This document shows, one piece after another, positions 1 to 64,000 of a stretch of DNA of 64,000 bases. The position numbers and the translations under genes were made by a program. The DNA is from Actinomycetota bacterium. GTDB lineage: Bacteria; Actinomycetota; UBA4738; HRBIN12. Numbering within the stretch: position 1 is the stretch's first letter; each line of letters starts with the position of its first letter. The notes below the pieces were generated by a model, which saw nothing but the letters and a program-made list of their open reading frames with translations, searched no databases and was not told the origin of the DNA. The DNA is taken from NCBI GenBank assembly GCA_038249195.1, contig JBBRWM010000001.1, forward strand, positions 395,489 to 459,488, in the 5' to 3' direction.

Positions 1-713
1 GCCAGGGCGCTGGTCATGGAGGTCATCGTGGCCCGGATGCGCTGCTGGTACTTCCCCTGGCCGAGTTGCACCAGCGACTGCTCGTTCAGGCGGATGAACG
101 GGATGTCACGGGTCAACGCCTCGTCGAGGATGGCCTGCGTCGAAGGACCGAACTGCCGGCGCTCCGCCAACAGGATCAGGCGCTCCAACTCCGCGTCGAA
201 ATCGAATCCGGGCTCCGCCTTGATGAGGTGGTTCAGGAGGCGTACGGCGAGGCGCACGGCCGCGACGCCCACCTGCTCCTCCGCGTACCCGTAGATCACG
301 TTGTACCGGCCCGGGGTCCCCGAGCCCCTCGTCTTCCCGCGGGAGATCTGCGCCCCCGACTCGCGCTGGAGCTCGAGAGCCACGTGTTCGGCCACGTGGC
401 CGAGCCATGTGCCGTCCTGGAGGCGCTCGCGGAACCCACCCCGCTTGCCGAGCGAGCAGGAATGCTCCCCGACGCCCGGCAGCACCTTCAGCAGCTTGTC
501 GTTGAACCTGGGGATCGTGTTCGAGGGCCAGTGTTCGAGCGAACCGAGGTCCACGACCATGCGGATGCACGGCTCGTAGGACCAATAGTTGGGGCCACGG
601 AACGCCTGTGCCTGCACGATCGCGAGGTCGGGCCGCAGGGGAGGCTTCTTGGCCGCGGGCTCCGTCTTGCGCGCGCGCCGCGCCGCGCGGTTCGCGGTGG
701 CTTCCGAGGTCAC
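1..713 (-). CDS. cphA: Cyanophycin synthetase, N-terminal part (gene continues beyond window start)
   Basis: A minus-strand frame absent from the ORF track (no stop inside the window) reads ...DLAIVQAQAFRGPNYWSYEPCIRMVVDLGSLEHWPSNTIPRFNDKLLKVLPGVGEHSCSLGKRGGF..., matching the conserved CphA N-terminus (MKILKxQxLRGPNYWS...). Candidate GTG start at about 711-713 overlaps the cphB stop (GTGA); an alternative GTG lies at about 615-617. GC3 is high. Confidence 0.8.
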   Translation of the reverse strand, partial: MTSEATANRAARRARKTEPAAKKPPLRPDLAIVQAQAFRGPNYWSYEPCIRMVVDLGSLEHWPSNTIPRFNDKLLKVLPGVGEHSCSLGKRGGFRERLQDGTWLGHVAEHVALELQRESGAQISRGKTRGSGTPGRYNVIYGYAEEQVGVAAVRLAVRLLNHLIKAEPGFDFDAELERLILLAERRQFGPSTQAILDEALTRDIPFIRLNEQSLVQLGQGKYQQRIRATMTSMTSAL

Positions 714-1576
714 TCCGAGGCCTCTCGCTCATCCTCGAGCGCGTGCGCTCCCGCGAGCAGCCGGCGGCCTCGGAGGTCATACCAGTAGCCCGACGGCAGG
801 GAGTGCAAGATCGCGCCCGAAACCATGAGCGGTTTATACCCCTTCCCGCGGTAGGCGTCCGTCCGGACCTGCGTGCCGTCCACGATCGTGACGGCGCCGC
901 GCCCGATGACGTGCAGGGTCTGGTCGGCGAAGATGATCGCGCACGTGTCCTCGTCGATCCCGAGCCCGAGGAGCGACGGGGACTGGGCCACGAGGGCGAG
1001 GAGCCTCCCGATGCGGCCCCGCTCGCCGAAGTGCTGGTCGATCACCACGTTCGACACGATGCCGAGGCCGGCGGAGAGCTGGACCATGCGGTTCTTGGGC
1101 GTCGGCCCGGCGTTGCCGAAGGCCACCATGTGGCTGGCCACGGCGCTGGCGCCGGCGGAGGTTCCGGCGATCACGGCCCCGCGGTCGTGCGCGAGGAACA
1201 GGGCGTCGCCGAGCCTCGTTCCGGCTACGACCTGCGTGAGCCGGGACTGGTTGCCGCCCGTGAGGTAGATGCCCGTCGCCTCGCGCAAGATCGCGGCGAC
1301 CTCGGGGTCGTCCGCCTCCTCACGCTCCTCGGGCCGCACCCCGACGATGCGGCCGATCCCCAGCTCCGTGAAGAGCTCGCTGTAGAGGCTGGTCGCCTGG
1401 TCTCCGAGCGAGGATGCCGTCGAGATCACCACCACGGTTCCGGCGTCGCCCCCGGCGAACTTGGCAAAGCGGGAGAGGATCACCTTGTCGCGGAGCTTGT
1501 CCTCGGCGCCTCCGATCACCATCACCGGCCCGGCCGAAAGACCCCCCAGCGCGTGCAGCGAACCCTCATCCTCCAT
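710..1576 (-). CDS. cphB: Cyanophycinase (peptidase S51)
   Basis: 288-aa ORF with cyanophycinase/S51 hallmarks (GGNQSRL, catalytic Ser region GTSAGAS). It lies immediately upstream of cphA on the same strand. Confidence 0.9.
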   Translation of the reverse strand: MEDEGSLHALGGLSAGPVMVIGGAEDKLRDKVILSRFAKFAGGDAGTVVVISTASSLGDQATSLYSELFTELGIGRIVGVRPEEREEADDPEVAAILREATGIYLTGGNQSRLTQVVAGTRLGDALFLAHDRGAVIAGTSAGASAVASHMVAFGNAGPTPKNRMVQLSAGLGIVSNVVIDQHFGERGRIGRLLALVAQSPSLLGLGIDEDTCAIIFADQTLHVIGRGAVTIVDGTQVRTDAYRGKGYKPLMVSGAILHSLPSGYWYDLRGRRLLAGAHALEDEREASE

Positions 1577-1601
1577 GGCCGGATTCTAGCCGCACGTCGA
1601 G

Positions 1602-2609
1602 GTGGATCCGGTGCATCACCGGCACTTCGCGCGCGTGTATCGTGCCCGCCATGGCCGAGGACCCGCCGTCAGCGTCCGACCCCGCGTCGGAATGAGCGCC
1701 GTCGAGATCGCACTCCGCGGACCCGGTGGGGAGCCGGTGGACCTCGCGCGCACCCTGAACTCCCATGGCTTCGCTGAGCTCGCGCCGAACCTCCTCGACG
1801 GGAGCAGGCCCGCCTTGGAAACCACCGTGCGGGTCCCGGCGGGCCGGCCGCGGCGCATCCGGATCGGACCCGGCCGGTCGGGGACCGTCCGGGTGAGCAT
1901 CCTGGGCCCCGCGGCCGGCCCCCGCGTGCAGGCCGCGGTCCGCCACGGGGTCCGCCACGTGCTTCGGCTGGATCAGGACCTCTCCGGCTTCTACGCGCGG
2001 GTCGCCGCGGACGAGGACCTGGCATGGGTGAGCACGGGAGCGGGCCGCATGCTCCAGAGCCCTACCCTGTTCGAGGACATCGTCAAGACGGTCTGCACCA
2101 CGAACTGCGCGTGGAGTGCCACCGAGCGGATGGTCGCCGCGCTCGTGACGCATCTCGGCGACCCGGCCATCGGCGGGACGGGGCCGCTCACGAACGCCTT
2201 CCCGACCCCTTCGGCCATGGCCGAGGCCCCGGCGTCGTTCTACCGCGAAACGGTCCGGGCAGGCTATCGGGGGGCCTACCTCGCATCCCTTGCCCGCCTG
2301 GTCGCGGCCGGCGACCTGAAGCTCGATGGCCTCGCCGACCGGGCGACGGATCGCCTGAGCGACGACGAGGTCGAGGCGCTGCTCCTGGGTCTTCCGGGCG
2401 TGGGACCGTACGCGGCCGCGCACATCATGATGACGATGGGCCGCAACTCCCGCCTCATCCTCGACAGCTGGACGCGCCCGACCTACGCGCGCAGGCTCGG
2501 GCGCGCGAAGCTCGTGCCCGACGCCGCGATCCGCCGTCGGTTCCGAGGCTACGGCGACCAGGCGGGTCTCGCCTTCTGGTTGTTCGTGACGAGCGACTGG
2601 GTGACCTAG
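1602..2609 (+). CDS. DNA-3-methyladenine glycosylase II-like (AlkA N-terminal domain + HhH-GPD)
   Basis: Helix-hairpin-helix motif LLGLPGVGPYAAAHIMM and an AlkA-like N-terminal domain. Alternative ATG start near 1692. Confidence 0.75.
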   Translation: MDPVHHRHFARVYRARHGRGPAVSVRPRVGMSAVEIALRGPGGEPVDLARTLNSHGFAELAPNLLDGSRPALETTVRVPAGRPRRIRIGPGRSGTVRVSILGPAAGPRVQAAVRHGVRHVLRLDQDLSGFYARVAADEDLAWVSTGAGRMLQSPTLFEDIVKTVCTTNCAWSATERMVAALVTHLGDPAIGGTGPLTNAFPTPSAMAEAPASFYRETVRAGYRGAYLASLARLVAAGDLKLDGLADRATDRLSDDEVEALLLGLPGVGPYAAAHIMMTMGRNSRLILDSWTRPTYARRLGRAKLVPDAAIRRRFRGYGDQAGLAFWLFVTSDWVT

Positions 2610-2711
2610 CCTCGGGATGCACCGCGGCGACTCGGTCTTCGTGAGGGCTTCGCGGCGGGGGATGCCTCCTGGAAGGGTTGCCCCGCACCGCGGGCGGAAG
2701 GCATACTGCCC

Positions 2712-4022
2712 GTGGCCGTCCCGGCCGACCGCAGAAACCAGCAGGAACGAGCGAACGATGACGGTGCCCTTATGTCCTCGCGCCGCCGGGCCATCCGGCG
2801 CCGCGCGAACCGACTCTACGGCTACTGGCGGGCCGAACAACGGACCCTCCGCCAGGGCCTGGTTGCGCTCGCCCTCAGCACGGTCGCCGGCTTCATCGCC
2901 GGGCTGACGCTCGCGGGCATCGGCGGCACCCTCGAGAGGCTGCCCGGACTCATCGTGTTGATCCCCGCCGCCGTCGGTATGCGCGGGACCATCTTCGGTG
3001 CGATCGGCGCACGGCTCGGCACGACGAGCGCGGCCGGTACGTTCGAGGTCACGCGGAACAAGGGCAGCGTCCTGTATCAGAACGTGTACGTCGCCATCGT
3101 CACGACGCTGGCGTCGTCGTTGTGGCTCGCCGTGCTCGCACGACTGATGTGCGCCGTGTTCGGGATCGCGTCCATATCCCTGTGGGACCTCGTCACGATC
3201 TCGGTCGTGGGGGGCGCGCTCGGCTCCGTGCTGATCTTGATGGTCACGGTCGGGCTTTCGATCCTGTCCTTCCGCAAGGGCTGGGACCTCGACTCCGTCT
3301 CCACGCCGATGGTCACGGCCCTCGGCGACATGGTCACGATCCCGACGCTCTTCCTGGCGACCTTCCTCCTCGACAACCAGGCCGTGAGCACCGTCGCGTT
3401 CGCGATCTGCCTCGGGGGGTCCCTGTTCGCGGCGTTCCGGGCGTACGCGGTCAACGACCGCGTCGTGCGCCGCATCATCCTGGAGATGACGGCCGTGATC
3501 CTCCTCACCCCGATCCTCGACGTCCTGTCCGGCCTCCTCCAGCAGCACCGGCTCCCTGAGCTGCTCGCCGTTCCCGCTGTGTTCGCGATGCTCGCGCCCT
3601 TCGTGTCGCAGGCCGGCGCACTCGGCGGCATCTTCGCGTCCCGGATCTCCTCGAAGCTGCAGATCGGCGTCATCACGCCGCGCGGCTTTCCGGAGATCCC
3701 CGCCCTCGTGGACGGCGCCGGCGTGTTCGTGTTGGGCGTCGCTGTGTTCGCGCTCATCGGGATCTTCGCGGTGGGGCTCACGTCGCTGGGCGGCCACGGT
3801 CCGAGCGATCCGGGCGCCGTGATCGGCGCCACGATGGTTGCGGGCTTGATCGCGACTCCCATCACGATCGCGGTGAGCTACTACCTCGCGATCGTGACGT
3901 TTCGCTTCGGGCTAGACCCCGACAATCAGACCGTCCCCATCATCACGAGCGCGATGGACCTGGCAGGGGTCGCATGCGTCCTGTTCGTTATGACATCATT
4001 CGGGGTCCTAGGGCATGGATGA
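2712..4022 (+). CDS. MgtE/SLC41-type divalent cation transporter (duplicated MgtE membrane domain, no CBS domains)
   Basis: Two repeats of the MgtE transmembrane module (PGLIVLIPAAVGMRGTIFGAIGARL ... LAPFVSQAGALGGIFASR), about 10 TM helices. The 8-nt overlap with the next gene suggests coupling. Confidence 0.7.
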   Translation: MAVPADRRNQQERANDDGALMSSRRRAIRRRANRLYGYWRAEQRTLRQGLVALALSTVAGFIAGLTLAGIGGTLERLPGLIVLIPAAVGMRGTIFGAIGARLGTTSAAGTFEVTRNKGSVLYQNVYVAIVTTLASSLWLAVLARLMCAVFGIASISLWDLVTISVVGGALGSVLILMVTVGLSILSFRKGWDLDSVSTPMVTALGDMVTIPTLFLATFLLDNQAVSTVAFAICLGGSLFAAFRAYAVNDRVVRRIILEMTAVILLTPILDVLSGLLQQHRLPELLAVPAVFAMLAPFVSQAGALGGIFASRISSKLQIGVITPRGFPEIPALVDGAGVFVLGVAVFALIGIFAVGLTSLGGHGPSDPGAVIGATMVAGLIATPITIAVSYYLAIVTFRFGLDPDNQTVPIITSAMDLAGVACVLFVMTSFGVLGHG

Positions 4023-5205
4023 TCAACCGAAGAACGTCAAAGAGCTCCTCGTCGAACTGAAGGACGCCTCGGAGCTCATGGTCGACCTCGCGTACGCCGC
4101 GGTCTTCTTCAACGAAGAGAAGCTCGCCCGCGAGGTGGGGCGCCTCGAGCAGCGGATGAACGAGCACCTCCGCCGGCTCCGCATCACGGCCATGCTCGCC
4201 GCACGCTCCCCCGAGGACGCGGAAGGCATGGCCGGCGTCCTGTGGATCGCCGATGCCATCGAGCAGGTCGGCGACGCCGCCTCGGACATCGCGCGGGTGG
4301 TGGCCGCCCGGCTGGGGATCCCGGACGCGCTGCGTCCCGACCTTCGTCACGCCGAAGAGATGACGGCGCGGGTCAAGGTGCGCGACCACGCCGACGCCAC
4401 CGGCCAGTCCCTGCGCGAGCTCTCGCTCCCGACCGAGACCGGGATGTGGGTCATGGCCATTCGCAGCGGTCTGGATTGGGAGTTCGATCCCGGCCCCGAC
4501 GACGTCGTGAGCGGAGGAGACGTCTTGCTCATCCGGGGCCCCGGAGAAGGCGTGAACCGGGTCCGCGCCCTCGCGGGCGCGCCGCCCCTTCCCGCCGCGC
4601 CCGACGACGACCTCCCGGCGCTCTCGGAACTCGATCGCGCCGTCGACATCCTCGTCGAGATGAAGGACCTCGCCGAGGCGGCGGTCGGTCTCGCGTACTC
4701 CTCGCTGCTGTTCAACAACCGGGCCCTCGCCGCCGAGGTGGGCTCGCTCGAGGCGCGGAGCGATCAGCTGCACGACGAGCTCGAGTCCTGGGTGCTGCGC
4801 GCGGCTCCCGAGGCGCGGAACCCCGACGAGCTCCGCGGCCTCTTGCGACTGGGGAGTGCGGGCGAATACATGTGTGATGCGGCGCGCGATATGACGTGGT
4901 ACGTGGAACGGGGCGAGCCGCTGCACCCCGTCGTCCAGATGGCCTTGGAGGAGACGGAGGAGACGAGCGCGGAGACCGTGGTCCAGCCGGGGTCCCCCGC
5001 CGCCGAGGCGTCGCTGAAGGACCTCCGGGTCGAGACCGAAACCGGCATGTTCGTCCTGGCGGTGCAGCGCGGCGCGCGGTGGATCTACCGCCCGCGAGGA
5101 ACGTTCGTGCTGCAAGAGGGCGACCGGATCATCTCGATCGGGCCGGAAGAGGGCGAGGAGGAACTCTGGGCGCTCACCGGTGCACCCGCGCTCGCCGAGG
5201 GGTGA
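4015..5205 (+). CDS. Regulatory protein with PhoU-like helical domains and TrkA-C domains
   Basis: Two PhoU-like helical repeats, each followed by a TrkA-C-like domain (GDVLLIRGPGEGV... / GDRIISIGPEEG). This architecture typically accompanies MgtE/SLC41-type transporters. Confidence 0.65.
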   Translation: MDDQPKNVKELLVELKDASELMVDLAYAAVFFNEEKLAREVGRLEQRMNEHLRRLRITAMLAARSPEDAEGMAGVLWIADAIEQVGDAASDIARVVAARLGIPDALRPDLRHAEEMTARVKVRDHADATGQSLRELSLPTETGMWVMAIRSGLDWEFDPGPDDVVSGGDVLLIRGPGEGVNRVRALAGAPPLPAAPDDDLPALSELDRAVDILVEMKDLAEAAVGLAYSSLLFNNRALAAEVGSLEARSDQLHDELESWVLRAAPEARNPDELRGLLRLGSAGEYMCDAARDMTWYVERGEPLHPVVQMALEETEETSAETVVQPGSPAAEASLKDLRVETETGMFVLAVQRGARWIYRPRGTFVLQEGDRIISIGPEEGEEELWALTGAPALAEG

Positions 5206-5255
5206 GCGGCCCGCGGTCCTTGTGCCCGCCCGGTTCCTGACCTAGCCTCCCGCGC

Positions 5256-5807
5256 ATGGAAGCCTACGTCTACCTGCGGATACGCCCGGGAACCATGGCG
5301 CCGGTGCTCACCGGCCTCGCCACCAAGAGCAACGTGCGCAGGGCGATCGCCGTGGTGGGCGCGTGGGACATCATGGTGCACGTCGACGGCGCCGACTTCG
5401 CGGCCCTCGCCTCCTCGGTGCTCGCGGAGATCCATCACATCGACGGGGTCGAGCGCACGATGACGGCGCCCGTGGTGCCGCCCGACCGCGTCGGCATCGG
5501 CGGCTGGGGCGCGCCGCAGGCACCCGCAATCGTCGGCGACGCCTGCTACGTGCACATCAAGGCCGAGGCCGGCGCCGCGTCCGGGCTCGCGGAGCGGCTC
5601 GGAGAGATCGCGGACGTGAGCGGGGTCGCGGTCCTCGGCGGAGACTACGACCTCATGGCCTGCGTTGCTCACCCGTGGGAGATCGCCAGCGGGATCATCT
5701 TGGAGACGATCCACTCCCTCCCGGAGGTGGTGGCCACGAGCACGCTCGTCTCGATCGTGTTCGAAGAGCCGGAGGAAGACCGGGACCAATTCTCGACCTG
5801 GACCTAG
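5256..5807 (+). CDS. Lrp/AsnC ligand-binding (RAM) domain protein, tandem RAM domains, no HTH
   Basis: Two AsnC_trans_reg-like ligand-binding domains (VYLRIRPG... / VHIKAEAG...). No DNA-binding HTH is detectable. Confidence 0.6.
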   Translation: MEAYVYLRIRPGTMAPVLTGLATKSNVRRAIAVVGAWDIMVHVDGADFAALASSVLAEIHHIDGVERTMTAPVVPPDRVGIGGWGAPQAPAIVGDACYVHIKAEAGAASGLAERLGEIADVSGVAVLGGDYDLMACVAHPWEIASGIILETIHSLPEVVATSTLVSIVFEEPEEDRDQFSTWT

Positions 5808-6766
5808 GCCGGCCTCGCCGCCGAGGGCGCCGGCCGAACACCGGCGGGCAGCGAGAACTTCACATGCTCCTCGGTGAGCGTGACCTCCTCCACGTCGGCG
5901 AAGCCCCGCGCCGCGAGCCAATCGACCATGCGGTGCACGAGCCACTCCGGCGCAGAGGCGCCCGACGTGAGCCCGACGACGGCCGCCTCGTGGAGCCAGC
6001 CGGGGTCGATGGACGTCTCGTCATCTACCAGATGGGCCGGCGTCCCGAGCTCCCGGGAGAGCTCGGCGAGGCGATTCGAGTTGGATGAGTTCCGGGAGCC
6101 GATCACGAGCACGACGTCCGAACGGGGCGCGATCACCTTCACGGCGTCCTGCCGGTTCTGCGTGGCATAGCAGATGTCGTCCCGGGGCGGCCCCTCGATG
6201 GCGGGGAAGCGCTCCCGGAGGATCCGCACGATCTCGTTCGTCTCGTCCACCGAGAGCGTGGTCTGGGTCAGGTAGCGCAGGTTCGATGGATCGGCGACCT
6301 CCACGTCCCGTGCTTCCTGAGGCGATTGCACGAGGAGCGTGCGCTCCGGCGCCTGCCCCTTGGTGCCCACGACCTCCTCGTGTCCCTCGTGGCCGATCAA
6401 GATGATCGTGCGGCCCTGCTCCGCGAACCGGCGCGCCTCCACGTGGACCTTGGTGACGAGGGGACACGTGGCGTCGATCACCTCGAGGTCGCGCGCCCTC
6501 GCGTTGTCATACACCTCCGGGGCAACCCCATGGGCGGACAGGACCACCGCCGCACCTTCGGGCACCTCGGCCTCCTCCTCGACGAAGACCGCTCCCTTCG
6601 ACTCGAGGTCCTGCACGACGTGGAGGTTGTGAACGATCTGCTTGCGAACGAAGACCGGCGCGCCGTGGGCCGCCAGCGCCCGCTCCACGGCGTCGACGGC
6701 CCGCTCGACGCCGGCGCAGTATCCACGGGGGGCCGCGAGGAGGATCCGTCCGCTCATGCCGTCCAT
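5804..6766 (-). CDS. ispH: 4-hydroxy-3-methylbut-2-enyl diphosphate reductase
   Basis: Strong LytB/IspH similarity throughout (GYCAGVERAV, ATCPLVTKVH, ICYATQNRQ, three conserved Cys). Start chosen at MDGMSGRILL; an alternative ATG lies 9 nt downstream. Confidence 0.9.
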   Translation of the reverse strand: MDGMSGRILLAAPRGYCAGVERAVDAVERALAAHGAPVFVRKQIVHNLHVVQDLESKGAVFVEEEAEVPEGAAVVLSAHGVAPEVYDNARARDLEVIDATCPLVTKVHVEARRFAEQGRTIILIGHEGHEEVVGTKGQAPERTLLVQSPQEARDVEVADPSNLRYLTQTTLSVDETNEIVRILRERFPAIEGPPRDDICYATQNRQDAVKVIAPRSDVVLVIGSRNSSNSNRLAELSRELGTPAHLVDDETSIDPGWLHEAAVVGLTSGASAPEWLVHRMVDWLAARGFADVEEVTLTEEHVKFSLPAGVRPAPSAARPA

Positions 6767-6814
6767 GGTAGCGGGGTCCCTCGGCCCGTGGCGGCGGCCA
6801 CGGAACCCGCACAT

Positions 6815-7131
6815 CTCGCGGTTGCCGCAACCTTGACCCTCCCTTTAGGGTTGATGCGTCTGCACCGGACCGTTCGGTCCGCCCTCCCTCCCCGTGCATC
6901 AGCACTCCACCACCTTCCCAAGGCGGTCGAAGCGTGCCCGCGCGCGCGGAGTCGGGATCGGTCGATCCGGGTCAGACGCAGGTCACACAGAGACGATCGA
7001 CACCGAGGAGGTGATGTCCACACCCGCGACCTACCGCGGGGGGCAAGGACCATGGGCGAGAGCCGCCCGGGCCCGACGCCACCCGAACGCAGCGGCCAGC
7101 TGCCGTTCAACCGCGGGGGTGAACCCCACGT
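6815..7131 (+). promoter_or_regulatory. Long 5' leader of the secreted transglycosylase gene; candidate cis-regulatory RNA (riboswitch-like)
   Basis: 317-bp non-coding region with G-rich motifs ACCGCGGGGGGCAAGG ... CCACCCGAACG ... CGCGGGGGUGAACCCCACG. The last forms a GGGGG-UGAA-CCCC hairpin ending 5 nt before the ATG, able to sequester a G-rich SD. Resemblance to ydaO (c-di-AMP) riboswitches is tentative. Confidence 0.2.
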
Positions 7132-7572
7132 ATGACCCATGCCACCACGACGCGCCACAACCTCCCCGTGGCGCTGCTCCTGACCGCCGTGCTCCTGATC
7201 GTCCCGGCCGCCTCGGCCAGCGCGTCGATCGAACGCCACACGAGCCGGGTTCCCGCGAAGATGTGCCCCATCCCATGGCAGCGGGGCCCCTGGTTCGTGA
7301 GGCAGATGATCCGGTGCGCGGCACAGCACTACCAGGTTCCCGGAGGCGCCCTTAAGGCGCTGTCCATCGCGGGTCGCGAGTCGCATTTCCGCCCAACCGC
7401 GTACAACTCCTACAGCGGAGCCCTGGGGATCTATCAGCACCTGAGCCGGTACTGGCCGGGTCGCGCCACCGCCTATGGGTTCCGCGGATGGTCCGGCTTC
7501 AACGCCCGCGCCAACATCATCGTCACGATGCGGATGGTGAGACAGACCGGTTGGTATCCCTGGGGGGGCTGA
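7132..7572 (+). CDS. Secreted lytic transglycosylase-like (SLT/lysozyme-like) protein
   Basis: N-terminal signal peptide (LLLTAVLLIVPAASASA). SLT-type motif AGRESHF...YSGALGIYQ (E-S ... GA-G-xxQ). Confidence 0.55.
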   Translation: MTHATTTRHNLPVALLLTAVLLIVPAASASASIERHTSRVPAKMCPIPWQRGPWFVRQMIRCAAQHYQVPGGALKALSIAGRESHFRPTAYNSYSGALGIYQHLSRYWPGRATAYGFRGWSGFNARANIIVTMRMVRQTGWYPWGG

Positions 7573-7577
7573 GCCCC

Positions 7578-7907
7578 CTACCGAACCGGACCGCCCGGGC
7601 GCGGGGCTCCTTCGAGGAGACCGCGCACCTCCTCCGCGGAGGTGGCCACGGCGGTGGCCCCGGGCGCGTCGCGGTCGACCACGATGCGCATGCTCGGGAA
7701 CCGAGCGGCGATCGAGGAGACGAGCGCCTCGAACGGCCCGAACACCACCATCATGTGCGGCCGCTCGGCCTCGAGCTGTCGCAGCGCCGACGGCCCGTCC
7801 GTCGCCCCTGCCGTGAGCTCCCACTCCGCGGAGACGCTCGCGACCTTCAGGGCGCGGAGCGCGTCGCGATCCGGTGCGACGCAGAGCACCTTGACCGCCC
7901 GGCACAC
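7578..7907 (-). CDS. Hypothetical protein with degenerate receiver (REC)-like fold
   Basis: High-GC3 109-aa ORF with a beta-alpha pattern reminiscent of a receiver domain but no acidic pocket or phospho-Asp. GTG start 1 nt after the stop of the CorA remnant; a GAGGA motif lies upstream. Confidence 0.3.
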   Translation of the reverse strand: MCRAVKVLCVAPDRDALRALKVASVSAEWELTAGATDGPSALRQLEAERPHMMVVFGPFEALVSSIAARFPSMRIVVDRDAPGATAVATSAEEVRGLLEGAPRPGGPVR

Positions 7908-7908
7908 C

Positions 7909-8166
7909 TCAGAACCATCCTCGCCGCTTGAAGACGACGGAGAGCACCACGGCCGAAACCGCCATGAGCCCGAGGGCTCCCGGATACGCGAGCCGCCATC
8001 CCAGCTCGGGCATGTCGTGGAAGTTCATCCCGTAGATGCCCGCGATGAGGGTGGGGACCAGGATGATCCCCGCCCACGTCGTGAGCCGCTTCATTGGTCG
8101 CCGATCCGGGCCAACTCCACCCGCTCATCGGTGGCCAGACCGTCCCGGTACAGACGCCCCTGGATC
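7909..8166 (-). pseudogene. CorA Mg2+/Co2+ transporter, C-terminal remnant (last ~85 aa only)
   Basis: MIQGRLYRDGLATDERVELARIGDMKRLTTWAGIILVPTLIAGIYGMNFHDMPELGWRLAYPGALGLMAVSAVVLSVVFKRRGWF. It contains the CorA signature YGMNF (GMN) and both C-terminal TM helices. An in-frame stop lies just upstream and no N-terminal cytoplasmic domain is present in any frame before the next gene. Confidence 0.65.
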
Positions 8167-8212
8167 ATGGCGGCGAGACTACTGCATCACTCACGAGGCC
8201 TTGGCGACGACC

Positions 8213-9094
8213 TCAGGAGGGCGGCGCGACGTAGCGCGCGACCGAGAAGAGGCCGGCCTCGCGCTCGAGGATCCAGGTGGACCCCTTCTGCCATCGAGGA
8301 GGATCTTGCATCGGGAGCCCGCGCTCGGCCATGTGAAGGACGACCGACGGGATCACGTCGCCGTGCGTGCTGATGACCACGGCGCCCGCGGCGCCGCGCA
8401 AGAACGCGAGGACGGCGGGCAACGATGCGCCTTCCGCGAGCGAGTCGTCCTCCTCCACGCTCAGGCGTCGCGCGATCGCGAGCGGACGCACGGTCTGCAC
8501 GCATCGATCGAACGGACTCGACACGATGCGGTCGACCCTTCGTTCCTCGAATACTTCGACGAGCGCCTCGGCCTGTCGTCGGCCCTTCCCCGTGAGGGGC
8601 CGCAGGCGGTCGTCCTCGGTCCAGGCCTCCCGGTCCCCCGCCTTCGCGTGGCGAACGAGGTACACCGGAGCGTCGAAGGCGAGCATCTTGTGGACCACGT
8701 CGCGGTCGCGAGGGTGGGTGAGCGCTGCGAGCGCCTGCTCGGGAGGCATCCACCGCAGCCGGTCCACCTCGGCGTTGGGGACGAACCCGCCGCTCGCGGG
8801 ATACATCAGCCAGTAGCGGACCACCTTGGGCCGATCGAAGCGGTCCCGGTACCGCACCTGCGTGACCTCGGGCCCGAGCTCGCACCGCAGTCCGGTCTCC
8901 TCGCGGACTTCCCGCAGCGCAGAGGCCACGTCGATCTCCCCCTCATCGGCCTTGCCCTTGGGTAGGGTCCAGTCGTCGTACCGGGGACGGTGCACCAGCG
9001 CGATCTCGGGCCCCTGCGGCCCGCGCCGTCGCACCACGCCTCCGCCGGCACGTACCTCGAGCTCGCCGCCCTGCAGATCGGGAAGGCTGCTCAT
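8213..9094 (-). CDS. NUDIX hydrolase fused to histidine phosphatase domain (MutT1-like)
   Basis: The N-terminal Nudix box (GGVVRRRGPQGPEIALVHRPRYDDWTLPKGKADEGE...REVREETG) is followed by a phosphoglycerate-mutase-family RHG motif (VYLVRHAKAG). The same two-domain architecture and ppk1 adjacency occur in M. tuberculosis MutT1. Confidence 0.8.
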   Translation of the reverse strand: MSSLPDLQGGELEVRAGGGVVRRRGPQGPEIALVHRPRYDDWTLPKGKADEGEIDVASALREVREETGLRCELGPEVTQVRYRDRFDRPKVVRYWLMYPASGGFVPNAEVDRLRWMPPEQALAALTHPRDRDVVHKMLAFDAPVYLVRHAKAGDREAWTEDDRLRPLTGKGRRQAEALVEVFEERRVDRIVSSPFDRCVQTVRPLAIARRLSVEEDDSLAEGASLPAVLAFLRGAAGAVVISTHGDVIPSVVLHMAERGLPMQDPPRWQKGSTWILEREAGLFSVARYVAPPS

Positions 9095-9095
9095 C

Positions 9096-10589
9096 TCATG
9101 GCCGCCAGAATCGATACTTCTTGGGCCGCAGGGCCTTCCACGCACCAGGCCACGCGGAACGCGCCTCGGACTGCGCGAGGTGCTCCAGCCCAGCCAGCTC
9201 TCCGGCCACGAACGCGCCGCGCGCCGCGGTCCCGCCCGCCTGGGCGCGCAGCCAAGCGATGGCCACGACGGCATCCTGGTGCTCACCGAGGACGGTCTGC
9301 AGGTCCGCCGCGCGACGGGCGAACCGGCGGGCAGGCTTGCCGAAGATCGGGGTCATCGCCTCCGCGGCGTACCGGACCCGTTTCGCACGGATCCGCGCCT
9401 TGTGAAGCTCTCCGTCGGTCGACGCGGGGCCGAGCTCGCGGCAGATCCGCCGCAGATGGGCCCAGGGCCCCTCCATGAGTTCCCCCATGAACTCGTCGGC
9501 GGGGCGTCGCGTGAACTCGGGCAGCACCGCGGGCTCGGCCGCGGCGGCGACCACACGGTCGAGCAACGAGAGGTAGCGCGGTTCGCGCATCGCCGACATG
9601 AGGTCCATGCGGGCCGCGTCCCGCTCCGTGCGCACGCGATCCAAGAGCTTAGGAGCCGCCTCGACGTCGTCGTCCGGAAGCGATCTGATCCGCAGGCGGA
9701 GGCGTTCGTCCAACACGTCGAGGTCCCGCACGGTCCCCAACTCCCGGCCGAACCACTCCAGTTCCTCTCGCAGGTCCGCGACCCACGAGGGATCCAGGAG
9801 GGACCGATACGTCCGAAGGTCCGAGCGCAAACGCCGGGTCGCCACCCGCGCCTGGTGCACCGCCTCCGGATCCTCGCCCAACCGCACGCCCGCGTCGTGA
9901 CGAAGCATCCGCTCGGCCGAGCCCGCGATGGACGCGCGCACGACGTCGACGACGGCGGCGCCGGGCACGGGCTCGGCGGTGTGTACCTCGGGGGCTTCCG
10001 CCGAACGCGGCTGAAGGGCTCGCACGAACTTGGGAACCTCGCTGCGAGCCTCCGTCCCGCCGGAGTCCAGACGCGCCACGATCGATCTCAGGACATCGTC
10101 GTCGGCGTCGGGGGCGAGCTCGACCTCGACCTCGCGGAAGCGCCCGGCGACCCGTCTCCCGTCCAGTACCGACACCTCGTCGTCCACGACCTCCGCGACC
10201 CGACCGTTGCCGTTCACCTCGATCCCCAACCGACGGCGCACCGTCTGCAGGCGAACGGCGAGCCGCACGGGCGCGGTGCGAACGTACCCGCGCACCAGAT
10301 CCACCGCGCCTTCCGGGGGCCGTCCCGGGCCCGCCTCGAAGGAACGCTCGTCACGATCGAACCGCCCTTCGTTCACCGAGATCGGCAGCTTGACCGTCCA
10401 GCCCTCCCCCGTCCGGTACCGGAGAGCGCACCCCCATCGCGCGAGCCGCAGATCGGGTGTGTCGTAGTAGCTCGCCATGAACCGGCTCGAGCCCTCGTCG
10501 ACGGCGACGGCGCCGGGCACGACCTCGGTGAGATCGGGGATCTGGAACATCGGCCCCACCGCGAGCTTGACCTCACGCTCGACGGTCAT
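9096..10589 (-). CDS. CYTH (triphosphate tunnel metalloenzyme) + CHAD domain protein
   Basis: N-terminal CYTH (EREVKLAV...). The C-terminal CHAD helical domain carries conserved His/Arg (HQARVATRRLRSDLRTY ... HKARIRAKRVRYAAE). Its ATGA overlap with the ppk1 stop suggests an operon. Confidence 0.85.
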   Translation of the reverse strand: MTVEREVKLAVGPMFQIPDLTEVVPGAVAVDEGSSRFMASYYDTPDLRLARWGCALRYRTGEGWTVKLPISVNEGRFDRDERSFEAGPGRPPEGAVDLVRGYVRTAPVRLAVRLQTVRRRLGIEVNGNGRVAEVVDDEVSVLDGRRVAGRFREVEVELAPDADDDVLRSIVARLDSGGTEARSEVPKFVRALQPRSAEAPEVHTAEPVPGAAVVDVVRASIAGSAERMLRHDAGVRLGEDPEAVHQARVATRRLRSDLRTYRSLLDPSWVADLREELEWFGRELGTVRDLDVLDERLRLRIRSLPDDDVEAAPKLLDRVRTERDAARMDLMSAMREPRYLSLLDRVVAAAAEPAVLPEFTRRPADEFMGELMEGPWAHLRRICRELGPASTDGELHKARIRAKRVRYAAEAMTPIFGKPARRFARRAADLQTVLGEHQDAVVAIAWLRAQAGGTAARGAFVAGELAGLEHLAQSEARSAWPGAWKALRPKKYRFWRP

Positions 10590-12661
10590 GACGCCCCCAG
10601 GGCCCGGGCCACGGCGAGCTCCTGGAGCGTCCGGTGGGCGTTCACACCACGCGTCGTGGGCACGCGGTGCCAGTTCCCTCCTCCGTCAAGCTCCCACGCC
10701 AGTTCGTCGTCCTCGAGCTCGATGCGCAGCACCTCGTCGACGCGCACCTGCAAGGCGGGGTCGAGCACGGGCGTGAGCGCCTCCACGCGCCGGTCGAGGT
10801 TGCGCGGCATCATGTCGGCCGACCCGATGAGGTAGTCGTAGCCTCGATCCACGCTGCCGAACCGGTAGACCCGCGAGTGCTCCAAGAATCGTCCCACGAG
10901 CGATCGCGCTCGGATGGTCTCCGACATGCCGGGCACGCCCGGGCGCAGACAGCAGATCCCGCGAACGAGCAGGTCGATCTGCGCGCCCTGCTGCGAGGCC
11001 TCGTACAGGGCGTCGATCAGGTCGACGTCCACCAGGCTGTTCATCTTCAGCACGATGGAGCCATCCTCGTGCTGCGCCTCGCGCCGGATCAACGCCTCCA
11101 GGCCCGGACGCATGGACACCGGCGCGACCAGCAGCTTGCGGTACTCGCGCTGTCGGCTGTACCCCGTGAGGAGGTTGAAGAGGTCGGTGAGGTCGGCGCC
11201 GAGGTCGGGGTCGGAGGTGAGCAGCCCGAAGTCCTCGTAGAGGCGCGCCGTCTTTGGGTTGTAGTTGCCCGTTCCGATGTGGGCGTAGCGTCGGATGCCC
11301 TCCTCTTCCTGGCGCACGACGAGGCAGGTCTTCGCGTGCGTCTTCAGCCCCACCACCCCGTACACGACGTGGACGCCCGCGTGCTCCAGCTCGCGAGCGA
11401 AGGTGATGTTGGCCTCCTCGTCGAAGCGCGCCTTGAGCTCCACCAACGCCACGACCTGCTTGCCGGACTGCGAGGCTCGGATCAAGGCCCTGATGATCCG
11501 GCTCTCCGACGACGTCCGATACAGCGTCTGCTTGATGGCCAACACGTTGGGATCGGCGGCCGCCTGCGCCACGAACTCCTCCACGGTGCCGGAGAACGAC
11601 TCGTAGGGATGGTGCACCAAGATGTCGTGATCTCGCAGCGTGGCAAGGATGTCCGGGGGGACGTCGGTCGCCTGCAGCTCGAGGGGTGTGACCGGCGTCC
11701 AGGGATCGTCCTTCAGGTCCGGGCGGTCCAGCTCGACGAAGAACCAGAGCCCCGCGGTGTCGATCAGTCCCTCGGTAACGAACACCTGCGGCTCGTCCAG
11801 ACCCATCTCCCGCATGAGCAAGCTCCGCACCTCGTCCGTCATGCCCGGATCGATCTCCAGGCGGATCGGGGTGGCGCCCCGCTGCCGTCGCTGCAGGACC
11901 GTTTCGATCGCGGCCAGGAGGTCATCGGCCTCCTCCTCCTCCACCTCCACGTCGGCGTCGCGCGTCACACGGAACACGTGGAACGTGACGAGGTCCATGC
12001 CTGGGAAGAGCTGGTCGAGGTGCGCCGCGATGACCTGCTCGAGCGGAACGAAACGCTCCCCGTCGGGCAGCGCCGTGAACCGTGGCAGCAACGGGGGGAC
12101 CTTGACGCGCGCGAACCGACGCAGACCCGTGTGAGGGTCGCGCACCACCGCGGCGAGGTTCAGGGAAAGGTTCGAGATGTAGGGGAACGGATGCGCAGGA
12201 TCCACGGACAGAGGCGTGAGCACGGGGAAGATCCGGTCGCGGAACCGCCGGGCGAGGAACGCCCGGTCGTCCTCGTCGAGCTGTTCCCAGTCCATGATGC
12301 GGATCCGGTGTTTCTCGAGGGCGGGCTTCAGCTCCGTGAGCCACACCGCCTCCGCCCGGTCGGACAGTTCCACCACTTTGCGGCGGACGCCCTCCAGCTG
12401 TTCGGCGGGGGTCATCCCATCCGGGGCAACGACCGTCACTCCCGCCTCGACCTGCTCCTCGAGCCCGGACACCCGGATCTGGAAGAACTCATCGAGGTTG
12501 CTCGCGTAGATCGAGAGGAACCTCACCCGCTCCAACGGCGGCCGATCCGGATCCTCGGCCAGCGCCAGGACCCGCGCGTCGAACTCCAGCCACGACAGCT
12601 CGCGGTTGATGAAGCGGTTGATCGCGGAGCCGGCGAGATCAGGGAAGGCGCTATCGGTCAT
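10586..12661 (-). CDS. ppk: Polyphosphate kinase 1
   Basis: 691 aa with full-length PPK1 similarity (NRELSWLEFDARVL, LDEFFQIRV, two PLD-like HKD regions). Confidence 0.95.
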   Translation of the reverse strand: MTDSAFPDLAGSAINRFINRELSWLEFDARVLALAEDPDRPPLERVRFLSIYASNLDEFFQIRVSGLEEQVEAGVTVVAPDGMTPAEQLEGVRRKVVELSDRAEAVWLTELKPALEKHRIRIMDWEQLDEDDRAFLARRFRDRIFPVLTPLSVDPAHPFPYISNLSLNLAAVVRDPHTGLRRFARVKVPPLLPRFTALPDGERFVPLEQVIAAHLDQLFPGMDLVTFHVFRVTRDADVEVEEEEADDLLAAIETVLQRRQRGATPIRLEIDPGMTDEVRSLLMREMGLDEPQVFVTEGLIDTAGLWFFVELDRPDLKDDPWTPVTPLELQATDVPPDILATLRDHDILVHHPYESFSGTVEEFVAQAAADPNVLAIKQTLYRTSSESRIIRALIRASQSGKQVVALVELKARFDEEANITFARELEHAGVHVVYGVVGLKTHAKTCLVVRQEEEGIRRYAHIGTGNYNPKTARLYEDFGLLTSDPDLGADLTDLFNLLTGYSRQREYRKLLVAPVSMRPGLEALIRREAQHEDGSIVLKMNSLVDVDLIDALYEASQQGAQIDLLVRGICCLRPGVPGMSETIRARSLVGRFLEHSRVYRFGSVDRGYDYLIGSADMMPRNLDRRVEALTPVLDPALQVRVDEVLRIELEDDELAWELDGGGNWHRVPTTRGVNAHRTLQELAVARALGAS

Positions 12662-12787
12662 AGGCAGGCCTCCTATCGTAGGGGTCGCGCCACCAACGCT
12701 GCAATGGTCATCCGCCGCCTGACGCTCGCCTCAGCGGGCGTCTGGCATGATGTCGCCCTGCAACCGCCGGGAGCGACAGGAGGCCGC

Positions 12788-13411
12788 TTGAAGCTCAAAG
12801 TTTCCCAGCGTCCCGAGGCATTCTTCGACCTCTTCGTCGAGTCCGGGGAAAACCTTCGCGCCGCCTCGAGCGAGCTCCGGGCGATGGTCCACGATTACCA
12901 AGACGTCGAACTGAAGGCTCGAAGGATCCAAGAACGGGAGCACGAGGGCGACGAGGTTACCCACGCCATCATCCGCCGCCTCAACACCACGTTCGTCACC
13001 CCGATGGACCGCGAGGACATCCACCAACTGGCCACGGCGCTGGACGACGTGATGGACGCCATCGAGGCGGCCGCAGATCTCTTCGTACTGCATAACATCG
13101 AGACGCCGCTGCCCGAGATGAAGCTGCAGGTCGACGTGCTCGATCGTGCTGCCGAGCAGACCGACCAGGCCCTGCGCGCGTTCCGCAGCCTCAAGCGAGA
13201 CGAGCTCGAGCCCTATTGGGTCGAGATCAACAGCTTGGAGAACGAAGGGGACCAGATCTATCGGCGCGCGGTGGCCGGCCTGTTCTCCGGCGACTACCGA
13301 GCGATGGACGTCCTGCGCTGGAAAGAGGTCATCGAGACGCTCGAGGAGGCCCTCGACGGACTCGAGAACGTCGCGAACGTGATCGAATCGGCGGTGCTCA
13401 AGCACGCCTGA
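12788..13411 (+). CDS. DUF47 (PhoU-superfamily) phosphate-transport-associated protein
   Basis: TTG start about 5 nt after AGGAGG. The sequence (AFFDLFVESGENL...GDEVTHAIIRRLNTTFVTPMDREDI) matches the DUF47/Pit-accessory family. It sits in-frame inside a longer spurious ORF antisense to ppk. Confidence 0.8.
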   Translation: MKLKVSQRPEAFFDLFVESGENLRAASSELRAMVHDYQDVELKARRIQEREHEGDEVTHAIIRRLNTTFVTPMDREDIHQLATALDDVMDAIEAAADLFVLHNIETPLPEMKLQVDVLDRAAEQTDQALRAFRSLKRDELEPYWVEINSLENEGDQIYRRAVAGLFSGDYRAMDVLRWKEVIETLEEALDGLENVANVIESAVLKHA

Positions 13412-13418
13412 ACGGGTG

Positions 13419-13646
13419 TCACGTCCTCGCGTCTCGACGGGCGTTCTTCCTCGGTGTGTGGGCAGGGCGGAGCGGCGTGGCCTTGCGGAGGGACCGTTCC
13501 TCCAGGTACAACGCGACAGCCCAGAACAGCGCCAGCCCGGCCGCGAACAGGTTGACCCATCGATACTCAGGCGGCGTGGGCTCCAAGATCAACAGGCAAA
13601 GGAACGCCAGGGCGGCGAAGAATAAGGGGCGGCGTCCGATCCTCAC
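13419..13646 (-). CDS. Small predicted 2-TM membrane protein (75 aa), translationally coupled to pitA
   Basis: GTG start overlaps the pitA stop (GTGA). VRIGRRPLFFAALAFLCLLILEPTPPEYRWVNLFAAGLALFWAVALYLEERSLRKATPLRPAHTPRKNARRDART has two hydrophobic helices and a basic tail, with high GC3. Confidence 0.35.
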   Translation of the reverse strand: MRIGRRPLFFAALAFLCLLILEPTPPEYRWVNLFAAGLALFWAVALYLEERSLRKATPLRPAHTPRKNARRDART

Positions 13647-14632
13647 GTGACCGCCTTGATCGGTAGGTACACGAGATAGCTGATCACGAACGCCCCCGGG
13701 ATCGTCAGGACCCAGGCCCACACGACCCGTTGGGCGACCCCCCATCGCACCGCCGACAAGCGCTGCGTGGTGCCCACACCCACGATGCCGCCCGTGATCG
13801 TGTGCGTGGTCGACACGGGGATCCCCGCGAGGGTAGTGGCCATGATGGTGACCGCCGCCGCCGACTCGGCGGCCACCCCCTGCGCCGGCTGGATCTTGGT
13901 GATCTTCGAGCCCATCGTGTGAACGATGCGCCAGCCCCCGAACAGCGTGCCGAGCGCGATCGCCGTGTGCGCACTCAACACCACCCAGAGCGGGACACCC
14001 TCGGCCTTGGTGCGTAGGCCGTTCGCGACGAGAAGAGCGAACACGACGCCCATCGTCTTCTGCGCGTCGTTGGCCCCATGGGCGAGGCTGAACGCCGCGG
14101 CCGAGAACAACTGCCCGTGGCGGAAGCCACGATGCAGCCGCTCCTGGCGTTTGGCCCGATGGAAGAGCCAATAGATCGCCACCATGAACGTGAATCCCAA
14201 CAGCAGCCCCAGCACGGGGGAGAGCACGATGAATACCGCGATCTTCTGGAACTCGGATGCAACGAGGGCCCCCCAGCCCGCCTCCGCCACCGCCGCGCCC
14301 GCCATCGCCCCGACGAGAGCATGGGAGCTGGAGGTCGGAAGGCCGAACAGCCATGTGATGAGATCCCAAGCGATCGCTCCCGCGAGGCCCGCGAAGATCA
14401 CCCCGTTGTTGAAGACCCCCGGCTTGACCGTGTTCGCGATCGTAGCGGCCACCTTCGTGCCGAACACGAGGAACGCAACGAAGTTGAAGAATGCCGCCCA
14501 TGCCACGGCTTGGCGAGGAGACAGCACCCGCGTCGACACGACGGTGGCGATCGAGTTGGCCGCATCGTGGAAACCGTTGAAGAAATCGAACCCGAACGCC
14601 ACCACGACGATGACGGCGATCGCAGGCGTCAT
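13643..14632 (-). CDS. pitA: Inorganic phosphate transporter, PiT family
   Basis: PHO4/PiT signatures (GFHDAANSIATVVST ... GANDAQKTMGV), about 10 TM helices. Start chosen at MTPAIAVIVVV; 4-nt overlap with the upstream DUF47 gene. Confidence 0.9.
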   Translation of the reverse strand: MTPAIAVIVVVAFGFDFFNGFHDAANSIATVVSTRVLSPRQAVAWAAFFNFVAFLVFGTKVAATIANTVKPGVFNNGVIFAGLAGAIAWDLITWLFGLPTSSSHALVGAMAGAAVAEAGWGALVASEFQKIAVFIVLSPVLGLLLGFTFMVAIYWLFHRAKRQERLHRGFRHGQLFSAAAFSLAHGANDAQKTMGVVFALLVANGLRTKAEGVPLWVVLSAHTAIALGTLFGGWRIVHTMGSKITKIQPAQGVAAESAAAVTIMATTLAGIPVSTTHTITGGIVGVGTTQRLSAVRWGVAQRVVWAWVLTIPGAFVISYLVYLPIKAVT

Positions 14633-15246
14633 GCGAACTTGAGCGCCACGGACTCGAGCGTGTTCGCGATGTCCTCGCAACGGTCCACAGCCGCCTCAGC
14701 CTCGCGGAGCAGATCCTTCCACATGATGACCTCGAGAGGTCGGAAGTCTCCCGAGTACAGGGTTGCGACCCCGCGGCGATACACCCAGTCCCCTTCGCGT
14801 TCGTTCCGCTTGATCTCGGCGATGGCCTTCTCCAGTCCTTGGAAATGCCTGAGGTCCCTGACGGCGAACGCCACGGACGTAGCCGTCCGGCGAAGGACGT
14901 CGACGAGCTGGAGGAACTGCGGGAGCGGCTCGCGGATCTGGAGGAGCACGAGCAGGTCGGCCAAAGCCTCTTCGGAATCCAAGACATCGTCGAGCGAGGA
15001 CGCGAGTGCGTGGATGTCCTTACGATCGATCGGGACGACGAAGGTCGTATTCAGGAGGTTCAAGATCTGGTGGGTCAGGTCGTCGCCGTCGTGTTCGAGA
15101 TCGCGGATCCGGTCGCCATAGCCTTCCGCGTTACCCAGGTCGGTGATCATCGCGGAGAGGTCCACGACCCCCCGGACGACCGTATCGGCGAGCTGATCGA
15201 ACAGATCGAAGAAGGCGAGTTCGCGGGGGATGACTTGGAACGGCAT
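14629..15246 (-). CDS. DUF47 (PhoU-superfamily) Pit accessory protein
   Basis: LAFFDLFDQLADTVV...GDDLTHQILNLLNTTFVVPIDRKDI. This is the classic DUF47 partner immediately upstream of pitA. Confidence 0.85.
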   Translation of the reverse strand: MPFQVIPRELAFFDLFDQLADTVVRGVVDLSAMITDLGNAEGYGDRIRDLEHDGDDLTHQILNLLNTTFVVPIDRKDIHALASSLDDVLDSEEALADLLVLLQIREPLPQFLQLVDVLRRTATSVAFAVRDLRHFQGLEKAIAEIKRNEREGDWVYRRGVATLYSGDFRPLEVIMWKDLLREAEAAVDRCEDIANTLESVALKFA

Positions 15247-15302
15247 GTCCTCGAACCCTCCCGCCAGCCGATAGCGGAGCGACGGTACCGGGCGGCAGCG
15301 GA

Positions 15303-15342
15303 GGTGTCCACTGGGTGAACACGAAGGGAACGAGAGGTGTCG
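15303..15342 (-). promoter_or_regulatory. PHO box array (four 11-nt direct repeat units) upstream of DUF47-pitA
   Basis: The minus strand reads CGACACCtctc GTTCCCTtcgt GTTCACCcagt GGACACC, i.e. four units in strict 11-nt register. The third is the canonical GTTCACC. The array is centred about 70 nt upstream of the DUF47 start. Confidence 0.55.
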
Positions 15343-16038
15343 CTAATCGACGAACTTGTAGCCCAACCCTCGCACCGTGATCAGGTGCTCGGGGTCGTGC
15401 GGATCGTCCTCGACCTTCTGCCGGATCCGCTTCACGTGCACGTCGAGCGTCTTGGTGTCCCCCACGTAGTCACTCCCCCACACGTCTTCGATCAAGAACA
15501 GGCGGGTGAGCAGACGATCCTTCCGGCGCAGGAACGCCTCCAGCAGCTCGAACTCCTTGGGTGGGAACGCCACGAGGTCCCCCTGGACCGATACCTCGTG
15601 GCGGGCCACGTCCATCCGCACGGGACCGCCGGTGAGGACCTCCTCGGGCGGAAGCGCGGTTCCCATCGCCGCCCGGCGCAGGTGCGCCCGGACCCGCGAG
15701 ACCAGTTCGCGCACCGAGAATGGCTTCGTGACGTAGTCGTCCGCCCCCAATTCGAGCCCCGTCACCTTGTCGGCCTCGGCGTCCTTGGCCGTGACCATGA
15801 TGATCGGCACGGCGGAGTCCTGACGGATGAGGCGGCACACGTCCAGTCCGGACATCTCAGGGAGCATCAGGTCCAAGATCACGAGCGCGGGATGGAACTC
15901 GGCGAAGCGCTCCATGGCCCGTCGTCCGTCCGAGGCGACTGCCACATCGAAGCCTTCCCGCTCGAGGTTGTAGCGGACCGAGTCGGCGAGCGACTCTTCA
16001 TCTTCAACGATCAGGATCCGCGGCGACGGGCCGTTCAT
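15343..16038 (-). CDS. regX3: OmpR-family response regulator, RegX3/PhoP-like
   Basis: RILIVEDEESLADS...LDLMLPEMSGLDVC...VPIIMVTAKD...LELGADDYVTKPFSVRELVSRVRAHLRR is near-identical in pattern to mycobacterial RegX3. ATGA overlap with phoU. Confidence 0.9.
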   Translation of the reverse strand: MNGPSPRILIVEDEESLADSVRYNLEREGFDVAVASDGRRAMERFAEFHPALVILDLMLPEMSGLDVCRLIRQDSAVPIIMVTAKDAEADKVTGLELGADDYVTKPFSVRELVSRVRAHLRRAAMGTALPPEEVLTGGPVRMDVARHEVSVQGDLVAFPPKEFELLEAFLRRKDRLLTRLFLIEDVWGSDYVGDTKTLDVHVKRIRQKVEDDPHDPEHLITVRGLGYKFVD

Positions 16039-16715
16039 GCATCCTCGTGCGAGGCGTCCGTGAACTCCCGGAATTCCCCCGTGATGAGGTAGGCGACCTG
16101 CTCGCCGATGTCCACCGCGTTGTCGCCCACACGCTCGAGGGCGCGGGCCGCGACGTTCATGTGCATGCCCCAGTCCAGCGCGGCGGGATCGTCGGCGAGC
16201 TTGAGCGCCTCGAGATGCGTCGCGCGATTCAGGCGGTCGACGGGGTCGTCCATGGTGGTGAGGGTGCCGCACAGTTCGAAATCCCTGCTGGCGAGGGCCT
16301 CCATCGCGGTGCGGACCATCCGCACGACGATGGTCCCCATCTCCCCCAGCTGCTGACGCAGCGGATCGCTCCCAGGGAGGCTCGACGTGGCGAGATGGAG
16401 CTTGGCGACGTTCACCGCCTGGTCGCCGATGCGCTCCAGGTGCAGGCAGCAGTGCATGAGCGTCGAGACGAGCCGCAGGTCGGAGGCCACGGGTGCTTGG
16501 AGAGCGAGCAACGCCAGCACGCCCTGATCGATCTGCAGGTAGAGGGTGTCGATCGCGTCGTCGCCAACGATCACCCGCTTCGAACGCCCGGCGTCGTTCT
16601 CGACCAACGCCGCCACCGCCTCGTGTACCGCGTTCCCGGCGAGTTCGCCGAGCCGCTGCAGGTCGCCCTCGAGGTTGTCGAGCTCTTCGTGGAACTTCTT
16701 GCGTGTTCCCTGCAT
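16035..16715 (-). CDS. phoU: Phosphate-specific transport system regulator PhoU
   Basis: 226 aa with two PhoU repeats (ERIGDQAVNVAK ... ERVGDNAVDIGE). Confidence 0.9.
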   Translation of the reverse strand: MQGTRKKFHEELDNLEGDLQRLGELAGNAVHEAVAALVENDAGRSKRVIVGDDAIDTLYLQIDQGVLALLALQAPVASDLRLVSTLMHCCLHLERIGDQAVNVAKLHLATSSLPGSDPLRQQLGEMGTIVVRMVRTAMEALASRDFELCGTLTTMDDPVDRLNRATHLEALKLADDPAALDWGMHMNVAARALERVGDNAVDIGEQVAYLITGEFREFTDASHEDA

Positions 16716-17473
16716 CAGCCGAACCTCCCGGTCACGTAGTCCTCCGTTCGATGGTCGTCGGGATTTGTGAACACCTTCTCTGTGGGCGCGAACTCGACGG
16801 CCTCGCCCAGCAGCATGAAGAGGGTCCAGTCCGAGACGCGGGAAGCCTGTTGCATGTTGTGCGTGACGATCACGACCGTGTACTGCTCCTTCAGCTCGGT
16901 CACGAGCTCCTCGATCCGAAGCGTCGAGGCCGGGTCGAGGGCGGACGCAGGCTCGTCCATCAGGAGCACCTCCGGATCGACGGCCAGCGCGCGCGCCACG
17001 CAGAGGCGCTGTTGCTGACCACCGGAGAGCCGTCCGCCAGGCGTCTGCAGCCGATCCTTGACCTCGTCCCACAGGCCGGCCGATCGCAACGCCTTCTCGG
17101 CCCGATCCTGGAGGTCTGCCTTGGACATCCGGCCGCCCCCCAGCCGCGCGCCCGCGACGGCGTTGTCGAAGATGCTCATCGTGGGAAACGGATTCGGGCG
17201 TTGGAAGACCATCCCGATGCGCCGGCGCACCTCGACCGGGTCGACGTCGGAGCCGTAGATGTCCTGACCGTCGAAGAGGATCTTCCCTTCGACCCTGGCT
17301 CCCTGCACCTCCTCGTGCATGCGGTTCATGCAGCGAACGAGGGTGGACTTGCCACATCCGGACGGGCCGATGATGGCGGTGACCGTCTTCGGCTCGGCCA
17401 CCACGTTCACGTCCTGCAAGACGTGGGCGGCGCCGAACCACGCGTTGAGACCCGATGCTTCGATCCTTCTCAC
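16715..17473 (-). CDS. pstB: Phosphate ABC transporter ATP-binding protein
   Basis: Walker [13 protein letters not shown] signature LSGGQQQRL, Walker B LLMDEP. GTG start overlaps the pstA stop (GTGA). Confidence 0.95.
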
Positions 17474-18360
17474 GAGAGCCTCTTCCGTTGTCGGTGGCTG
17501 ACATAGCGGGCGCCGATCGACAGCGCGAGCACGAACGCGAGCAGCGTGATCGCCCCGCCCCAGGCGATCGTGTGCAGCGCCTCCACGGGCGTTCGAGCGT
17601 ACGCGTACAGGCGCAGCGTCACCGAGTCCGTCGTCTTCGTCGGATCGAAGTTGATGAAGTTGCTGCCCAGGGTGGTGAGCAGGAGCGGCGCGGTCTCTCC
17701 CAGTCCGCGGGCGACGGCGAGCATGATAGCGGTCAGGATGCCTGCTCCCGCGGTGGGGATCACCACCCTCACGATCACCTTCCAGCGCGGTAGCCCGAGC
17801 GCGAGCCCCGCCTCGCGCAGCTCGTTGGGAACCAGACGCAGGATCTCTTCCGTGGCGCGCGTGATGATGGGCCACATCAAGAACGCGAGCGCGAGCGCCC
17901 CGGCGATCGCCGAAAAGCTGCCCATCCACACGACCACCACGGCCCAGATGAACGCGCCGGCGATGATGGACGGGGTGGATAGGAGCACCTCGGCTACGAA
18001 GCGCACCGCGCCGGCGAATCGTCCGCGCCCGTACTCCGCGAGGTACACGGCCGCGAGCAGCCCCAAGGGGATCGAGATGGCCGCGGCCATCCCCGTGATG
18101 ATGGCGGTGCCGATGAACGACTGCACGATCCCTCCCGCCGAGGGATTGAGCGGTCCAGCGGGCTCCTTCGTGAAGAAGTTGACGGTGAGCGCCGACCAGC
18201 CCCGCATCACCACGTAGCCGATGATCAGGGCGAGCGGGATGAAGACGAGGATCGCGCACGCGATCATGAAGACCCCATACGCCCGGTCCTTGGTTCGGCG
18301 GCGCCCGCTCACCTTCCCCGCGAGCAGCGACGGCGCGGTCGCGACGGCAATCGCGCTCAT
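17470..18360 (-). CDS. pstA: Phosphate ABC transporter permease
   Basis: PstA-type permease with the EAA-like motif region ([11 protein letters not shown]). ATGA overlap with pstC. Confidence 0.9.
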
Positions 18361-19397
18361 CGATCCCTCCCTCCGCGGCCCTCTTCGGCCTCCGCGACCG
18401 CCACCTCGACGGTCGCGCTCACGGAGATACGCGGGTCGCGGCCCACGAGGACGCGCGACAGCGCCGCGAACCCGAACGTCAAGGCGATCAGGATCAGCGC
18501 CAGCCCAAGCAAGGCGGAACGATGCAGGCCGACGCTGGTGGCGTCGCGGAAGCTGCTCGCGATCCACGAAGGGATCGTCACGCCGGCGCCGAAGAGGCTC
18601 GTGCTGATCCGCGTGGTGTTGCCGACGAGCAACGAGACCGCGATCGTTTCGCCGAGCGCTCGGCCAAGCCCAAGCATGGTCGCCCCGACGATGCCGCTGC
18701 GCGCATACGGCAGGACCGCGATGCGTGTGGTCTCGTAGCGCGTCGCGCCGATGGCCTTGGCGGCCTCACGGAGGTCTCGCGGCACGGTGGCCACGACCTC
18801 CCGCGTGACCGCCGTGACGATCGGGATGATCATGATCGCCAAGATCACGCCGGCGCTGAACAGGTCCGGACCGACCGTGTTGCCGGAGAAGAGCTTGCCG
18901 ACCACGGGGATCCACCCCAGCGTGGTGTGCATGAACGGCTCGATGTACTTGTCGAGGAACGGCTTCAGGATGAACAGCCCCCATAGTCCGTAGACGATGC
19001 TCGGGATCGCCGCGAGCACGTCGACGAACGTGGCCAGGGGGTTGCTCACCCACCCCGAACGGACCTCGTTGAGCAGCAGGGCGAGCCCTACGGATACGGG
19101 GACCGCCAGCACCACGGCCACGAACGAGGTCACGAGCGTGCCGTACACGAAGGGCAAAGCGCCGAACGACTCCCGCCCCGCCACCGTGTTCCAGTCGGTC
19201 CCCGTGAAGAAGGAGAATCCGAACGTGGAGAAGATCCTGGAGCTGCCGTCGATGAGCTCGAGGATCAGGGCGATCAGCAGCAGGATCAGGCCGGCGGCGA
19301 CCACCGCCGTGGTCCATCTGAAGGCCCTGTCCACGACCTGGGAGCGCCGCCCGATGGGCGGCGCTCCCTCGGCTGCGATCAGGCCGCCTGACTCCAT
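18357..19397 (-). CDS. pstC: Phosphate ABC transporter permease
   Basis: PstC-type permease ([13 protein letters not shown]..., [17 protein letters not shown]). Confidence 0.9.
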
Positions 19398-19404
19398 GGA
19401 ACCC

Positions 19405-20517
19405 CTAGCCGGTCACGTTCGACGATGCTTGGATCGGAGTGCCCTGGTAGGAGACCTTTGCCAGCTGCGCGAGTCCCCCCTGCGCGATCTCCGTCGGTAG
19501 CGGAGAGTAGTTCAACTGCGTCGCCGTGTCCTGACCGGGCCCCAGGGCCCAGGTCACGAAGTCCACGAGGGTCTTCCCCTTGGACTGATCCGTCTGATCC
19601 AGGTAGATGAGCAGGTAGGTCGTGCTCGCGATCGGGTACGCGCCCTCGGCCGGGGAATTCAGGATGTTGGTGTCCGGGCTGATGGGGAACTTCAGGATGC
19701 CCCCCGCGGCGCTGATGCTCTCGATCGACGGTGCGACGTAGGTGCCGTCGTCGCGCTTGATCGCACCCACCCGGAGGTCGCTCTTGAGCGCGAAGTCGAA
19801 CGACAGGTACCCGATGGAGCCCTGCGTCTGGGTCATCGCAGCCGCGACGCCGTCGTTCCCGTCGCCGCCCTGCCCGGCCGGCCACTGGACCGCCTTGTCC
19901 GCACCCACGTCCTTCTTCCACGACGGGCTCTCGTCGGACAGCCACGAGGTGAACACGAACGTGGTCCCGGACTCGTCGGAACGGTGCACGACACTGATGT
20001 CCATGTCGGGAAGGCTGACGCCGGCGTTCTGGCCGGCGATCGCGGAGTCATTCCACTTCGTGATCGTGCCGGCGAAGATGTCGGCCACGGTCGAGCCGTC
20101 GAGCTTCAGCCCGTCGTCGACGCCCGGGACGTTGTACGAGACGGCCACGCCGCCGAGCACCGTCGGGATCTCGATCGCATCGCCAGGGAGGGCCGCGATC
20201 TCGTCGGACTGCAACGGGGCGTCCGACGCGCCGAAGTCGACGGTCTGGGCGGTGAATTGCTCCACCCCACCGCCCGAGCCGATCGCCTGATAGTTGATCT
20301 GCGCGCCCGATTCGACGCTCGGGAAGTCCTGGAACCACTGCTCGTAGATGGGATCGGGGAACGTCGCGCCGGCGCCCGTCAGGGCCACGCCGTCGAAGCT
20401 GCCACCAGACGAGCTCGAACCCGATGAGGAGCTGTCGTTGTTGCTGCTACAGGCGGCGGCGGCCAACGCCAAGATCATCCCCGCCGCGACCACGCTGGCC
20501 CTGGTTCGCTTCACCAT
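19405..20517 (-). CDS. pstS: Phosphate-binding lipoprotein PstS
   Basis: Signal peptide with lipobox (LALAAAACS) and a Ser/Gly-rich linker. PstS fold motifs (TGAGATFP, IAYRSDxSGTT-like HRSDESGTTFVFT). Confidence 0.9.
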   Translation of the reverse strand: MVKRTRASVVAAGMILALAAAACSSNNDSSSSGSSSSGGSFDGVALTGAGATFPDPIYEQWFQDFPSVESGAQINYQAIGSGGGVEQFTAQTVDFGASDAPLQSDEIAALPGDAIEIPTVLGGVAVSYNVPGVDDGLKLDGSTVADIFAGTITKWNDSAIAGQNAGVSLPDMDISVVHRSDESGTTFVFTSWLSDESPSWKKDVGADKAVQWPAGQGGDGNDGVAAAMTQTQGSIGYLSFDFALKSDLRVGAIKRDDGTYVAPSIESISAAGGILKFPISPDTNILNSPAEGAYPIASTTYLLIYLDQTDQSKGKTLVDFVTWALGPGQDTATQLNYSPLPTEIAQGGLAQLAKVSYQGTPIQASSNVTG

Positions 20518-20596
20518 GTCGATCTCGACCTCCTCGTCGTGAGTTGTCCGCCCGTGGGAACGCTAGGAGTTGGGCATGGACACCTGATTGCGCGAG

Positions 20597-20634
20597 CGTG
20601 AACGCAACGTGAACGCCGCTCTCACGATGAACGG
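20597..20634 (-). promoter_or_regulatory. PHO box (PhoP/RegX3-type direct repeats) upstream of pstS, shared with divergent sensor kinase gene
   Basis: On the minus strand there are two perfect heptamers CGTTCAC (core GTTCAC) spaced exactly 11 nt apart, about 80-100 nt upstream of the pstS start. A third, degenerate GTTCATC unit lies 19 nt further upstream. Coordinates +-2. Confidence 0.55.
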
Positions 20635-20692
20635 GCCGGGAACGAGGACAACAGGAGAAGAAGGGGAAGCAGCCGCGACATGAACGGCTCAC

Positions 20693-21895
20693 GTGTCCCG
20701 TCGGGACGGATCGGGCAGACCCTACACTGCCGCCATGGACGGTCTCGGATGGATCGTGGCCGTGGTGGTCGGGGGACTCGCCGTGGCGGCGGGCATCGCG
20801 CTCGGCCGGAGCTCTCGGGCTCACGCCCTGAGCAGGTCGCAGGAGCGAGCGTCCGCGGCCGAGGCGGCGCTCGAGCGCATCGATCGTTCCTCAAAACACG
20901 ACCGACGCGTTCAGGACCTGATCCTGGCGACCATGCAGGAAGGGATCCTGCTGCTGGACGACGGGGGGCGGCTCGCGTTCGCCAACGATGCCGTCGCACG
21001 ACACCTCGGCAGGCGCCCCGCCACGATCCACCAGCTCCTACCCATGGCCGCACGAGATCTGGTCGAACGCGTCGCCGTCACGGGGGAGGGTGAGAGCTGC
21101 GAGGCTGCCTACGGGAGCCCCACACGATGGTTGCGGGTCACCGCGACACCGGCGGGCGCGGACGGGTCGCTGCTGGTGGTCGTTCGCGACGTCACCGAGT
21201 CCCGTCGCATCGAACACATCCGCCGCGATTTCGTCGCGAACGCCTCGCACGAACTGAAGACACCGGCGGCAACCATCCAGGCGGCCGCGGAGACCCTCCA
21301 CGACGCGGCCCAGGACGACCCCGCTGCCGTGCGGCGTTTCGCGACCCAACTCGATCGTGACGCCCGGCGATTGTCCCGCATCGTCGCCGACCTCCTCGAC
21401 CTGTCTCGGCTCGAGACAGGGAGCGAACTCGATCAAGACGTGCGGCTCGAGACGGTCGTCAACGACGAGGCGGGCCGCTTCGAAGCGGCCGCACGGGAGG
21501 CTGGTCTTGCCCTCGTCGTCGACCCGCATCGCGCCGGGCGCGTGCGGGGGTCCTCCCGGGACCTCTCCCTGCTGGTGCGCAACCTCATCGACAATGCGGT
21601 CCGGTACACGCCGCGGGGAGGGACCGTGCGTGTCGAGCTCACCGAGGACGACGACGTGGTCCACCTGTCGGTGTGCGACGACGGGGCGGGGATCCCCACG
21701 AGGGATCTCCCGCGGGTCTTCGAGCGGTTCTACCGCGTGGATCGGGCTCGCTCCCGGGAAACGGGGGGCACCGGTCTCGGCCTGTCCATCGTCAGGCACG
21801 TGGCGGAGAACCACGGCGGCAACGTCCACGTCACGAGCGAGCTGGGCCGAGGGTCGACCTTCGTCGTGACCATCCCGCTCGCGCCGCCCGCCTAG
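20693..21895 (+). CDS. Sensor histidine kinase, SenX3/PhoR-like (TM + PAS + HisKA + HATPase)
   Basis: One N-terminal TM helix, a PAS-like segment, H-box ANASHELKTP, N/G boxes (NLIDNAVRYT, DDGAGIP, GGTGLGLSIV). Divergent from pstS. Alternative ATG start near 20735. Confidence 0.85.
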   Translation: MSRRDGSGRPYTAAMDGLGWIVAVVVGGLAVAAGIALGRSSRAHALSRSQERASAAEAALERIDRSSKHDRRVQDLILATMQEGILLLDDGGRLAFANDAVARHLGRRPATIHQLLPMAARDLVERVAVTGEGESCEAAYGSPTRWLRVTATPAGADGSLLVVVRDVTESRRIEHIRRDFVANASHELKTPAATIQAAAETLHDAAQDDPAAVRRFATQLDRDARRLSRIVADLLDLSRLETGSELDQDVRLETVVNDEAGRFEAAAREAGLALVVDPHRAGRVRGSSRDLSLLVRNLIDNAVRYTPRGGTVRVELTEDDDVVHLSVCDDGAGIPTRDLPRVFERFYRVDRARSRETGGTGLGLSIVRHVAENHGGNVHVTSELGRGSTFVVTIPLAPPA

Positions 21896-21916
21896 GCACC
21901 CGTATGCTGCGGGCCG

Positions 21917-22597
21917 ATGACCACACTCTTCCTCATCCGGCACGGGCTCACGGGACAGACCGGCACCACGCTGTACGGCCGCACAACGGGGATCGAGCTG
22001 GACCATCGGGGGCAGGAGCAGGCCCGTGTCCTCGCCGAGCGGTTCGCCTCGGTGCGGCTCACGGCCATCTACTCGAGCCCTCTCGAACGCTGCCGGCAGA
22101 CCGTGGAGCCGCTGGCGGCGGCGCATCGCCTCACGGTGGCCGAGCGGCAGGGCCTCATCGAGATGGACGCCGGTTCATGGACCGGGAAGACGCTCGCCCG
22201 GCTGCGGCGGAACAAGGCGTGGGCGCAGGTGCAGACCGCGCCGTCCACCTTCCGTTTCCCCGGCGGCGAGAGTTTCGCGGAGGCGTGGGACCGGGCCGGC
22301 GCGGAGATGGACGCGATCGCGCGGCGCCACCCCCGGGGCCGGATCGCCGTCGCCACCCACGGGGACGTCGCGAGGCTGATCCTCGGTCGGTACCTCGGCG
22401 CTCCCCTTGACGCCTTCCAACGGATCGTGGTCGACACCGCATCCGTCTCTGTGGTCCATGTCGTATCCGGCGGGCGTCCTCACGTGCTGCTGATGAACGA
22501 CGCCGGGGGCCTCGATCGCTTCGGACCCAAGGGCGCGACACCCCCGTGGGAGACGCGTCAGCCGCCCACTCGCGCCGGTAGGAACCTGCGAGGATAG
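21917..22597 (+). CDS. Histidine phosphatase (phosphoglycerate mutase family), MSMEG_4193-like
   Basis: RHG motif LFLIRHGLT and a catalytic His region (IAVATHGDV). It is the first gene of the conserved actinobacterial trio. Confidence 0.75.
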   Translation: MTTLFLIRHGLTGQTGTTLYGRTTGIELDHRGQEQARVLAERFASVRLTAIYSSPLERCRQTVEPLAAAHRLTVAERQGLIEMDAGSWTGKTLARLRRNKAWAQVQTAPSTFRFPGGESFAEAWDRAGAEMDAIARRHPRGRIAVATHGDVARLILGRYLGAPLDAFQRIVVDTASVSVVHVVSGGRPHVLLMNDAGGLDRFGPKGATPPWETRQPPTRAGRNLRG

Positions 22598-22603
22598 AAC
22601 GCC

Positions 22604-23125
22604 ATGGAGCTCGGACCCGTCGATCGCATCACCGCCGATGCCGTGGGCGAACCCGGTGCTCGCACGTTCTACATCCAGGCCCGCCACGGCGATCAAGTCG
22701 TCAGCGTGATCGTGGAGAAGCAACAGGTGCAGCTCCTGGCGGCCTCGGTCCTTGACCTGCTGGCCGACCTCGACGTCGAGACGGGACTCGGGCCCGGCGA
22801 TCAGCTGATGGAGCTGGAGACTCCGGTCGACCCGCTCTGGCGCGCGGGCCGGCTGTCCATCGGGTTCGACCAGGAGCGCCGCCTCTTCCAACTCGAGGTC
22901 GAGGAGTTCCAGCCGGAGGTGGAGGACGACGACCCTCGCTCGCTGCTCGCCGAGGAACCGCAGACGATCCGGATCTGGGCCAGCACCGAGCAGATGCTGG
23001 CGTTGTCCCGCCATGGGTCCGAGGCCGTGGAACGGGGGCGGCCCGCCTGCCAGTACTGCGGGAACCCAATGGATCCGGAAGGACACGCGTGTCCCGCGAT
23101 GAACGGGCACTCGAAGCGGGACTGA
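22604..23125 (+). CDS. DUF3090 family protein
   Basis: ITADAVGEPGARTFYIQ ... C-terminal CQYCGNPMDPEGHAC Cys cluster. Always paired with an SCO1664-family gene. Confidence 0.7.
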   Translation: MELGPVDRITADAVGEPGARTFYIQARHGDQVVSVIVEKQQVQLLAASVLDLLADLDVETGLGPGDQLMELETPVDPLWRAGRLSIGFDQERRLFQLEVEEFQPEVEDDDPRSLLAEEPQTIRIWASTEQMLALSRHGSEAVERGRPACQYCGNPMDPEGHACPAMNGHSKRD

Positions 23126-23838
23126 TCGATCCCGCGGTGCCTCGCGCGCTCGCCCGCGGCGAGCTGACGATCCTTGGACTGATGCCCAACTCGTCCAACT
23201 ACACGTTCCTCACGAAGGCCGAGACCTCCGAGGAGTCGGTCCTCGCGATCTACAAGCCGCGCCGTGGAGAGATCCCGTTGTGGGATTTCCCCGAGGGGAC
23301 CCTCGCGCAGCGTGAGGTGGCCGCCTACGTCGTGGCGCGCGCCCTGGGGTGGCCCAACGTGCCGCCCACGATCCTTCGCGACGGACCGGAGGGGGTCGGC
23401 TCGGCGCAGCTCTTCGTCGCCTTCGACCCGGGGCAGCACTACTTCACCCTGCAGGAGGAGCATGAAGACACGTTCGTCGACGTCGCCCTCTTCGACGCCG
23501 TGATCAACAACGCCGATCGGAAAGGAGGCCACTGCCTCTTGGGCGAGGACGGCTCCATCTTCCTGATCGATCACGGCGTGTGCTTCAACGTGGACGACAA
23601 GCTGCGCACCGTCATCTGGGACCACGCGGGTGAGCCGATCGACGCCGCGCGCCTCGAGGACCTCCGGCGATTCGGCGCCGGGCTCGACGATCCTCGGGAC
23701 CCCGTCGGCGCCGAGCTCGGGGCCCTGCTCGATCCGGAGGAAACGCAGGCGCTGCGCCGGCGCCTGCGATCCCTGATCGCCGGCCGCGTGCTCCCCCGGC
23801 CGGAGCTGGATCGCCCCTTCCCCTGGCCCCCCGTGTGA
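23089..23838 (+). CDS. SCO1664-family protein (PI3/4-kinase-like fold)
   Basis: GTG start overlaps the DUF3090 gene end. Conserved SCO1664/TIGR03843-type regions (SNYTFL, IYKPRRGE, NNADRKGGH, LIDHGVCF). Confidence 0.7.
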   Translation: MSRDERALEAGLIDPAVPRALARGELTILGLMPNSSNYTFLTKAETSEESVLAIYKPRRGEIPLWDFPEGTLAQREVAAYVVARALGWPNVPPTILRDGPEGVGSAQLFVAFDPGQHYFTLQEEHEDTFVDVALFDAVINNADRKGGHCLLGEDGSIFLIDHGVCFNVDDKLRTVIWDHAGEPIDAARLEDLRRFGAGLDDPRDPVGAELGALLDPEETQALRRRLRSLIAGRVLPRPELDRPFPWPPV

Positions 23839-24407
23839 TGAGGCCGCGTGATGGTGCCTCCGTGAGGGAGCCCCTGCGGTTGGTGCGCGTGCCCACCCCC
23901 ATCGGGTCGTTCTGCGTTGCGTGCTCTGCAGACGGCGTGATCGCCACGGAATTCGCGTCCGAGCACGACGACCCGCGGGCGTTCGGGGACCGCTTGGGGG
24001 AGCTTTATGACGTCCCCGTCGTGCGATCCGGCGCGGATCTCGCGGACGTGCGTCGGGAGGTCCGTGACTACTTCGGGGGTCGCATCCGCGCGTTCTCGAC
24101 CCCCGTGGACCTCGGCCGGGCTGGCACGGGGTTCGGCCGCCGGGTGCTGGCGACGACGGCCACGATCCCGTTCGGCGAGCTGTGGACCTACGGGGACGTG
24201 GCCGCGATGGCGGGCACCCCCCGCGGCGGCAGGGCTGCGGGCAATGCCCTTCGCCGCTGCCCGATCGAGCTGTTCGTCCCGTGTCATCGGGTCGTGCACG
24301 CCGGCGGCGGCATCGGCGGCTACGGCAGCCACGACGAGCGGAAGCGGTGGCTGATCAGGTTCGAGACCGCGGGCGAGCACCGAACCGGACGCTCGCGGGT
24401 GCCGTAG
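23835..24407 (+). CDS. ogt: Methylated-DNA--protein-cysteine methyltransferase
   Basis: Active-site motif PCHRVV and the DNA-binding helix region (YGDVAAMAGTPRGGRAAGNAL). ATGA overlap with the previous gene. Confidence 0.85.
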   Translation: MMRPRDGASVREPLRLVRVPTPIGSFCVACSADGVIATEFASEHDDPRAFGDRLGELYDVPVVRSGADLADVRREVRDYFGGRIRAFSTPVDLGRAGTGFGRRVLATTATIPFGELWTYGDVAAMAGTPRGGRAAGNALRRCPIELFVPCHRVVHAGGGIGGYGSHDERKRWLIRFETAGEHRTGRSRVP

Positions 24408-24413
24408 GAGAAG

Positions 24414-25400
24414 ATGGAGCCCATGAAGGACCGTCGGACCTCCCTGCTCGCGCTCGCCTTACTCACGCTCGCCGCGGCGTGCAGCAAAAGCACGGACGCC
24501 GCCGCCCCCTCGACGCCGGTCTCGAGCGGCGCGTCCACGTTCGCCATCGAGGTGGCCACCACCGATCTGTACATCCATACCCCCCAGCGCGTCGAGGTAG
24601 GGGTGCTGTCCACCACGACGAACGGCGTGCAACTGGTGAGCTTCGGCGAGGTGCCACTTGCGTTCACGTACCTCGGAACGAACGGTTCCGCCACCCCAGA
24701 GCCGGGCCCGACGGCGACCGCCACGTACCTCGGCACCCCAGGGACCCAGATGGATGGGACTGGGCCGGCCATCACGGACGCGGCGACCGCCCGGGGCGTG
24801 TATCAGGCGCAGCACGTCGTGTTCGACGAGCCGGGCACGTGGCAGGTCCAGGTGACGGCCGACGTCGTGGGCGTCGGGAAGCAGGTCCTCACGAGCGCCT
24901 TCCCGGTGGCGTCGAAGCCCGCGCTGCCGGCGCCGGGCGACGCGGCCCTGCGCACCCAGAACCTCACGGTGGCCTCCAAAGGCGTGCCTCGCTCGGCGAT
25001 CGATTCGAGGGCCCAGGACGGCGCCGCGATCCCCGACCCCGAGCTGCACGGGACGACCATCGCGAAGGCGCTGCGAGCCGGCAAGCCCATCCTTGCGTTG
25101 TTCGCGACCCCTCTGTACTGCACCAGCCGCTTCTGCGGGCCGACGACCGATGCCCTGCAGGCGATGGCCGACGCCCACCCCGATGCGGCCTCCTACATCC
25201 ACATCGAGATCTGGAAGGACTACCAGAAGAGCGTCCTGAACAAGGCCGCGGCCGATTGGCTCTACCGCAACGGCGACCTCCGGGAGCCCAGGCTGTTCCT
25301 GATCGGCACGGACGGGCGCATCGCCGATCGCTGGGCGCCGCTGTTCGACCCCGCGCAGGTCATGCGAGAGCTCGACGCGCTGCCCAACACCGGGGATTGA
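24414..25400 (+). CDS. Lipoprotein with C-terminal thioredoxin-like domain (C-x4-C)
   Basis: Lipobox LTLAAACS. The C-terminal segment has a thioredoxin-like pattern with YCTSRFC. Function unknown; it precedes a CDF transporter. Confidence 0.5.
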   Translation: MEPMKDRRTSLLALALLTLAAACSKSTDAAAPSTPVSSGASTFAIEVATTDLYIHTPQRVEVGVLSTTTNGVQLVSFGEVPLAFTYLGTNGSATPEPGPTATATYLGTPGTQMDGTGPAITDAATARGVYQAQHVVFDEPGTWQVQVTADVVGVGKQVLTSAFPVASKPALPAPGDAALRTQNLTVASKGVPRSAIDSRAQDGAAIPDPELHGTTIAKALRAGKPILALFATPLYCTSRFCGPTTDALQAMADAHPDAASYIHIEIWKDYQKSVLNKAAADWLYRNGDLREPRLFLIGTDGRIADRWAPLFDPAQVMRELDALPNTGD

Positions 25401-25442
25401 CCTCCTGGGCCGACAACCTCCGGGGGCTATCATCGCCTCCGG

Positions 25443-26423
25443 ATGCGAGAGCCGGACGCGCAACACCACCACCCCCATCGACACGACCAGCCGCAGGAAG
25501 CCGGGGACCGCCACGAGCACTTCGGTCCGGTCGACGCCGCAACGATCGCGACCCGCAGGGGCGTCCGCGCCACCTGGATCTCCCTTATCGCCTTGCTGTG
25601 GACGGCGTTGATGCAGCTCCTCATCGTGTCTGCCACGGGCTCGGTGGCCCTCCTCGCGGACACGATCCACAACTTCACGGACGCCCTGACCGCCATCCCG
25701 CTGCTGATCGCCTTCCGCCTGGCGCGGCGGCCTCCCACGAGGCGATATTCCTACGGGTACCACCGAGCGGAGGATCTCGCGGGCGTCGTGATCGTCGCCG
25801 TGATCCTCGTCTCAGCCGTGGTGGCCGCCGCCGAGGCCGTCGGCCGGCTGATCCATCCCCAGCCGGTCGACCACGTCGGGTGGCTCCTGGCCGCAGGGGC
25901 CGTGGGCGCCATCGGCAACGAGGCCGTGGCGCTGTACCGCATCCGCGTGGGCCGCTCGATCGGCTCGGCCGCGATGGTGGCCGACGGCCTCCACGCCCGC
26001 ACCGACGGGCTCACGTCTCTGGCCGTGATCGGGTCGGCACTCGCGGTACTCGCCGGGTTCCCGCGTGCCGACCCGCTGATCGGGCTCGCCATCACCGTCG
26101 TGATCTTCTGGACGCTTGTCCAGGCCGCGCGCGCCGTCATCCATCGCGTCCTCGACGGGACCGACGAGCAGACGATCGCCCTGATCCAGGAGGTGGCGGC
26201 CTCCGTCGCCGGGGTCGAGCACGTGGGCGACACCCGCGCGCGCTGGACCGGGCATCAGCTGCTCACCGAGCTCAGCATCGACGTGGAGGCGACCCTGTCG
26301 GTGCAGGACGGGCACGAGGTCGCCGAACGGGTGCGCGAGGAGCTCCTCGAGCACGTGCCTCGGCTCGCCGGCGCCTCGGTCCACGTCGACCCGCACGAGC
26401 ACGAGTCCCACACCCCCGCGTAG
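25443..26423 (+). CDS. Cation diffusion facilitator (CDF) metal efflux transporter with His-rich N-terminus
   Basis: Six-TM CDF core (LLADTIHNFTDALTAI, HARTDGLTSLAV), a C-terminal cytoplasmic domain, and an N-terminal HHHPHRHD stretch. Confidence 0.85.
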   Translation: MREPDAQHHHPHRHDQPQEAGDRHEHFGPVDAATIATRRGVRATWISLIALLWTALMQLLIVSATGSVALLADTIHNFTDALTAIPLLIAFRLARRPPTRRYSYGYHRAEDLAGVVIVAVILVSAVVAAAEAVGRLIHPQPVDHVGWLLAAGAVGAIGNEAVALYRIRVGRSIGSAAMVADGLHARTDGLTSLAVIGSALAVLAGFPRADPLIGLAITVVIFWTLVQAARAVIHRVLDGTDEQTIALIQEVAASVAGVEHVGDTRARWTGHQLLTELSIDVEATLSVQDGHEVAERVREELLEHVPRLAGASVHVDPHEHESHTPA

Positions 26424-26439
26424 CGCTCGGGCCCGTAGC

Positions 26440-27420
26440 ATGGTGCCCATGGATCCGCAGGACACCATGCCGCCGCCGCCCACCACGCAGTATTGCTATC
26501 GCCACCCAGCGGTCGCCACCGGCATCCGCTGTACGCGCTGCGGCCGTCCCATCTGCACGGATTGCATGGTGCAGGCGCCCGTGGGCTACCACTGCCCCAC
26601 GTGCGTGAGCGAAGCGCGCCGGGAGTTCCGCAAGGGACCGGGGCGTCGCATCGCCGTCGCCAACGCACGGTCCACCTCCGTCACCGTGCTCATCCTCGGC
26701 GCGATCGTGGCGATGTACGTGGTGGAGGTGGTGGTGGGCGGGCCCGGCTCGTTGTTCGGGGGGCCGAACTCGAACCAACTCGTGAGGCTGGGCGGGTCGG
26801 TTGCCGCCTGGCCCACGCCGACGGGGGTCGTCGGGATCGCCGAGGGCCAGTACTGGCGGCTGTTCACGTCCATGTTCCTGCACGCAGGGCTGATCCACCT
26901 CGCGTTCAACGCCTACGCACTCTGGATCTTCGGACGCGTGATGGAAGAAGAGTTCGGCCGCGTGCGCTTCTCGCTGTTGTACGTGCTGACGGGCCTGTTC
27001 GGAGGCGCGGTCTCCTACGCGTTCGTCACGTTCGACGTGTTGGCGAACGGACAGGTGGTGATCCCAGCGGTGGCCGTGGGGGCCTCGGGCGCGATCTTCG
27101 GCATCTTCGGCGCGTTCGTCGCCTTCAACTGGCGACGGCGCCACACGCCAGTAGCGGCCGCCCGCCTGCGCATGGCGGTGACCCTGATCCTGATCAACGC
27201 GCTCATCGGATTCTCCTCGGGTGGCGCCATCGATTGGCGCGCCCACGCGGGCGGTTTCGTGGCCGGTCTGTTCGCAGGCTACGCGGCCGAGGGCTTCGGG
27301 CGTCTGCGCGACGAGCGCGTGAGCTTCGCGATCGGTTGCGTCGCCCTCGCCGCCGCGACGGTCGCGATCGCGCTGTGGAAGACGGCCTCGATACACCAGC
27401 GGTTCCCCGGCCTGCTGTGA
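26440..27420 (+). CDS. Rhomboid-family intramembrane serine protease with N-terminal zinc-ribbon
   Basis: N-terminal C-x2-C...C-x2-C twice (CYRHP..CTRCGRPICTDC..CPTC). Rhomboid core with GASGAIFG (catalytic Ser) and a downstream His (AHAGG). Confidence 0.8.
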   Translation: MVPMDPQDTMPPPPTTQYCYRHPAVATGIRCTRCGRPICTDCMVQAPVGYHCPTCVSEARREFRKGPGRRIAVANARSTSVTVLILGAIVAMYVVEVVVGGPGSLFGGPNSNQLVRLGGSVAAWPTPTGVVGIAEGQYWRLFTSMFLHAGLIHLAFNAYALWIFGRVMEEEFGRVRFSLLYVLTGLFGGAVSYAFVTFDVLANGQVVIPAVAVGASGAIFGIFGAFVAFNWRRRHTPVAAARLRMAVTLILINALIGFSSGGAIDWRAHAGGFVAGLFAGYAAEGFGRLRDERVSFAIGCVALAAATVAIALWKTASIHQRFPGLL

Positions 27421-27426
27421 GGAGGG

Positions 27427-28929
27427 CTACTTCGCCCGTGCGTCGGCGAGTCCGAAGACGTAGCCCTCCCGGGTGCCGAGGTAGAGCCATCCGTGCCACA
27501 CGGCGGGCGTGGATTCGATGCACCCGTTCAGGTTGAGCTTCCAGATGAGCCCCGGCGGTTGAGAAGCGTCCGCGATGTTCCAGGCGTAGAGATCGCCCGC
27601 GCAATCGCCCTGGATCAAGACGCCGTCCACCACCACGGGTGAGCCGATGGACGGGGCGCTCACGTGGACCTCCCACAGGATCTTCCCCGTGACGCGGTCG
27701 ACCTCGAGCACGCGGCCGGCGGCGGTGGTGAAGAACACCCGGTTGCCGTAGAGGGCGGGAGTGGACCAGCTGCCCCCCGCTCCCTCGAACCCGATCTGAC
27801 GCGCCGGGAGGCTCCACACCAAGGGGTCGTCGGGGCGCGACGGATCGAGCTTCATCAGCTGGCCGACCTCGCGGGAACGTTCGTTGAACCGCTGGTACTC
27901 GCTCGCGAGGTACAGGTATCCCTGCTGGTCGATCACGACCGTAGCGTCCGTATCGTCGCCGGTCCAGAAGCGGAACACCTGGTGGTAGTCGGACCCGCCG
28001 GCGAGCAATCCCGAGATATCCCACCCCTGGACGAGGCCCCCCGAGTTCGCGAAGTAGGCGACGCCGTCGCGGAACGCCACGGAGCTCTCGATCGAAACCT
28101 CTCGGTCCCCGAGGTCGGACAGGAGCTGGTCATCGAAGCCGGCGATCGTGGCGACCACCTTCGGATGGACCTCAACGAGTCCCTGCTCGTCGTAGCCTCG
28201 ATGGAGCCGGATCACGTAGAACCAGCCGTTCTCGCCGCCCTCCAGCAGATAGTCGCCGACGACGAGCGGCGCCCCGTCCCAATCGTTGTTGCGGAGTGGA
28301 TCGGTCGCCGACGTGTCGGCGTTCAACTCCCACAGCACCTCCGGGGCGGACCGGTCCAGCGCGATCACCCGGAGGTAATTGTCCCTCGAGCCCCCGTAGT
28401 AGAGGGGGAAGCCGTCGGGGTCCGAGGTCGCCGAACCCTTCGCGAGGTCGCGCGTCACGAGGTCGGGCCTGGTGGGCTGGCCCGTCCGCCCGTCGAGGAA
28501 GTGGTACTTCCCGTCGTAGGCGCCTTCGCGCACCTCGACGCCGCCCCCCGGCGACTGGATCACGTTGGGCTGCCCGGTCCATCCGGTGCCGCACCATTCG
28601 CTCGAGTCCAGCCCCACGATCGACGTGCTGCACAGCTTGTTCTGGGGCTCCCGCCAGCGGATCACGGGGTCGCCAGGCACCGGGCCTTCGCCGTAGTACG
28701 AGCGTGAGAGGTTCCCCCGGAACGTCGTGAGGCCCTGCACCTTCGTGTTCACGGGCCCGGGCGTCTTCACACCTCCGCGCGGCGGAAGCGACGCCCCCCC
28801 GCCCGAACCAGCCGATGGCCGGACCATCGCGAACCCCACCCCCGCCACCAGCAGCGCGGCAACCACCCCGAGGATGAGCGCCACGGTGGAGCGGGGAAGC
28901 GTGGGGAAGCGACCGGCCATACGTCGCAT
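27427..28929 (-). CDS. Membrane-anchored PQQ-like beta-propeller repeat protein
   Basis: N-terminal TM anchor. Repeated W-containing propeller blades (VLWEL, GWFYV, VQGWDI, KILWEV, LIWKL, GWLYLG) typical of PQQ/BamB-like propellers. Confidence 0.7.
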   Translation of the reverse strand: MRRMAGRFPTLPRSTVALILGVVAALLVAGVGFAMVRPSAGSGGGASLPPRGGVKTPGPVNTKVQGLTTFRGNLSRSYYGEGPVPGDPVIRWREPQNKLCSTSIVGLDSSEWCGTGWTGQPNVIQSPGGGVEVREGAYDGKYHFLDGRTGQPTRPDLVTRDLAKGSATSDPDGFPLYYGGSRDNYLRVIALDRSAPEVLWELNADTSATDPLRNNDWDGAPLVVGDYLLEGGENGWFYVIRLHRGYDEQGLVEVHPKVVATIAGFDDQLLSDLGDREVSIESSVAFRDGVAYFANSGGLVQGWDISGLLAGGSDYHQVFRFWTGDDTDATVVIDQQGYLYLASEYQRFNERSREVGQLMKLDPSRPDDPLVWSLPARQIGFEGAGGSWSTPALYGNRVFFTTAAGRVLEVDRVTGKILWEVHVSAPSIGSPVVVDGVLIQGDCAGDLYAWNIADASQPPGLIWKLNLNGCIESTPAVWHGWLYLGTREGYVFGLADARAK

Positions 28930-28951
28930 CCTAATTCCCCCCGGCGTTCGC

Positions 28952-29776
28952 TCAGACGGGCTCGCCGGCGGCTCGGTAGGACCCGAGGACCCGCAGGAGC
29001 GACGTGTGAACCGCGACGTCTGTGAGGGCAGACTTCACCTGCGGATCGTCGGCGGCCGCCATGAGGTCGACGTAGAACACGTACTCGAACGGCTTGCCTC
29101 GGCGAGGACGGGACTCCAGCTTGTGCAGGTTGATCTCACGTACGGCGAAGGGCTGGAGCGAGGCGAGCAGCGACCCGGGTTCGTCGGAGACCGCCATCAC
29201 CAGCGAGGTTTTGTCGGGGACCCCAAGATGCGGGTCCGTGCTGCCGATGGCGGCGAACTTCGTGAGGTTCTCCTTCTCCGTCTGGATGCGTTCGGCCAGT
29301 ACCGCGAGTCCGAACCGCTTGCCCGCCTCCACGCCGGCCACGGCCGCCTGCGCGGGGTCACCCGTCTCGGCCACCATCCGCGCGGCGCCCGCCGTATCGT
29401 TCACGGGGACGGCCTCGATCCCCATCGCCGCCAAGAACTCCTCGCATTGTGCGAGCGCCTGCCAATGAGAATGGGCTCGGCGCACCCCCTCGAGGCGAGC
29501 CCCGGGAGGGCCGAGCAGCGCGTGGTCGATCCGCACCAAGACCTCCCCCACCACGTGCAGCAGGGCCGTGTGCTGCAGCAGTTCGTAGGTCTCGTTCACC
29601 GAACCCGCTTGCGAGTTCTCCAACGGGACCACGCCATAGGCGGCCTCCCCGCTCGTGACCCGCGAGAACACGAGTCGCACGGTCTCGCACGGCATGGGAT
29701 GGGCGTCGGGGAAGAGCGCGCGGACGGCCCGCTCGCTGTAGGCGCCGGGCTCCCCCTGATAGGCCACCTCACTCAT
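28952..29776 (-). CDS. pheA: Prephenate dehydratase
   Basis: PDT catalytic domain (AYQGEPGAYSE, conserved TRF-like region) plus a C-terminal ACT domain (ESRPRRGKPFEYVFYVDL). Confidence 0.9.
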   Translation of the reverse strand: MSEVAYQGEPGAYSERAVRALFPDAHPMPCETVRLVFSRVTSGEAAYGVVPLENSQAGSVNETYELLQHTALLHVVGEVLVRIDHALLGPPGARLEGVRRAHSHWQALAQCEEFLAAMGIEAVPVNDTAGAARMVAETGDPAQAAVAGVEAGKRFGLAVLAERIQTEKENLTKFAAIGSTDPHLGVPDKTSLVMAVSDEPGSLLASLQPFAVREINLHKLESRPRRGKPFEYVFYVDLMAAADDPQVKSALTDVAVHTSLLRVLGSYRAAGEPV

Positions 29777-29915
29777 GGCCGCAGAGCCTAGCAGTGGCTC
29801 CGATCCGCCCTTGTCCCTAGGTAGGGAGGCCTGGGGAGGCGATGATAGGCTTCGGTCGTTGGCGCGGTCCGGGGCGGCTCGCCCGCCCGGAGTTCCCCCG
29901 GTGCCATCGCAGCTG

Positions 29916-31931
29916 ATGGAGATACCCACCCGCGCCGAGATGCCCGAGCATGCCCCGCCGACCCATGCCGGGGACGACCCTCGCGCGCGGAAGCCGCGGC
30001 GGCGCTGGCCTCGCCTTGTCGGCTGGTTCCTCTCCGCCTTCGCCGCCCTCGCGCTGGTGCTGGGCGCCCTCACCCTCGTGGCGTCACTCGGGGTGCGATC
30101 GGAGCTCAAACGGGGAGCGGACGAGCTCAAGGCGGGGAAACGGTCGCTCGCCGACGGCGACCTCGCACGAGCAACGGACGCGTTCGCCGGTGCCGGGGCG
30201 ACCTTCTCGACGGCAGAGGACCGAGCCTCGGGCGGGCTCGCCCGCGTCGTGCGCGCGGTGCCGATCCTTGGCCGCAACCTGGACGTGGCGGCGGGTACCG
30301 CAACCGCGGGACGAGAGCTCTCGATGGCGGGATCCCAGCTGGCCGGCGCGGTCGACGGACTCCCCGACGGAATCGGGTCGCTCGCCCCCCGGGACGGGAC
30401 GATTCCGGTCGCAGCCATCGCCACGCTCACCGACGAGGTCGCCTCGGCCGAAGCTCACGCCGACGCGGCGCTCGCCGCGATCGACGCCACCCCCTCCACG
30501 CTCCTCGTCGGCCCAGTGGCGACCGCGCGTCTGGACGCCCGCCAGCAGGTGATCGAGGCCGCGACATCCTTGCGCTCGGCCTCCGAGCTGCTGGGGGCGT
30601 TCCCGGCGTTCGCGGGCGCCGACGGGCCGCGCCACTATCTCCTCGTGGCCGAGAGCCCGGCGGAGCAGCGAGGGACCGGAGGGATCTGGGGCGCGTTCGC
30701 GATCCTCACCGCCGACGCCGGCCGGATCTCCGTCTCGCCGTTCCGCGGCGTCCTCACCCTGCCGCAGCTGCGCCCCGACCAGGTGCCCGCCCCCAACCCG
30801 GACTACCGCAGGAACTACGACGCTTACGGCGGGGCCGGATCATTCCGCGATCTCAACATGACCCCCGACTTCCCCTCGGCGGCACGCGCCGCCCTGTCGA
30901 ACTACCTCGTGAGCACCGGCACGCAACTCGACGGCGTCCTCAGCGCCGACCCGTTCGCGCTCCAGGAGTTGTTCAAGGTCACCGGGCCGGCCACCATCCC
31001 CTCCCTCGGTGTCACGGTGGATGCCTCCAACCTCGTCGACTTCACCACGAACGAGGCGTACATCCGCTTCGCGAACCAGGGGAAGGTACGCAAAGGAGTC
31101 CTCGGCGCGGTAGCGGGGGCCGCGTTCGAGGAGTTCCTGGCCCAGCCGGGTGAGGCGCTCCCCAAGCTGAAGGCCATCGGGCGCGCGGTGGCGAACGGCA
31201 ACCTCAAGGTGTTCAGCACGGATCCCTCATTCGAACAGGGATTGCACACGGCCGGTCGGGACGGCGCCCTCGCCACCGCTCCCGGCGAGGATCTCCTCTC
31301 GGTGGTCGTGAACAACGTGGCCGCCAGCAAGATCGACTATTACGTGCGCAGGGCCGTGGACTACGACGTCCAGCTGGGCGGCAAGGGACAGGCCTTCGCG
31401 ACCACGGATGTCACGCTCCACAACGAAGCCCCCGACACGCCCATCCCGGGCGACGTGATCAACCCGGCCACGCCCGGGTACCGTCGAGGGGAGGCGGCGA
31501 ACCTGATCACGGTGTCCTGCCCCGGACCCTGCGGGCTGGAAGAAGCCCAGCGCGACGGGAGGGACGCCCAGCTGCGCGTAGGATCCGAGCTGGGCCATGC
31601 CTGGTACCAAGACGTCATGGTCGTGCCGGCGGGCAGTACGCGTTCCTTGCACCTGGTCACGTCCCGGAACGACGCCTGGAGCGGGAACGACACGGGTGGG
31701 TCCTATCGCCTGAGGATCCTCCCCCAGACCACGGTCCACCCCACGTCGTTCCGGGCGACGATCCACGCTCCCGCGGGCACGAGGATCAGCTGGACGAGCG
31801 AGCCGATGCAGGTGAACGGCGCGACGGCCGTGTGGAGCGGGCAACCGCGAGGACCGGTTACGCTCGAGGTGCGCTTCGGGGCAACGATCCCGTTGAGTTG
31901 GTGGCGGAACCTGATCCGTCCCCTGAGCTAA
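29916..31931 (+). CDS. DUF4012 domain membrane-anchored protein
   Basis: N-terminal TM helix (LVGWFLSAFAALALVLGALTLV) followed by a large extracytoplasmic domain with the DUF4012 pattern. Start uncertain (ORF opens at 29775; ATGs at 29916 and 29940). Confidence 0.55.
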   Translation: MEIPTRAEMPEHAPPTHAGDDPRARKPRRRWPRLVGWFLSAFAALALVLGALTLVASLGVRSELKRGADELKAGKRSLADGDLARATDAFAGAGATFSTAEDRASGGLARVVRAVPILGRNLDVAAGTATAGRELSMAGSQLAGAVDGLPDGIGSLAPRDGTIPVAAIATLTDEVASAEAHADAALAAIDATPSTLLVGPVATARLDARQQVIEAATSLRSASELLGAFPAFAGADGPRHYLLVAESPAEQRGTGGIWGAFAILTADAGRISVSPFRGVLTLPQLRPDQVPAPNPDYRRNYDAYGGAGSFRDLNMTPDFPSAARAALSNYLVSTGTQLDGVLSADPFALQELFKVTGPATIPSLGVTVDASNLVDFTTNEAYIRFANQGKVRKGVLGAVAGAAFEEFLAQPGEALPKLKAIGRAVANGNLKVFSTDPSFEQGLHTAGRDGALATAPGEDLLSVVVNNVAASKIDYYVRRAVDYDVQLGGKGQAFATTDVTLHNEAPDTPIPGDVINPATPGYRRGEAANLITVSCPGPCGLEEAQRDGRDAQLRVGSELGHAWYQDVMVVPAGSTRSLHLVTSRNDAWSGNDTGGSYRLRILPQTTVHPTSFRATIHAPAGTRISWTSEPMQVNGATAVWSGQPRGPVTLEVRFGATIPLSWWRNLIRPLS

Positions 31932-32021
31932 GGCCACTTCGGAGATTTCCGAGCCGGCATGCAGAAGCGCCCCGGGCTCGCCGGGGCGCCTCACGATCTT
32001 CGTTTCCGCTGGTCGTTGCGG

Positions 32022-32258
32022 CTACGCCTGGCTTGCTGAGCGACGCCGGGCGAGGAGGAGCGCACCCAGGCCGACCACCAACAGCACCACCGCGACGATC
32101 GCGGCCATTGAGACGTTCCCGCCCGTGAAGGCCGTACCGCCGCCGTTCCCCTTGACCACCGTGGTGGGGGGTGGAGCGGTGGAATAGGCCAGGGCGGAGC
32201 CCGCCAACGTGGTCACGAGCGCCATGGCACCCGCGAACACTGCGGCCATCCTCTTCAT
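32022..32258 (-). CDS. Small secreted protein (78 aa) with C-terminal Gly-rich motif + TM + RRR tail (sorting-signal-like)
   Basis: N-terminal signal peptide (AMALVTTLAGSALA). The C-terminus GNGGGTAFTGGNVSMAAIVAVVLLVVGLGALLLARRRSASQA resembles sortase or GlyGly-CTERM type tripartite sorting signals. High GC3. Confidence 0.5.
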   Translation of the reverse strand: MKRMAAVFAGAMALVTTLAGSALAYSTAPPPTTVVKGNGGGTAFTGGNVSMAAIVAVVLLVVGLGALLLARRRSASQA

Positions 32259-32285
32259 CGCCGTTCCCTTCTGTCGCCCTGACGT

Positions 32286-32303
32286 CGTACGGATCCCCGT
32301 ACG
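32286..32303. promoter_or_regulatory. Inverted repeat CGTACGG-atcc-CCGTACG upstream of the small secreted protein gene
   Basis: Perfect 7-nt arms with a 4-nt spacer, about 30-45 nt upstream of the 32258 start codon, in a lower-GC region. It shares the CGTACG..ATCC..CGTAC core with the flp-upstream palindrome. Confidence 0.4.
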
Positions 32304-32443
32304 TGTCCTACGAACTACCGACGAGATGATAGGGCGTTCGGGCTACGCGTAGCAACTAGCCGAAGGACCAATATCTGGCATCCGCCCTTCGGACCGCTGG
32401 TCAAACGCTTCAGTTCCCTGGTCGCGGGGCCGATACCACAGAA

Positions 32444-32638
32444 GTGAAGCTCCGCGCGTCCACGATCGATCGCATCGAGCAGGCCTTTGCCGAGGCCGTT
32501 GCTTCTGGGGACTACGACGCTGCCGACGGTTGGCTGACCACGGCACGCTACGTCACAGAGCGGGCCGACCCGAAGCGTCGGGTCGCCGGGACCCGGCGTC
32601 GCTCCGGGCGGGTTCGCGTCCTCGACGCTCCTCAGTAG
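32444..32638 (+). CDS. Possible small protein (64 aa), low confidence
   Basis: GTG-initiated ORF in the lower-GC intergenic region, with a protein-like composition (IDRIEQAFAEAVASGDYDAADGWLTTARYVTE). No clear RBS; its 3' end overlaps the convergent glycosyltransferase gene. Confidence 0.2.
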   Translation: MKLRASTIDRIEQAFAEAVASGDYDAADGWLTTARYVTERADPKRRVAGTRRRSGRVRVLDAPQ

Positions 32639-34212
32639 GCGCCGCGGCGCGACAACAACACCGGGACGGTCTTCACGAGGATGTACAGGTCGTAGGCGAG
32701 CGACCAGTTCTCGACGTAGAAGAGATCGAGGCGGACGCAGTCGTCGAAGGACAGGTCGCTGCGGCCGCTGACCTGCCAGAGCCCGCTGATGCCGGGCGGG
32801 ACCTCCAGGCGATCGAACTGCCAGTCCTCGTAGCGGTTGACCTCTTGGGGCAGCGGAGGGCGCGGACCCACGAGGCTCATCTGACCCCGGATCACGTTGA
32901 ACAGCTGCGGCAGTTCGTCGAGGCTCCATCGGCGGAGGAAGCGCCCCACCGGCGTCACCCGTGGGTCACGCGGGAGTTTGAACATCAGGTCGTTGACCCC
33001 GTGCTGGGCCCTGAGGCCCTCCACCATGGAGTCGGCGCCGACGCGCATGGTGCGGAACTTCAACATCGTGAAGGGACGGCCGCGCTGGCCCACCCGCGTG
33101 GCTCGGTACAAGGCAGGCCCCGGGGACGTGAGACGCACGGCCAGCGCCACGATGGCGAGCACCGGCGACAGGACGACCGCGATCGCGCCCGCCACGATGA
33201 CATCGAACACGCGCTTCACCACTGCCTGCGTACCGCTCAGGCGCACCGGTCGCAGGGACAGCGCAGTAACCCCCCCGAGTGATTGCACTGCAACACGAGA
33301 GGAGAGCACCTCGGGCAGCGTGGCCGTGATCCGGACCTCGACCCCCTCGAGGCGGACCGCCTTCGCGACGTGGCCCATCTCCTGCCCCGAGAGCGCGGAG
33401 GAGGCAACGAACACGCACTCGGCGCTCACCTCGCGGATGACGTCGCGCAGCTGCGATACCGAGCCGAGCACCGGGAAGTTCGGTCCCTCCTCGTCCGAGC
33501 TCTCCGTTGCGGTCGCGACCATCCCGATGGGGCGGAACCCGAAGGAAGGGAGCTGCATGAGCTCCACCAGATGCTCCGCCTCCTCGTTCGTGCCGACCAC
33601 GAGCGTTGGGAAGGCGAGGGACCCGTCGCGCCGACCCCGGCCGATCCGCTTGTGCCACAAGCGTCGGGACGCGAGCGCGGCCACGATCGCGAGCGCCCAG
33701 GACGCGGCGAGCCACTGTCGCGAATAGTCGGTCTTGGACGCGAACGCCAGGGCAAGGATGGCGAACAACCCCATGGAGACCGCCAGGATGATCCGGCGGA
33801 ATTCCTCGGCGGGCGTATACCGGTAGGCGTCGTACAGGTGGAACGCCTGGTAGGCCACCACCATCACCACGGGGGTGCCCACGAGCACCCACACGAAATA
33901 CGGCTGGGGGGATCGGAACCCGAAGCGCAGCCAGTAGGCGGCCAGGAGCGCGGCGCCGATGGCGAGAGCGTCCGTGAGCGCCACGGCTCGATACAGGCGG
34001 CGATAGGCGGCCCGCGTGGACGTGCCGGAGACCGCGCCCGTGATCTCCGTCCGCGGCGCAGCGCCGTGCTCAGCCTCACCGAGCATGGCTTCCTCGTAGC
34101 GACCCTGCAATGCGCGCCTCTCGTCTTGCGCGGCCGGGACCGGGGAAGGCAACGAGCCTCCGGGCGACGACCCTGTGCCGTGACGATAGCGGGTTGGCCC
34201 GCCCGATGCCAT
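32632..34212 (-). CDS. Polyprenyl-phosphate hexose-1-phosphate transferase (WbaP/EpsB-type priming glycosyltransferase)
   Basis: N-terminal TM bundle plus a C-terminal bacterial sugar transferase domain (KRVFDVIVAG..., MLKFRTM, SLVGPRP, DLFYVENWSL). Alternative start MLGEAEH near 34086. Confidence 0.85.
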   Translation of the reverse strand: MASGGPTRYRHGTGSSPGGSLPSPVPAAQDERRALQGRYEEAMLGEAEHGAAPRTEITGAVSGTSTRAAYRRLYRAVALTDALAIGAALLAAYWLRFGFRSPQPYFVWVLVGTPVVMVVAYQAFHLYDAYRYTPAEEFRRIILAVSMGLFAILALAFASKTDYSRQWLAASWALAIVAALASRRLWHKRIGRGRRDGSLAFPTLVVGTNEEAEHLVELMQLPSFGFRPIGMVATATESSDEEGPNFPVLGSVSQLRDVIREVSAECVFVASSALSGQEMGHVAKAVRLEGVEVRITATLPEVLSSRVAVQSLGGVTALSLRPVRLSGTQAVVKRVFDVIVAGAIAVVLSPVLAIVALAVRLTSPGPALYRATRVGQRGRPFTMLKFRTMRVGADSMVEGLRAQHGVNDLMFKLPRDPRVTPVGRFLRRWSLDELPQLFNVIRGQMSLVGPRPPLPQEVNRYEDWQFDRLEVPPGISGLWQVSGRSDLSFDDCVRLDLFYVENWSLAYDLYILVKTVPVLLSRRGAY

Positions 34213-34269
34213 CTGAAGACGGCGATGAGCCCAAGAAGTCGGCCGCGGAGACCGGGTGGGGCCTTCGAG

Positions 34270-35205
34270 CTAGCTGAAGCTCTGGAAGATGCGGATGGCG
34301 CCGGGCCCGATGATGACCACGAACAACGCCGGCAACACGCACAGCACGAGCGGGAAGACGATCTTCACGGGGGTCTGCTGGGCCTTCGCCTCGGCTCGCT
34401 GCCGACGCTTGATGCGGAGTTGTTGCGCCTGCGTACGCAGGACGCTCGCGATCGAAACGCCGAAGACGTCGGCCTGGATCATCGCGAGGGCGAAGGCGTT
34501 GAGCTCATCCACATCGGTGCGGTCCGCCAGGTGCCGGAACGCGTCCGAGCGTGGCACGCCCAGCTGGATCTCCTGGAGCATGCGCGCGAACTCCGAGGAA
34601 AGGACGCCGGGAACGTTGTGGACGACCTGCGCGATGGCCGCGTTGAGCGACAGCCCTGCCTCGACGCTGATCGTGAGCAGGTCCAGTGTGTCCGAGAGGG
34701 TCCGGAGGATCTCGCGCTGGCGTTCCTCGACCTTTCGGTTCAAGACGGAGTCCGGCACGACGAATCCGACGAAGGTCAGCAGCCCCATGATGACGATGGC
34801 GACGAACGGTGTCGGGTGCATGATCCCGATGGCGGCCAGGCCGCCGACCACGCCCCCGACGGCGCCGATGACCTTGAACGCCAGCACGCGCTCGGCGTCC
34901 CACCCCAGCGGGCTCCCCGCGACCTGGAGCTTCTTCGTCAATCGCTCGCGAGCATCGATCGGAGTGATGCGGCGCGCGATCCTTCCGGCGCGCGACACGA
35001 TGGGGACCATGACGCGCGAGCCGAAGCCCTCGCTCATGGATCGTTCGCGCAGGTCGACCGGCTGGTCGAGCGAGCCCGACACCTGCGACTCGAGCATGCG
35101 CACGGCGCGCTTGCGCTCGGATTGTGCGCCCTCCAGGGCCACGCCGACGAGCAGGATGGCGAAGAACACACTGGCGACGGCGAGCACGAGCAAGATCTCA
35201 GACAT
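34270..35205 (-). CDS. tadC: Tad pilus assembly membrane protein TadC (T2SS F family)
   Basis: T2SSF-family helices (LRTLSDTLDLLTISVEAGLSL...). Follows tadB with an 8-nt overlap. Confidence 0.8.
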   Translation of the reverse strand: MSEILLVLAVASVFFAILLVGVALEGAQSERKRAVRMLESQVSGSLDQPVDLRERSMSEGFGSRVMVPIVSRAGRIARRITPIDARERLTKKLQVAGSPLGWDAERVLAFKVIGAVGGVVGGLAAIGIMHPTPFVAIVIMGLLTFVGFVVPDSVLNRKVEERQREILRTLSDTLDLLTISVEAGLSLNAAIAQVVHNVPGVLSSEFARMLQEIQLGVPRSDAFRHLADRTDVDELNAFALAMIQADVFGVSIASVLRTQAQQLRIKRRQRAEAKAQQTPVKIVFPLVLCVLPALFVVIIGPGAIRIFQSFS

Positions 35206-36211
35206 CGATGTTCACGATCTTTCTCATCCAGGCGACCCCGACGCCGAGCAGGCCCAAGGCGCCGCCCAGCATGAAGAGGCCGATTCGGGTAGTGACGAGG
35301 AGCCCGATGTAGCTGGGGTTGGACAGGAAGAGGTAGGTACCGATCCCGACCGGCAGCAAGGCGAGCACCCACGCGGACAGCCGACCCTCGGCGGTGAGGA
35401 CCTGGATCTGTCGGCGCATCATCGCCCGCTCGCGCAGCGTGTCGGCCACGTTGTCGAGGATCTCTGCCAGGTTCCCGCCGACCTCGCGCTGGATGTTGAC
35501 GGCCAGGACCGCCCAGCGGAAGTCATCGCTGCCCACGCGCTCGGCCAGGGCCTCGAGGGCCTCCTCCGTGGCGCGGCCCAGCCGGATCTCGGCCACAACG
35601 CGCTGGAACTCCAGGCAGGCCGGCTGCGGGATCTCCTTGGCGACGGTGTCCAGGGATTGCATGAAGCTGTGGCCGGCGCGCAACGAGCTCGCCATGATGG
35701 TGAGGACGTCGGGCAGCTGATCTCGCAACTTCTCCGCGCGCTTCTTGATGGCCGTCCGCAGGAAGAACCATGGTCCCAGGCCGGCAACCCCGCCCACGAG
35801 GAGCGCCATGGACGGTTTGCGCAGGAGTGCCGCGCCGAGCACGGCCCCCAACAGGGCCGCGCCCACGGAGATCACGACGAACTCCCCGACACGGATGCTC
35901 ATGCCGGCCGCTTCGAGCTCCGCATCCACGCGCGCGCTGAACCCGCGCGAGTCCGCGAAACGACGCCCGAACGAGCTCACACGCTCGGGGATCCATCCGG
36001 TGCCGGGGCGGTTGTCCGAGGCCGCCACCGGCTGGGAGTTCGGCCGAGCCACGGAGGCCATGCGCGCCGCCATCTCGCGGTCGCTCTTGGCCCTGATCGC
36101 CGTGCCGAACAGCAGCCAGCCGACGACGAACGCGGCCAGGCCCACCAGGGCCACGACCACGATCTGGGCCATCGGACCCGTCCAGAATTCGACCGCGAGC
36201 AGCGCCTGCAT
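35198..36211 (-). CDS. tadB: Tad pilus assembly membrane protein TadB (T2SS F family)
   Basis: T2SSF domain (LPDVLTIMASSLRAGHSFMQSL...). 1-nt overlap with the tadA stop. Confidence 0.8.
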   Translation of the reverse strand: MQALLAVEFWTGPMAQIVVVALVGLAAFVVGWLLFGTAIRAKSDREMAARMASVARPNSQPVAASDNRPGTGWIPERVSSFGRRFADSRGFSARVDAELEAAGMSIRVGEFVVISVGAALLGAVLGAALLRKPSMALLVGGVAGLGPWFFLRTAIKKRAEKLRDQLPDVLTIMASSLRAGHSFMQSLDTVAKEIPQPACLEFQRVVAEIRLGRATEEALEALAERVGSDDFRWAVLAVNIQREVGGNLAEILDNVADTLRERAMMRRQIQVLTAEGRLSAWVLALLPVGIGTYLFLSNPSYIGLLVTTRIGLFMLGGALGLLGVGVAWMRKIVNIDV

Positions 36212-37530
36212 CAGCGGCTCCCCTTGGGCTCCAGGGCGAAGGTCTCGGCGTCCACGAAGACGCCGCGCTCCGCGAGCTTCTCGATGAACTTCGGCCGCAA
36301 CCCGGTGGACTTCAGGCGCCCTCGCATGCGGCCCTCGTCGTCGATCCCGGCCGAGTAATCGAAGGCGAACAGGTCCTGCAGCGTGATCACGTCGCTCTCC
36401 ATGCCCGCGACCTCGGTCACGTGCGTGACCCGGCGCGTGCCGTCCTTCATCCGGGACTGGTGCACGATGAGCTGGATCGCCGAGGAGATCTGCTCACGAA
36501 CGGATCGGGGCGAGAGCTCCATCCCGGCCATCATCGTGATGGTCTCCAGGCGTGAGAGCGAATCTCGCGGCGAGTTCGAGTGGATGGTGCTGATCGAGCC
36601 GTCGTGGCCCGTGTTCATGGCCTGGAGCATGTCGAGCGCCTCGGGGCCACGACACTCGCCGACCACGATGCGGTCGGGCCGCATGCGCAGCGAGTTCCGG
36701 ACGAGGTCACGGATCGTGACCGCCCCCTTGCCTTCGATGTTCGGCGGCCGCGCTTCGAGCCGCACCACATGCGGCTGCTGGAGCCGGAGCTCGGCCGCAT
36801 CCTCGATCGTGATGATGCGCTCGTCGTCGGGGATGAACGACGAGAGCACGTTCAGCGTGGTCGTCTTCCCCGCACCGGTCCCGCCGGAGACCATCATGTT
36901 GATGCGGCCGCGAACGCACGCGTCCAGGAACTTCGCCGTGGCGGAGCTCATGGTGCCGAACTCGACGAGGTCCTCGGCCTGGTAGGGGTCGGCGGCGAAC
37001 TTGCGGATGGTGAGCGCGGGACCGTCGACGGCCAGCGGCGGGATCACGGCGTTCACGCGGGAGCCGTCCGGGAGCCGGGCGTCCACGTACGGCGATGCCT
37101 CGTCAACGCGTCGGCCCACCTTGCCCACGATCTTGTCGATCGTGCGGCGCAGCTGCGACTCGTCGTGGAACTTCGTGCCGGTCCAATACAGCTTCCCCGC
37201 GCGCTCGACATAGATGGTGTCCCACTTGTTGACCATGATCTCCGTGACCTCGGGGTCGCGGACGTAGGGCTCGAGCGGGCCGAGGCCGAGGACGCTGTCG
37301 CCGATCTGACGCACGATCAGCAGCTTCTCCTGCGCGGAGAGCGGGCCTTCCTCGTCGTCGAGCAGCTCGCGCAGGCGCTGGTGGACCAGGCCCTCGAGCT
37401 CGCTGTCGGACAACGTCGCGTCGTACAGGCGCGGTCCGAGCACCTCGACGAGGCGCTCCTGCACCTTCACGCGGACCTCCGAGATCCGGTCCTTCTGCTG
37501 GGCCTTCGCCAGCCGGTCTGCCAGGGACAT
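36211..37530 (-). CDS. tadA: Tad pilus assembly ATPase CpaF/TadA
   Basis: VirB11/CpaF-family ATPase: Walker A GGTGAGKTT, Asp box, Walker B IVVGECRG, His box TGHDGSISTIHSN. Confidence 0.9.
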   Translation of the reverse strand: MSLADRLAKAQQKDRISEVRVKVQERLVEVLGPRLYDATLSDSELEGLVHQRLRELLDDEEGPLSAQEKLLIVRQIGDSVLGLGPLEPYVRDPEVTEIMVNKWDTIYVERAGKLYWTGTKFHDESQLRRTIDKIVGKVGRRVDEASPYVDARLPDGSRVNAVIPPLAVDGPALTIRKFAADPYQAEDLVEFGTMSSATAKFLDACVRGRINMMVSGGTGAGKTTTLNVLSSFIPDDERIITIEDAAELRLQQPHVVRLEARPPNIEGKGAVTIRDLVRNSLRMRPDRIVVGECRGPEALDMLQAMNTGHDGSISTIHSNSPRDSLSRLETITMMAGMELSPRSVREQISSAIQLIVHQSRMKDGTRRVTHVTEVAGMESDVITLQDLFAFDYSAGIDDEGRMRGRLKSTGLRPKFIEKLAERGVFVDAETFALEPKGSR

Positions 37531-37545
37531 GTGGGGTGGCCTCCT

Positions 37546-38757
37546 CTAGCTCCGCGAGAACAACTTGCGCTTCTTCTTGGCCGCCGCGTCCGCGTCGACC
37601 TCGTCCGATACGAGCTGGCCCGTGAACTTCGCGGCGAGCTGTCTGACCGCCACCGCCACCTCGGACCCCGGCTCATCCGTGACGACCGGACGACCCTTGT
37701 TCAAGGACGTGGGGACCAGACGACTCGACGGGATCATCGCGTCAACCTGGATCTTCATCACGCGCTCGACGTCGGTGGCGTCCAACCCCACCTTGCTGTC
37801 CGCGCGATTCAGCACGACGCGGAACCGCTCGCGGGGCAGGCCGATGGTGAGCAGGGTGTCGAGCGCCTTCGAGAGGTGCTTGACGCCGACGACGTCGAGG
37901 CTGGTGACGAGGCAGATCGTGTCCGACAGGTCGAAGCACACGAGCGCAGAGTCCGAGTAGTCGACGGAGGCGTCCACGACCACCCACGGGAAGTCGTTGC
38001 GCAGTCCCCGCAGGAACTTGCCGATCGATTCGCCCGCCGGGGCCTCCGCGGCCGGGTCGGGGGGCGCGCCGTACGCCCACAGGTGGTCGCCCATCTGGGC
38101 TCCCACCTCGCGGATCCGTTCGTGCGTGGCGCCTTCCCCGAGCTCCATCAGCTCGGGGATGTTCGTTGCGGGCTCCGTTCCGAAGTACGTGAAGACGTCG
38201 CCCATGTCGAAGTCGAGGTCCACGGCCGCCGTGTCCTGACCGGAGGTCTCTGCGATGGCTGCGGCGAGGTTGGTGGTGAGGAACGTCTTGCCGGCTCCGC
38301 CCTTGGAGGAGAACACCGAGATGATCCGCCCTCGCTGAGACTGATGGCTCGTCGAGGAGCTCACGCCCACGGACCGCAGGTTCGACGCCCAGACGATGGC
38401 TCGCTCGACGGCGTCCCGCAGCTCTTCGGTCCCCTGGGTCATGTCCACGACGTCGCGGATCCCCGCACGCATGGCGGCGGGAAGGAGTCCGTTCCACGTG
38501 TGGTCGCGCACGAGGACGATCGCGGTGCCGGGGGCCTGACGGCCCACGAACTCCGCCAGGCCGAGCGCATCGGGCTCCTTGACCTCCGGCGAGAGCACGA
38601 GCACGTCGACGGGGTGCATCCCGTGGATGAGGATCTCCTCGGCGGCCGTGGCGGACTGCACCCAGCCGACCTCTTCGGATTCGACTTCCAGCGATCGTGC
38701 GAGCTGCTGGCGGAACGACTGCGGCGTCCCGACGGCGACGACGCTTGCATCGGTCAT
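37546..38757 (-). CDS. cpaE: CpaE/TadZ-like pilus assembly protein (degenerate REC + MinD/ParA-type ATPase)
   Basis: N-terminal receiver-like domain without the canonical acidic pocket. Deviant Walker A SSKGGAGKT typical of CpaE/MinD. Confidence 0.8.
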   Translation of the reverse strand: MTDASVVAVGTPQSFRQQLARSLEVESEEVGWVQSATAAEEILIHGMHPVDVLVLSPEVKEPDALGLAEFVGRQAPGTAIVLVRDHTWNGLLPAAMRAGIRDVVDMTQGTEELRDAVERAIVWASNLRSVGVSSSTSHQSQRGRIISVFSSKGGAGKTFLTTNLAAAIAETSGQDTAAVDLDFDMGDVFTYFGTEPATNIPELMELGEGATHERIREVGAQMGDHLWAYGAPPDPAAEAPAGESIGKFLRGLRNDFPWVVVDASVDYSDSALVCFDLSDTICLVTSLDVVGVKHLSKALDTLLTIGLPRERFRVVLNRADSKVGLDATDVERVMKIQVDAMIPSSRLVPTSLNKGRPVVTDEPGSEVAVAVRQLAAKFTGQLVSDEVDADAAAKKKRKLFSRS

Positions 38758-39020
38758 GGTGCCACCTTCCCAAGCCCTCGTTCGGCGATGGACCGCGGAC
38801 GCGACCGGAGGTCGACGTGCCGCTGTCCACTCCTATCGGCGCTCCGGACGAGTGGTTGAGCCGGGGATGCTGCGCCCGATGGCTCGCGGACCTGGCCTGT
38901 GCTGATCTTCATGACTCCCACCTTGTCCGACGGTGCTGATGGGTTCGCCGGCCCCTCGCTCCCACGGGGATCCCGACCCGGGAGAGCGAGCGACCGGCGA
39001 GGTCGCTCTGAGCCTGGTGC

Positions 39021-39224
39021 TTACGCGCCGGCCACCGCGTTGCCGACCGTCTGGAACTTGTCCTTGGACGACGTTCCGAGGAAGGTCACGGCTCCGATGA
39101 TCACCACGGCGATCAGCGCAACCATCAGCGCGTACTCAACCGCGGTCGCCCCGCCCTCTTCGGTGGCGCGAAGCTTCAGGTCGGCCCACCACGTGGTGAG
39201 GCCGGTGTAGGTGCGAAGGAACAT
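39021..39224 (-). CDS. flp: Flp/Fap family pilin
   Basis: Flp motif EEGGATAVEYALMVALIAVVIIGAV in a 67-aa precursor. Confidence 0.75.
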   Translation of the reverse strand: MFLRTYTGLTTWWADLKLRATEEGGATAVEYALMVALIAVVIIGAVTFLGTSSKDKFQTVGNAVAGA

Positions 39225-39358
39225 TTTTCACCCTCCTTCATCGAGGATCCCGTCCGACCGGCGACCCCCTTTGGTCGCCGGAGCGGTCCTTCGTTACCGC
39301 TTGTCGACACCGTAGGGGTGCGGACTTGAGCAGGGAATTCCGCGTTTCCCTGATGGTG

Positions 39359-39377
39359 CGTACGTATCCATACGTAC
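39359..39377. promoter_or_regulatory. AT-richer inverted repeat cGTACGTAT-cc-ATACGTAC upstream of flp pilin gene
   Basis: Perfect 8-nt arms with a 2-nt spacer in an unusually AT-rich stretch, about 135 nt upstream of the flp start and just downstream of the last LuxR regulator gene. Confidence 0.4.
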
Positions 39378-39399
39378 ACAGCTTCGAGACGTTGCCCCG

Positions 39400-40101
39400 C
39401 TACGGGGCGATCGTCCCGACCGTGACGAGACCCGCTTGGGCCGCCAGGCGGATGGCCGCCAGACGGCTGCCGACCCCGAGCTTTCCGTAGATCCTCGCCA
39501 GGTGCGTCGTGACCGTGCGCTCCCGCACCCCGAGGCGGCCGGCGATCTCCCGGGCTGTGAGACCCTCCGCGGCCACGCTCAACACCTCGCGCTCCCGCTC
39601 GGTGAGCTTCACGTCGAGATCCCGCCGCCGTTCGAGCCCATCGGCGATGTGACCCACCGCGGATGGCTCGGGGCCCGCGAGCACCATCTCGCGGTCCGCC
39701 GCCTTGCGCAGCGATTGCAGGAACACCACCGGGTCGATGTTCTTGTCCACGAACCCGTCCGCGCCCACGAACAGGGACCGGGACACGAGGGACGCATCGG
39801 CGTTCGCGCCGCAGCCAAGCACGGCGTGGCCGGGGAACTGCTGGCGGAGCGTGCGGATGAGCCAGAACGAATCATGGGCGCCCGAGAGCCCAAGGCCCAC
39901 CAGTACGACCACGCGCGAACGGCGGACGCGCTGGATGGCGTCCAGGCACAGATCCGCGTCGCCCGCCTCGGCGAGGACCTCCATGTCGGGACGGTCGTCG
40001 ATCAACATCGCCAGCCCCGCCCGCACGACGGGGAGCGGGTCGACCACGACCACGCCCAGCCGGCGTTTGGGGGCGGGGTGCTCATGGTCGGGGCGCGACA
40101 T
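39400..40101 (-). CDS. LuxR/NarL-family response regulator (receiver lacks phospho-acceptor Asp)
   Basis: REC-like N-terminus (LGVVVVDPLPVVRAG...RVVVLVGLGLSG, no Asp at the expected acceptor position) plus a C-terminal HTH_LuxR (LTEREREVLSVAAEGLTAREIAGRLGVRERTVTTHLARIYGKLGV). Confidence 0.75.
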   Translation of the reverse strand: MSRPDHEHPAPKRRLGVVVVDPLPVVRAGLAMLIDDRPDMEVLAEAGDADLCLDAIQRVRRSRVVVLVGLGLSGAHDSFWLIRTLRQQFPGHAVLGCGANADASLVSRSLFVGADGFVDKNIDPVVFLQSLRKAADREMVLAGPEPSAVGHIADGLERRRDLDVKLTEREREVLSVAAEGLTAREIAGRLGVRERTVTTHLARIYGKLGVGSRLAAIRLAAQAGLVTVGTIAP

Positions 40102-40233
40102 GATGCCTTTCGTGTTCGAGCGGGGAGCCCGGCGAGCCCGAGCGCCGTTCCACCTATCGGCACGGCGGCGCCCGGGGATGAGCCGGAGCCTCGCGGGGAG
40201 AGATCGATCCGGGCCGGGGGAACGCCGGAGGCC

Positions 40234-40929
40234 TCAGCCGAGATCGAGCAACCCGAGCTTCGCGGCCTTGGACACCGCCTGCACCCGGGTGCGGACCCCG
40301 AGCTTCCGATACAGCTTCGCGACGTGCGTTTCCACGGTTCGTGGCGAGATGCCCAGGCGCGTGCCGACCTGGTGCATCGTGAACCCCTCGCTGATGAACC
40401 CGAGGATCTGTTGTTCCCGGGGGGTGAGGGTCGCCTCGATCGCGGAGCCCTCCCGCGTGCGCCGCGCGAACACCCCGAGCTGCATCACGGCGGCCTGCTC
40501 CAGATCGGGCGCGACCACGCGATCGCCCGCCGCCACGCGTCGGATCGCATCGCCCACGGTGCGCAACCCGTCGGCCTTGTCGAGACAGCCCGTCACGCCC
40601 GATCGAAGGATGTCGAGGATCGTCGCGCCGTCGGACCGCCCGCTCAAGACGAGCACGCGCGTCGCGGGCGCCATGGCGAGGACGGCCCGGATGACTGCGA
40701 GCCCGTCGCTCGCCCCGTCGAGGTCCATCACGAGGACCTCCGGCTCGAAACGAATGCAGAGGTCGGCCGCGAGCCCTGCGTCGTCGACCTCGCCGGCGAC
40801 GTCGAGCTCGGGCGCGCCCTCGCACGCCAGGCGCACGACGCCGCGGACCGCCGGGTGCCCCCCCGCGATCGCGACCCGGATCGTGCTCGCCGGCGCCCCC
40901 ATGGGGTGGAGGCTACCCCGCGGTTTCAC
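40234..40929 (-). CDS. LuxR/NarL-family response regulator (receiver lacks N-terminal acidic pair)
   Basis: REC (IRVAIAGGHPAVRG...LVMDLDGASDG...GCLDK) plus HTH_LuxR (LTPREQQILGFISEGFTMHQVGTRLGISPRTVETHVAKLYRKLGV). GTGA overlap with the upstream regulator gene. Confidence 0.75.
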   Translation of the reverse strand: MKPRGSLHPMGAPASTIRVAIAGGHPAVRGVVRLACEGAPELDVAGEVDDAGLAADLCIRFEPEVLVMDLDGASDGLAVIRAVLAMAPATRVLVLSGRSDGATILDILRSGVTGCLDKADGLRTVGDAIRRVAAGDRVVAPDLEQAAVMQLGVFARRTREGSAIEATLTPREQQILGFISEGFTMHQVGTRLGISPRTVETHVAKLYRKLGVRTRVQAVSKAAKLGLLDLG

Positions 40930-41588
40930 GCCGTTCGGGAGCCGGCACGCGCGTGTCGCCAGATCATCCGCACGGCCTCCACCTTGGTATGCACACCCAA
41001 TTTGGCCAGGATGTTCTTGACGTGGCTCTGAACGGTGAGCGGGCTGATGCCGAGCTCGAGCGCGATATCGGCCGTCGCACGCCCCTCGGCGAGCGCGCGA
41101 AGGATCTCGTGCTCGCGCTGGGTCAACATCGCCAACCGCTCGGGCCCGGTGGGCTCCGGGAGGGCGTGGCGGAGTCGATCGACGAGCCGAGGCAGATCCG
41201 CGGCGGGAAGCACGAGCTCGCCGGCCGCGGCTCGGCGGAACACGTCGATCAGGGTGCGGTCGCGCTGCGGCGGCAACATCCCGCAGGCGCCGGCCGCGAG
41301 CGCCAGGGTGACGGTGTCGGGGCCGGCGAGCTGTGAGCTCGCGAGCACCCGGACGAGTTCATCGGCGTCGCGGATCGCGTTCACGATCTCGGCCCCACGC
41401 CCGTCGTCGCGGTCGAGGTCCACCACGACCACGTGGGCGAGGCCATCGTGAACCGCCTCGAGCGCCTCCTCGGAGTCCGCGACTGGCCCGAGCACGCGGA
41501 TCGGACCACGTCGAGGCAACGCCAGCAGCAAGGCCTGGGTGAGACCCGGACTCTCGTCCACGACGAGCACGCGGATGGTGGCGATCAC
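40926..41588 (-). CDS. LuxR/NarL-family response regulator
   Basis: REC (IRVLVVDESPG...VVVVDLDRDDG) plus HTH_LuxR (LTQREHEILRALAEGRATADIALELGISPLTVQSHVKNILAKLGV). The conserved Lys of the receiver appears to be missing. Confidence 0.75.
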   Translation of the reverse strand: MIATIRVLVVDESPGLTQALLLALPRRGPIRVLGPVADSEEALEAVHDGLAHVVVVDLDRDDGRGAEIVNAIRDADELVRVLASSQLAGPDTVTLALAAGACGMLPPQRDRTLIDVFRRAAAGELVLPAADLPRLVDRLRHALPEPTGPERLAMLTQREHEILRALAEGRATADIALELGISPLTVQSHVKNILAKLGVHTKVEAVRMIWRHARAGSRTA

Positions 41589-41670
41589 CCCGTAGACATC
41601 GGCACGGCGGCGGCCTCATCTGAATCGGCGCCGGGATGTTCGTCGCGACCGCACGCGAGACACTGGCGGG

Positions 41671-43719
<2,049 letters not shown>

Positions 43720-43755
43720 GACGACCCGATCCACGCCACCGGCTACGATGGAGGC

Positions 43756-44226
43756 GTGGGTATCCTGCAGGCTGGCGACACCGCACCGACCTTCGCGCTC
43801 ATGGACCAAGGCGGCACGCTCGTGCACCTGGAGGACTACGCGGGCCACAAGCTCCTCGTGTACTTCTATCCCAAGGCCGACACGCCGGGATGCACCACGC
43901 AGTCATGCGCGGTTCGTGACGCGCGGGAGGACCTGCGCGGACTGGGTGTCGACATCGTGGGCGTCTCACCCGACGCACCCGAGGATCAGGCTTCGTTCGA
44001 CCGGAAGTTCTCCCTCGGCTTCCCCCTGCTCTCCGACCCCGACCACGCGGTGGCCGGGGCCTGGGGCGTTTGGGGCGAGAAGTCGATGTACGGCAAGACG
44101 TACGAAGGGATCGTCCGGTCGTCGTTCCTGGTGGACGAGGACGGGAAGATCCTGGAGACCTTCTACAAGGTCGCGCCAACGGCGACCGTGCCGCAGGCGC
44201 AACGAGCGCTGCAGGCGCTCTCGTAA
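43756..44226 (+). CDS. bcp: Thiol peroxidase Bcp (peroxiredoxin)
   Basis: Peroxiredoxin motif FYPKADTPGCTTQ (peroxidatic Cys) and a resolving Cys. Confidence 0.9.
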   Translation: MGILQAGDTAPTFALMDQGGTLVHLEDYAGHKLLVYFYPKADTPGCTTQSCAVRDAREDLRGLGVDIVGVSPDAPEDQASFDRKFSLGFPLLSDPDHAVAGAWGVWGEKSMYGKTYEGIVRSSFLVDEDGKILETFYKVAPTATVPQAQRALQALS

Positions 44227-44231
44227 CCCCG

Positions 44232-45061
44232 GCATGGGCGCGCGCGTGAACGCGGACGGCCGCGCTGCCGCCGACCATGTCTGCCGCCGCCCCGCCCTCG
44301 CGCCGAAGCCGGCCCACGTCAACGGCGTCCGGATCGACCCCCTGGGAGAGCGACGCTTCCTGCAGGTGGTGGAGGATTTTCTCGGCTGCGGCCGCCGGAC
44401 CGGGAACGCGCACGTGATCCACTTCTGCGCCGCGCATCCCACGGTGGAGGCGCGACACGACCCCGGGTATCGGGATCTGTTGAACGAGGGAGATCTCAAC
44501 GTCGCCGACGGGATGCCCGTGGCCTGGGCGGCCCGCCGCCGCGGGCATCCGGCGCAGCGACTTGCGGGCACCGACGGGATGATGGCGCTCTCGGACTGGG
44601 GCAGCGCGCGGGGCCTGCGCCACTACCTCTACGGCGCCACCGAGGACACCCTCGCCGCCATGCGAACGAACCTCGAGCGTCGTCATCCTGACATCCAGGT
44701 CGTGGGCGCCGAGTCGCCGCCCTTCCGCGCGATCGACGACGGCGAGCTCGACGAGACGGTGGCGAGGATCCGCGCCGCCGCGGCCGACACCGTATGGATC
44801 GGGCTGGGAGCCCCCAAGCAAGACGTCATGGCCGCCCGGCTCCGCGAGCGCGAGGCCGCTCCCCTGTTGTTCGCGGTGGGCGCGGCGTTCGATTTCATCG
44901 CCGGGACCAAGAGCCGCGCGCCGGCGTGGATGCAGCGCAGCGGTCTCGAGTGGGCACATCGGCTCGGTTCGGAACCGGGCAGGCTGTGGAGGCGCTACCT
45001 CCTCGGCAACGCGCGGTTCGTGGCCGGGGTAGCGCAGGACCGGGTCCGAGGCCGCACCTAG
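44232..45061 (+). CDS. WecB/TagA/CpsF-family glycosyltransferase
   Basis: VNGVRIDPLGERRFLQVVEDF...VIHFCAAHP...ADGMPVAWAARRRG...WIGLGAPKQD match the UDP-ManNAc(A)-type transferase family. It lies in-frame inside a longer composite ORF, and its start follows the bcp stop. Confidence 0.8.
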
Positions 45062-45066
45062 AAGCT

Positions 45067-45936
45067 TCAGCGTCCGAGGAACCGCTCCGCCAGATGCCGC
45101 GGCATCTGCGCGAGCTTCCCCCAAGGCTGGTAGCGGGCGTTGTCCCGCAGGAACTCGGCTCGGGCCTCCCCGAACCCGGGCCAAGCCCGGATCGTCTCGT
45201 CGAAGCGGGCGGCCGCCCACGCATAGAGCTCGAGGTCGAGCGCGTTCTGTGCTCGGATGTGATCCAGGTCGTCCATGGAGAGCGAGCCGCGGCGGTCGCG
45301 CCCCGGATCGACGTTGACCGATACGTATCGGAGCTTGCGCCAATCGAAGGCTCGCCGCATCAGGACGAGCGACTCATCGAAGCGCTCGGTCAGGCCGACC
45401 ACGGCGAAGGCTCGCTCGAGGTTGGCCTTGGCGTGCACGAGCATCGTCGACGTGCAGCCGCCGAACGACGTGCTGACGTCGCCGGCGAACGCACGGGTCT
45501 GACTGTTGTCCATCTCGAGGGAGATCCCGCTTCGCACGTACGAGGCGAGGTCCGGGAACGCCTTCGCCTCCTCGTGCAGGAGATGGCGCTCGTGTCGTTT
45601 CGCGTGATGGAACTGGGACGCGATGAGGTCGAGCGGCTCACGCAGCAACGTCACGTAGGTGGCCGGCCTCGGCACCACGTCGTGGAGGCCGAACGTCATG
45701 TGACCCATGATCAGGCGGGGGCGGGTCCGTTCCGCCTCGGGGAGGGCGGCGAAGTAGTCGATCGCGCCGTCGCGCCGCAGGCGTCCGGGCACCACCGTCG
45801 GCGCCCTGAGCTCCATGACCTCGGCGGGAGGGAACTCCTTGCGGAGCGCGCGCCGCATCGTGGCTCCGGCCGTCTTCCCGACATGAAGGAAGATGACGGT
45901 GGCGTCCTCCGCGATAGGGTCGTGACTCAGTGACAC
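45067..45936 (-). CDS. Sulfotransferase (Sulfotransfer_2/Golgi-type fold, HxxKTGGT PAPS-binding motif)
   Basis: 5'-PSB-like motif VIFLHVGKTAGATM near the N-terminus. Overall length and pattern fit family-2 carbohydrate sulfotransferases. Confidence 0.6.
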   Translation of the reverse strand: MSLSHDPIAEDATVIFLHVGKTAGATMRRALRKEFPPAEVMELRAPTVVPGRLRRDGAIDYFAALPEAERTRPRLIMGHMTFGLHDVVPRPATYVTLLREPLDLIASQFHHAKRHERHLLHEEAKAFPDLASYVRSGISLEMDNSQTRAFAGDVSTSFGGCTSTMLVHAKANLERAFAVVGLTERFDESLVLMRRAFDWRKLRYVSVNVDPGRDRRGSLSMDDLDHIRAQNALDLELYAWAAARFDETIRAWPGFGEARAEFLRDNARYQPWGKLAQMPRHLAERFLGR

Positions 45937-47048
45937 GGTGTGGGCACCGCGGACGCGTCGTGGAATTGGCCACCGCGCTCGGGGATGAACCGCCAGTCGT
46001 AGCCATCGCGGTGCAGTTGCAGCGTAAGGACCCCGAAGCTGTTGTCGTTGCTCGCCTCGCTGTTCGCGGCGCGCCTCGAGCTCGGGAACCTCGCATGGCT
46101 GGCGCCCCCGGTTCCCACGATGAACTCACGGATGCCGTTGGGCCTGCGCACGGCGTTCGGCGTCTGGCGAGCGAAGCGCTCGTACACGTGCTCGTGTGCA
46201 TTCAGGACGACGTCGACGCCCCGTCGGTAGAGCAGCCGCCAGATGGCATCGTAGGTCGGATCGCTTCCGTGCACGCCCGAGGAGAAACGTGGCCAATGCC
46301 AGAAGGCGAGCGTGCACCCGAAGGTTCGCTGGGGGTGGGTCGCAAGATCCGCCGCGAGCCAGGCGAACTGGCGCGTTCCAGGGGTGCAGCCTTTGGCCTT
46401 CACACAGTTGCCGTTGAGCGCGATGAAGTGCCAGCAGGCGCTGCCGTGCCCCGGCCGGCAACCCTGCGGCACGTTGAAACTGTAGAAGGCGCCCGAGCCG
46501 GGGGTCGGTCCCCGATCCGGTCCCTTCAATGCGGCGAAGTAGGCGAAGAACCCGTTGGCGCTCCCGGGTGGGTCCTGGCAACCCGTCGCCCCGGGGGCGC
46601 TCGCCGTGGTGCGGTAGTCCTTGTCCCCCACCACGGGCTTCGTCACCGCGAACACCCGGCCCCACGTGGGCCGGTACGAGCGACGGAACGCGGACAGGCC
46701 CCCGCACGTGTACTGCGTGTCACCCAGCGCCAGCACCGTTCGGTATCTGGCATGGGTTCCACGCAGCAGGAGGTTCGAAACCGCTTTCATGTGACAACCC
46801 GTGGCGGAACCGCGTCCCCTGTTGAAGGCGGGGTTCGACGGATCGCAAGCGATGTTTCCCGCCGCCGCGATCACGGGATCGTGCTTGGACACGTGCACGC
46901 GGGGGCGCTGGTGGAGGAGGCTCGAACCGCTCGCCCTTCCCGCAGGCGCCGCGCTCGTGATGAGACCGACCATGGCCGCGAACGAAAGCAGGAGCGCGGC
47001 GCCGCGCCCGGTGCGCCGTCGCGCGGTTGATGCGCGAGTCGGCGACAC
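45927..47048 (-). CDS. Secreted purple-acid-phosphatase-like metallophosphoesterase
   Basis: N-terminal signal (possibly Tat-like RRRTGRGAALLL). PAP motifs LALGDTQY (GDxxY), VVLNAHEHVYER (GHxHxYER). Confidence 0.75.
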   Translation of the reverse strand: MSPTRASTARRRTGRGAALLLSFAAMVGLITSAAPAGRASGSSLLHQRPRVHVSKHDPVIAAAGNIACDPSNPAFNRGRGSATGCHMKAVSNLLLRGTHARYRTVLALGDTQYTCGGLSAFRRSYRPTWGRVFAVTKPVVGDKDYRTTASAPGATGCQDPPGSANGFFAYFAALKGPDRGPTPGSGAFYSFNVPQGCRPGHGSACWHFIALNGNCVKAKGCTPGTRQFAWLAADLATHPQRTFGCTLAFWHWPRFSSGVHGSDPTYDAIWRLLYRRGVDVVLNAHEHVYERFARQTPNAVRRPNGIREFIVGTGGASHARFPSSRRAANSEASNDNSFGVLTLQLHRDGYDWRFIPERGGQFHDASAVPTPCH

Positions 47049-47391
47049 GCCGACGGCGATCGGGCAACGTCGGCGAGCGCGCCGCCCACCTGCCGCACGA
47101 GGGTCGGGGCGCGGGCGCGCCCGTTCGAGGTGGTTGCCGGGGGTCGAGATCCACCGAGACTAGGGAGCGCCTTCTCGATGTGTCAAGGAGCGGCCGCGTC
47201 CCGCGACCTTCGGCCCCGTGAAGGACCGATCGGCCCGTTGTCGGGCCGATCGACCGCGGCTAGCGTGGTCCCCTCGGGGCGACCCGGCGACGTCATGCGC
47301 CATAAGAGAAGGGTCTCGGAGGGCACGTGGAACCGACGGCGATCACAACCGAACATCCGAGGCGCCGCGCGCCCCTCGGGGAGGGCGCTTG

Positions 47392-48360
47392 ATGGCGACG
47401 CCGGCGACCGGGGCGTCCGCCGACACGAGCACGCTCCCGAACCTGGTGATCGCGGGCGTGGGCAAGGCCGGGACGACCTCGCTCTTCTGGTACCTCGCGC
47501 AGCACCCGGACGTGTGCGCGTCCGACGTGAAGGAGATCCAGTACTTCACGCCGCTCAGCGAGGGCGACGGGAACCTCCAGCCGCTTGCCGCCTACGCCCA
47601 GCATTTCCGCGGCTGGTCGGGCGAGCGCTACCGGCTGGAGGCGAGCCCGCAGTACTTCCACGGCGGGCAGCCCATCGTGGACGCGATGCGTTCCACCCTG
47701 CGGGACCCGCGCGTCATCGTGATGCTTCGCGATCCCGTCGAGCGGCTCTGGTCGCAGTTCCGCTTCATACGCAGCCGCCTCGCCGGCCTTCCCGATGCCA
47801 TGACGTTCGAGGACTACGTGGAGGCCTGCCGCGGCGTGCGCGAGCGGCGCGAACCCTTCTCCCAGGACAATCGTCTGTACTGGACCATCCAGGGCGGCTT
47901 CTACGACGAGTATCTTCAACCCTGGATCGAGGCGTTCGGCGAGGATCTGCGCATCGTGTTCTTCGAGGACCTGGCCGCTGGCCCCGAACCTACGACGGTC
48001 GAGACGTACGCCTGGCTCGGCCTGGACGCCCCCGCGGAAGGCGCCGTCTCCTACTCGGTGCAGAACCGCACGATCCGCTACCGGAGCAAGCTGATCCAGC
48101 GGGCGGCGCTCGCCGCGAACCGAGAGGGTCGCCTGGGCGACAAGCGACGCTTGAAGGAGCCGCTTCGCAAGCTCTATTACGCCGTGAACCGCCGGCCCGA
48201 GGCCGAGCGCATGGCAACGCACACACGGCGAGAGCTCGCCGCGCTGTTCGCGCCCGGCAACGCGGCCCTGGCTCGACGGTTGCGTTCCCTCGGCTACGAG
48301 CGGCCGCCTGCCTGGGTCGCGGACGCGCCGGCAGCCGAGGCCTCGTCCGACCCGGACTGA
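47392..48360 (+). CDS. Sulfotransferase (cytosolic/Stf-type fold)
   Basis: 5'-PSB motif LVIAGVGKAGTTSL and a 3'-PB region (VIVMLRDPVERLWS). The longer ORF upstream (from 47218) adds only Arg-rich low-complexity sequence. Confidence 0.7.
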   Translation: MATPATGASADTSTLPNLVIAGVGKAGTTSLFWYLAQHPDVCASDVKEIQYFTPLSEGDGNLQPLAAYAQHFRGWSGERYRLEASPQYFHGGQPIVDAMRSTLRDPRVIVMLRDPVERLWSQFRFIRSRLAGLPDAMTFEDYVEACRGVRERREPFSQDNRLYWTIQGGFYDEYLQPWIEAFGEDLRIVFFEDLAAGPEPTTVETYAWLGLDAPAEGAVSYSVQNRTIRYRSKLIQRAALAANREGRLGDKRRLKEPLRKLYYAVNRRPEAERMATHTRRELAALFAPGNAALARRLRSLGYERPPAWVADAPAAEASSDPD

Positions 48361-48367
48361 CCTGAGG

Positions 48368-49336
48368 ATGGCCGCCGCCCCCCTCCCCCGCATCCTGTGC
48401 AGCTCGGTGGTCCGATCCGTCCACCAGGGCGAGAGCCACGGCGGCGTCTACCTCGTCGATCTCGGATCGGGCACGTCCGAACAGGTGCTCGACTGGAAGG
48501 ACACGAACATCGACTGGGAGGGAAGAGGGGGCGACCGCGGGCTGCGGGGGATCGCCTTTCACGAAGGCTCGATCTACCTCGCGGCGAGCGACGAGATCTT
48601 CGTGTTCGACCGCTCGTTCAACCGAACCGGGTCGTTCCGCAACCCGTATCTGAGCATGTGCCACGAGATCTTCGTGCAGGACCACCGGCTGTACCTATCG
48701 TCCACCGGATTTGACGCGGTCCTCGAGTACGACCTGTCGCAGGGGGCGTTCACGCACGGATGGAGCCTGCGCTACGCGAAAGCGTGGAAGCTCCGCCGCA
48801 CCTTGAAGCTCAAGATCCCGCCCGCGCTCAGAACGTTCGATCCCAACGAGCCCGGCGGGCCCGCCCGCGGCGACACGAGTCACGTGAACCACGTGTGGAT
48901 CCATGAAGGAGCGTTGCTCGCGAGCGGCACGAAACTCTCGGGCTTGTGGCAGGTGAACGGCCCCGGACTGAAGCGCTACGCGACGGTCCCGTTCGGCACC
49001 CACAACGCACGACCGTTCCGCGACGGCGTGCTCTTCAACCACACGAAGACCGACCGCATCGCGTACGGCTCGCTGGGAGGCGATGTCCTGGCCTCGGTGT
49101 CGATGCCCACGTACGACAAGGATCGTCTCGAGCACGCGGATCTTCCGGAGGACCTCGCCCGGGCGACGTTCGGCCGCGGCCTCACGGTCCTCGCGGACGG
49201 CCGCGTCGTGGGAGGGTCCTCCCCCGCCACGATCAGCGTGTATGACCTGGATGCGGGCGTCCGCGAGACCTCGGTGAACATCACGATGGACGTGCGAAAC
49301 GCCGTGCACGGCCTCGAGGTCTGGCCGTTCGACTGA
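48368..49336 (+). CDS. Hypothetical protein (possible beta-propeller/lactonase-like fold)
   Basis: High-GC3 322-aa ORF with no recognisable motif, embedded in the glycan locus. Confidence 0.45.
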   Translation: MAAAPLPRILCSSVVRSVHQGESHGGVYLVDLGSGTSEQVLDWKDTNIDWEGRGGDRGLRGIAFHEGSIYLAASDEIFVFDRSFNRTGSFRNPYLSMCHEIFVQDHRLYLSSTGFDAVLEYDLSQGAFTHGWSLRYAKAWKLRRTLKLKIPPALRTFDPNEPGGPARGDTSHVNHVWIHEGALLASGTKLSGLWQVNGPGLKRYATVPFGTHNARPFRDGVLFNHTKTDRIAYGSLGGDVLASVSMPTYDKDRLEHADLPEDLARATFGRGLTVLADGRVVGGSSPATISVYDLDAGVRETSVNITMDVRNAVHGLEVWPFD

Positions 49337-49384
49337 GGAGCGTGGTCTTGGTGATCACCACCCGGCGGATCCGTGTTCGTCCGC

Positions 49385-50311
49385 CTACCAGTCGTCGTCG
49401 GAGTAGAACGCCGCGGCGACGTCTGCCGTCGCCGTGCGGATCCGCGCGACCTCCTCGGACGACAGGCGCGCCTTCCACGCGGTGATGGACCTGGCGCTGT
49501 CGCGCCGATGCGAGGCCGCGTCGGTGGTCTCCTCGGGGTTGTCCACGCCGCTGTGCTCCTCGATCGTGCGTTGCACCGAGGGCGTCCAACTGAAGCCGAA
49601 GCGCTCGTACAGGGCGCGGAAACCGCGGACCGGCTCGCGGGAGAGATCCTCGTGGCGCAGGAAGGTCCAGGTCGGTCGCTCGTCGCGGAACCGCCTGATC
49701 TGCATGTGGATGAGGTTCCACAACAGGATCGCCTGATCGATCAGGGGCTGCTCCACGTCGGCGAAGCGCCGGATCTCCTCCTCGTAGGCGCCGAGCTGAT
49801 CGCGCATCATCAGCGGCTGACGCAGGAAATGGTCGAAGGGATGGTCCCAACCCTGCCGCACGATGCTTCGCACGAAGGCTGCGGGGTGGCGGATGAGCAC
49901 GACCACGTCCATCTCGAACGTGTCGGCGAGCCAACCCGCGGAGAACACGGCGATGGGATCCTTGAGCAGCGGCAGCGCGTGTCGTCGACGATGCTCCTCG
50001 GTGGTCCACCAGTCGCGAGCGAATCGAGCGGTGTCCTTCGGCGAACGCAACGAGCGCAGTTCGGCGACCGGCCGGTAGCGGAACGCGAGCGTATCGGCCA
50101 CCGGTCCGCGGAATGCGCCCTCGTTCTCCTCGCACACGAAGGGGAACCAGTAGCGGAAGGGGGCGTTGCAGATGCCGGGTCGCGCCCGCAGGCTGAACGG
50201 CTCCCACAGGTACGCCAGCCGCGGGCGGGGCGTTGCCGCGAGCATCTCACCGACCCAGCCCGTGCCCGATCGGTGCGAACCCGTCACGAGCAAGGGCCGA
50301 GGAGCGTCCAC
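49385..50311 (-). CDS. Sulfotransferase (Stf0-like)
   Basis: N-terminal PAPS-binding loop LLVTGSHRSGTGWV and a sulfotransferase-like C-terminal region. Confidence 0.6.
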   Translation of the reverse strand: MDAPRPLLVTGSHRSGTGWVGEMLAATPRPRLAYLWEPFSLRARPGICNAPFRYWFPFVCEENEGAFRGPVADTLAFRYRPVAELRSLRSPKDTARFARDWWTTEEHRRRHALPLLKDPIAVFSAGWLADTFEMDVVVLIRHPAAFVRSIVRQGWDHPFDHFLRQPLMMRDQLGAYEEEIRRFADVEQPLIDQAILLWNLIHMQIRRFRDERPTWTFLRHEDLSREPVRGFRALYERFGFSWTPSVQRTIEEHSGVDNPEETTDAASHRRDSARSITAWKARLSSEEVARIRTATADVAAAFYSDDDW

Positions 50312-50462
50312 CGCCTCAGGCTACCCGCCCAGGCCCGATACCCCGCCACGCTGCGGACGTCCGTGCGTTCGATATCGGGCAAAGGGCGTACGGCGCGTGG
50401 CCGTTCGACCTGTGGTGAGATCCGGGCGGGCGATGGTACTGTGGGTCGGCCGAGGTACAGCT

Positions 50463-50491
50463 TTCGGCGCACAGGTATCGGCTGCGCCGAA
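50463..50491. promoter_or_regulatory. Inverted repeat TTCGGCGCA-n11-TGCGCCGAA upstream of secreted beta-propeller gene
   Basis: Perfect 9-nt arms about 30-55 nt upstream of the 50520 ATG. Confidence 0.25.
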
Positions 50492-50519
50492 CGCGGCGCC
50501 CACAAGGAGGTTACGTTCG

Positions 50520-51851
50520 ATGCACATCCCCCGACGTTTGGTTCGCGGCCTGGTGGTCGTAGCCATGATCGCAAGTGGGCTCGCGCTCCTGCCAGCTGCA
50601 CCCGCGCTCGCCTTGTCGAACAACCCCGATACCACCTGGATGACCAACGGAAAAGTGTGGGGGACCGCCCAGTACGGCAACGTCCTGTTCATCGGCGGCA
50701 CGTTCACGCAGGTGCGCAGCGCACCCGTGGGCACCTCCGGTGCCACGAAGATCGCCGTCAACAACCTGGCGGCCATCGACATGACGACGGGCCAAGGCAT
50801 CGCGTCCTTCCACCCCGACGTGGCCGGCTCAGGACTGCAGACGGCGCAGATCCACGCGCTCGCCGTGGCGGGCAACACGCTCTACGTGGGCGGGCAGTTC
50901 AGCTCGATCGACGGCTCGCCGCACTACAACCTCGGCGCGATCGACCTGGACACATCGCCGCTGACGGGGACGGTCGATGACTCGTTCACCGCGGAGGTGG
51001 GGGTGCCCGGCGCCTCGAACGAGAACAAGACCTTCGTGTACGAGATCCTCCCCGGCAACGACGGTCTCTACATCGGCGGGGTCTTCACCAAGGTGGACGC
51101 CCTCGGCCGGAGCAAGGCCGCGAAGGTGACGTTCGGCGGTGCCATCGTAAAGACCTGGAAGGTCCTGAGCGTCAACGGCGCCATCCGGGACATGGCGTTC
51201 TCCACCGACGGCCAGACGATCTTCATCGCCGGCGCGTTCAGCAAGGCGAACAAGGTCGCGCACCAGAGCATCGCCAGGGTCCTCACGTCGACCGGGAAGG
51301 ACGACACCTGGAACGTCTCGGGTGTGATCGTGGACAACGGTCCCACGCACTACGGCATGAGCTGCTGGAGCCTCGCCATCACGCAGACGCGGGTGTTCGC
51401 CGGCTGTGGACGCGGCGCCAACTACGCGGCGGCGTTCCGCCTGGACAACGGGGACACGGGGAACAGGACCTGGTCCTTCGGCACCGTCGGCAACGTGCAG
51501 GCCATCGCCCTCACGTCCGATCGGCAGAGCCTCGTCATCGGCGGGCACTTCGGGACGTTCCTCACGCAGTCGGTCTGCAGCAACAAGTACCTGAAGAACC
51601 TCGGGATCCTGAACAACATCTACGGCACGAGCACCCCGAGCCTGGACTGCAGCTTCCTACCACAGTTCAAGGGGCCGAACCCCTTCGGCGGCGTCTGGGA
51701 GATCCAGGTCACGTCCACCGCGATCTGGGCCGGCGGCGAGTTCCACGACGTCAACTGCGACCCCTCGCGTTCGGACACCGGCGGCGGGCCCGGCAAGTGG
51801 ACCTGCACGAACGGTCGCGGCCAGCAAAGCATCGCCCGGTTCACCCTCTAG
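50520..51851 (+). CDS. Secreted beta-propeller repeat protein
   Basis: AAGGAGG RBS 8 nt upstream of the ATG. Signal peptide (LLPAAPALA); about 7-8 repeats with conserved G-G-x-F / LY(V/I)GG pattern (delta-60/SBBP-like blades). Confidence 0.6.
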   Translation: MHIPRRLVRGLVVVAMIASGLALLPAAPALALSNNPDTTWMTNGKVWGTAQYGNVLFIGGTFTQVRSAPVGTSGATKIAVNNLAAIDMTTGQGIASFHPDVAGSGLQTAQIHALAVAGNTLYVGGQFSSIDGSPHYNLGAIDLDTSPLTGTVDDSFTAEVGVPGASNENKTFVYEILPGNDGLYIGGVFTKVDALGRSKAAKVTFGGAIVKTWKVLSVNGAIRDMAFSTDGQTIFIAGAFSKANKVAHQSIARVLTSTGKDDTWNVSGVIVDNGPTHYGMSCWSLAITQTRVFAGCGRGANYAAAFRLDNGDTGNRTWSFGTVGNVQAIALTSDRQSLVIGGHFGTFLTQSVCSNKYLKNLGILNNIYGTSTPSLDCSFLPQFKGPNPFGGVWEIQVTSTAIWAGGEFHDVNCDPSRSDTGGGPGKWTCTNGRGQQSIARFTL

Positions 51852-51853
51852 GG

Positions 51854-52714
51854 GTGAACCGGGTCGGCGCCCCATCGACCCGATCGAGGCCGAGGCGCAT
51901 CGAGGTTCCCAACGACACCCGGGGCACCACCTTCGGCATCGTCACGCCGACGCTGAACGCCGAGCGCTACCTCGAGGACACCCTGCGCTCGATCTGGGGA
52001 CAGGCCTCGGACGCGGTGCGCATCGACCACGTCCTGGTGGACGGCGGTTCGAAGGACGCGACGCTGGAGATCGCTCGGCGGCATCCGACCCGGATCGTCG
52101 TGAACACCGACGACCGGGGGATGTACGACGCCGTGAACCGGGGGCTCGCGATGGTCGAGGGCGACATCGTGGGCTACCTCAACGCCGACGACGAGCTCCC
52201 ACCCGACACGCTCGCGCGCGTTGCGAAGGCGTTCCGGGGACATCCTGACGCCCGATGGCTCATGGGCACCCGGGAGTTCATCGACGGCGACGGCACGGCT
52301 TTCGCGTGGATGACCCCGGTGCCGTTCACGCTGGAGGAATACCTGGGGCTCGGCTGGTCGTGCGTACCGCAAGAGACCGTGTGGATGCGCCGCTCCTTCT
52401 GGCAGCAGGTGGGTCCGTTCGACACCACGTTCCGCAACACCGGGGACTACGACATGTACGCCCGATGCCGAGCCGTCGCGCGCCCCCTGATCCTCAAGGA
52501 CGTGATCGGACGTTTCCGACTGCACGGCGATCAGTTGTCCTTCAACCCCGGCGTGATGGCCGCCGAGAGCCGCCGGGTGCAGGAGAAGAACGGCACCGTG
52601 TCTCGCGCGGGCTGGGTCCGAGGCAAATACCTGAGCCTGCGTCTCAACGCGCGCAACCCGAGATGGCTCCTGGCCAAGAAGACCGGCAAGATCCGCTTCA
52701 CGCCGCAGTCCTGA
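51854..52714 (+). CDS. Glycosyltransferase family 2
   Basis: GT-A motifs FGIVTPTLNAERYLEDTL, DGGSKD, YLNADD (DxD). GTG start just after the preceding stop (start uncertain). Confidence 0.8.
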   Translation: MNRVGAPSTRSRPRRIEVPNDTRGTTFGIVTPTLNAERYLEDTLRSIWGQASDAVRIDHVLVDGGSKDATLEIARRHPTRIVVNTDDRGMYDAVNRGLAMVEGDIVGYLNADDELPPDTLARVAKAFRGHPDARWLMGTREFIDGDGTAFAWMTPVPFTLEEYLGLGWSCVPQETVWMRRSFWQQVGPFDTTFRNTGDYDMYARCRAVARPLILKDVIGRFRLHGDQLSFNPGVMAAESRRVQEKNGTVSRAGWVRGKYLSLRLNARNPRWLLAKKTGKIRFTPQS

Positions 52715-52800
52715 GGCGCTGCCCGGCGTCGACGGCGGTAACGCCGGGGCCCGTATCATCGAACCGGCCGGGGAACGGACCGAAGAACAGGAGCTGCTGA

Positions 52801-53919
52801 GTGCGGATCGGGGTCGACGCCAGCTTCATCGACCCGGGTCGCGTGGGCGGCGCCGAACACATGCTCACCAACCTCGTGCAGGGGCTGGGCGAGACGGCCG
52901 AGGGCGACGATGAAGTGACGGTCTTCACCGAGCACCCGTGGGCGGCGCCCGCGCCGGTTCACTTCCGCCATCCGCGGGGTCGCGGCGATCGGTTCCGCCG
53001 GATCACACGAACCGTGTGGCCGGAGCTCAGCCGATTCGATGCCTTCCTGTTCGCGAACTACTTCACACCGCCTTTCCCGCGCACGTCCGGCCGGCCGCGG
53101 TTCGTTACCGTCATCCACGATCTGCAGTACCGGCACTTCCCGGAACATTTCAGCCGGCGCAAACGCGCCTGGCTGAGGGGGGCGCACGAGGCCACGCTGC
53201 GCCTCGCGGACGAGACCGTCGCCATCTCCCACGACGTGCGTCGCGACGTGCTCGCGAGCTACGGGGCGCGTTGGGCGGACCGCGTGCGGACGATCCACAA
53301 CCCGGTTTCCTGGACGCGCTTCGACGGCGACGCGCCGGCGCCCATCGAGGAACCGTACGTGCTCGCCGTGGCCGCCCAGTATCCCCACAAGAACCTCGAG
53401 ACCCTCGTCCGGGCCTTCGGGGCGTTGCGGCGGCAGGGCCGCCACCTCGACGCGCGCCTGGTGCTGGCCGGCCAGCTCGGTCACAACCTGCGTGGGGTGG
53501 CGTGGACCCGGCCGCTCGACGACGTGATCGCGTCCGAGGATCTCGGCTCGGCCATCCACGTGACGGGCTACCTCGGCGACGAGCAGCTCGGGGCCGCGTA
53601 TCGCCGCGCACGCATGTTCGCGTTCCCGTCGCGGTTCGAGGGCTTCGCGTTGCCGGTGGTGGAAGCCTTGGGCTTCGGCCTTCCCGTGCTCACGACGCGC
53701 AGCACCGCGATCCCCGAGGTGACGATGGGCCTGGCCACCTACCTCGACGACCCGCTCGACGTCGAGGCCATGGCCGAACGGATCGGATCCATGCTGGACG
53801 ATCCGGCGGCGTTCGAACCCTCGGCCTCCGACGTCGAGCGCGTCCGCGCGGCGTACGCCCCCGCGACGATCGCGACGCGATACCGGGCCGTCCTGCGGGG
53901 CGACGAGGTTGCGGCGTGA
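52801..53919 (+). CDS. Glycosyltransferase family 4 (GT-B)
   Basis: GT4 C-terminal signature FAFPSRFEGFALPVVEALGFGLPVLTT (EX7E). Confidence 0.8.
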   Translation: MRIGVDASFIDPGRVGGAEHMLTNLVQGLGETAEGDDEVTVFTEHPWAAPAPVHFRHPRGRGDRFRRITRTVWPELSRFDAFLFANYFTPPFPRTSGRPRFVTVIHDLQYRHFPEHFSRRKRAWLRGAHEATLRLADETVAISHDVRRDVLASYGARWADRVRTIHNPVSWTRFDGDAPAPIEEPYVLAVAAQYPHKNLETLVRAFGALRRQGRHLDARLVLAGQLGHNLRGVAWTRPLDDVIASEDLGSAIHVTGYLGDEQLGAAYRRARMFAFPSRFEGFALPVVEALGFGLPVLTTRSTAIPEVTMGLATYLDDPLDVEAMAERIGSMLDDPAAFEPSASDVERVRAAYAPATIATRYRAVLRGDEVAA

Positions 53920-54857
53920 TCCAGCCCATCTTCGTCCTCTCGCTGCCTCGATCGGGCTCGACGCTCGTGCAGCGCGTCCTGGGCGCGCACCCCTTGATCG
54001 GCACCGCGGCCGAGCCGTGGCTCCTGCTCCCCCACGCGTACGCGCTGCGCGAGCGGGGGATGGCCGCCGAGTACACGCAGCCGGTAGCCGCGCGCGCGAT
54101 CCGCGAGTTCGTTGCCGGCCTACCCGGAGGCGAGGACGACTATTGGTCGGCCTTGCGCGCCTTCACGCTGAACCTCTACGAGGGGGCGGCCGGGCCCGGC
54201 GCCACGCACTTCTTGGACAAGACACCGCGCTACCACTTCATCACGCCCGAGCTGTTCCGGATGTTCCCCGACGCGAAGGTCATCTTCCTGTGGCGGAACC
54301 CGCTGGCCGTGGTGGCGTCGATCGTGGATACCTGGTGCAAGGGCGCCTGGAACGTGGACCGGTGGCAGGGGGACCTTCTCGGGATCGAGCGGCTGGTGGC
54401 GGCGCGCGAGGAGCACGCCGACCGTTCGCTCGCGGTGAACTTCGAGTCGTTGGTCGGTGAGCCGGGTACGGCCTGGCCCAAGGTCTTCGACTACCTCGAG
54501 CTGCGGTTCGATCCGGAGCTGCTCAACGCCTTCTCCGGCGTGCACCTCGCGGGGTCGATGGGCGACCCCACCGGGGTGCAGCGCTATCACGAGCTCAGCA
54601 CCGAACCATTGGAGAAGTGGAAGGCGACGCTGGGCCACCCGTGGCGGAAGCGGTGGTGTCGCGCCTACCTCGATCGGATCGGACCCGAGCGCCTCGCCGC
54701 CATGGGGTATGACGTCGATGAGCTTCGGGGGCAGCTGGACGACCTGCCGTCCTCACCACGCAGGGCGGTGTCCGACGCGGTGCACGGCACCTACTGGACG
54801 TGGGCACAGCGACGCAAGCGCGCCGCGTTCAAACGTATGGCGCCGCGGGTTCACTGA
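53916..54857 (+). CDS. Sulfotransferase (Stf0-like)
   Basis: GTG start overlapping the GT4 stop (GTGA). PAPS-binding loop IFVLSLPRSGSTLVQ and 3'-PB-like VIFLWRNPLAVVAS. It lies in-frame inside a longer composite ORF. Confidence 0.7.
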   Translation: MIQPIFVLSLPRSGSTLVQRVLGAHPLIGTAAEPWLLLPHAYALRERGMAAEYTQPVAARAIREFVAGLPGGEDDYWSALRAFTLNLYEGAAGPGATHFLDKTPRYHFITPELFRMFPDAKVIFLWRNPLAVVASIVDTWCKGAWNVDRWQGDLLGIERLVAAREEHADRSLAVNFESLVGEPGTAWPKVFDYLELRFDPELLNAFSGVHLAGSMGDPTGVQRYHELSTEPLEKWKATLGHPWRKRWCRAYLDRIGPERLAAMGYDVDELRGQLDDLPSSPRRAVSDAVHGTYWTWAQRRKRAAFKRMAPRVH

Positions 54858-56109
54858 TGCCGAGCGCACGCACGGCGTCGGCCGCCTCCGCGCGTCGCGG
54901 GAGGCCGGGGTCACCCAGCGACATGGCGATGGCGTAGAGCCCGAACACGGTGGCCGATCGCGACGCGCCCGGGAGCACCGGGTTGAACAGCATGGCCACG
55001 AACACGGCGTTGAGGCACACCAGGATCACGCGAAGGAGATCCGCTCGATCCTGCTGCCCCACCCGGATGAAGCGTCGATATCGCCGCACGATCACGATCT
55101 CGGTGAGCACGATCCAGCCCAGGAGGAGGCCCAGTCCCAGCAGGCCGCCTTCCGCAGCGAAGAGCACGAAGTCGTTGTGGTAGGGCAGCGCCTTCTGGTC
55201 GCGGGCGCGGACCGCCACCGAGCTCCCCGAGAACACCGATCCGACCAGCGGCGACTGTTGGAACTTCTCGATCCCGGAGGTCCACAGGTCGATGCGGCCC
55301 GCGTTCGCGTCGGCCTTGCCGACTGCCGAGAAGTAGTCGCTCGTCAGCTTCACGCCCTCCTGGAAGTTGGCGATGGCGAACACGGCGAAGAGCAGCACGA
55401 GCCCCGTCACCACGAGCGAGCGCAGCCCCGTGGCGCGACGTCCCGTGAGGAAGAGGGTGAGGAACACCGACAGGATGATGAGGAGCGAGGTCGCCGACGG
55501 ATACGTCACGAAGATGATCCCCGTGAGGACCATGATCACCAAGAACCGCCGATACCTGCGCGTCACGAACGCGGCCGCAAGGGCCAGGGCGACGAACGCG
55601 AAGCTCGCGTTGCGGTACTGCTTGTACTGGAGCAGCCCGGGAAGGATCTGCAGATTGACGGCTACGTTCATCGCCACGTACACGAGGCCGATCCACGCGA
55701 GCCAGGTCATCGTGCGTCCGACCTCGCGATCGGTCGGCTCCCGCAGCGTAAAGAGGTAGAGCAGCCCGAGCAGCATCGGGAGGAAGGCCGGGCGCACGGT
55801 GTCCTGTGTCCCGAGGAACGCCACGCCGATGAGGGAGCCGCCCATGCCCAGCACGTAGAGGATCCCCAGCACCACGTCGCTCGAAGCGGGCGATCGGACC
55901 AGCATCGACGGCTCCCGCATCCGGATCGCGACCATCGTGCCGATGGGGATCAACAGGACGAGGTAGCGCATCGCGCCGCCTCGGTCGAGCACGTTGAACG
56001 CGTCCACGACCGTGAGCGACATGAGGAACAGGAACGAACGGGCCAGTCGGTAGGAGTCGGTGTCCCCGGTCACCGAGACGGGCATCGCGCGGGTCTGCGG
56101 GACGCTCAC
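54829..56109 (-). CDS. O-antigen ligase/polymerase (Wzy-like) family membrane protein
   Basis: About 10-12 TM helices with a large periplasmic loop near the C-terminus, typical of the O-antigen polymerase/ligase family. Confidence 0.65.
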   Translation of the reverse strand: MSVPQTRAMPVSVTGDTDSYRLARSFLFLMSLTVVDAFNVLDRGGAMRYLVLLIPIGTMVAIRMREPSMLVRSPASSDVVLGILYVLGMGGSLIGVAFLGTQDTVRPAFLPMLLGLLYLFTLREPTDREVGRTMTWLAWIGLVYVAMNVAVNLQILPGLLQYKQYRNASFAFVALALAAAFVTRRYRRFLVIMVLTGIIFVTYPSATSLLIILSVFLTLFLTGRRATGLRSLVVTGLVLLFAVFAIANFQEGVKLTSDYFSAVGKADANAGRIDLWTSGIEKFQQSPLVGSVFSGSSVAVRARDQKALPYHNDFVLFAAEGGLLGLGLLLGWIVLTEIVIVRRYRRFIRVGQQDRADLLRVILVCLNAVFVAMLFNPVLPGASRSATVFGLYAIAMSLGDPGLPRRAEAADAVRALGISEPAAPYV

Positions 56110-56255
56110 GCGATCCGTCCCGATCGTTGGGGGCTCGGCCCCGCCGGCCCGTCGTACGCTCGCCCCGCGACCGCCGAGGGACGGGACCCTTGCGGCGTCG
56201 GCGTTGGGTAGCCTGTTCGCGGTCGGGCGCGGCGGGCCCGCGGAAAGGTCTGGGG

Positions 56256-57233
56256 ATGGCGGGCAGGGAGGTCGCGGCGCGGCGTTGGATCGTCGCGCTC
56301 GCGTGCATGGCGCTGCTGAGCGCCGCGTGCAGCCGTTCGGAGACGACGCTCGAGGGGAACTCCACGCGGCACTTCGTCGTGGTGGCGACCGGGGACATCG
56401 CCTGCGGACAGGCCCCCACGCCCGACGATCCGGAGCAGAAGTGCCGCTACGACCTGGTCGGTGACCTCGTGCGCAGCCTCGCCCCCGATCGATTCCTCCC
56501 GCTCGGCAATCTCCAGTATTCGCTCTCGGGGCCCCCCGACTACGCCGCCTACTACGACCGGTACTTCGGGGACCTCATGTCCGTGACGAGTCCGACGCCC
56601 GGTGATAGCGACTGGGTCCCGAGCCCCCAGGCCTACCTGGAGGCGTTCGGCAAGGCGGCCGGGGCCCCGGGCGGGTACTACTCCTACGACATCGGTTCCT
56701 GGCACATCATCTCGTTGAACTCCCAAGACTGCTTGGACGAGAGCGGGTGCGGGCCCGGCACCAAGCAGTACGACTGGCTGCTGGGCGACCTCGCCTCGCA
56801 CCCCAACTCCCTGTATCCGTGCACACTCGCCTACTTCCACGACCCTCGGTACCTGTGGGTGACGTGGTGGGCCCTGGACGGCCTTCCCAAGGGAGCGAAC
56901 ACGAAGGTGACCCCGTTCTGGGGGCTGCTCTACGGCGCCGGCGCGGACGTGGTCCTGGGAGCGAGCGCGCACAACTACGAGCGGTGGGCGCCCCAGAACC
57001 TGGAGGGCCAGATCGATCCGGCCAAGGGCATCACCGAGTTCGTCGTGGGCACCGGTGGGCGCAGGATGATGCCGTTCGGCCCCCAGCCGCGGCCCGTGAA
57101 CCTCATGGCCGCCCAAGACACGTCCTACGGGGCGCTCCGACTCGCGCTCGACCCCTCGGGTCTGAGCTACGCCTGGCGTTCGGCACCCGAGCAATCCGCG
57201 TTCCATGATGAAGGTCGCGTGACCTGCCATTGA
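56256..57233 (+). CDS. Purple-acid-phosphatase-like metallophosphoesterase lipoprotein
   Basis: Lipobox LLSAACS. PAP motifs (VVATGDIACG, LPLGNLQY, LGASAHNYERW). Paralog of the gene at 45927-47048. Confidence 0.75.
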   Translation: MAGREVAARRWIVALACMALLSAACSRSETTLEGNSTRHFVVVATGDIACGQAPTPDDPEQKCRYDLVGDLVRSLAPDRFLPLGNLQYSLSGPPDYAAYYDRYFGDLMSVTSPTPGDSDWVPSPQAYLEAFGKAAGAPGGYYSYDIGSWHIISLNSQDCLDESGCGPGTKQYDWLLGDLASHPNSLYPCTLAYFHDPRYLWVTWWALDGLPKGANTKVTPFWGLLYGAGADVVLGASAHNYERWAPQNLEGQIDPAKGITEFVVGTGGRRMMPFGPQPRPVNLMAAQDTSYGALRLALDPSGLSYAWRSAPEQSAFHDEGRVTCH

Positions 57234-57272
57234 CCCGATGACCCACGCCCGCGCCGGCACCGGACGACGAGC

Positions 57273-58970
57273 CTACTGGCGCGTGCCGGGAACACCGCTC
57301 GCGCGATCGCCACTGGACTTCTGCCCGTTGCTGCTCACGCCGACGGAGGAGGCGGGCAGGGCCATGTCGGAGCCTACGGACGGGCGCGACCCGCGGTCTG
57401 GTCCGTAGTACTCGTCGTAGCTCGCGTACCCGAGATAGCTCCGCTGCGCCGCGCTCACGTTGTTGTAGACCCCACCGATGATGGAGCCGCCCGCCGTGCG
57501 CAGCTGGCGAACGGCGTCCTCCAACGCGGTGCGGTTGGAGATGCTGGGGTCGTGAACGAAGAGCACCGCGTCGCTCTCCTCGGCCAGCACCGAGGCGTCG
57601 GCCACGGGCAGCACCGGGGGGGCGTCACACACCACGATGTCGGCGACGCGTCGCAACCCTTCGAACACCGCGTCCGCGTTCGGACCCGCCAGCAAGGAGA
57701 CGGGGTCCGGCGGGATCGAACCTGCGCCCACGATCCACAGGTTCTCCGTGTCCGTAGCCTGGATCACATCGACGAGATCGCGGGCACCCTCGAGGGCCTC
57801 GCGGAGGCCCGCCCGCTCCGTGACGCCGATGAATCGCGAGGCGCGCGGTCGACGCAGGTCGGCGTCCACCAATACGGTGCGCAGGCCCGTCTCGGCGAGG
57901 ATCACCGCGAGGTTCGCCGCCGTTGCGCTCTTGCCCTCCGTGGGCATCGCGCTGGTGACCACGAGGACCCGCAGCGGCTGCTGCGAGCGGAGGAACCGCA
58001 CGTTGGTGGCGAGCGTGCGGTATGCCTCTGAGGCGGGCGCACTGGGTTCCTCGCGCGTGATGAGCTCGGCTCGCTCCGCATGATCCCAGCCTTCGACGCG
58101 CGGGATCACGGCCATCACCGGGGCGCCGAGGTGCTGGGCGAGCTCGTCGCGACCGCCCACCTTGTTGTCGCGCAAGCCACGCACGATGGCCAGCGCGGCA
58201 CCGAGGATCGCGCCCACCACCAGGCCAAGCAGGACGGCGAGGGGCAGGTTCGGCCCGACCGGACCGCCGGGGGTGACGGCCGCCTGGATCACGCTCCCCC
58301 CTTGGCTCACGCTGCCCTGAGACTCCAGGTCGTCGATGCGCGCCTGCGAGTTGTCGATGCTCGTACTGAGGGTCTGGGCCTGCTGACGAAGCGCGGCGCC
58401 CTGCGCCGGGTTCTTGGTGATGCTGATCTGCCTCTCCAGATCTAAGTAGGCGTCCTGCTTGGTGCGCAGCGAGGTCTGGAGCGGCGTGATGGCCTGGGCG
58501 ACCTGATCGTGCACGATGCTTTGCCGCTGGGCGAGGTAGGCGTTCGCGAACGCGTTCGCGACGTCGGCTGCCACCTTCGGGTCGCTGGAGGTGAAACCGA
58601 TCGTCATCACGGTCGTATCGCGAACGACCGTCACCGAGACGCTCTTCACGAGCGCCTGCGACGATTGCGAGATCCCCAGGCTCTGCCGGACCTTGTCGGC
58701 GATGGTGATCGACTTCGCGACCTCCGCCTCGGTGAGCATGTCCGGCTCGAGCGTGCCCGCCGTGCTCCCGGGAACGGGGGTCACGGCGACGTTGATGAGC
58801 GGCGAGACCGCTACCTTGGCTTGCGCGTAGTAGACCTTGGGCTTGAGCAACACGTAGCCGGCGCTCAAGACCGCGATGATCAAGGCCGCCACGAGGACGG
58901 TGAGTCGCCGCGCCCTGATCATGTTCCAGTAGTCGCTGAGGTCGAGGATCCTGGTGGTTGGTTCGGACAC
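57273..58970 (-). CDS. Polysaccharide co-polymerase/tyrosine autokinase (Wzc-like)
   Basis: N-terminal Wzz-like periplasmic domain between two TM helices. C-terminal CapB/BY-kinase domain (Walker A TSAMPTEGKSATAANLA, Walker A', Walker B VVCDAPP) and a C-terminal Tyr cluster YLGYASYDEYYG. GTG start chosen. Confidence 0.85.
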   Translation of the reverse strand: MSEPTTRILDLSDYWNMIRARRLTVLVAALIIAVLSAGYVLLKPKVYYAQAKVAVSPLINVAVTPVPGSTAGTLEPDMLTEAEVAKSITIADKVRQSLGISQSSQALVKSVSVTVVRDTTVMTIGFTSSDPKVAADVANAFANAYLAQRQSIVHDQVAQAITPLQTSLRTKQDAYLDLERQISITKNPAQGAALRQQAQTLSTSIDNSQARIDDLESQGSVSQGGSVIQAAVTPGGPVGPNLPLAVLLGLVVGAILGAALAIVRGLRDNKVGGRDELAQHLGAPVMAVIPRVEGWDHAERAELITREEPSAPASEAYRTLATNVRFLRSQQPLRVLVVTSAMPTEGKSATAANLAVILAETGLRTVLVDADLRRPRASRFIGVTERAGLREALEGARDLVDVIQATDTENLWIVGAGSIPPDPVSLLAGPNADAVFEGLRRVADIVVCDAPPVLPVADASVLAEESDAVLFVHDPSISNRTALEDAVRQLRTAGGSIIGGVYNNVSAAQRSYLGYASYDEYYGPDRGSRPSVGSDMALPASSVGVSSNGQKSSGDRASGVPGTRQ

Positions 58971-59270
58971 TCCTGCTCCTGACGTGCGGCATCGCGCCCG
59001 GCGGGCGGCGGCCAGGCCGCGCAAGCGCCCATGATATCGGACACGAGCGGCGCTCCGCTCCCCGCTTTGGGCTAACTTCGTGGAGGTTTGTGCCTGTCGC
59101 CCGTCCTAGGTCTTCCGCCGCTCGTGCATCCCCGAAGGGCGAGAGTCCGACCGGGCTGTTGACCCTCCTACGGCGTCTATCGTACGTTTTCGGGCCGAGA
59201 GCACGCCCGCCACCCCGGAGCCGGATCCCGTCCCGTGGCCGAGACACGAACGCGCTGGAGGTTGTTCCCC

Positions 59271-59945
59271 ATGGCTACCACCCCCGAGACCCTGCCGATG
59301 CCCGACCCATCCGAGCGAGATCAGCCCGTGCGGGCGAACGTCGCCGAGCTCTACCTCGTGCGTCACGGAACGACGACCTTGAACGTGCAGAACCGGTACC
59401 GGGGTCGCCGCGACGTCCCGCTCGACGCGCAGGGATGGGCCGACGCGGTCGAGGCAGCACGCGCCCTCTCCCCGCTGAGCCTTGCGGCCGTGTACGCGGG
59501 GCCGCTGCGACGCACCATCAACACGGCACAGGTCATCGCGGACGAATGCAGGATCCCCGACGTGCGCATCTTGCATGGACTCATCAACCTCGACTACGGG
59601 ACGTGGGAGGGCATGACGTCCGAAGAGGCGGCCATGTACGACCCGGAGATGTTCAAGCGCTACAAGTCGGCCCCCGACTCGGCGATCTGCCCGAATGGGG
59701 AACGGCTGGCGGACGCTCAGGGCCGCATGATCGAGGCGGTGCAGTTGATCGGTGAACGGCACAAGGGGGAGCGTGTGGCGGGTATCACACACGCCGTCAT
59801 GATCCGGTTGGTGGCGTCGAAGCTGTTGGACCTGCCCGGTGAGGAGTGGCGCATCCCGGTGGGTCGCGGCTCGCTCACCAAATTCGAGGTAGAGAACGGT
59901 CAGATCCGCCTCGTGGAGATGCCCGCGGGCGACGACGTCGACTAG
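59271..59945 (+). CDS. Histidine phosphatase (phosphoglycerate mutase family)
   Basis: RHG motif LYLVRHGTT and catalytic His (GITHAVM). GGAGG RBS 9 nt upstream of the ATG. Confidence 0.75.
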   Translation: MATTPETLPMPDPSERDQPVRANVAELYLVRHGTTTLNVQNRYRGRRDVPLDAQGWADAVEAARALSPLSLAAVYAGPLRRTINTAQVIADECRIPDVRILHGLINLDYGTWEGMTSEEAAMYDPEMFKRYKSAPDSAICPNGERLADAQGRMIEAVQLIGERHKGERVAGITHAVMIRLVASKLLDLPGEEWRIPVGRGSLTKFEVENGQIRLVEMPAGDDVD

Positions 59946-60008
59946 CGGCCCGGCTCGGCGCGCCATGGCATCTCGAGCCACCGCCGAGCCCGTCGAGGCC
60001 AGAGCATC

Positions 60009-61301
60009 TTGACCTCATTGAGCGCCGAGAACGTCGCGCGGTTCCTGGTGGCACTCACGCTGTTGCTGGCGGCCGCCCACAGCGGTGGGTACCTGTTCGC
60101 GCGCTACCGCCAGCCCCGGGTGATCGGCGAGATCGCGGGCGGCCTGGTCCTGGGCCCGACGGTCCTTGGCGTCCTCGCGCCCGGTGTGGAGGCCTCCCTG
60201 TTCCCGTCCACGGGCGCGGTCCCGGTCGTGCTCGACGCCCTGTCCCAGCTCGGCCTTCTCCTGCTGATGTTCGGTGCCGGCACCGAGATGCGCTCGTCGT
60301 TCCGCACCGGCGAGCGTCGCACGGTCGGGGCCGTCACCATCGTGGGAGTGGCGTTGCCGGCGATCGTCGGCTTCGGGTTCGCCGCGCTGCTGCCCGACGG
60401 CTACGCCGTGGGCACCGCCGACGACCGCACCGCCTTCCTGTTGATCTTCGTCCTCGCGATCGCTGTGACGAGCATCCCGGTGATCTCCCGGATCATGTAC
60501 GACCTCGGCATCCTCGAGACGGCGTTCGCGCGCATCGTGCTCGCCGTGGCGGTCTTGGAGGACGTGATCGTGTACGTGGTCCTTACGATCGCGCTCGGGA
60601 TGGTCGCCTCAGGCTCAGGCGACGCCTTGGGTGTTCCCGCGCTCTTGGGCATCGAGCCGGGATCCGTCGCCAGCAGCGCGTTCCACGTCGTGGCCACGCT
60701 CGGCTTCCTCGGACTGGCGCTGTGGCTCGGCCCGCCGATCTACCGGCGCCTCGGTCGCTTCCGGTTCAACCTGGTGCGCCGGGGCAGCCAGATCGGCTTC
60801 CAGCTGGTCTTCATGCTGAGCGTGACCGTGATCGCGGTCCTGGTCGGGGTGGTCCCGCTGTTCGGGGCCTTCGTGGCGGGCATCGTGGTGGGGGCGTCCT
60901 CGGGGGACAAGGTGGTGGAAGCCCGGGAGACGATCCGCACGTTCTCGTTCGCCTTCTTCATCCCGATCTACTTCGCGATGGTTGGCCTTCGGCTCGACCT
61001 CGTGCACGCATTCAGCCCGTTATTCTTCATCGTGTTCCTCGCCGTGGCCTGCGTCGCGAAGTTCACGAGCGTGTGGATCGGCGCGCGCCTCGCGGGAGAA
61101 TCGGCGACCGGCGCGCGCAACCTCGCTGCCGCGCTGAACGCGCGAGGCGGGCCGGGGATCGTGCTGGCATCGGTGGCGCTGGGCGCCGGCATCATCGATC
61201 AGAGCTTCTACGCCTGTCTCGTCCTGCTCGCCATCCTCACGTCGCTCGCGGCGGGATCTTGGCTCGGCGCGGTGGTGCGCGCGGACAAGCCGTTGCGGTG
61301 A
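60009..61301 (+). CDS. Cation:proton antiporter (CPA2/Na+-H+ exchanger family)
   Basis: 12-13 TM helices with Na_H_Exchanger family patterns (IAGGLVLGPTVLG, LLLMFGAGTEM). TTG start. Confidence 0.85.
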   Translation: MTSLSAENVARFLVALTLLLAAAHSGGYLFARYRQPRVIGEIAGGLVLGPTVLGVLAPGVEASLFPSTGAVPVVLDALSQLGLLLLMFGAGTEMRSSFRTGERRTVGAVTIVGVALPAIVGFGFAALLPDGYAVGTADDRTAFLLIFVLAIAVTSIPVISRIMYDLGILETAFARIVLAVAVLEDVIVYVVLTIALGMVASGSGDALGVPALLGIEPGSVASSAFHVVATLGFLGLALWLGPPIYRRLGRFRFNLVRRGSQIGFQLVFMLSVTVIAVLVGVVPLFGAFVAGIVVGASSGDKVVEARETIRTFSFAFFIPIYFAMVGLRLDLVHAFSPLFFIVFLAVACVAKFTSVWIGARLAGESATGARNLAAALNARGGPGIVLASVALGAGIIDQSFYACLVLLAILTSLAAGSWLGAVVRADKPLR

Positions 61302-61365
61302 CCGCGGTAGACTCGGCCACGTTCGACCGCCCGCCCTCCCCCGCCGCACAGGAAGGATCCGAGCC

Positions 61366-61875
61366 TTGACATCCGCCAGATTCGTTACCTCCAAGGGCAG
61401 CTTCACGGCGCAGCTGATGCCGGAGCACGCCCCCGAAACCGTGCAGAACTTCGTGGATCTCGCTACCGGCGGGCGCGAATGGCAGGATCCTCGCGACGGC
61501 AAGACGAAGACCGATCCGCTCTATCCCGGCACGATCTTCCATCGCGTGATCGACAACTTCATGATCCAGGGCGGCGACCCGGCGGGCACGGGCATGGGCG
61601 GCCCCGGCTACCGGTTCGCCGACGAGTGCCCTGCGGGCGGACCAACCTTCAACCAGGTAGGCCGGCTCGCCATGGCGAACGCAGGTCCCGGCACGAACGG
61701 GAGCCAGTTCTTCGTGACCGTGGCGGAGACGCCGTGGCTGAACGGGAAACACACGATCTTCGGGCAGGTGACCGAGGGCTACGACGTGGTGGAGGCGATC
61801 ACCGCCGTGCCCAAAGGCTCCCAGGACCGCCCGGTCGAAGACGTGGTGATCGAGCGGATCGAGATCGCGGACTAG
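61366..61875 (+). CDS. Peptidyl-prolyl cis-trans isomerase, cyclophilin type
   Basis: Cyclophilin signatures FHRVIDNFMIQGGD, SQFFVT, HTIFGQV. TTG start. Confidence 0.9.
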   Translation: MTSARFVTSKGSFTAQLMPEHAPETVQNFVDLATGGREWQDPRDGKTKTDPLYPGTIFHRVIDNFMIQGGDPAGTGMGGPGYRFADECPAGGPTFNQVGRLAMANAGPGTNGSQFFVTVAETPWLNGKHTIFGQVTEGYDVVEAITAVPKGSQDRPVEDVVIERIEIAD

Positions 61876-62435
61876 TCGATATCAGACTCGAGGCCCCGCG
61901 ACCGCTCGGCGCCGTCGCGATCCCGTCGGTAGAGCAGGTGCAGGTGCGGCTGCGAACCCCAGATCGTCTCGCGCCACACCGTCATCCCGAGGTTGCGCGC
62001 GACACCGGCCGAGGGTGTGTTCGCGGGCAGGACCAACGCCACGACGTGGTCGATCGCGAGCGTCTCGAATACCCAGTCACGGCACGCGATCGCGGCCTCC
62101 GTCGCGATGCCCTGGCGGGCCCGCGCGGGGGTGATGGACCAGCCCAGCTCGACCTCGCTCACGCCATCGATCGACTGGGTCGCGGGACCGACGTTCCCCA
62201 GGAAGGCTCCCGAGCCGCGATCCTCCACGGCGAGCAACGCGAACCCGTCTCGCTCGTAGCGGGCCAGCATCCCATCGATCCACGCGCGGCTCTCCTCGAG
62301 CGAGAACGGGTGCGGGTAGAACCGCATGTGATGGGGATCGGCCTGGATCGCGTTGAGCGCTTCGGCGTCGCCGGGGACGAGGGGACGCAGGAGCAGGCGC
62401 TCGGTGTCGAGCGTGGGAGGCGACACGGGAGCCAT
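61872..62435 (-). CDS. GNAT-family N-acetyltransferase (RimJ/RimL-like)
   Basis: Acetyltransf_3-type pattern LLLRPLVPGDAEAL...ELGWSITPARARQGIATEA. Its 3' end overlaps the PPIase stop convergently. Confidence 0.8.
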   Translation of the reverse strand: MAPVSPPTLDTERLLLRPLVPGDAEALNAIQADPHHMRFYPHPFSLEESRAWIDGMLARYERDGFALLAVEDRGSGAFLGNVGPATQSIDGVSEVELGWSITPARARQGIATEAAIACRDWVFETLAIDHVVALVLPANTPSAGVARNLGMTVWRETIWGSQPHLHLLYRRDRDGAERSRGLESDID

Positions 62436-62482
62436 CCCGCGATGCTCCCATGGCGCGGTCTCGGCCGGACGGTGCGGCGCGG

Positions 62483-62527
62483 CCCACGGCTCGCTCGGTC
62501 GGCTCAGTCGGCTCAGTCGGCTCAGTC
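62483..62527. repeat. Tandem 9-bp repeat (GGCTCAGTC)x3 plus 1-2 degenerate copies
   Basis: ggctcgctc-ggtcggctc?.. then GGCTCAGTC GGCTCAGTC GGCTCAGTC. It spans the stop codon and 3' flank of the ferritin-like gene and sits upstream of the GNAT gene. Confidence 0.6.
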
Positions 62528-63580
62528 AGGGAAGAGCTGCGCAACCTGATCCAGCGTTTCCACCGTTGGCCCCAGATCGAAGTGCTCGGCGAGCCCGGCC
62601 GCGGACACCCGCATCTCGGCGAGCGGCATCGGCGCCCACGCGAACGGCGGCCCGGCGTGGTCCCCGCTGCCGTCCGGGATCGGCGTGCGGAGCAACGCCA
62701 TGGCGACGGGCTTCTGCACGTGGTTCATCAACGGAACCATGGCGTCGTCGATCAGCGGGCTCGCATCGCCCTCGACCCAGACCCGCTCCATGACTCGCAA
62801 CTGCAGGCCGTACGCGGCATCGAACAGCGCCGAGAGATCGCGCAGCGACCCGCCGGGCAGATCCTGCGTCCGCGGGTCACGGCGCATCGGGTAGACCTCG
62901 TCGATCGGGATCTCCCCGTCGACGATCCGGCGGAACCGCCAGTAGTGCGCGGGTTCCATCGCGCCCTCGAAGCCGTAGGGCTCAAGCGCGGCCTGCCCCG
63001 ACCCCTCGCCCTGTTCCACGACCTCCTCCACGGCCCGCAACGCGGACGCGGCGTCGCTGACGGCGAAGAGCGTTCCTCCGCCGTGCCCTTCGTAGCCCTT
63101 CGTGATCTGCCGCCCCGGGTCGCCGGTGAAGACGCCGTCCCCGAGGCGTTCGATCCCGCCCGATACGGCGTCGTAGAACTGACCCAGCGTGTCGTAGCGA
63201 TCCGTCTGCGGGCGCGAGCCGCGCAACTCGGGCTGCTCGATGCGCAGGAACACGTCGCGAACGAGGTCCACGGAGGCGCGTTCGAGATGCAGCACGAGGG
63301 GTGGATCCGGGTCGTGGTGCGGCATCGGTCCCGGGTATCGGGGCATCACATCGGGTCCCGCGAATCGTGGCTCGCCGCCCACCGCGGCCAGGACGTTCGC
63401 CGCCAGGGCCATGTGGAGCATCTCCTCGCGCACGACGTACTTGAACGTGAGGAACGACTCGGACTCCTGATCGCACACCGAGAGCATCGCGCACTGGTAC
63501 GGCGGGATGGTGGCGTGCTCCACCGTGATGGCCCACTGGAGGTGTCGCCGCAGGTCAGCGACGTCCGTGATCGGCATCAA
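62522..63580 (-). CDS. Ferritin-like domain protein
   Basis: N-terminal ferritin-like four-helix pattern (WAITVEHATIPPY...EEMLHMALAANVL). Function unknown. Confidence 0.55.
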   Translation of the reverse strand: MMPITDVADLRRHLQWAITVEHATIPPYQCAMLSVCDQESESFLTFKYVVREEMLHMALAANVLAAVGGEPRFAGPDVMPRYPGPMPHHDPDPPLVLHLERASVDLVRDVFLRIEQPELRGSRPQTDRYDTLGQFYDAVSGGIERLGDGVFTGDPGRQITKGYEGHGGGTLFAVSDAASALRAVEEVVEQGEGSGQAALEPYGFEGAMEPAHYWRFRRIVDGEIPIDEVYPMRRDPRTQDLPGGSLRDLSALFDAAYGLQLRVMERVWVEGDASPLIDDAMVPLMNHVQKPVAMALLRTPIPDGSGDHAGPPFAWAPMPLAEMRVSAAGLAEHFDLGPTVETLDQVAQLFPD

Positions 63581-63614
63581 CGATCGCCTCGTTCCGCTGC
63601 ACGACCCGACCCTA

Positions 63615-63645
63615 CCCGAGCCGGGACGCGCCTACCCGGCTCGGG
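63615..63645 (-). terminator. GC-rich hairpin immediately after typA stop (candidate terminator)
   Basis: CCCGAGCCGGG - 9-nt loop - CCCGGCTCGGG: a perfect 11-bp stem beginning at the typA stop codon. No U-tract, as is common in high-GC actinobacteria. Confidence 0.35.
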
Positions 63646-64000
63646 ACGACGCGCCGCGGCGTGCGGCCTTCGCGCGTTCTGACCGTCCGAGGGTCACCTT
63701 GCGCAGGCGCACATGGCTCGGCGTAACCTCCACGCATTCGTCCTCGCGGATGAACTCGAGCGCCTGTTCCAGCGACAGCTGGAGCTTCGGGATCAGCCGC
63801 ACCAGCTCCTCGGCGTTGGCCTTGCGCATGTTGGTCAGCTGCTTCTCCTTGGTGGGGTTCACGTCCATGTCGTCGGGGCGCGCGTTCTCACCCACGATCA
63901 TGCCCTCGTACACGTCCTCGCCCGGCCCCACGAACATCGCGCCACGCTCCTGCAGGTTCAGCAGCGCGAAGTTGGTGGTGACGCCCGCGCGATCCGCGAG
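63632..64000 (-). CDS. typA: GTP-binding protein TypA/BipA, C-terminal part (gene continues beyond window end)
   Basis: The C-terminus [37 protein letters not shown]...LRK matches the BipA C-terminal domain. The frame stays open upstream to the window edge. Confidence 0.85.

Follow-up and report, generated by a model that had tools for sequence, protein, structure and literature searches.

Three response regulators with seemingly degenerate receiver domains, and with no sensor kinase beside them, are encoded directly ahead of an Flp/Tad pilus locus in an uncultured actinomycetotal genome. Flp/Tad pili serve in adhesion and biofilm formation and possibly also in DNA uptake. The arrangement raises the question of what such regulators control and through which input they are switched on. 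We addressed this question in the whole 64-kb stretch of DNA containing the locus (referred to here as the window) and in the corresponding loci of related genomes.

Three regulators with incomplete receiver pockets

The regulators R1 (positions 40926 to 41588; 220 aa), R2 (40234 to 40929; 231 aa, or 222 aa from an ATG at 40902), and R3 (39400 to 40101; 233 aa) are encoded head to tail on the minus strand by open reading frames (ORFs) with GC3 values of 0.87 to 0.91. Each contains a receiver (REC; Response_reg, PF00072) and a C-terminal GerE/LuxR four-helix DNA-binding domain (PF00196; 62 to 68 bits), and R1 and R2 aligned to NarL and VraR/DevR, respectively. The receivers were matched over the whole domain at 33.6 (R1), 29.6 (R2), and 30.0 (R3) bits (gathering cutoff, 30.2); for comparison, the receiver of a canonical OmpR-type regulator elsewhere in the window scored 107.7 bits. 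The stop codon of R1 shares the sequence GTGA with the GTG start of R2, and the two genes are probably cotranscribed. The alternative ATG of R2 lies 27 nt downstream of the GTG and was chosen in an independent gene call. R2 and R3 are separated by a 132-nt spacer. The initial annotation had described three paralogous REC-plus-LuxR genes in a head-to-tail triplet, with GTGA coupling. The domains and the layout stand, but the pairwise identity of 31 to 33% points to old paralogues rather than a recent triplication, and the R1/R2 overlap present in the window is not kept in relatives.

Catalytic residues were read from phmmer alignments to NarL and VraR and from a MAFFT alignment with NarL and CheY. 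R1 retains D11, E12, D57, and S85 and has a proline (P106/P107) in the Lys position. R2 has G23-G24 in place of the acidic pair and retains D69, S96, and K118. R3 retains K120 and has D21-P22 for the acidic pair, G69 for the phospho-acceptor Asp, and C97/G98 for Ser/Thr. The complete catalytic quintet (acidic pair, Asp, Ser/Thr, and Lys) is thus absent from R1, R2, and R3 alike, with at least one residue missing from each, in agreement with the earlier observation of one receiver without the Asp (R3), one without the acidic pair (R2), and one without the Lys (R1). All three proteins fit the definition of a pseudo-receiver (i.e., one or more of the five active-site residues gone), and R3 also fits that of an aspartate-less receiver (ALR).

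The phospho-acceptor Asp was found in none of the 81 R3 orthologues, in 55 of 62 R1 orthologues, and in 69 of 71 R2 orthologues. The Lys was present in 12 R1 orthologues (exactly the 12 with a complete quintet) and in 70 R2 orthologues, in which the acidic pair was variable. Because the most divergent relatives have fully canonical versions of R1 and R2 (quintets DDDTK/EDDTK; receiver scores of 67 to 90 bits), their degeneracy can be attributed to lineage-specific decay; by its orthologues, R3 alone is an ancient pseudo-receiver, a member of an old Asp-less family. The pocket positions of R1 and R2 show dozens of differing substitution patterns among relatives, a diversity that looks like relaxed constraint on catalysis. 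We infer that all three regulators are phosphorylation independent. For R3, and with this certainty for R3 only, phosphorylation at the Asp position is impossible, as no Asp is there. Their previous designation as atypical, phosphorylation-independent regulators is therefore borne out for the missing residues; the independence is a prediction from sequence, and only R3 is anciently degenerate.

Histidine kinases were sought by Pfam scans of the GC3-supported ORFs over the 64 kb. The sole one in the window is PhoR-like (20693 to 21895; HisKA, HATPase_c, and PAS domains); it adjoins pstSCA, has an OmpR-family partner of its own (15343 to 16272), and lies 17.5 kb from R3. No other histidine kinase, including any of the HisKA_3 type usually paired with NarL/FixJ regulators, was detected in the GC3-supported ORFs of the window, and scans of ORFs up to 10 kb from the locus detected none in three relatives that have kept canonical R1 and R2 (L027, L064, and L069). 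A kinase candidate in the divergent relatives, an ORF of approximately 400 aa right after R3, was discarded on being identified by Pfam as a GT87 membrane glycosyltransferase; the ORFs upstream in these loci were ABC transporter and other unrelated genes. The original remark that no histidine kinase is nearby is upheld by these scans.

An AF2 model of R3 built on a diverse alignment (pLDDT, 93.7) has an intact (beta-alpha)5 fold with five strand-helix units; it supersedes a poor model from a shallow alignment (pLDDT, 64.6). Its best Foldseek matches were ChrA, VraR, LiaR, and RcsB, and NarL was also matched. We dropped the idea that R3 is a VpsT-like c-di-GMP binder: its WLIR sits in helix 3, off the position of the VpsT motif, and mismatches W[FLM][TS]R. 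Ratios of dN/dS were 0.20 for R1 (versus L005), 0.17 for R2, and 0.04 for R3, and R1 and R2 evolve approximately five times faster than R3. Recognition helices are near-invariant inside each orthologue group (90 to 100% conserved for R1 and R2) and unlike between R1, R2, and R3; the wider Asp-less family of R3 has the common helix ERTVTTHL. Despite the decay of their pockets, R1 and R2 are, by these measures, still under purifying selection, above all in their DNA-recognition helices.

Association with the flp/tad genes and the flp promoter

The pilin gene flp (39021 to 39224, minus strand; Flp/Fap pilin, 67 aa; PF04964, 50.1 bits) begins 175 nt after the end of R3 and is followed by the tad genes (34270 to 38757, minus strand; Pfam matches to CbiA/ParA, T2SSE, and twice T2SSF) in the order cpaE/tadZ (37546 to 38757), tadA (36211 to 37530), tadB (35198 to 36211), and tadC (34270 to 35205). 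Searches with the proteins of relatives (tblastn) found no TadE, TadG, or RcpC homologues anywhere in the window; in the relatives, these genes stand between flp and cpaE. No Peptidase_A24 (prepilin peptidase) match was obtained among the scanned ORFs of the window. Of 72 related species-level MAG loci, 68 have the complete arrangement of trio plus tad genes and 4 lack R1, and TadA is encoded downstream of the trio in 54 of 54 related loci. One related MAG, MFD04944.bin.1.51 (contig CAVRAV010000001.1), has an R3 with 99% identity. In relatives whose R3 is 47 to 65% identical, two to five LuxR regulators still stand beside flp/tad genes. As judged from this synteny, the trio is a cassette conserved across an uncultured (soil) Actinomycetota clade. 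A divergent DUF255 gene near the trio is also syntenic, and in the window, the locus lies between exopolysaccharide and sulfotransferase genes on its flanks.

Two elements are conserved in the flp promoter region. Site A (39361 to 39376) has the form TACGTA-N4-TACGTA, i.e., a 7-2-7 inverted repeat (TACGTAT-GG-ATACGTA). The flp ATG follows 152 nt downstream of it, and the inferred transcription start follows about 66 nt downstream. Of 64 flp upstream regions, 56 contain the palindrome (43 as exact copies; the other 8 have none with one mismatch or fewer), and its 66 matches in 1.26 Mb of related loci are virtually all at flp. A relative that encodes just two regulators, including an R3-like one with only 49% identity to R3, keeps the site as GTACGTCG-AA-CGACGTAC. 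Site B (39333 to 39350, minus strand), GGGAAAC-N2-GGAATTCCC, overlaps the inferred flp -35 region, with its center at about -40. The inferred -10 hexamer is TACGGT (39309 to 39314, minus strand); in the alignment of the 64 upstream regions, TANNNT is conserved and the inner positions vary. The 5' leader of flp contains two hairpins (39258 to 39301, minus strand), AGCGGT-N8-ACCGCT and CCGGCGACC-N6-GGTCGCCGG, which had no match in Rfam; the first stem is conserved as GGCGG...CCGCC.

The flp -35 region is not sigma-70-like, and a scan of positions 38600 to 41800 for sigma-70 promoter and terminator consensus sequences returned nothing. Site B was also considered as a -35 element for an ECF sigma factor (GGAAT/GGAAC), and this was rejected by eye because the spacing to any CGT-type -10 is too long. 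Sites near -66 and -40 combined with such a -35 form a geometry typical of activator-dependent promoters, and we infer that the regulators activate rather than repress flp. The assignment of R3 to candidate site A is suggested by their co-conservation. The initial annotation had pointed to a palindrome in the flp promoter and to a pilus-dedicated module directly preceding flp-cpaE-tadABC. The gene order in the window and its retention in relatives, the counts for the trio and TadA, and a palindrome essentially confined to flp corroborate this description.

Putative sigma-28/WhiG-type promoters and a proposed cascade

R1 and R3 share a conserved promoter motif, YTCA-N16/17-GCCGA. Its copy upstream of R1 (TTCA-N17-GCCGAT; 41598 to 41624, minus strand) is found in 60 of 65 loci. 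The -10 of this copy ends 7 to 9 nt before the GTG start, and therefore, the R1-R2 mRNA is probably leaderless. The copy in the R2-R3 spacer (CTCA-N17-GCCGAT(AG); 40156 to 40182, minus strand) precedes R3 in 63 of 77 loci and is a predicted promoter of R3's own. A third copy (CTCA-N16-GCCGAT(AG); 38835 to 38860, minus strand) stands 78 nt upstream of cpaE/tadZ and recurs in 8 of 55 loci; upstream of R2, the motif was seen in 0 of 73 loci. The window contains 16 matches to the motif versus 3.5 ± 1.9 expected. The R1/R3 motif equals the WhiG1 consensus, CTCA-N16-17-GCCGAACT (PMC12871210), and the cognate sigma factor would be of the sigma-28/WhiG type. No gene for a sigma factor of this family was found in the 64-kb window.

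Two other readings of these sequences were set aside. A 15-nt repeat upstream of R1 and R3 (CGCCGCCGTGCCGAT), taken as a possible operator, coincided in the alignment with the spacer and -10 of the sigma-28-type promoters. As for a sigma-28-like main promoter of flp, the window offers only CTCA-N18-GTCGAC, and a motif nearer flp occurs in just 5 of 68 relatives. The putative sigma-28/WhiG-type promoters of R1 and R3 are the likely input of the trio, a point absent from the initial annotation; the trio appears to be switched on by this type of promoter, not by a sensor kinase.

On balance, we favor a model in which a kinase-less trio dedicated to the Flp/Tad locus is fed by sigma-28-type promoters and relays this input to the pilin gene. 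The input signal would arrive through transcription and not through phosphoryl transfer: R1-R2 and R3 would each be expressed from a conserved sigma-28/WhiG-type promoter, as would tadZABC in this genome. R3 would most likely bind as a dimer to the 7-2-7 palindrome (TACGTAN-NN-NTACGTA) approximately 66 bp upstream of the inferred flp start. R1 and R2 would derive from canonical orphan response regulators whose pockets decayed in this lineage while selection kept the proteins, and site B, which covers the -35 region, would be their probable place of action, either by themselves or with R3. The flp promoter itself would have a housekeeping-type -10 and depend on the regulators, such that the whole would form a cascade or feed-forward loop from a sigma-28-type factor through atypical regulators to the pilin.

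This model must be weighed against four others. R1 and/or R2 might still be controlled by a kinase encoded elsewhere, as an ordinary orphan two-component branch, with only R3 independent. The phospho-acceptor Asp is indeed kept in most orthologues of both; R1 in the window retains Asp57 with the acidic pair, and R2 retains Asp69, Ser, and Lys, making residual or unconventional phosphorylation conceivable, and the complete quintets in divergent relatives suggest an ancestral kinase partner. However, in the window, neither metal-binding acidic residue remains in R2 and the Lys is gone from R1, pocket substitutions follow dozens of patterns, receiver scores have fallen from 67 to 90 bits to approximately 30 bits, and none of the lineages examined has a kinase near the locus; we consider continued phosphorylation control quite unlikely. 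A somewhat less improbable reading is that R3 is the sole working Flp regulator and that R1 and R2 are decaying passengers heading for loss. Their fivefold-higher rate and degenerate pockets would fit such a fate, as would the 4 loci without R1 and the relatives with two regulators instead of three. Against this, their dN/dS of approximately 0.2 is far from neutral, the frames are intact in 68 of 72 loci, the recognition helices and the R1 promoter are conserved, and the flp promoter has a second conserved element besides the palindrome.

The sign of regulation could also be reversed, with the palindrome serving as an operator through which the regulators silence the pilin gene. Palindromic sites of LuxR-type dimers serve either role, and the sequence leaves the sign unfixed; the positions of sites A and B relative to the inferred start and the -35 that is not sigma-70-like form an activator-type geometry, and we regard repression as unlikely. 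Finally, the adjacency to tad might be incidental, the actual targets being, e.g., the syntenic divergent DUF255 gene or the polysaccharide genes among the exopolysaccharide and sulfotransferase genes flanking the locus. This reading is very improbable given that the flp/tad association is seen in 54 of 54 loci, that it persists in relatives with as little as 47% identity although the remaining neighbors are different, and that the conserved palindrome occurs only at flp.

The favored sigma-to-pilin cascade can be taken further, to a doubtful but possible version in which the trio is a three-part, phosphorylation-free coincidence detector derived from a conventional two-component output: both flp operators would be occupied, by homodimers of R3 and by hetero-oligomers of R1/R2 (or R-R3), and a c-di-GMP-controlled WhiG-type sigma factor would deliver all of them. 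If this were true, the clade would preserve, species by species, the stepwise conversion of the R1/R2 receivers to pseudo-receivers after sigma control replaced a kinase, and the WhiG-WhiI/BldM sporulation circuit of Streptomyces would be linked to an ancestral pilus or adhesion circuit.

Relation to known regulators

Our literature searches found no description of the R1-R2-R3 cassette. Approximately 6% of bacterial receivers are pseudo-receivers/ALRs, commonly with a LuxR/GerE output (Bourret et al. 2025, PMC12632262; Maule et al. 2015, PMC4395418); how they are switched on and off was called largely a mystery in a 2025 review (PMC12632262). R1 to R3 belong with this class: each is recognized as a receiver yet misses one or more of the five active-site residues, and R3 is an ALR. 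What sets them apart is their conserved, operon-like grouping, for which both a target promoter and a likely input promoter can be named, and the differing extents to which the pockets of R1 and R2 have decayed within a single clade. The cassette would be a compact, widely conserved test case for pseudo-receivers, with a single obvious target promoter, two defined putative operators, a plausible sigma-28/WhiG-type input, and natural orthologue variants of the regulators whose receivers grade from wholly canonical to wholly degenerate. For a large uncultured group of soil Actinomycetota, it would also be the first point of access to the regulation of Flp/Tad pili.

By analogy, the proposed cascade most likely resembles the WhiG-WhiI/BldM system of Streptomyces and the control of the Pseudomonas tad locus by PprB. 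PprB, a NarL/LuxR-family protein, is encoded at that locus, as the trio is, and controls flp/tad expression (PMC3510237); it is, however, a classical regulator beside its cognate kinase PprA (Pseudomonas aeruginosa), whereas the trio comprises three regulators with degenerate receivers and no kinase. Sigma-28-family promoters are also known from Actinomycetota pilus clusters in Rubrobacter, where WhiG controls type IV pili (PMC8325347), and in Actinoplanes (PMC12871210), and one motif here likewise precedes tadZABC. In those genera, the sigma factor acts directly on the type IVa pil genes, whereas the motifs here mainly precede the regulators and the flp promoter appears to be of a different, regulator type.

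In Streptomyces, WhiG drives whiI, and WhiI forms a heterodimer with BldM; the BldM homodimer binds a 16-bp palindrome and the heterodimer a nonpalindromic site (PMC4125116). A sigma-28-family promoter controls the expression of whiI-type regulators, and BldM homologues are predicted WhiG targets outside Streptomyces (PMC12871210). BldM and WhiI, neither of which was among the PDB sequence matches of R1 to R3, are likewise orphan NarL-family REC-plus-LuxR regulators with no adjacent kinase, and their control by expression from a sigma-28-family promoter would have its counterpart in the motifs upstream of R1 and R3. WhiI, which has neither the Lys nor a full acidic pair (one Asp is gone), resembles R1 and R2. 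The differences are that BldM and WhiI are encoded by two unlinked genes rather than three adjacent ones, that their targets are sporulation genes rather than a pilin gene, that their operator is TCACcCgnncGgGTGA rather than the candidate TACGTA-N4-TACGTA, and that one member of the trio (R3) lacks the Asp altogether. The comparison suggests that the WhiG-to-atypical-regulator logic of Streptomyces sporulation may serve pilus control elsewhere in the phylum.

Gene content and receiver residues of the trio

Three response regulator genes, R1 (40926-41588; 220 aa), R2 (40234-40929; 231 aa), and R3 (39400-40101; 233 aa), lie on the minus strand as intact ORFs with coding-type GC3 (0.87 to 0.91). 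Each has Response_reg and GerE/LuxR matches in Pfam; the HTH scores are ordinary (62 to 68 bits), and the receiver scores are marginal (33.6, 29.6, and 30.0 bits for R1, R2, and R3; cut-off, 30.2). For comparison, the receiver of a canonical OmpR-type regulator in the window (15343-16272) scored 107.7 bits. NCBIfam NarL-family equivalogs were matched only below threshold. The overlap behind the proposed GTGA coupling of R1 and R2 is present, but it depends on choosing the GTG start (an independent gene call used an ATG 27 nt downstream), and relatives do not share it.

A divergent DUF255/thioredoxin gene lies 82 nt from R1. Downstream of the trio is flp (39021-39224, minus strand), followed on the same strand by cpaE/tadZ, tadA, tadB, tadC, and a sugar transferase gene. 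The Tad locus of the window is minimal (34270-39224; flp, tadZ, tadA, tadB, and tadC alone). No TadE, TadG-like, or RcpC/CpaB homolog occurs anywhere in the 64 kb, and a prepilin peptidase was not seen in the window. The N terminus of CpaE/TadZ (37546-38757, minus strand; residues 12 to 117) gave a weak receiver match (E = 0.003), which fits the known atypical receiver-like domain of TadZ and adds a fourth degenerate receiver at the locus.

Catalytic residues were assigned by phmmer alignments to NarL, VraR, and DevR and by a MAFFT alignment with NarL and CheY (the NarL reference stretch was consistent with the PDB alignment). R1 keeps D11-E12, D57, and S85 and has Pro at the Lys position. The acidic pair of R2 is replaced by G23-G24, with D69, S96, and K118 kept. 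R3 has D21-P22, G69 in place of the phospho-acceptor Asp, and C97/G98 at the Ser/Thr position, with K120 kept. The by-eye calls of the initial annotation (one receiver without the Asp, one without the acidic pair, and one without the Lys) were all correct.

The same annotation had noted no histidine kinase nearby, and Pfam scans of the GC3-supported ORFs agreed: the only one in the 64 kb (20693-21895; PAS, HisKA, and HATPase_c) lies 17.5 kb from R3. It is one of a group of phosphate genes (pstSCA, ppk, and PhoU-like genes) and is partnered there by an OmpR-family regulator; kinases of its class pair with OmpR-type, not NarL-type, regulators. The phosphate/polyphosphate cluster (8213-21895) comprises a NUDIX/His_Phos gene, a CHAD-CYTH protein, ppk1, a PHO4 transporter with a PhoU-like gene, the OmpR-type regulator (15343-16272), pstS, two pst permease genes, and this PhoR-like kinase.

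Conservation of the locus and evolution of the receivers

Relatives of R3 number in the thousands in metagenomes, and 181 stretches in a one-genome-per-species set encode one. The best 80 of these 181 loci are without exception from uncultured Actinomycetota metagenome-assembled genomes (L005 is 99% identical). Local tblastn gave nearly everywhere the order Bcp, DUF255 (opposite strand), R1, R2, R3, optional insert, flp, optional insert, cpaE, tadA, tadB, and tadC. The trio was complete in 68 of the 72 loci with enough upstream sequence, and TadA followed in all 54 with enough downstream sequence.

The R3-flp insert, present in 53 of 80 relatives, encodes a polytopic membrane protein of ~490 aa without a Pfam hit, joined in some divergent loci by a GT87 glycosyltransferase (inserts at L002 10709-12205 and L031 10675-12138, both minus strand; L047 2841-4067; L053 1147-2373; L064 10650-11864). 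These inserts may point to glycosylation of the Flp pilin. In many relatives the flp-cpaE insert carries TadE, TadG-like, and RcpC/CpaB genes (e.g., L031 12659-15432 and L027 11177-13589). The genes of both inserts are absent from the window. Other variations were seen: a 6.4-kb contig (L085, with P0132) has five REC + GerE genes clustered about genes for a prepilin peptidase (Peptidase_A24) and a GT87 protein, a still larger LuxR-type regulator cluster in a Tad-related context, and L082 (R3 65% identical) has a 1,094-aa adenylate/guanylate cyclase + AAA_16 protein (3116-6400, minus strand) between the DUF255 gene and R1. The window also holds a polysaccharide locus (45067-59024) with glycosyltransferases, a Wzy-like polymerase, a Wzz/tyrosine-kinase-like protein, and unusually many sulfotransferases (45067-45936, 47218-48360, and 49385-50311), which suggests a sulfated exopolysaccharide.

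The trio members share only 31 to 33% identity and are old paralogs, not a recent triplication. R3 is strongly conserved: relative to the window protein, identity has a median of 76% for the receiver and 89% for the HTH, and dN/dS (0.04) equals that of cpaE. Its quintet of catalytic positions reads DPGGK in 72 of 81 orthologs and is complete in none; the Asp is never present. A search of 1.84 billion cluster representatives revealed a graded family down to ~36% identity, in which (E/D)P stands at the acidic pair, the Asp position is mostly Gly, Ala, or Ser, Ser/Thr is replaced by Gly or Ala, and both the GADGF(V/I)DK strand and the ERTVTTHL recognition helix are shared. Those members that were looked up carry generic names at most. 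A confident AlphaFold2 model of R3, built from a diverse alignment (pLDDT, 93.7; pTM, 0.80), shows an intact (beta-alpha)5 fold in the receiver, together with a linker helix and an HTH of four helices; the closest solved structures are ChrA, VraR, LiaR, RcsB, and NarL. R3 is therefore a pseudo-receiver that folds and is maintained by selection, and not a degraded remnant.

For R1 and R2 the rate of evolution is about fivefold that of R3 (dN/dS, 0.20 and 0.17), and their pocket residues form a mosaic of many differing patterns across species. Both quintets are complete (DDDTK and EDDTK) in those relatives that differ most from the window (L027, L029, L057, L064, L067, L069, and others), where the receivers score 67 to 90 bits (R1) and 79 to 82 bits (R2), compared with ~30 bits in the window. 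Receivers across the superfamily generally have a complete quintet, and it is therefore simplest to read R1 and R2 as former true receivers that lost phospho-chemistry in the sub-lineage of the window. In one cluster representative (P0180), an Asp-less receiver resembling that of R3 is joined to a C-terminal half of the R1 kind, with the recognition helix LTVQSHVKSILAK; the protein represents either a natural exchange of domains between the paralogs or an assembly chimera.

Upstream motifs and candidate operators

An exact 15-mer is common to the R1 and R3 upstream spacers; in the alignment of relatives it forms part of a conserved motif, YTCA-N16/17-GCCGAT. This is the published consensus of WhiG, the actinobacterial sigma-28-family factor (WhiG1 clade, CTCA-N16-17-GCCGAACT; WhiG2 clade, T(A/C)AA-N16-GCCGATAA; PMC12871210). 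In the 200 nt preceding each start codon, the motif was found at R1 in 60 of 65 loci, R3 in 63 of 77, R2 in 0 of 73, flp in 5 of 68, and cpaE in 8 of 55, including the window (38835-38860); the opposite-strand background was 52 hits in 1.26 Mb. The window has 16 matches versus 3.5 ± 1.9 in simulated sequence, and its 64 kb contain no sigma factor gene. Matches outside the locus lie at 13387-13412 (-), 32409-32434 (+), 54147-54172 (-), and 55667-55692 (+); the match at 13412 and the listed start of an unannotated ORF (12731-13405; 224 aa) overlap, and those at 32409 and 54172 seem to fall between genes. The -10 element of R1 ends 7 to 27 nt before the start codon, and R1 lacks a Shine-Dalgarno sequence; a leaderless R1-R2 transcript is therefore probable.

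The 175-nt R3-flp spacer holds TACGTATGGATACGTA (39361-39376), readable as a perfect 7-2-7 inverted repeat; two of the three TACGTA occurrences in the 64 kb lie within it. At its high-affinity sites NarL recognizes heptamers close to TACYYMT in 7-2-7 spacing. In 56 of 64 related loci (exact in 43), TACGTA-N4-TACGTA (site A; ≤1 mismatch) precedes flp by 120 to 162 nt, regardless of whether 1.7 kb of other genes intervene between R3 and flp. Its 66 occurrences in 1.26 Mb of related loci are virtually always at flp; the sole clear exception, a second copy just upstream of R3 (L078, position 9869), possibly reflects autoregulation in that lineage. A relative with only two regulators (R3 49% identical) has GTACGTCG-AA-CGACGTAC at the equivalent place.

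In the alignment of flp upstream regions, site A is followed after ~10 nt by site B (GGGAAAC-N2-GGAATTCCC; 39333-39350), after ~18 nt by a TANNNT hexamer with variable inner bases (39309-39314), and then by a conserved leader hairpin and a strong Shine-Dalgarno sequence. The hexamer is a candidate housekeeping-type -10 element of flp, which would put sites A and B near -66 and -40, respectively, a geometry expected of an activator-dependent promoter. Since the invariant R3 recognition helix is the common denominator of all relatives keeping site A, R3 is predicted to bind there. The helices of R1 and R2 differ and are equally conserved, making these proteins candidates for site B. Immediately 3' of the flp stop codon, a GC-rich hairpin (GAGCGACC-N5-GGTCGCTC; 38975-39020, minus strand) could attenuate read-through into tadZABC, which in the window genome has its own sigma-28-type motif.

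Proposed mechanism and known systems

From comparative sequence analysis, we infer a mechanism in which a sigma-28/WhiG-type holoenzyme would transcribe R1-R2 and R3, and in the window genome also tadZABC. The regulators, needing no phosphorylation for activity, would bind at sites A and B and thereby activate the strong flp promoter. The three proteins may form hetero-oligomers, as the initial annotation suggested and as BldM and WhiI do. Control would lie in the abundance of constitutively active pseudo-receivers, one option listed in a 2025 review (PMC12632262), within a cascade or feed-forward loop.

There are four rival explanations. A distant kinase might still phosphorylate R1 or R2, each of which retains its phospho-acceptor Asp, at a residual level; even in relatives with canonical R1/R2, no kinase was found among ORFs scanned within 10 kb, and we therefore regard the trio as orphan throughout. 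R1 and R2 might be decaying passengers, as their mosaic pockets could be read; both proteins and their recognition helices are still under selection. The regulators might repress flp and not activate it, a reading against which the predicted promoter geometry speaks. The trio-tad linkage might be incidental; against this, the R3-type family is tad-associated in every examined relative of at least 47% identity, though not in the one of ~40%.

Close precedents for a sigma-28-type input are the WhiG-whiI/BldM and WhiG-pilus systems. In Streptomyces, whiI is transcribed by WhiG and encodes an orphan atypical NarL-type regulator without the Lys and one Asp, which acts as a heterodimer with BldM (PMC4125116). 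For other actinobacterial families, WhiG is predicted to target BldM homologs along with further response regulators (PMC12871210), and type IV pilus genes are under WhiG control in Rubrobacter (PMC8325347). Individually, R1 to R3 are of well-known kinds (NarL/LuxR family, pseudo-receivers, and aspartate-less receivers); a NarL/LuxR regulator at a tad locus (PprB) and a WhiG-driven atypical regulator (WhiI) were already known. Four features are new: a conserved, flp-linked cassette of three genes with no kinase; a large family of Asp-less R3-type proteins; the defined putative operators at flp; and two true receivers seen in apparent stepwise decay inside a single clade.

What the first reader, a model, noticed from the sequence alone, without database searches (positions are those of the whole stretch)
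44232..59024. Glycan-assembly locus with four sulfotransferases: candidate sulfated surface polysaccharide/glycoconjugate pathway
Within about 15 kb there are four predicted PAPS-dependent sulfotransferases of at least two structural families. One is Golgi-type HxxKTGGT (45067-45936). Three are Stf-type with PxxGTT or RSGS(T) loops (47392-48360, 49385-50311, 53916-54857). They are interleaved with a WecB/TagA-family transferase, a GT2, a GT4, a Wzy-like polymerase/ligase, a Wzc-type tyrosine autokinase/co-polymerase, a secreted beta-propeller, a hypothetical protein and two secreted purple-acid-phosphatase-like enzymes. A WbaP-type priming transferase lies about 10 kb away next to the Tad locus. 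A Wzy/Wzc-dependent pathway decorated by multiple sulfotransferases would make a multiply sulfated extracellular polysaccharide. That is rare in bacteria and, to my knowledge, not characterised in high-GC Gram-positive lineages, where the known sulfated products are glycolipids such as the Stf0 product. No flippase (Wzx) or PAPS-synthesis genes (cysDNC) appear in the window.
Basis: partly seen in the sequence, partly recalled or inferred. Interest (0 to 1): 0.8.

Follow-up and report, generated by a model that had tools for sequence, protein, structure and literature searches.

The report
Four-sulfotransferase polysaccharide locus, uncultured Actinomycetota
A gene cluster from an uncultured soil actinobacterium combines polysaccharide-assembly genes with four unrelated sulfate-adding enzymes and an uncharacterised propeller enzyme, so it probably makes a heavily sulfated surface sugar polymer, a product rarely documented in bacteria.

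Summary
Window 44.2-59.0 kb carries four PAPS-type sulfotransferase genes, all above Pfam thresholds. Their PAPS-binding loops are conserved and all four are under purifying selection. They are interleaved with GT26, GT2 and GT4 glycosyltransferases, a Wzy_C membrane protein, a Wzc tyrosine autokinase, two secreted purple-acid-phosphatase-like paralogs and a secreted propeller. A WbaP-type primer lies 10 kb away. No Wzx and no PAPS-synthesis genes are in the window.

The cluster is conserved in about 45 species-level MAGs of uncultured Actinomycetota. The nearest is MFD04944.bin.1.51 at 94% identity; distant ones are labelled Gaiellales or Thermoleophilia. These loci often carry 3-6 sulfotransferases, and most have a Wzx inside the cluster.

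The best reading is a Wzx/Wzy-dependent, multiply sulfated polysaccharide. This is inferred; there is no chemistry. The claim of no actinobacterial precedent is dated: the Actinoplanes wps-1 cluster (2026) is a genetically studied but chemically unverified analogue, and cyanobacterial synechan is the proven model.

It is a cytoplasmic six-bladed propeller from a large family with no Pfam model. It always sits beside sulfotransferases and is sometimes fused to one. Its fold resembles PAPS-independent arylsulfate sulfotransferases, but sequence-level support is not significant.

The parts
32632..34212 (-). WbaP/EPS-type polyprenyl-phosphate hexose-1-phosphate transferase (candidate priming enzyme), 10 kb from the cluster and next to the Tad locus
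   Evidence: Pfam Bac_transf 3e-65 plus CoA_binding_3. NCBIfam TIGR03025 at 425 bits, cut-off 296. A homolog lies within 10 kb of ST-A in L016, L017 and L022.
44234..45061 (+). GT26 (WecG/TagA/CpsF-family) glycosyltransferase
   Evidence: PF03808 1.3e-53. TIGR00696 at 130 bits, cut-off 69. The ATG is at 44234.
45067..45936 (-). ST-A: Gal-3-O/heparan sulfate 2-O/6-O-type (Sulfotransfer_2 clan) PAPS sulfotransferase, cytoplasmic
   Evidence: PF06990 5.2e-16. AF2 model pLDDT 83; Foldseek top hits are heparan sulfate 2-O-ST 4ndz (E 1.8e-8, TM 0.58) and heparan sulfate 6-O-ST. H18, K21, T22, G24, R99 and S107 are invariant. dN/dS is about 0.19.
45927..47048 (-). MPE1: secreted purple-acid-phosphatase-like metallophosphoesterase. 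Its stop overlaps the ST-A start by 10 nt.
   Evidence: Signal peptide. PDB purple acid phosphatase 1.1e-5 over the WHxP...HxHxYER half. No Pfam hit. A relative in L005 carries fn3 plus a weak Metallophos hit.
47392..48360 (+). ST-B: Sulfotransfer_1/3, heparan sulfate 3-OST/NDST-like PAPS sulfotransferase
   Evidence: Pfam. PDB 3rnl 6.5e-15, heparan sulfate 3-OST 9e-9, NDST 5e-6. GKAGTTS and LRDP..S motifs are conserved.
48368..49336 (+). Hyp322: cytoplasmic six-bladed beta-propeller of an unnamed family, in an operon with ST-B. Candidate ASST-like enzyme.
49385..50311 (-). ST-C: Sulfotransfer_3 PAPS sulfotransferase
   Evidence: PF13469 3.4e-9, full model length. SHRSGTG and IRHP..S are conserved in 29 orthologs. 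No PDB sequence relative.
50520..51851 (+). Secreted beta-propeller (DUF5122/Rax2-like, weak)
   Evidence: Signal peptide. Weak Rax2 hit and DUF5122 in orthologs.
51854..52714 (+). GT2 glycosyltransferase
   Evidence: PF00535 1.2e-21.
52801..53919 (+). GT4 glycosyltransferase. Its stop overlaps the ST-D start by 4 nt.
   Evidence: PF00534 6.8e-25 and PF13439.
53916..54857 (+). ST-D: Sulfotransfer_3 PAPS sulfotransferase (CurM-ST/TPST/NoeE-like)
   Evidence: PF13469 6.6e-31. NoeE N-terminal half 1.9e-18. PDB CurM/OLS ST 3e-10 and TPST 2e-6.
54829..56109 (-). Wzy_C-domain polytopic membrane protein (candidate repeat-unit polymerase)
   Evidence: PF04932 1.2e-10. At least 8 hydrophobic segments.
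56256..57233 (+). MPE2: lipoprotein-like paralog of MPE1
   Evidence: 33% identical to MPE1, E 2e-42. LSAAC lipobox-like N-terminus.
57273..59024 (-). Wzc-type polysaccharide co-polymerase fused to a BY tyrosine autokinase
   Evidence: Wzz, GNVR and P-loop domains. TIGR01007 at 155 bits, cut-off 108. Walker A, A' and B motifs and a C-terminal Tyr cluster SYLGYASYDEYY are visible in the translation.
59235..59945 (+). Histidine phosphatase (His_Phos_1) that stays next to the cluster in distant relatives; role unknown
   Evidence: PF00300 1.4e-46. Homologs of 40-50% identity lie inside Gaiellales-type loci.

Best explanation
The locus encodes a Wzx/Wzy-dependent pathway for a multiply sulfated extracellular or cell-surface heteropolysaccharide in an uncultured soil or groundwater lineage of Actinomycetota.

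Inferred sequence of steps:
1. A WbaP-type phosphotransferase primes undecaprenyl phosphate.
2. GT26, GT2 and GT4 build a short repeat unit on the cytoplasmic face.
3. Four soluble cytoplasmic PAPS-dependent sulfotransferases of four different families add sulfate at different positions of the lipid-linked unit. GT4 and ST-D are translationally coupled.
4. The conserved Arg/His-rich propeller Hyp322, co-transcribed with ST-B, acts on the same anionic intermediate.
5. A Wzx flips the unit. It is encoded elsewhere in this genome but lies inside the cluster in most relatives.
6. The Wzy_C protein polymerises the units under the control of the Wzc autokinase.
7. Secreted PAP-like phosphoesterases and a secreted propeller process the product outside the cell.

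Shown: gene identities, motifs, topology, synteny and purifying selection. Inferred: the acceptor, the order of steps, the PAPS supply and the product.
For: - Four sulfotransferases score above Pfam thresholds and have conserved PAPS loops.
- The sulfotransferases, glycosyltransferases and Hyp322 all lack signal peptides and transmembrane segments.
- The ST-A model matches heparan sulfate 2-O/6-O-sulfotransferases.
- ST-B matches heparan sulfate 3-OST/NDST.
- ST-D matches the Nod-factor sulfotransferase NoeE.
- Wzy_C, Wzc and WbaP memberships are met.
- dN/dS is 0.12-0.28 for all cluster genes.
- The same core is found in about 45 species-level genomes: ST-A, Hyp322, ST-C, ST-D, GT2, Wzy and WecG, usually with Wzx. 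Of the related loci, 21 have 3 sulfotransferase-like genes, 17 have 4, 3 have 5 and 2 have 6.
- There is no GC anomaly.
- Experimentally studied analogues exist: synechan xss and Actinoplanes wps-1.
Against: - No Wzx and no cysD/N/C, sat or cysQ genes were found in the 64-kb window. A motif scan also found none within 10 kb of any related locus.
- No nucleotide-sugar genes lie in the cluster.
- The Wzy_C domain is shared with ligases and O-oligosaccharyltransferases, so polymerisation is not proven.
- The acceptor of each sulfotransferase is unknown. ST-D's closest solved relatives act on a polyketide intermediate and on tyrosine.
- No organism with this cluster is cultured, so there is no chemical evidence of sulfate.
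Confidence: 0.65

Rival explanations
1. The sulfated glycan is not a free or capsular polymer. It is a conjugate: a wall-anchored secondary cell-wall glycopolymer built on a TagA-like linkage unit, or an oligosaccharide transferred by the Wzy_C protein, acting as a WaaL/PglL-like ligase, onto a protein such as the neighbouring Flp/Tad pilin or a surface protein.
For: - The GT26 enzyme belongs to the TagA/WecG family used for wall-polymer linkage units.
- Wzy_C is the domain shared by O-antigen ligases and PglL-type O-oligosaccharyltransferases.
- A Tad pilus locus is adjacent in the window and in its nearest relatives, where TadA is 89-99% identical in L004, L007, L010, L012-15 and L041.
- No Wzx is present in the window.
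Against: - A Wzc co-polymerase/BY-kinase is typical of polymerised EPS/CPS.
- The Tad adjacency disappears in more distant cluster-bearing genomes. In L005, for example, the cluster is next to his genes.
- No LCP-family ligase was seen in the window.
Confidence: 0.17
2. Some or all of the sulfotransferases act on non-glycan substrates, such as peptide tyrosines or a small metabolite, and only happen to sit in a glycan locus.
For: ST-D's nearest solved relatives are the CurM/OLS polyketide sulfotransferases and the tyrosylprotein sulfotransferases. ST-C has no solved relative.
Against: - There is no PKS, NRPS, RiPP precursor or peptide exporter in the window.
- The ST-D start overlaps the GT4 stop, and ST-A and ST-B resemble glycosaminoglycan sulfotransferases.
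- All four travel together with the glycosyltransferases, Wzy and Wzx across about 45 genomes.
Confidence: 0.08
3. The cluster makes an ordinary non-sulfated polysaccharide, because the host lacks PAPS or the sulfotransferase-like proteins have other roles.
For: PAPS-synthesis genes are absent from the window and from all flanks examined.
Against: PAPS-binding residues are invariant over homologs as distant as 31-47% identity, and the genes are under purifying selection. Sulfate-activation genes are usually encoded elsewhere in a genome (general knowledge).
Confidence: 0.05

Closest known systems
Synechocystis sp. PCC 6803 xss cluster (synechan, a sulfated EPS; PMC8205485)
   Same: A Wzx/Wzy-type cluster with a PCP and several glycosyltransferases. 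Sulfotransferases of distinct subfamilies are embedded in it, and sulfation is presumed to occur on the cytoplasmic repeat unit.
   Different: - xss has two sulfotransferases and eight glycosyltransferases, its Wzx lies in the cluster, it has XssS/R/Q regulators, and sulfate in the product is chemically proven.
- This locus has four sulfotransferases and three glycosyltransferases, no Wzx in the window and no XssQ-type regulator. It also has a conserved propeller and PAP-like enzymes.
- Hyp322 has no homolog on any PLSDB plasmid, and pSYSM is not among the listed ST-A or ST-D plasmid hits.
Actinoplanes missouriensis wps-1 cluster (PMC13390465, 2026)
   Same: It is also from Actinomycetota. It is a Wzx/Wzy/Wzz cluster carrying a Gal/GlcNAc-type and a heparan-sulfate-type sulfotransferase, the same two broad types as ST-A and ST-B. 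A sulfated EPS is proposed but not chemically verified.
   Different: - wps-1 has two sulfotransferases, plus a methyltransferase, a GH26 enzyme and a kinase-like gene, and a CysNC-like gene adjacent.
- Its host is cultured, and gene knockouts give a sporangium phenotype.
Sulfated capsular polysaccharide loci of marine Vibrio sp. KMM 8419 and Cobetia marina (PMC11641403, PMC11766843)
   Same: Bacterial polysaccharide loci that contain several sulfotransferases, with the sulfated structure solved by NMR.
   Different: They are Gram-negative, use ABC-transporter (Kps) export and carry cysDNC inside the locus. The authors call the co-presence of PAPS genes a hallmark, and that hallmark is absent here.
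PAPS-independent arylsulfate sulfotransferases (E. coli ASST 3ELQ; Streptomyces Cpz4 9KF6), compared with Hyp322 only
   Same: - His/Arg-rich centre.
- H-E and H-V-N motifs appear in the same order as ASST H252 and H356/N358.
- Cpz4 works downstream of a PAPS-dependent sulfotransferase and sulfates a sugar hydroxyl.
   Different: - No Pfam ASST match, even at E<=10.
- The profile-profile score is not significant: P 0.03, and 2 of 30 shuffles score as high.
- ASST R374 has no conserved counterpart.
- The equivalent of the nucleophile His is ambiguous: H212 is invariant, whereas the residue hhalign aligns, H225, is not.

Membership tests
PAPS-dependent sulfotransferase superfamily (four ORFs) | Score above the curated threshold of a sulfotransferase Pfam family | tested here: met
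   PF06990 at 59 bits against 27. PF13469 at 37.4, 37.7 and 108.7 bits against 27. PF00685 at 28.3 and 27.4 bits against 22.
PAPS-dependent sulfotransferase superfamily (four ORFs) | 5'-phosphosulfate-binding loop and 3'-phosphate-binding R...S motif | tested here: met
   Both motifs are present in all four and conserved at 95% or more across 23-82 homologs of 31-47% minimum identity.
PAPS-dependent sulfotransferase superfamily (four ORFs) | Sulfotransferase fold | tested here: met
   Tested for ST-A only. AF2 pLDDT 83; top PDB matches are heparan sulfate 2-O and 6-O sulfotransferases with PAP bound. ST-B and ST-D have significant sequence matches to solved sulfotransferases. ST-C was not tested structurally.
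PAPS-dependent sulfotransferase superfamily (four ORFs) | PAPS-dependent sulfuryl transfer to a defined acceptor | not testable with these tools
   Needs enzyme assays.
   No such family appears among the Pfam hits at E<=0.01. ST-D has only weak hits to 2zq5 and 2z6v, at E 0.004-0.02.
Wzx/Wzy-dependent polysaccharide pathway | Polyprenyl-phosphate hexose-1-phosphate priming transferase | tested here: met
   TIGR03025 at 425 bits against a cut-off of 296, at 32632-34212. It lies 10 kb outside the cluster.
Wzx/Wzy-dependent polysaccharide pathway | Wzy polymerase | tested here: inconclusive
   A Wzy_C domain and at least 8 transmembrane segments are present. The domain does not separate a polymerase from a ligase or O-oligosaccharyltransferase.
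Wzx/Wzy-dependent polysaccharide pathway | Wzx flippase (Polysacc_synt/MOP) | tested here: not met
   None is in the 64-kb window, judged by Pfam scans of all sizeable ORFs and by tblastn with the L004 Wzx. A Wzx lies inside the cluster in most related loci.
Wzx/Wzy-dependent polysaccharide pathway | PCP-2/BY-kinase (Wzc) | tested here: met
   Wzz, GNVR and P-loop domains. TIGR01007 at 155 bits against 108. Walker A, A' and B motifs and a C-terminal Tyr cluster.
Characterised sulfated-polysaccharide clusters (xss, Vibrio CPS) | Ester sulfate demonstrated in the product | not testable with these tools
   No cultured host exists.
Characterised sulfated-polysaccharide clusters (xss, Vibrio CPS) | PAPS-synthesis genes in or beside the locus (the hallmark proposed in PMC11641403) | tested here: not met
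   A motif scan for APS kinase, Sat, CysN, CysD, CysQ and CysH over the window and 86 loci found nothing credible. Pfam scans of the window agree.
Arylsulfate sulfotransferase (ASST), for Hyp322 | Six-bladed beta-propeller catalytic domain | tested here: met
   [not shown]
Arylsulfate sulfotransferase (ASST), for Hyp322 | Sequence-family membership (PF05935/PF14269) or significant profile similarity | tested here: not met
   No Pfam hit at E<=10 for four family members. hhalign P 0.029; 2 of 30 block-shuffles score as high.
Arylsulfate sulfotransferase (ASST), for Hyp322 | Catalytic constellation: nucleophile His436 plus His252, His356, Asn358 and Arg374 | tested here: inconclusive
   H99-E100 aligns with H252-E, and H172-V-N174 aligns with H356-V-N358. 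Invariant H212 ('GTHNA') resembles 'TQHTA', but hhalign places H436 on the non-conserved H225. There is no counterpart of R374. A structural superposition was not available.
Purple acid phosphatase / calcineurin-like metallophosphoesterase, for MPE1 and MPE2 | Family HMM match and the full set of metal-ligand motifs | tested here: inconclusive
   The PDB PAP match (1.1e-5) covers the WHxP and HxHxYER motifs. There is no Pfam Metallophos hit at E<=0.01. By eye, the GNH[DE] motif reads GNC in MPE1 and NSQ in MPE2.

The most novel reading that the evidence does not exclude
Hyp322 founds a new, large family with about 1100 clusters at 50% identity and no Pfam model. On this reading it is a cytoplasmic, PAPS-independent, ASST-like sulfuryl-transfer enzyme dedicated to polysaccharide biosynthesis. 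It would use a sulfo-histidine intermediate, probably on invariant H212, to move sulfate from a donor made by the adjacent PAPS-dependent sulfotransferase onto, or between, sugar hydroxyls of the lipid-linked repeat unit. That would be a glycan version of the Cpz8/Cpz4 two-step sulfation in caprazamycin biosynthesis, and it would make this a five-sulfotransferase pathway.
Probability: 0.2. Interest if true: 0.8.

Novelty: new variant of a known kind. Interest (0 to 1): 0.58.

Why it matters
Sulfated polysaccharides are valued biomaterials, as heparin-like, antiviral and water- or metal-binding polymers. The literature describes them as rare in bacteria outside cyanobacteria.

This locus shows that a whole uncultured soil and groundwater lineage of Actinomycetota keeps Wzy-type clusters with three to six sulfotransferases under selection. 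Densely sulfated polymers may therefore be a regular part of soil bacterial matrices.

The locus offers a compact set of four orthogonal carbohydrate-type sulfotransferases for glyco-engineering. It also flags an unnamed propeller family, tightly linked and sometimes fused to sulfotransferases, as a candidate new player in glycan sulfation.

Tried and rejected
- **Recent duplication or horizontal island: rejected.** The four sulfotransferases share no BLAST similarity, GC content is flat, and synteny with the flanking DUF255, response-regulator and Tad genes holds down to about 64% identity.
- **Wzx hidden in the window: rejected.** Pfam scans and tblastn find none.
- **PAPS genes next to related loci: none found.** The motif scan was negative, but it is a weak test.
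- **Sequence homology of Hyp322 to ASST: no significant support.** hmmscan at E<=10, a profile search against PDB, and hhalign with a single ASST sequence and with a 120-sequence ASST profile all failed to reach significance. The idea is kept only as a lead.
- **Foldseek of Hyp322 against PDB: uninformative.** It gave only generic WD40 and designer propellers.
- **The afdb50 library was unavailable**.
- **Link to Synechocystis pSYSM xss genes through PLSDB: none.** Hyp322 has no plasmid homolog, and the best plasmid relatives of ST-A and ST-D are from Priestia and Planktothrix.
- **Priestia plasmid context of an ST-A homolog:** not an EPS cluster.
- **Source genome:** the exact proteins occur only on a 19-kb Logan contig, so the rest of the genome could not be read.

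Full report
**Gene map.** The window has about 69% GC, so real genes were picked by third-position GC and then checked with HMMs. The cluster between 44.2 and 59.0 kb reads as follows:

| Coordinates | Strand | Gene |
|---|---|---|
| 44234-45061 | + | GT26 (WecG/TagA) |
| 45067-45936 | - | ST-A |
| 45927-47048 | - | MPE1 |
| 47392-48360 | + | ST-B |
| 48368-49336 | + | Hyp322 |
| 49385-50311 | - | ST-C |
| 50520-51851 | + | secreted propeller |
| 51854-52714 | + | GT2 |
| 52801-53919 | + | GT4 |
| 53916-54857 | + | ST-D |
| 54829-56109 | - | Wzy_C protein |
| 56256-57233 | + | MPE2 |
| 57273-59024 | - | Wzc |
| 59235-59945 | + | His_Phos_1 |

Upstream lie a DUF255 thioredoxin-like protein, AhpC, three LuxR-type response regulators and a Tad pilus locus. 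Further upstream are a WbaP-type priming transferase (32632-34212) and a DUF4012 protein. The first 27 kb hold phosphate-regulon and housekeeping genes. There is no Wzx and no sulfate-activation gene anywhere in the window.

**The observation.** All four candidate sulfotransferases exceed Pfam gathering scores.
- ST-A belongs to the Gal-3-O-sulfotransferase family.
- ST-B matches Sulfotransfer_1/3.
- ST-C and ST-D match Sulfotransfer_3.
- Each has a 5'-phosphosulfate loop and a 3'-phosphate R...S motif. These are the most conserved positions in ortholog sets reaching 31-47% identity.
- None has a signal peptide or membrane segment. The four are mutually undetectable by BLAST, so they are four families and not duplicates.
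- dN/dS against four orthologous loci is 0.12-0.28 for every gene of the cluster.

**What the sulfotransferases resemble.**
- An AlphaFold model of ST-A (pLDDT 83) matches heparan sulfate 2-O- and 6-O-sulfotransferases best. Sequence search points the same way, weakly.
- ST-B matches a bacterial sulfotransferase structure and heparan sulfate 3-O- and N-sulfotransferases.
- ST-D matches the N-terminal half of the Nod-factor sulfotransferase NoeE, and also the CurM/OLS and tyrosylprotein sulfotransferases.
- ST-C has no solved relative.

Two of the four thus look like glycosaminoglycan-type enzymes, which fits a carbohydrate acceptor. The label 'Stf-type' is not supported for Stf0.

**Where the cluster occurs.** The exact proteins occur only on a 19-kb Logan contig.
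- ST-A homologs are all from metagenomes or MAGs labelled Actinomycetota, Gaiellales or Thermoleophilia.
- A scan of one genome per species returned 80 loci, all from uncultured organisms. The nearest is MAG MFD04944.bin.1.51 at 94% identity.
- Annotated contexts and a tblastn table show that ST-A, Hyp322, ST-C, ST-D, GT2, Wzy and WecG travel together in about 45 species-level genomes.
- Most of these genomes have a Polysacc_synt (Wzx) gene inside the cluster. The window's own clade (L002, L007, L008, L039) lacks it within 10 kb.
- Counting genes similar to any of the four sulfotransferases gives 21 loci with three, 17 with four, three with five and two with six.
- Tad adjacency is limited to the nearest subclade.

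This is a vertically inherited lineage trait, not an island.

**Mechanism.** The best-supported model is a Wzx/Wzy-dependent pathway.
1. WbaP primes undecaprenyl phosphate.
2. Three glycosyltransferases build a short repeat unit.
3. Four cytoplasmic sulfotransferases decorate it from PAPS. The GT4 stop overlaps the ST-D start, and the MPE1 stop overlaps the ST-A start.
4. A Wzx encoded elsewhere flips the unit.
5. The Wzy_C protein polymerises it.
6. Wzc regulates the process. Its Walker motifs and C-terminal Tyr cluster are visible, and TIGR01007 is met.

With three glycosyltransferases plus a primer and four sulfotransferases, the polymer could carry about one sulfate per sugar. That figure is inference. 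The supply of PAPS, the flippase and the product itself are unverified.

Rival readings remain open at lower probability:
- a wall-anchored or protein-linked sulfated glycan;
- non-glycan acceptors for some of the sulfotransferases;
- no sulfation at all.

**The 'hypothetical protein'.** Hyp322 turned out to be the most interesting part.
- It has no Pfam, NCBIfam or PDB sequence match.
- It nevertheless belongs to a large family: more than 3800 clusters at 90% identity, and 1116 at 50% identity with E<=0.001.
- The model (pLDDT 89) is a six-bladed propeller.
- Across 120 representatives of 30-52% identity, the residues conserved at 95% or more include R16, R57, R60, N174, H212 and R270. Those conserved at 85% or more include H24, R53, H99-E100, H172, N213, D308, R310 and H314.
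- Many of them, including R57/R60, H99/E100, H172/N174, H212, R270 and R310/H314, lie at the start of the innermost strand of successive blades. That is a basic central pocket suited to an anionic substrate.
- Family members occur fused to GT41 plus Sulfotransfer_1 (1219 aa), to GT2, to Wzx, and to a cupin hydroxylase.
- In three loci seeded on Hyp322 itself, the gene is immediately flanked by Sulfotransfer_1/3 genes.

I fetched E. coli ASST and located its catalytic residues from the literature. Hyp322's 'CHEI', 'SHVNHV' and 'GTHNA' motifs resemble ASST's 'THES' (H252), 'AHVNSI' (H356/N358) and 'TQHTA' (H436), in the same order. A profile-profile alignment puts the first two in register.

The evidence against is also clear:
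- The alignment score is not significant. P is 0.029, and 2 of 30 block-shuffled controls score as high.
- Pfam ASST models do not match.
- ASST R374 has no counterpart.
- The placement of the nucleophile His is ambiguous.

I therefore report Hyp322 as a conserved, sulfotransferase-linked propeller enzyme of unknown function. An ASST-like sulfuryl-relay role is a roughly 20% hypothesis.

**Accessory proteins.**
- MPE1 and MPE2 are secreted or lipoprotein paralogs. They share the C-terminal WHxP and HxHxYER motifs of purple acid phosphatases, and related genes recur in distant clusters. Their role is unknown. Release or trimming of a phosphodiester-linked product is a guess.
- The His_Phos_1 gene stays with the cluster even in loci of 40-50% identity. 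It could dephosphorylate PAP or Wzc, but this is untested.

**Comparison with the known.**
- The proven model is the Synechocystis xss (synechan) cluster, which has two sulfotransferases, eight glycosyltransferases, Wzx, Wzy and a PCP.
- Within Actinomycetota, a 2026 study of Actinoplanes missouriensis describes the wps-1 Wzx/Wzy cluster. It has a Gal/GlcNAc-type and a heparan-sulfate-type sulfotransferase, and both are needed for sporangium formation. Its authors note that sulfation awaits verification.
- Marine Vibrio and Cobetia make structurally solved sulfated capsules from loci that also carry cysDNC.
- No paper in the library links sulfotransferases with Thermoleophilia or Gaiellales.

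The present locus is thus a new variant of a known kind. It has more sulfotransferases of more families and a different accessory set. It belongs to an uncultured lineage, and it carries an unnamed propeller family at its core.

**Verdict.**
- Interest is moderate to high (0.58).
- The most novel reading still open is the ASST-like fifth sulfotransferase: probability about 0.2, interest 0.8 if true.

Noticed in passing
window 48368-49336 (+); loci L089-L091; proteins P0242, P0243, P0248, P0265: The 'hypothetical protein' belongs to a large family with no Pfam model. It is a cytoplasmic six-bladed propeller with an invariant Arg/His centre. It is always next to sulfotransferases and is found fused to Sulfotransfer_1, GT41, GT2, Wzx or a cupin. 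Its fold resembles the ASST and Cpz4 sulfotransferases.
   Followed up: yes
window 59235-59945 (+); L005 17448-18140: A His_Phos_1 histidine phosphatase stays beside the cluster even in Gaiellales-type loci of 40-50% identity. It could be a PAP 3'-phosphatase or the phosphatase partner of Wzc. A paralog of the MSMEG_4193 type sits at 21917-22597.
   Followed up: partly
window 39400-41588 (-): Three tandem LuxR/NarL-type response regulators, with no adjacent histidine kinase, lie between the Tad locus and the glycan cluster. The same trio is present in L002 and L004.
   Followed up: partly
L004 6338-7873; L005 14594-15961; window 49336-49385: A Wzx flippase lies inside the cluster in most relatives; in L004 it is between ST-C and Hyp322. 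In the window's clade it is cleanly absent, and only 48 bp separate those two genes.
   Followed up: yes
window 45927-47048 (-) and 56256-57233 (+): Two secreted or lipoprotein purple-acid-phosphatase-like paralogs (33% identical) sit inside the cluster. The GNH[DE] metal motif looks degenerate (GNC and NSQ). The MPE1 stop overlaps the ST-A start by 10 nt.
   Followed up: partly
window 9096-21895: A dense block of phosphate genes: CHAD/CYTH protein, polyphosphate kinase, PitA, PhoU-like proteins, an OmpR-type regulator, PstS/C/A and a PAS histidine kinase. GC content is slightly lower here (0.65-0.67 at 12-18 kb).
   Followed up: no
window 41671-43719 (+): A DUF255 thioredoxin-like protein with an (alpha/alpha)6 GlcNAc-2-epimerase-like domain stays directly beside the cluster in many relatives (63-93% identity). 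This may be backbone synteny or a functional link.
   Followed up: no
L090 1-897: One Hyp322-bearing cluster has a formylglycine-type sulfatase (PF00884) about 9 kb away. This hints at turnover of the sulfated product.
   Followed up: no
L007 (CAVRAV010000001.1): In the 94%-identical MAG, the best single tblastn segment for Hyp322 covers only 177 codons and for WecG only 169. These are probably indel errors in the long-read assembly rather than pseudogenes.
   Followed up: no
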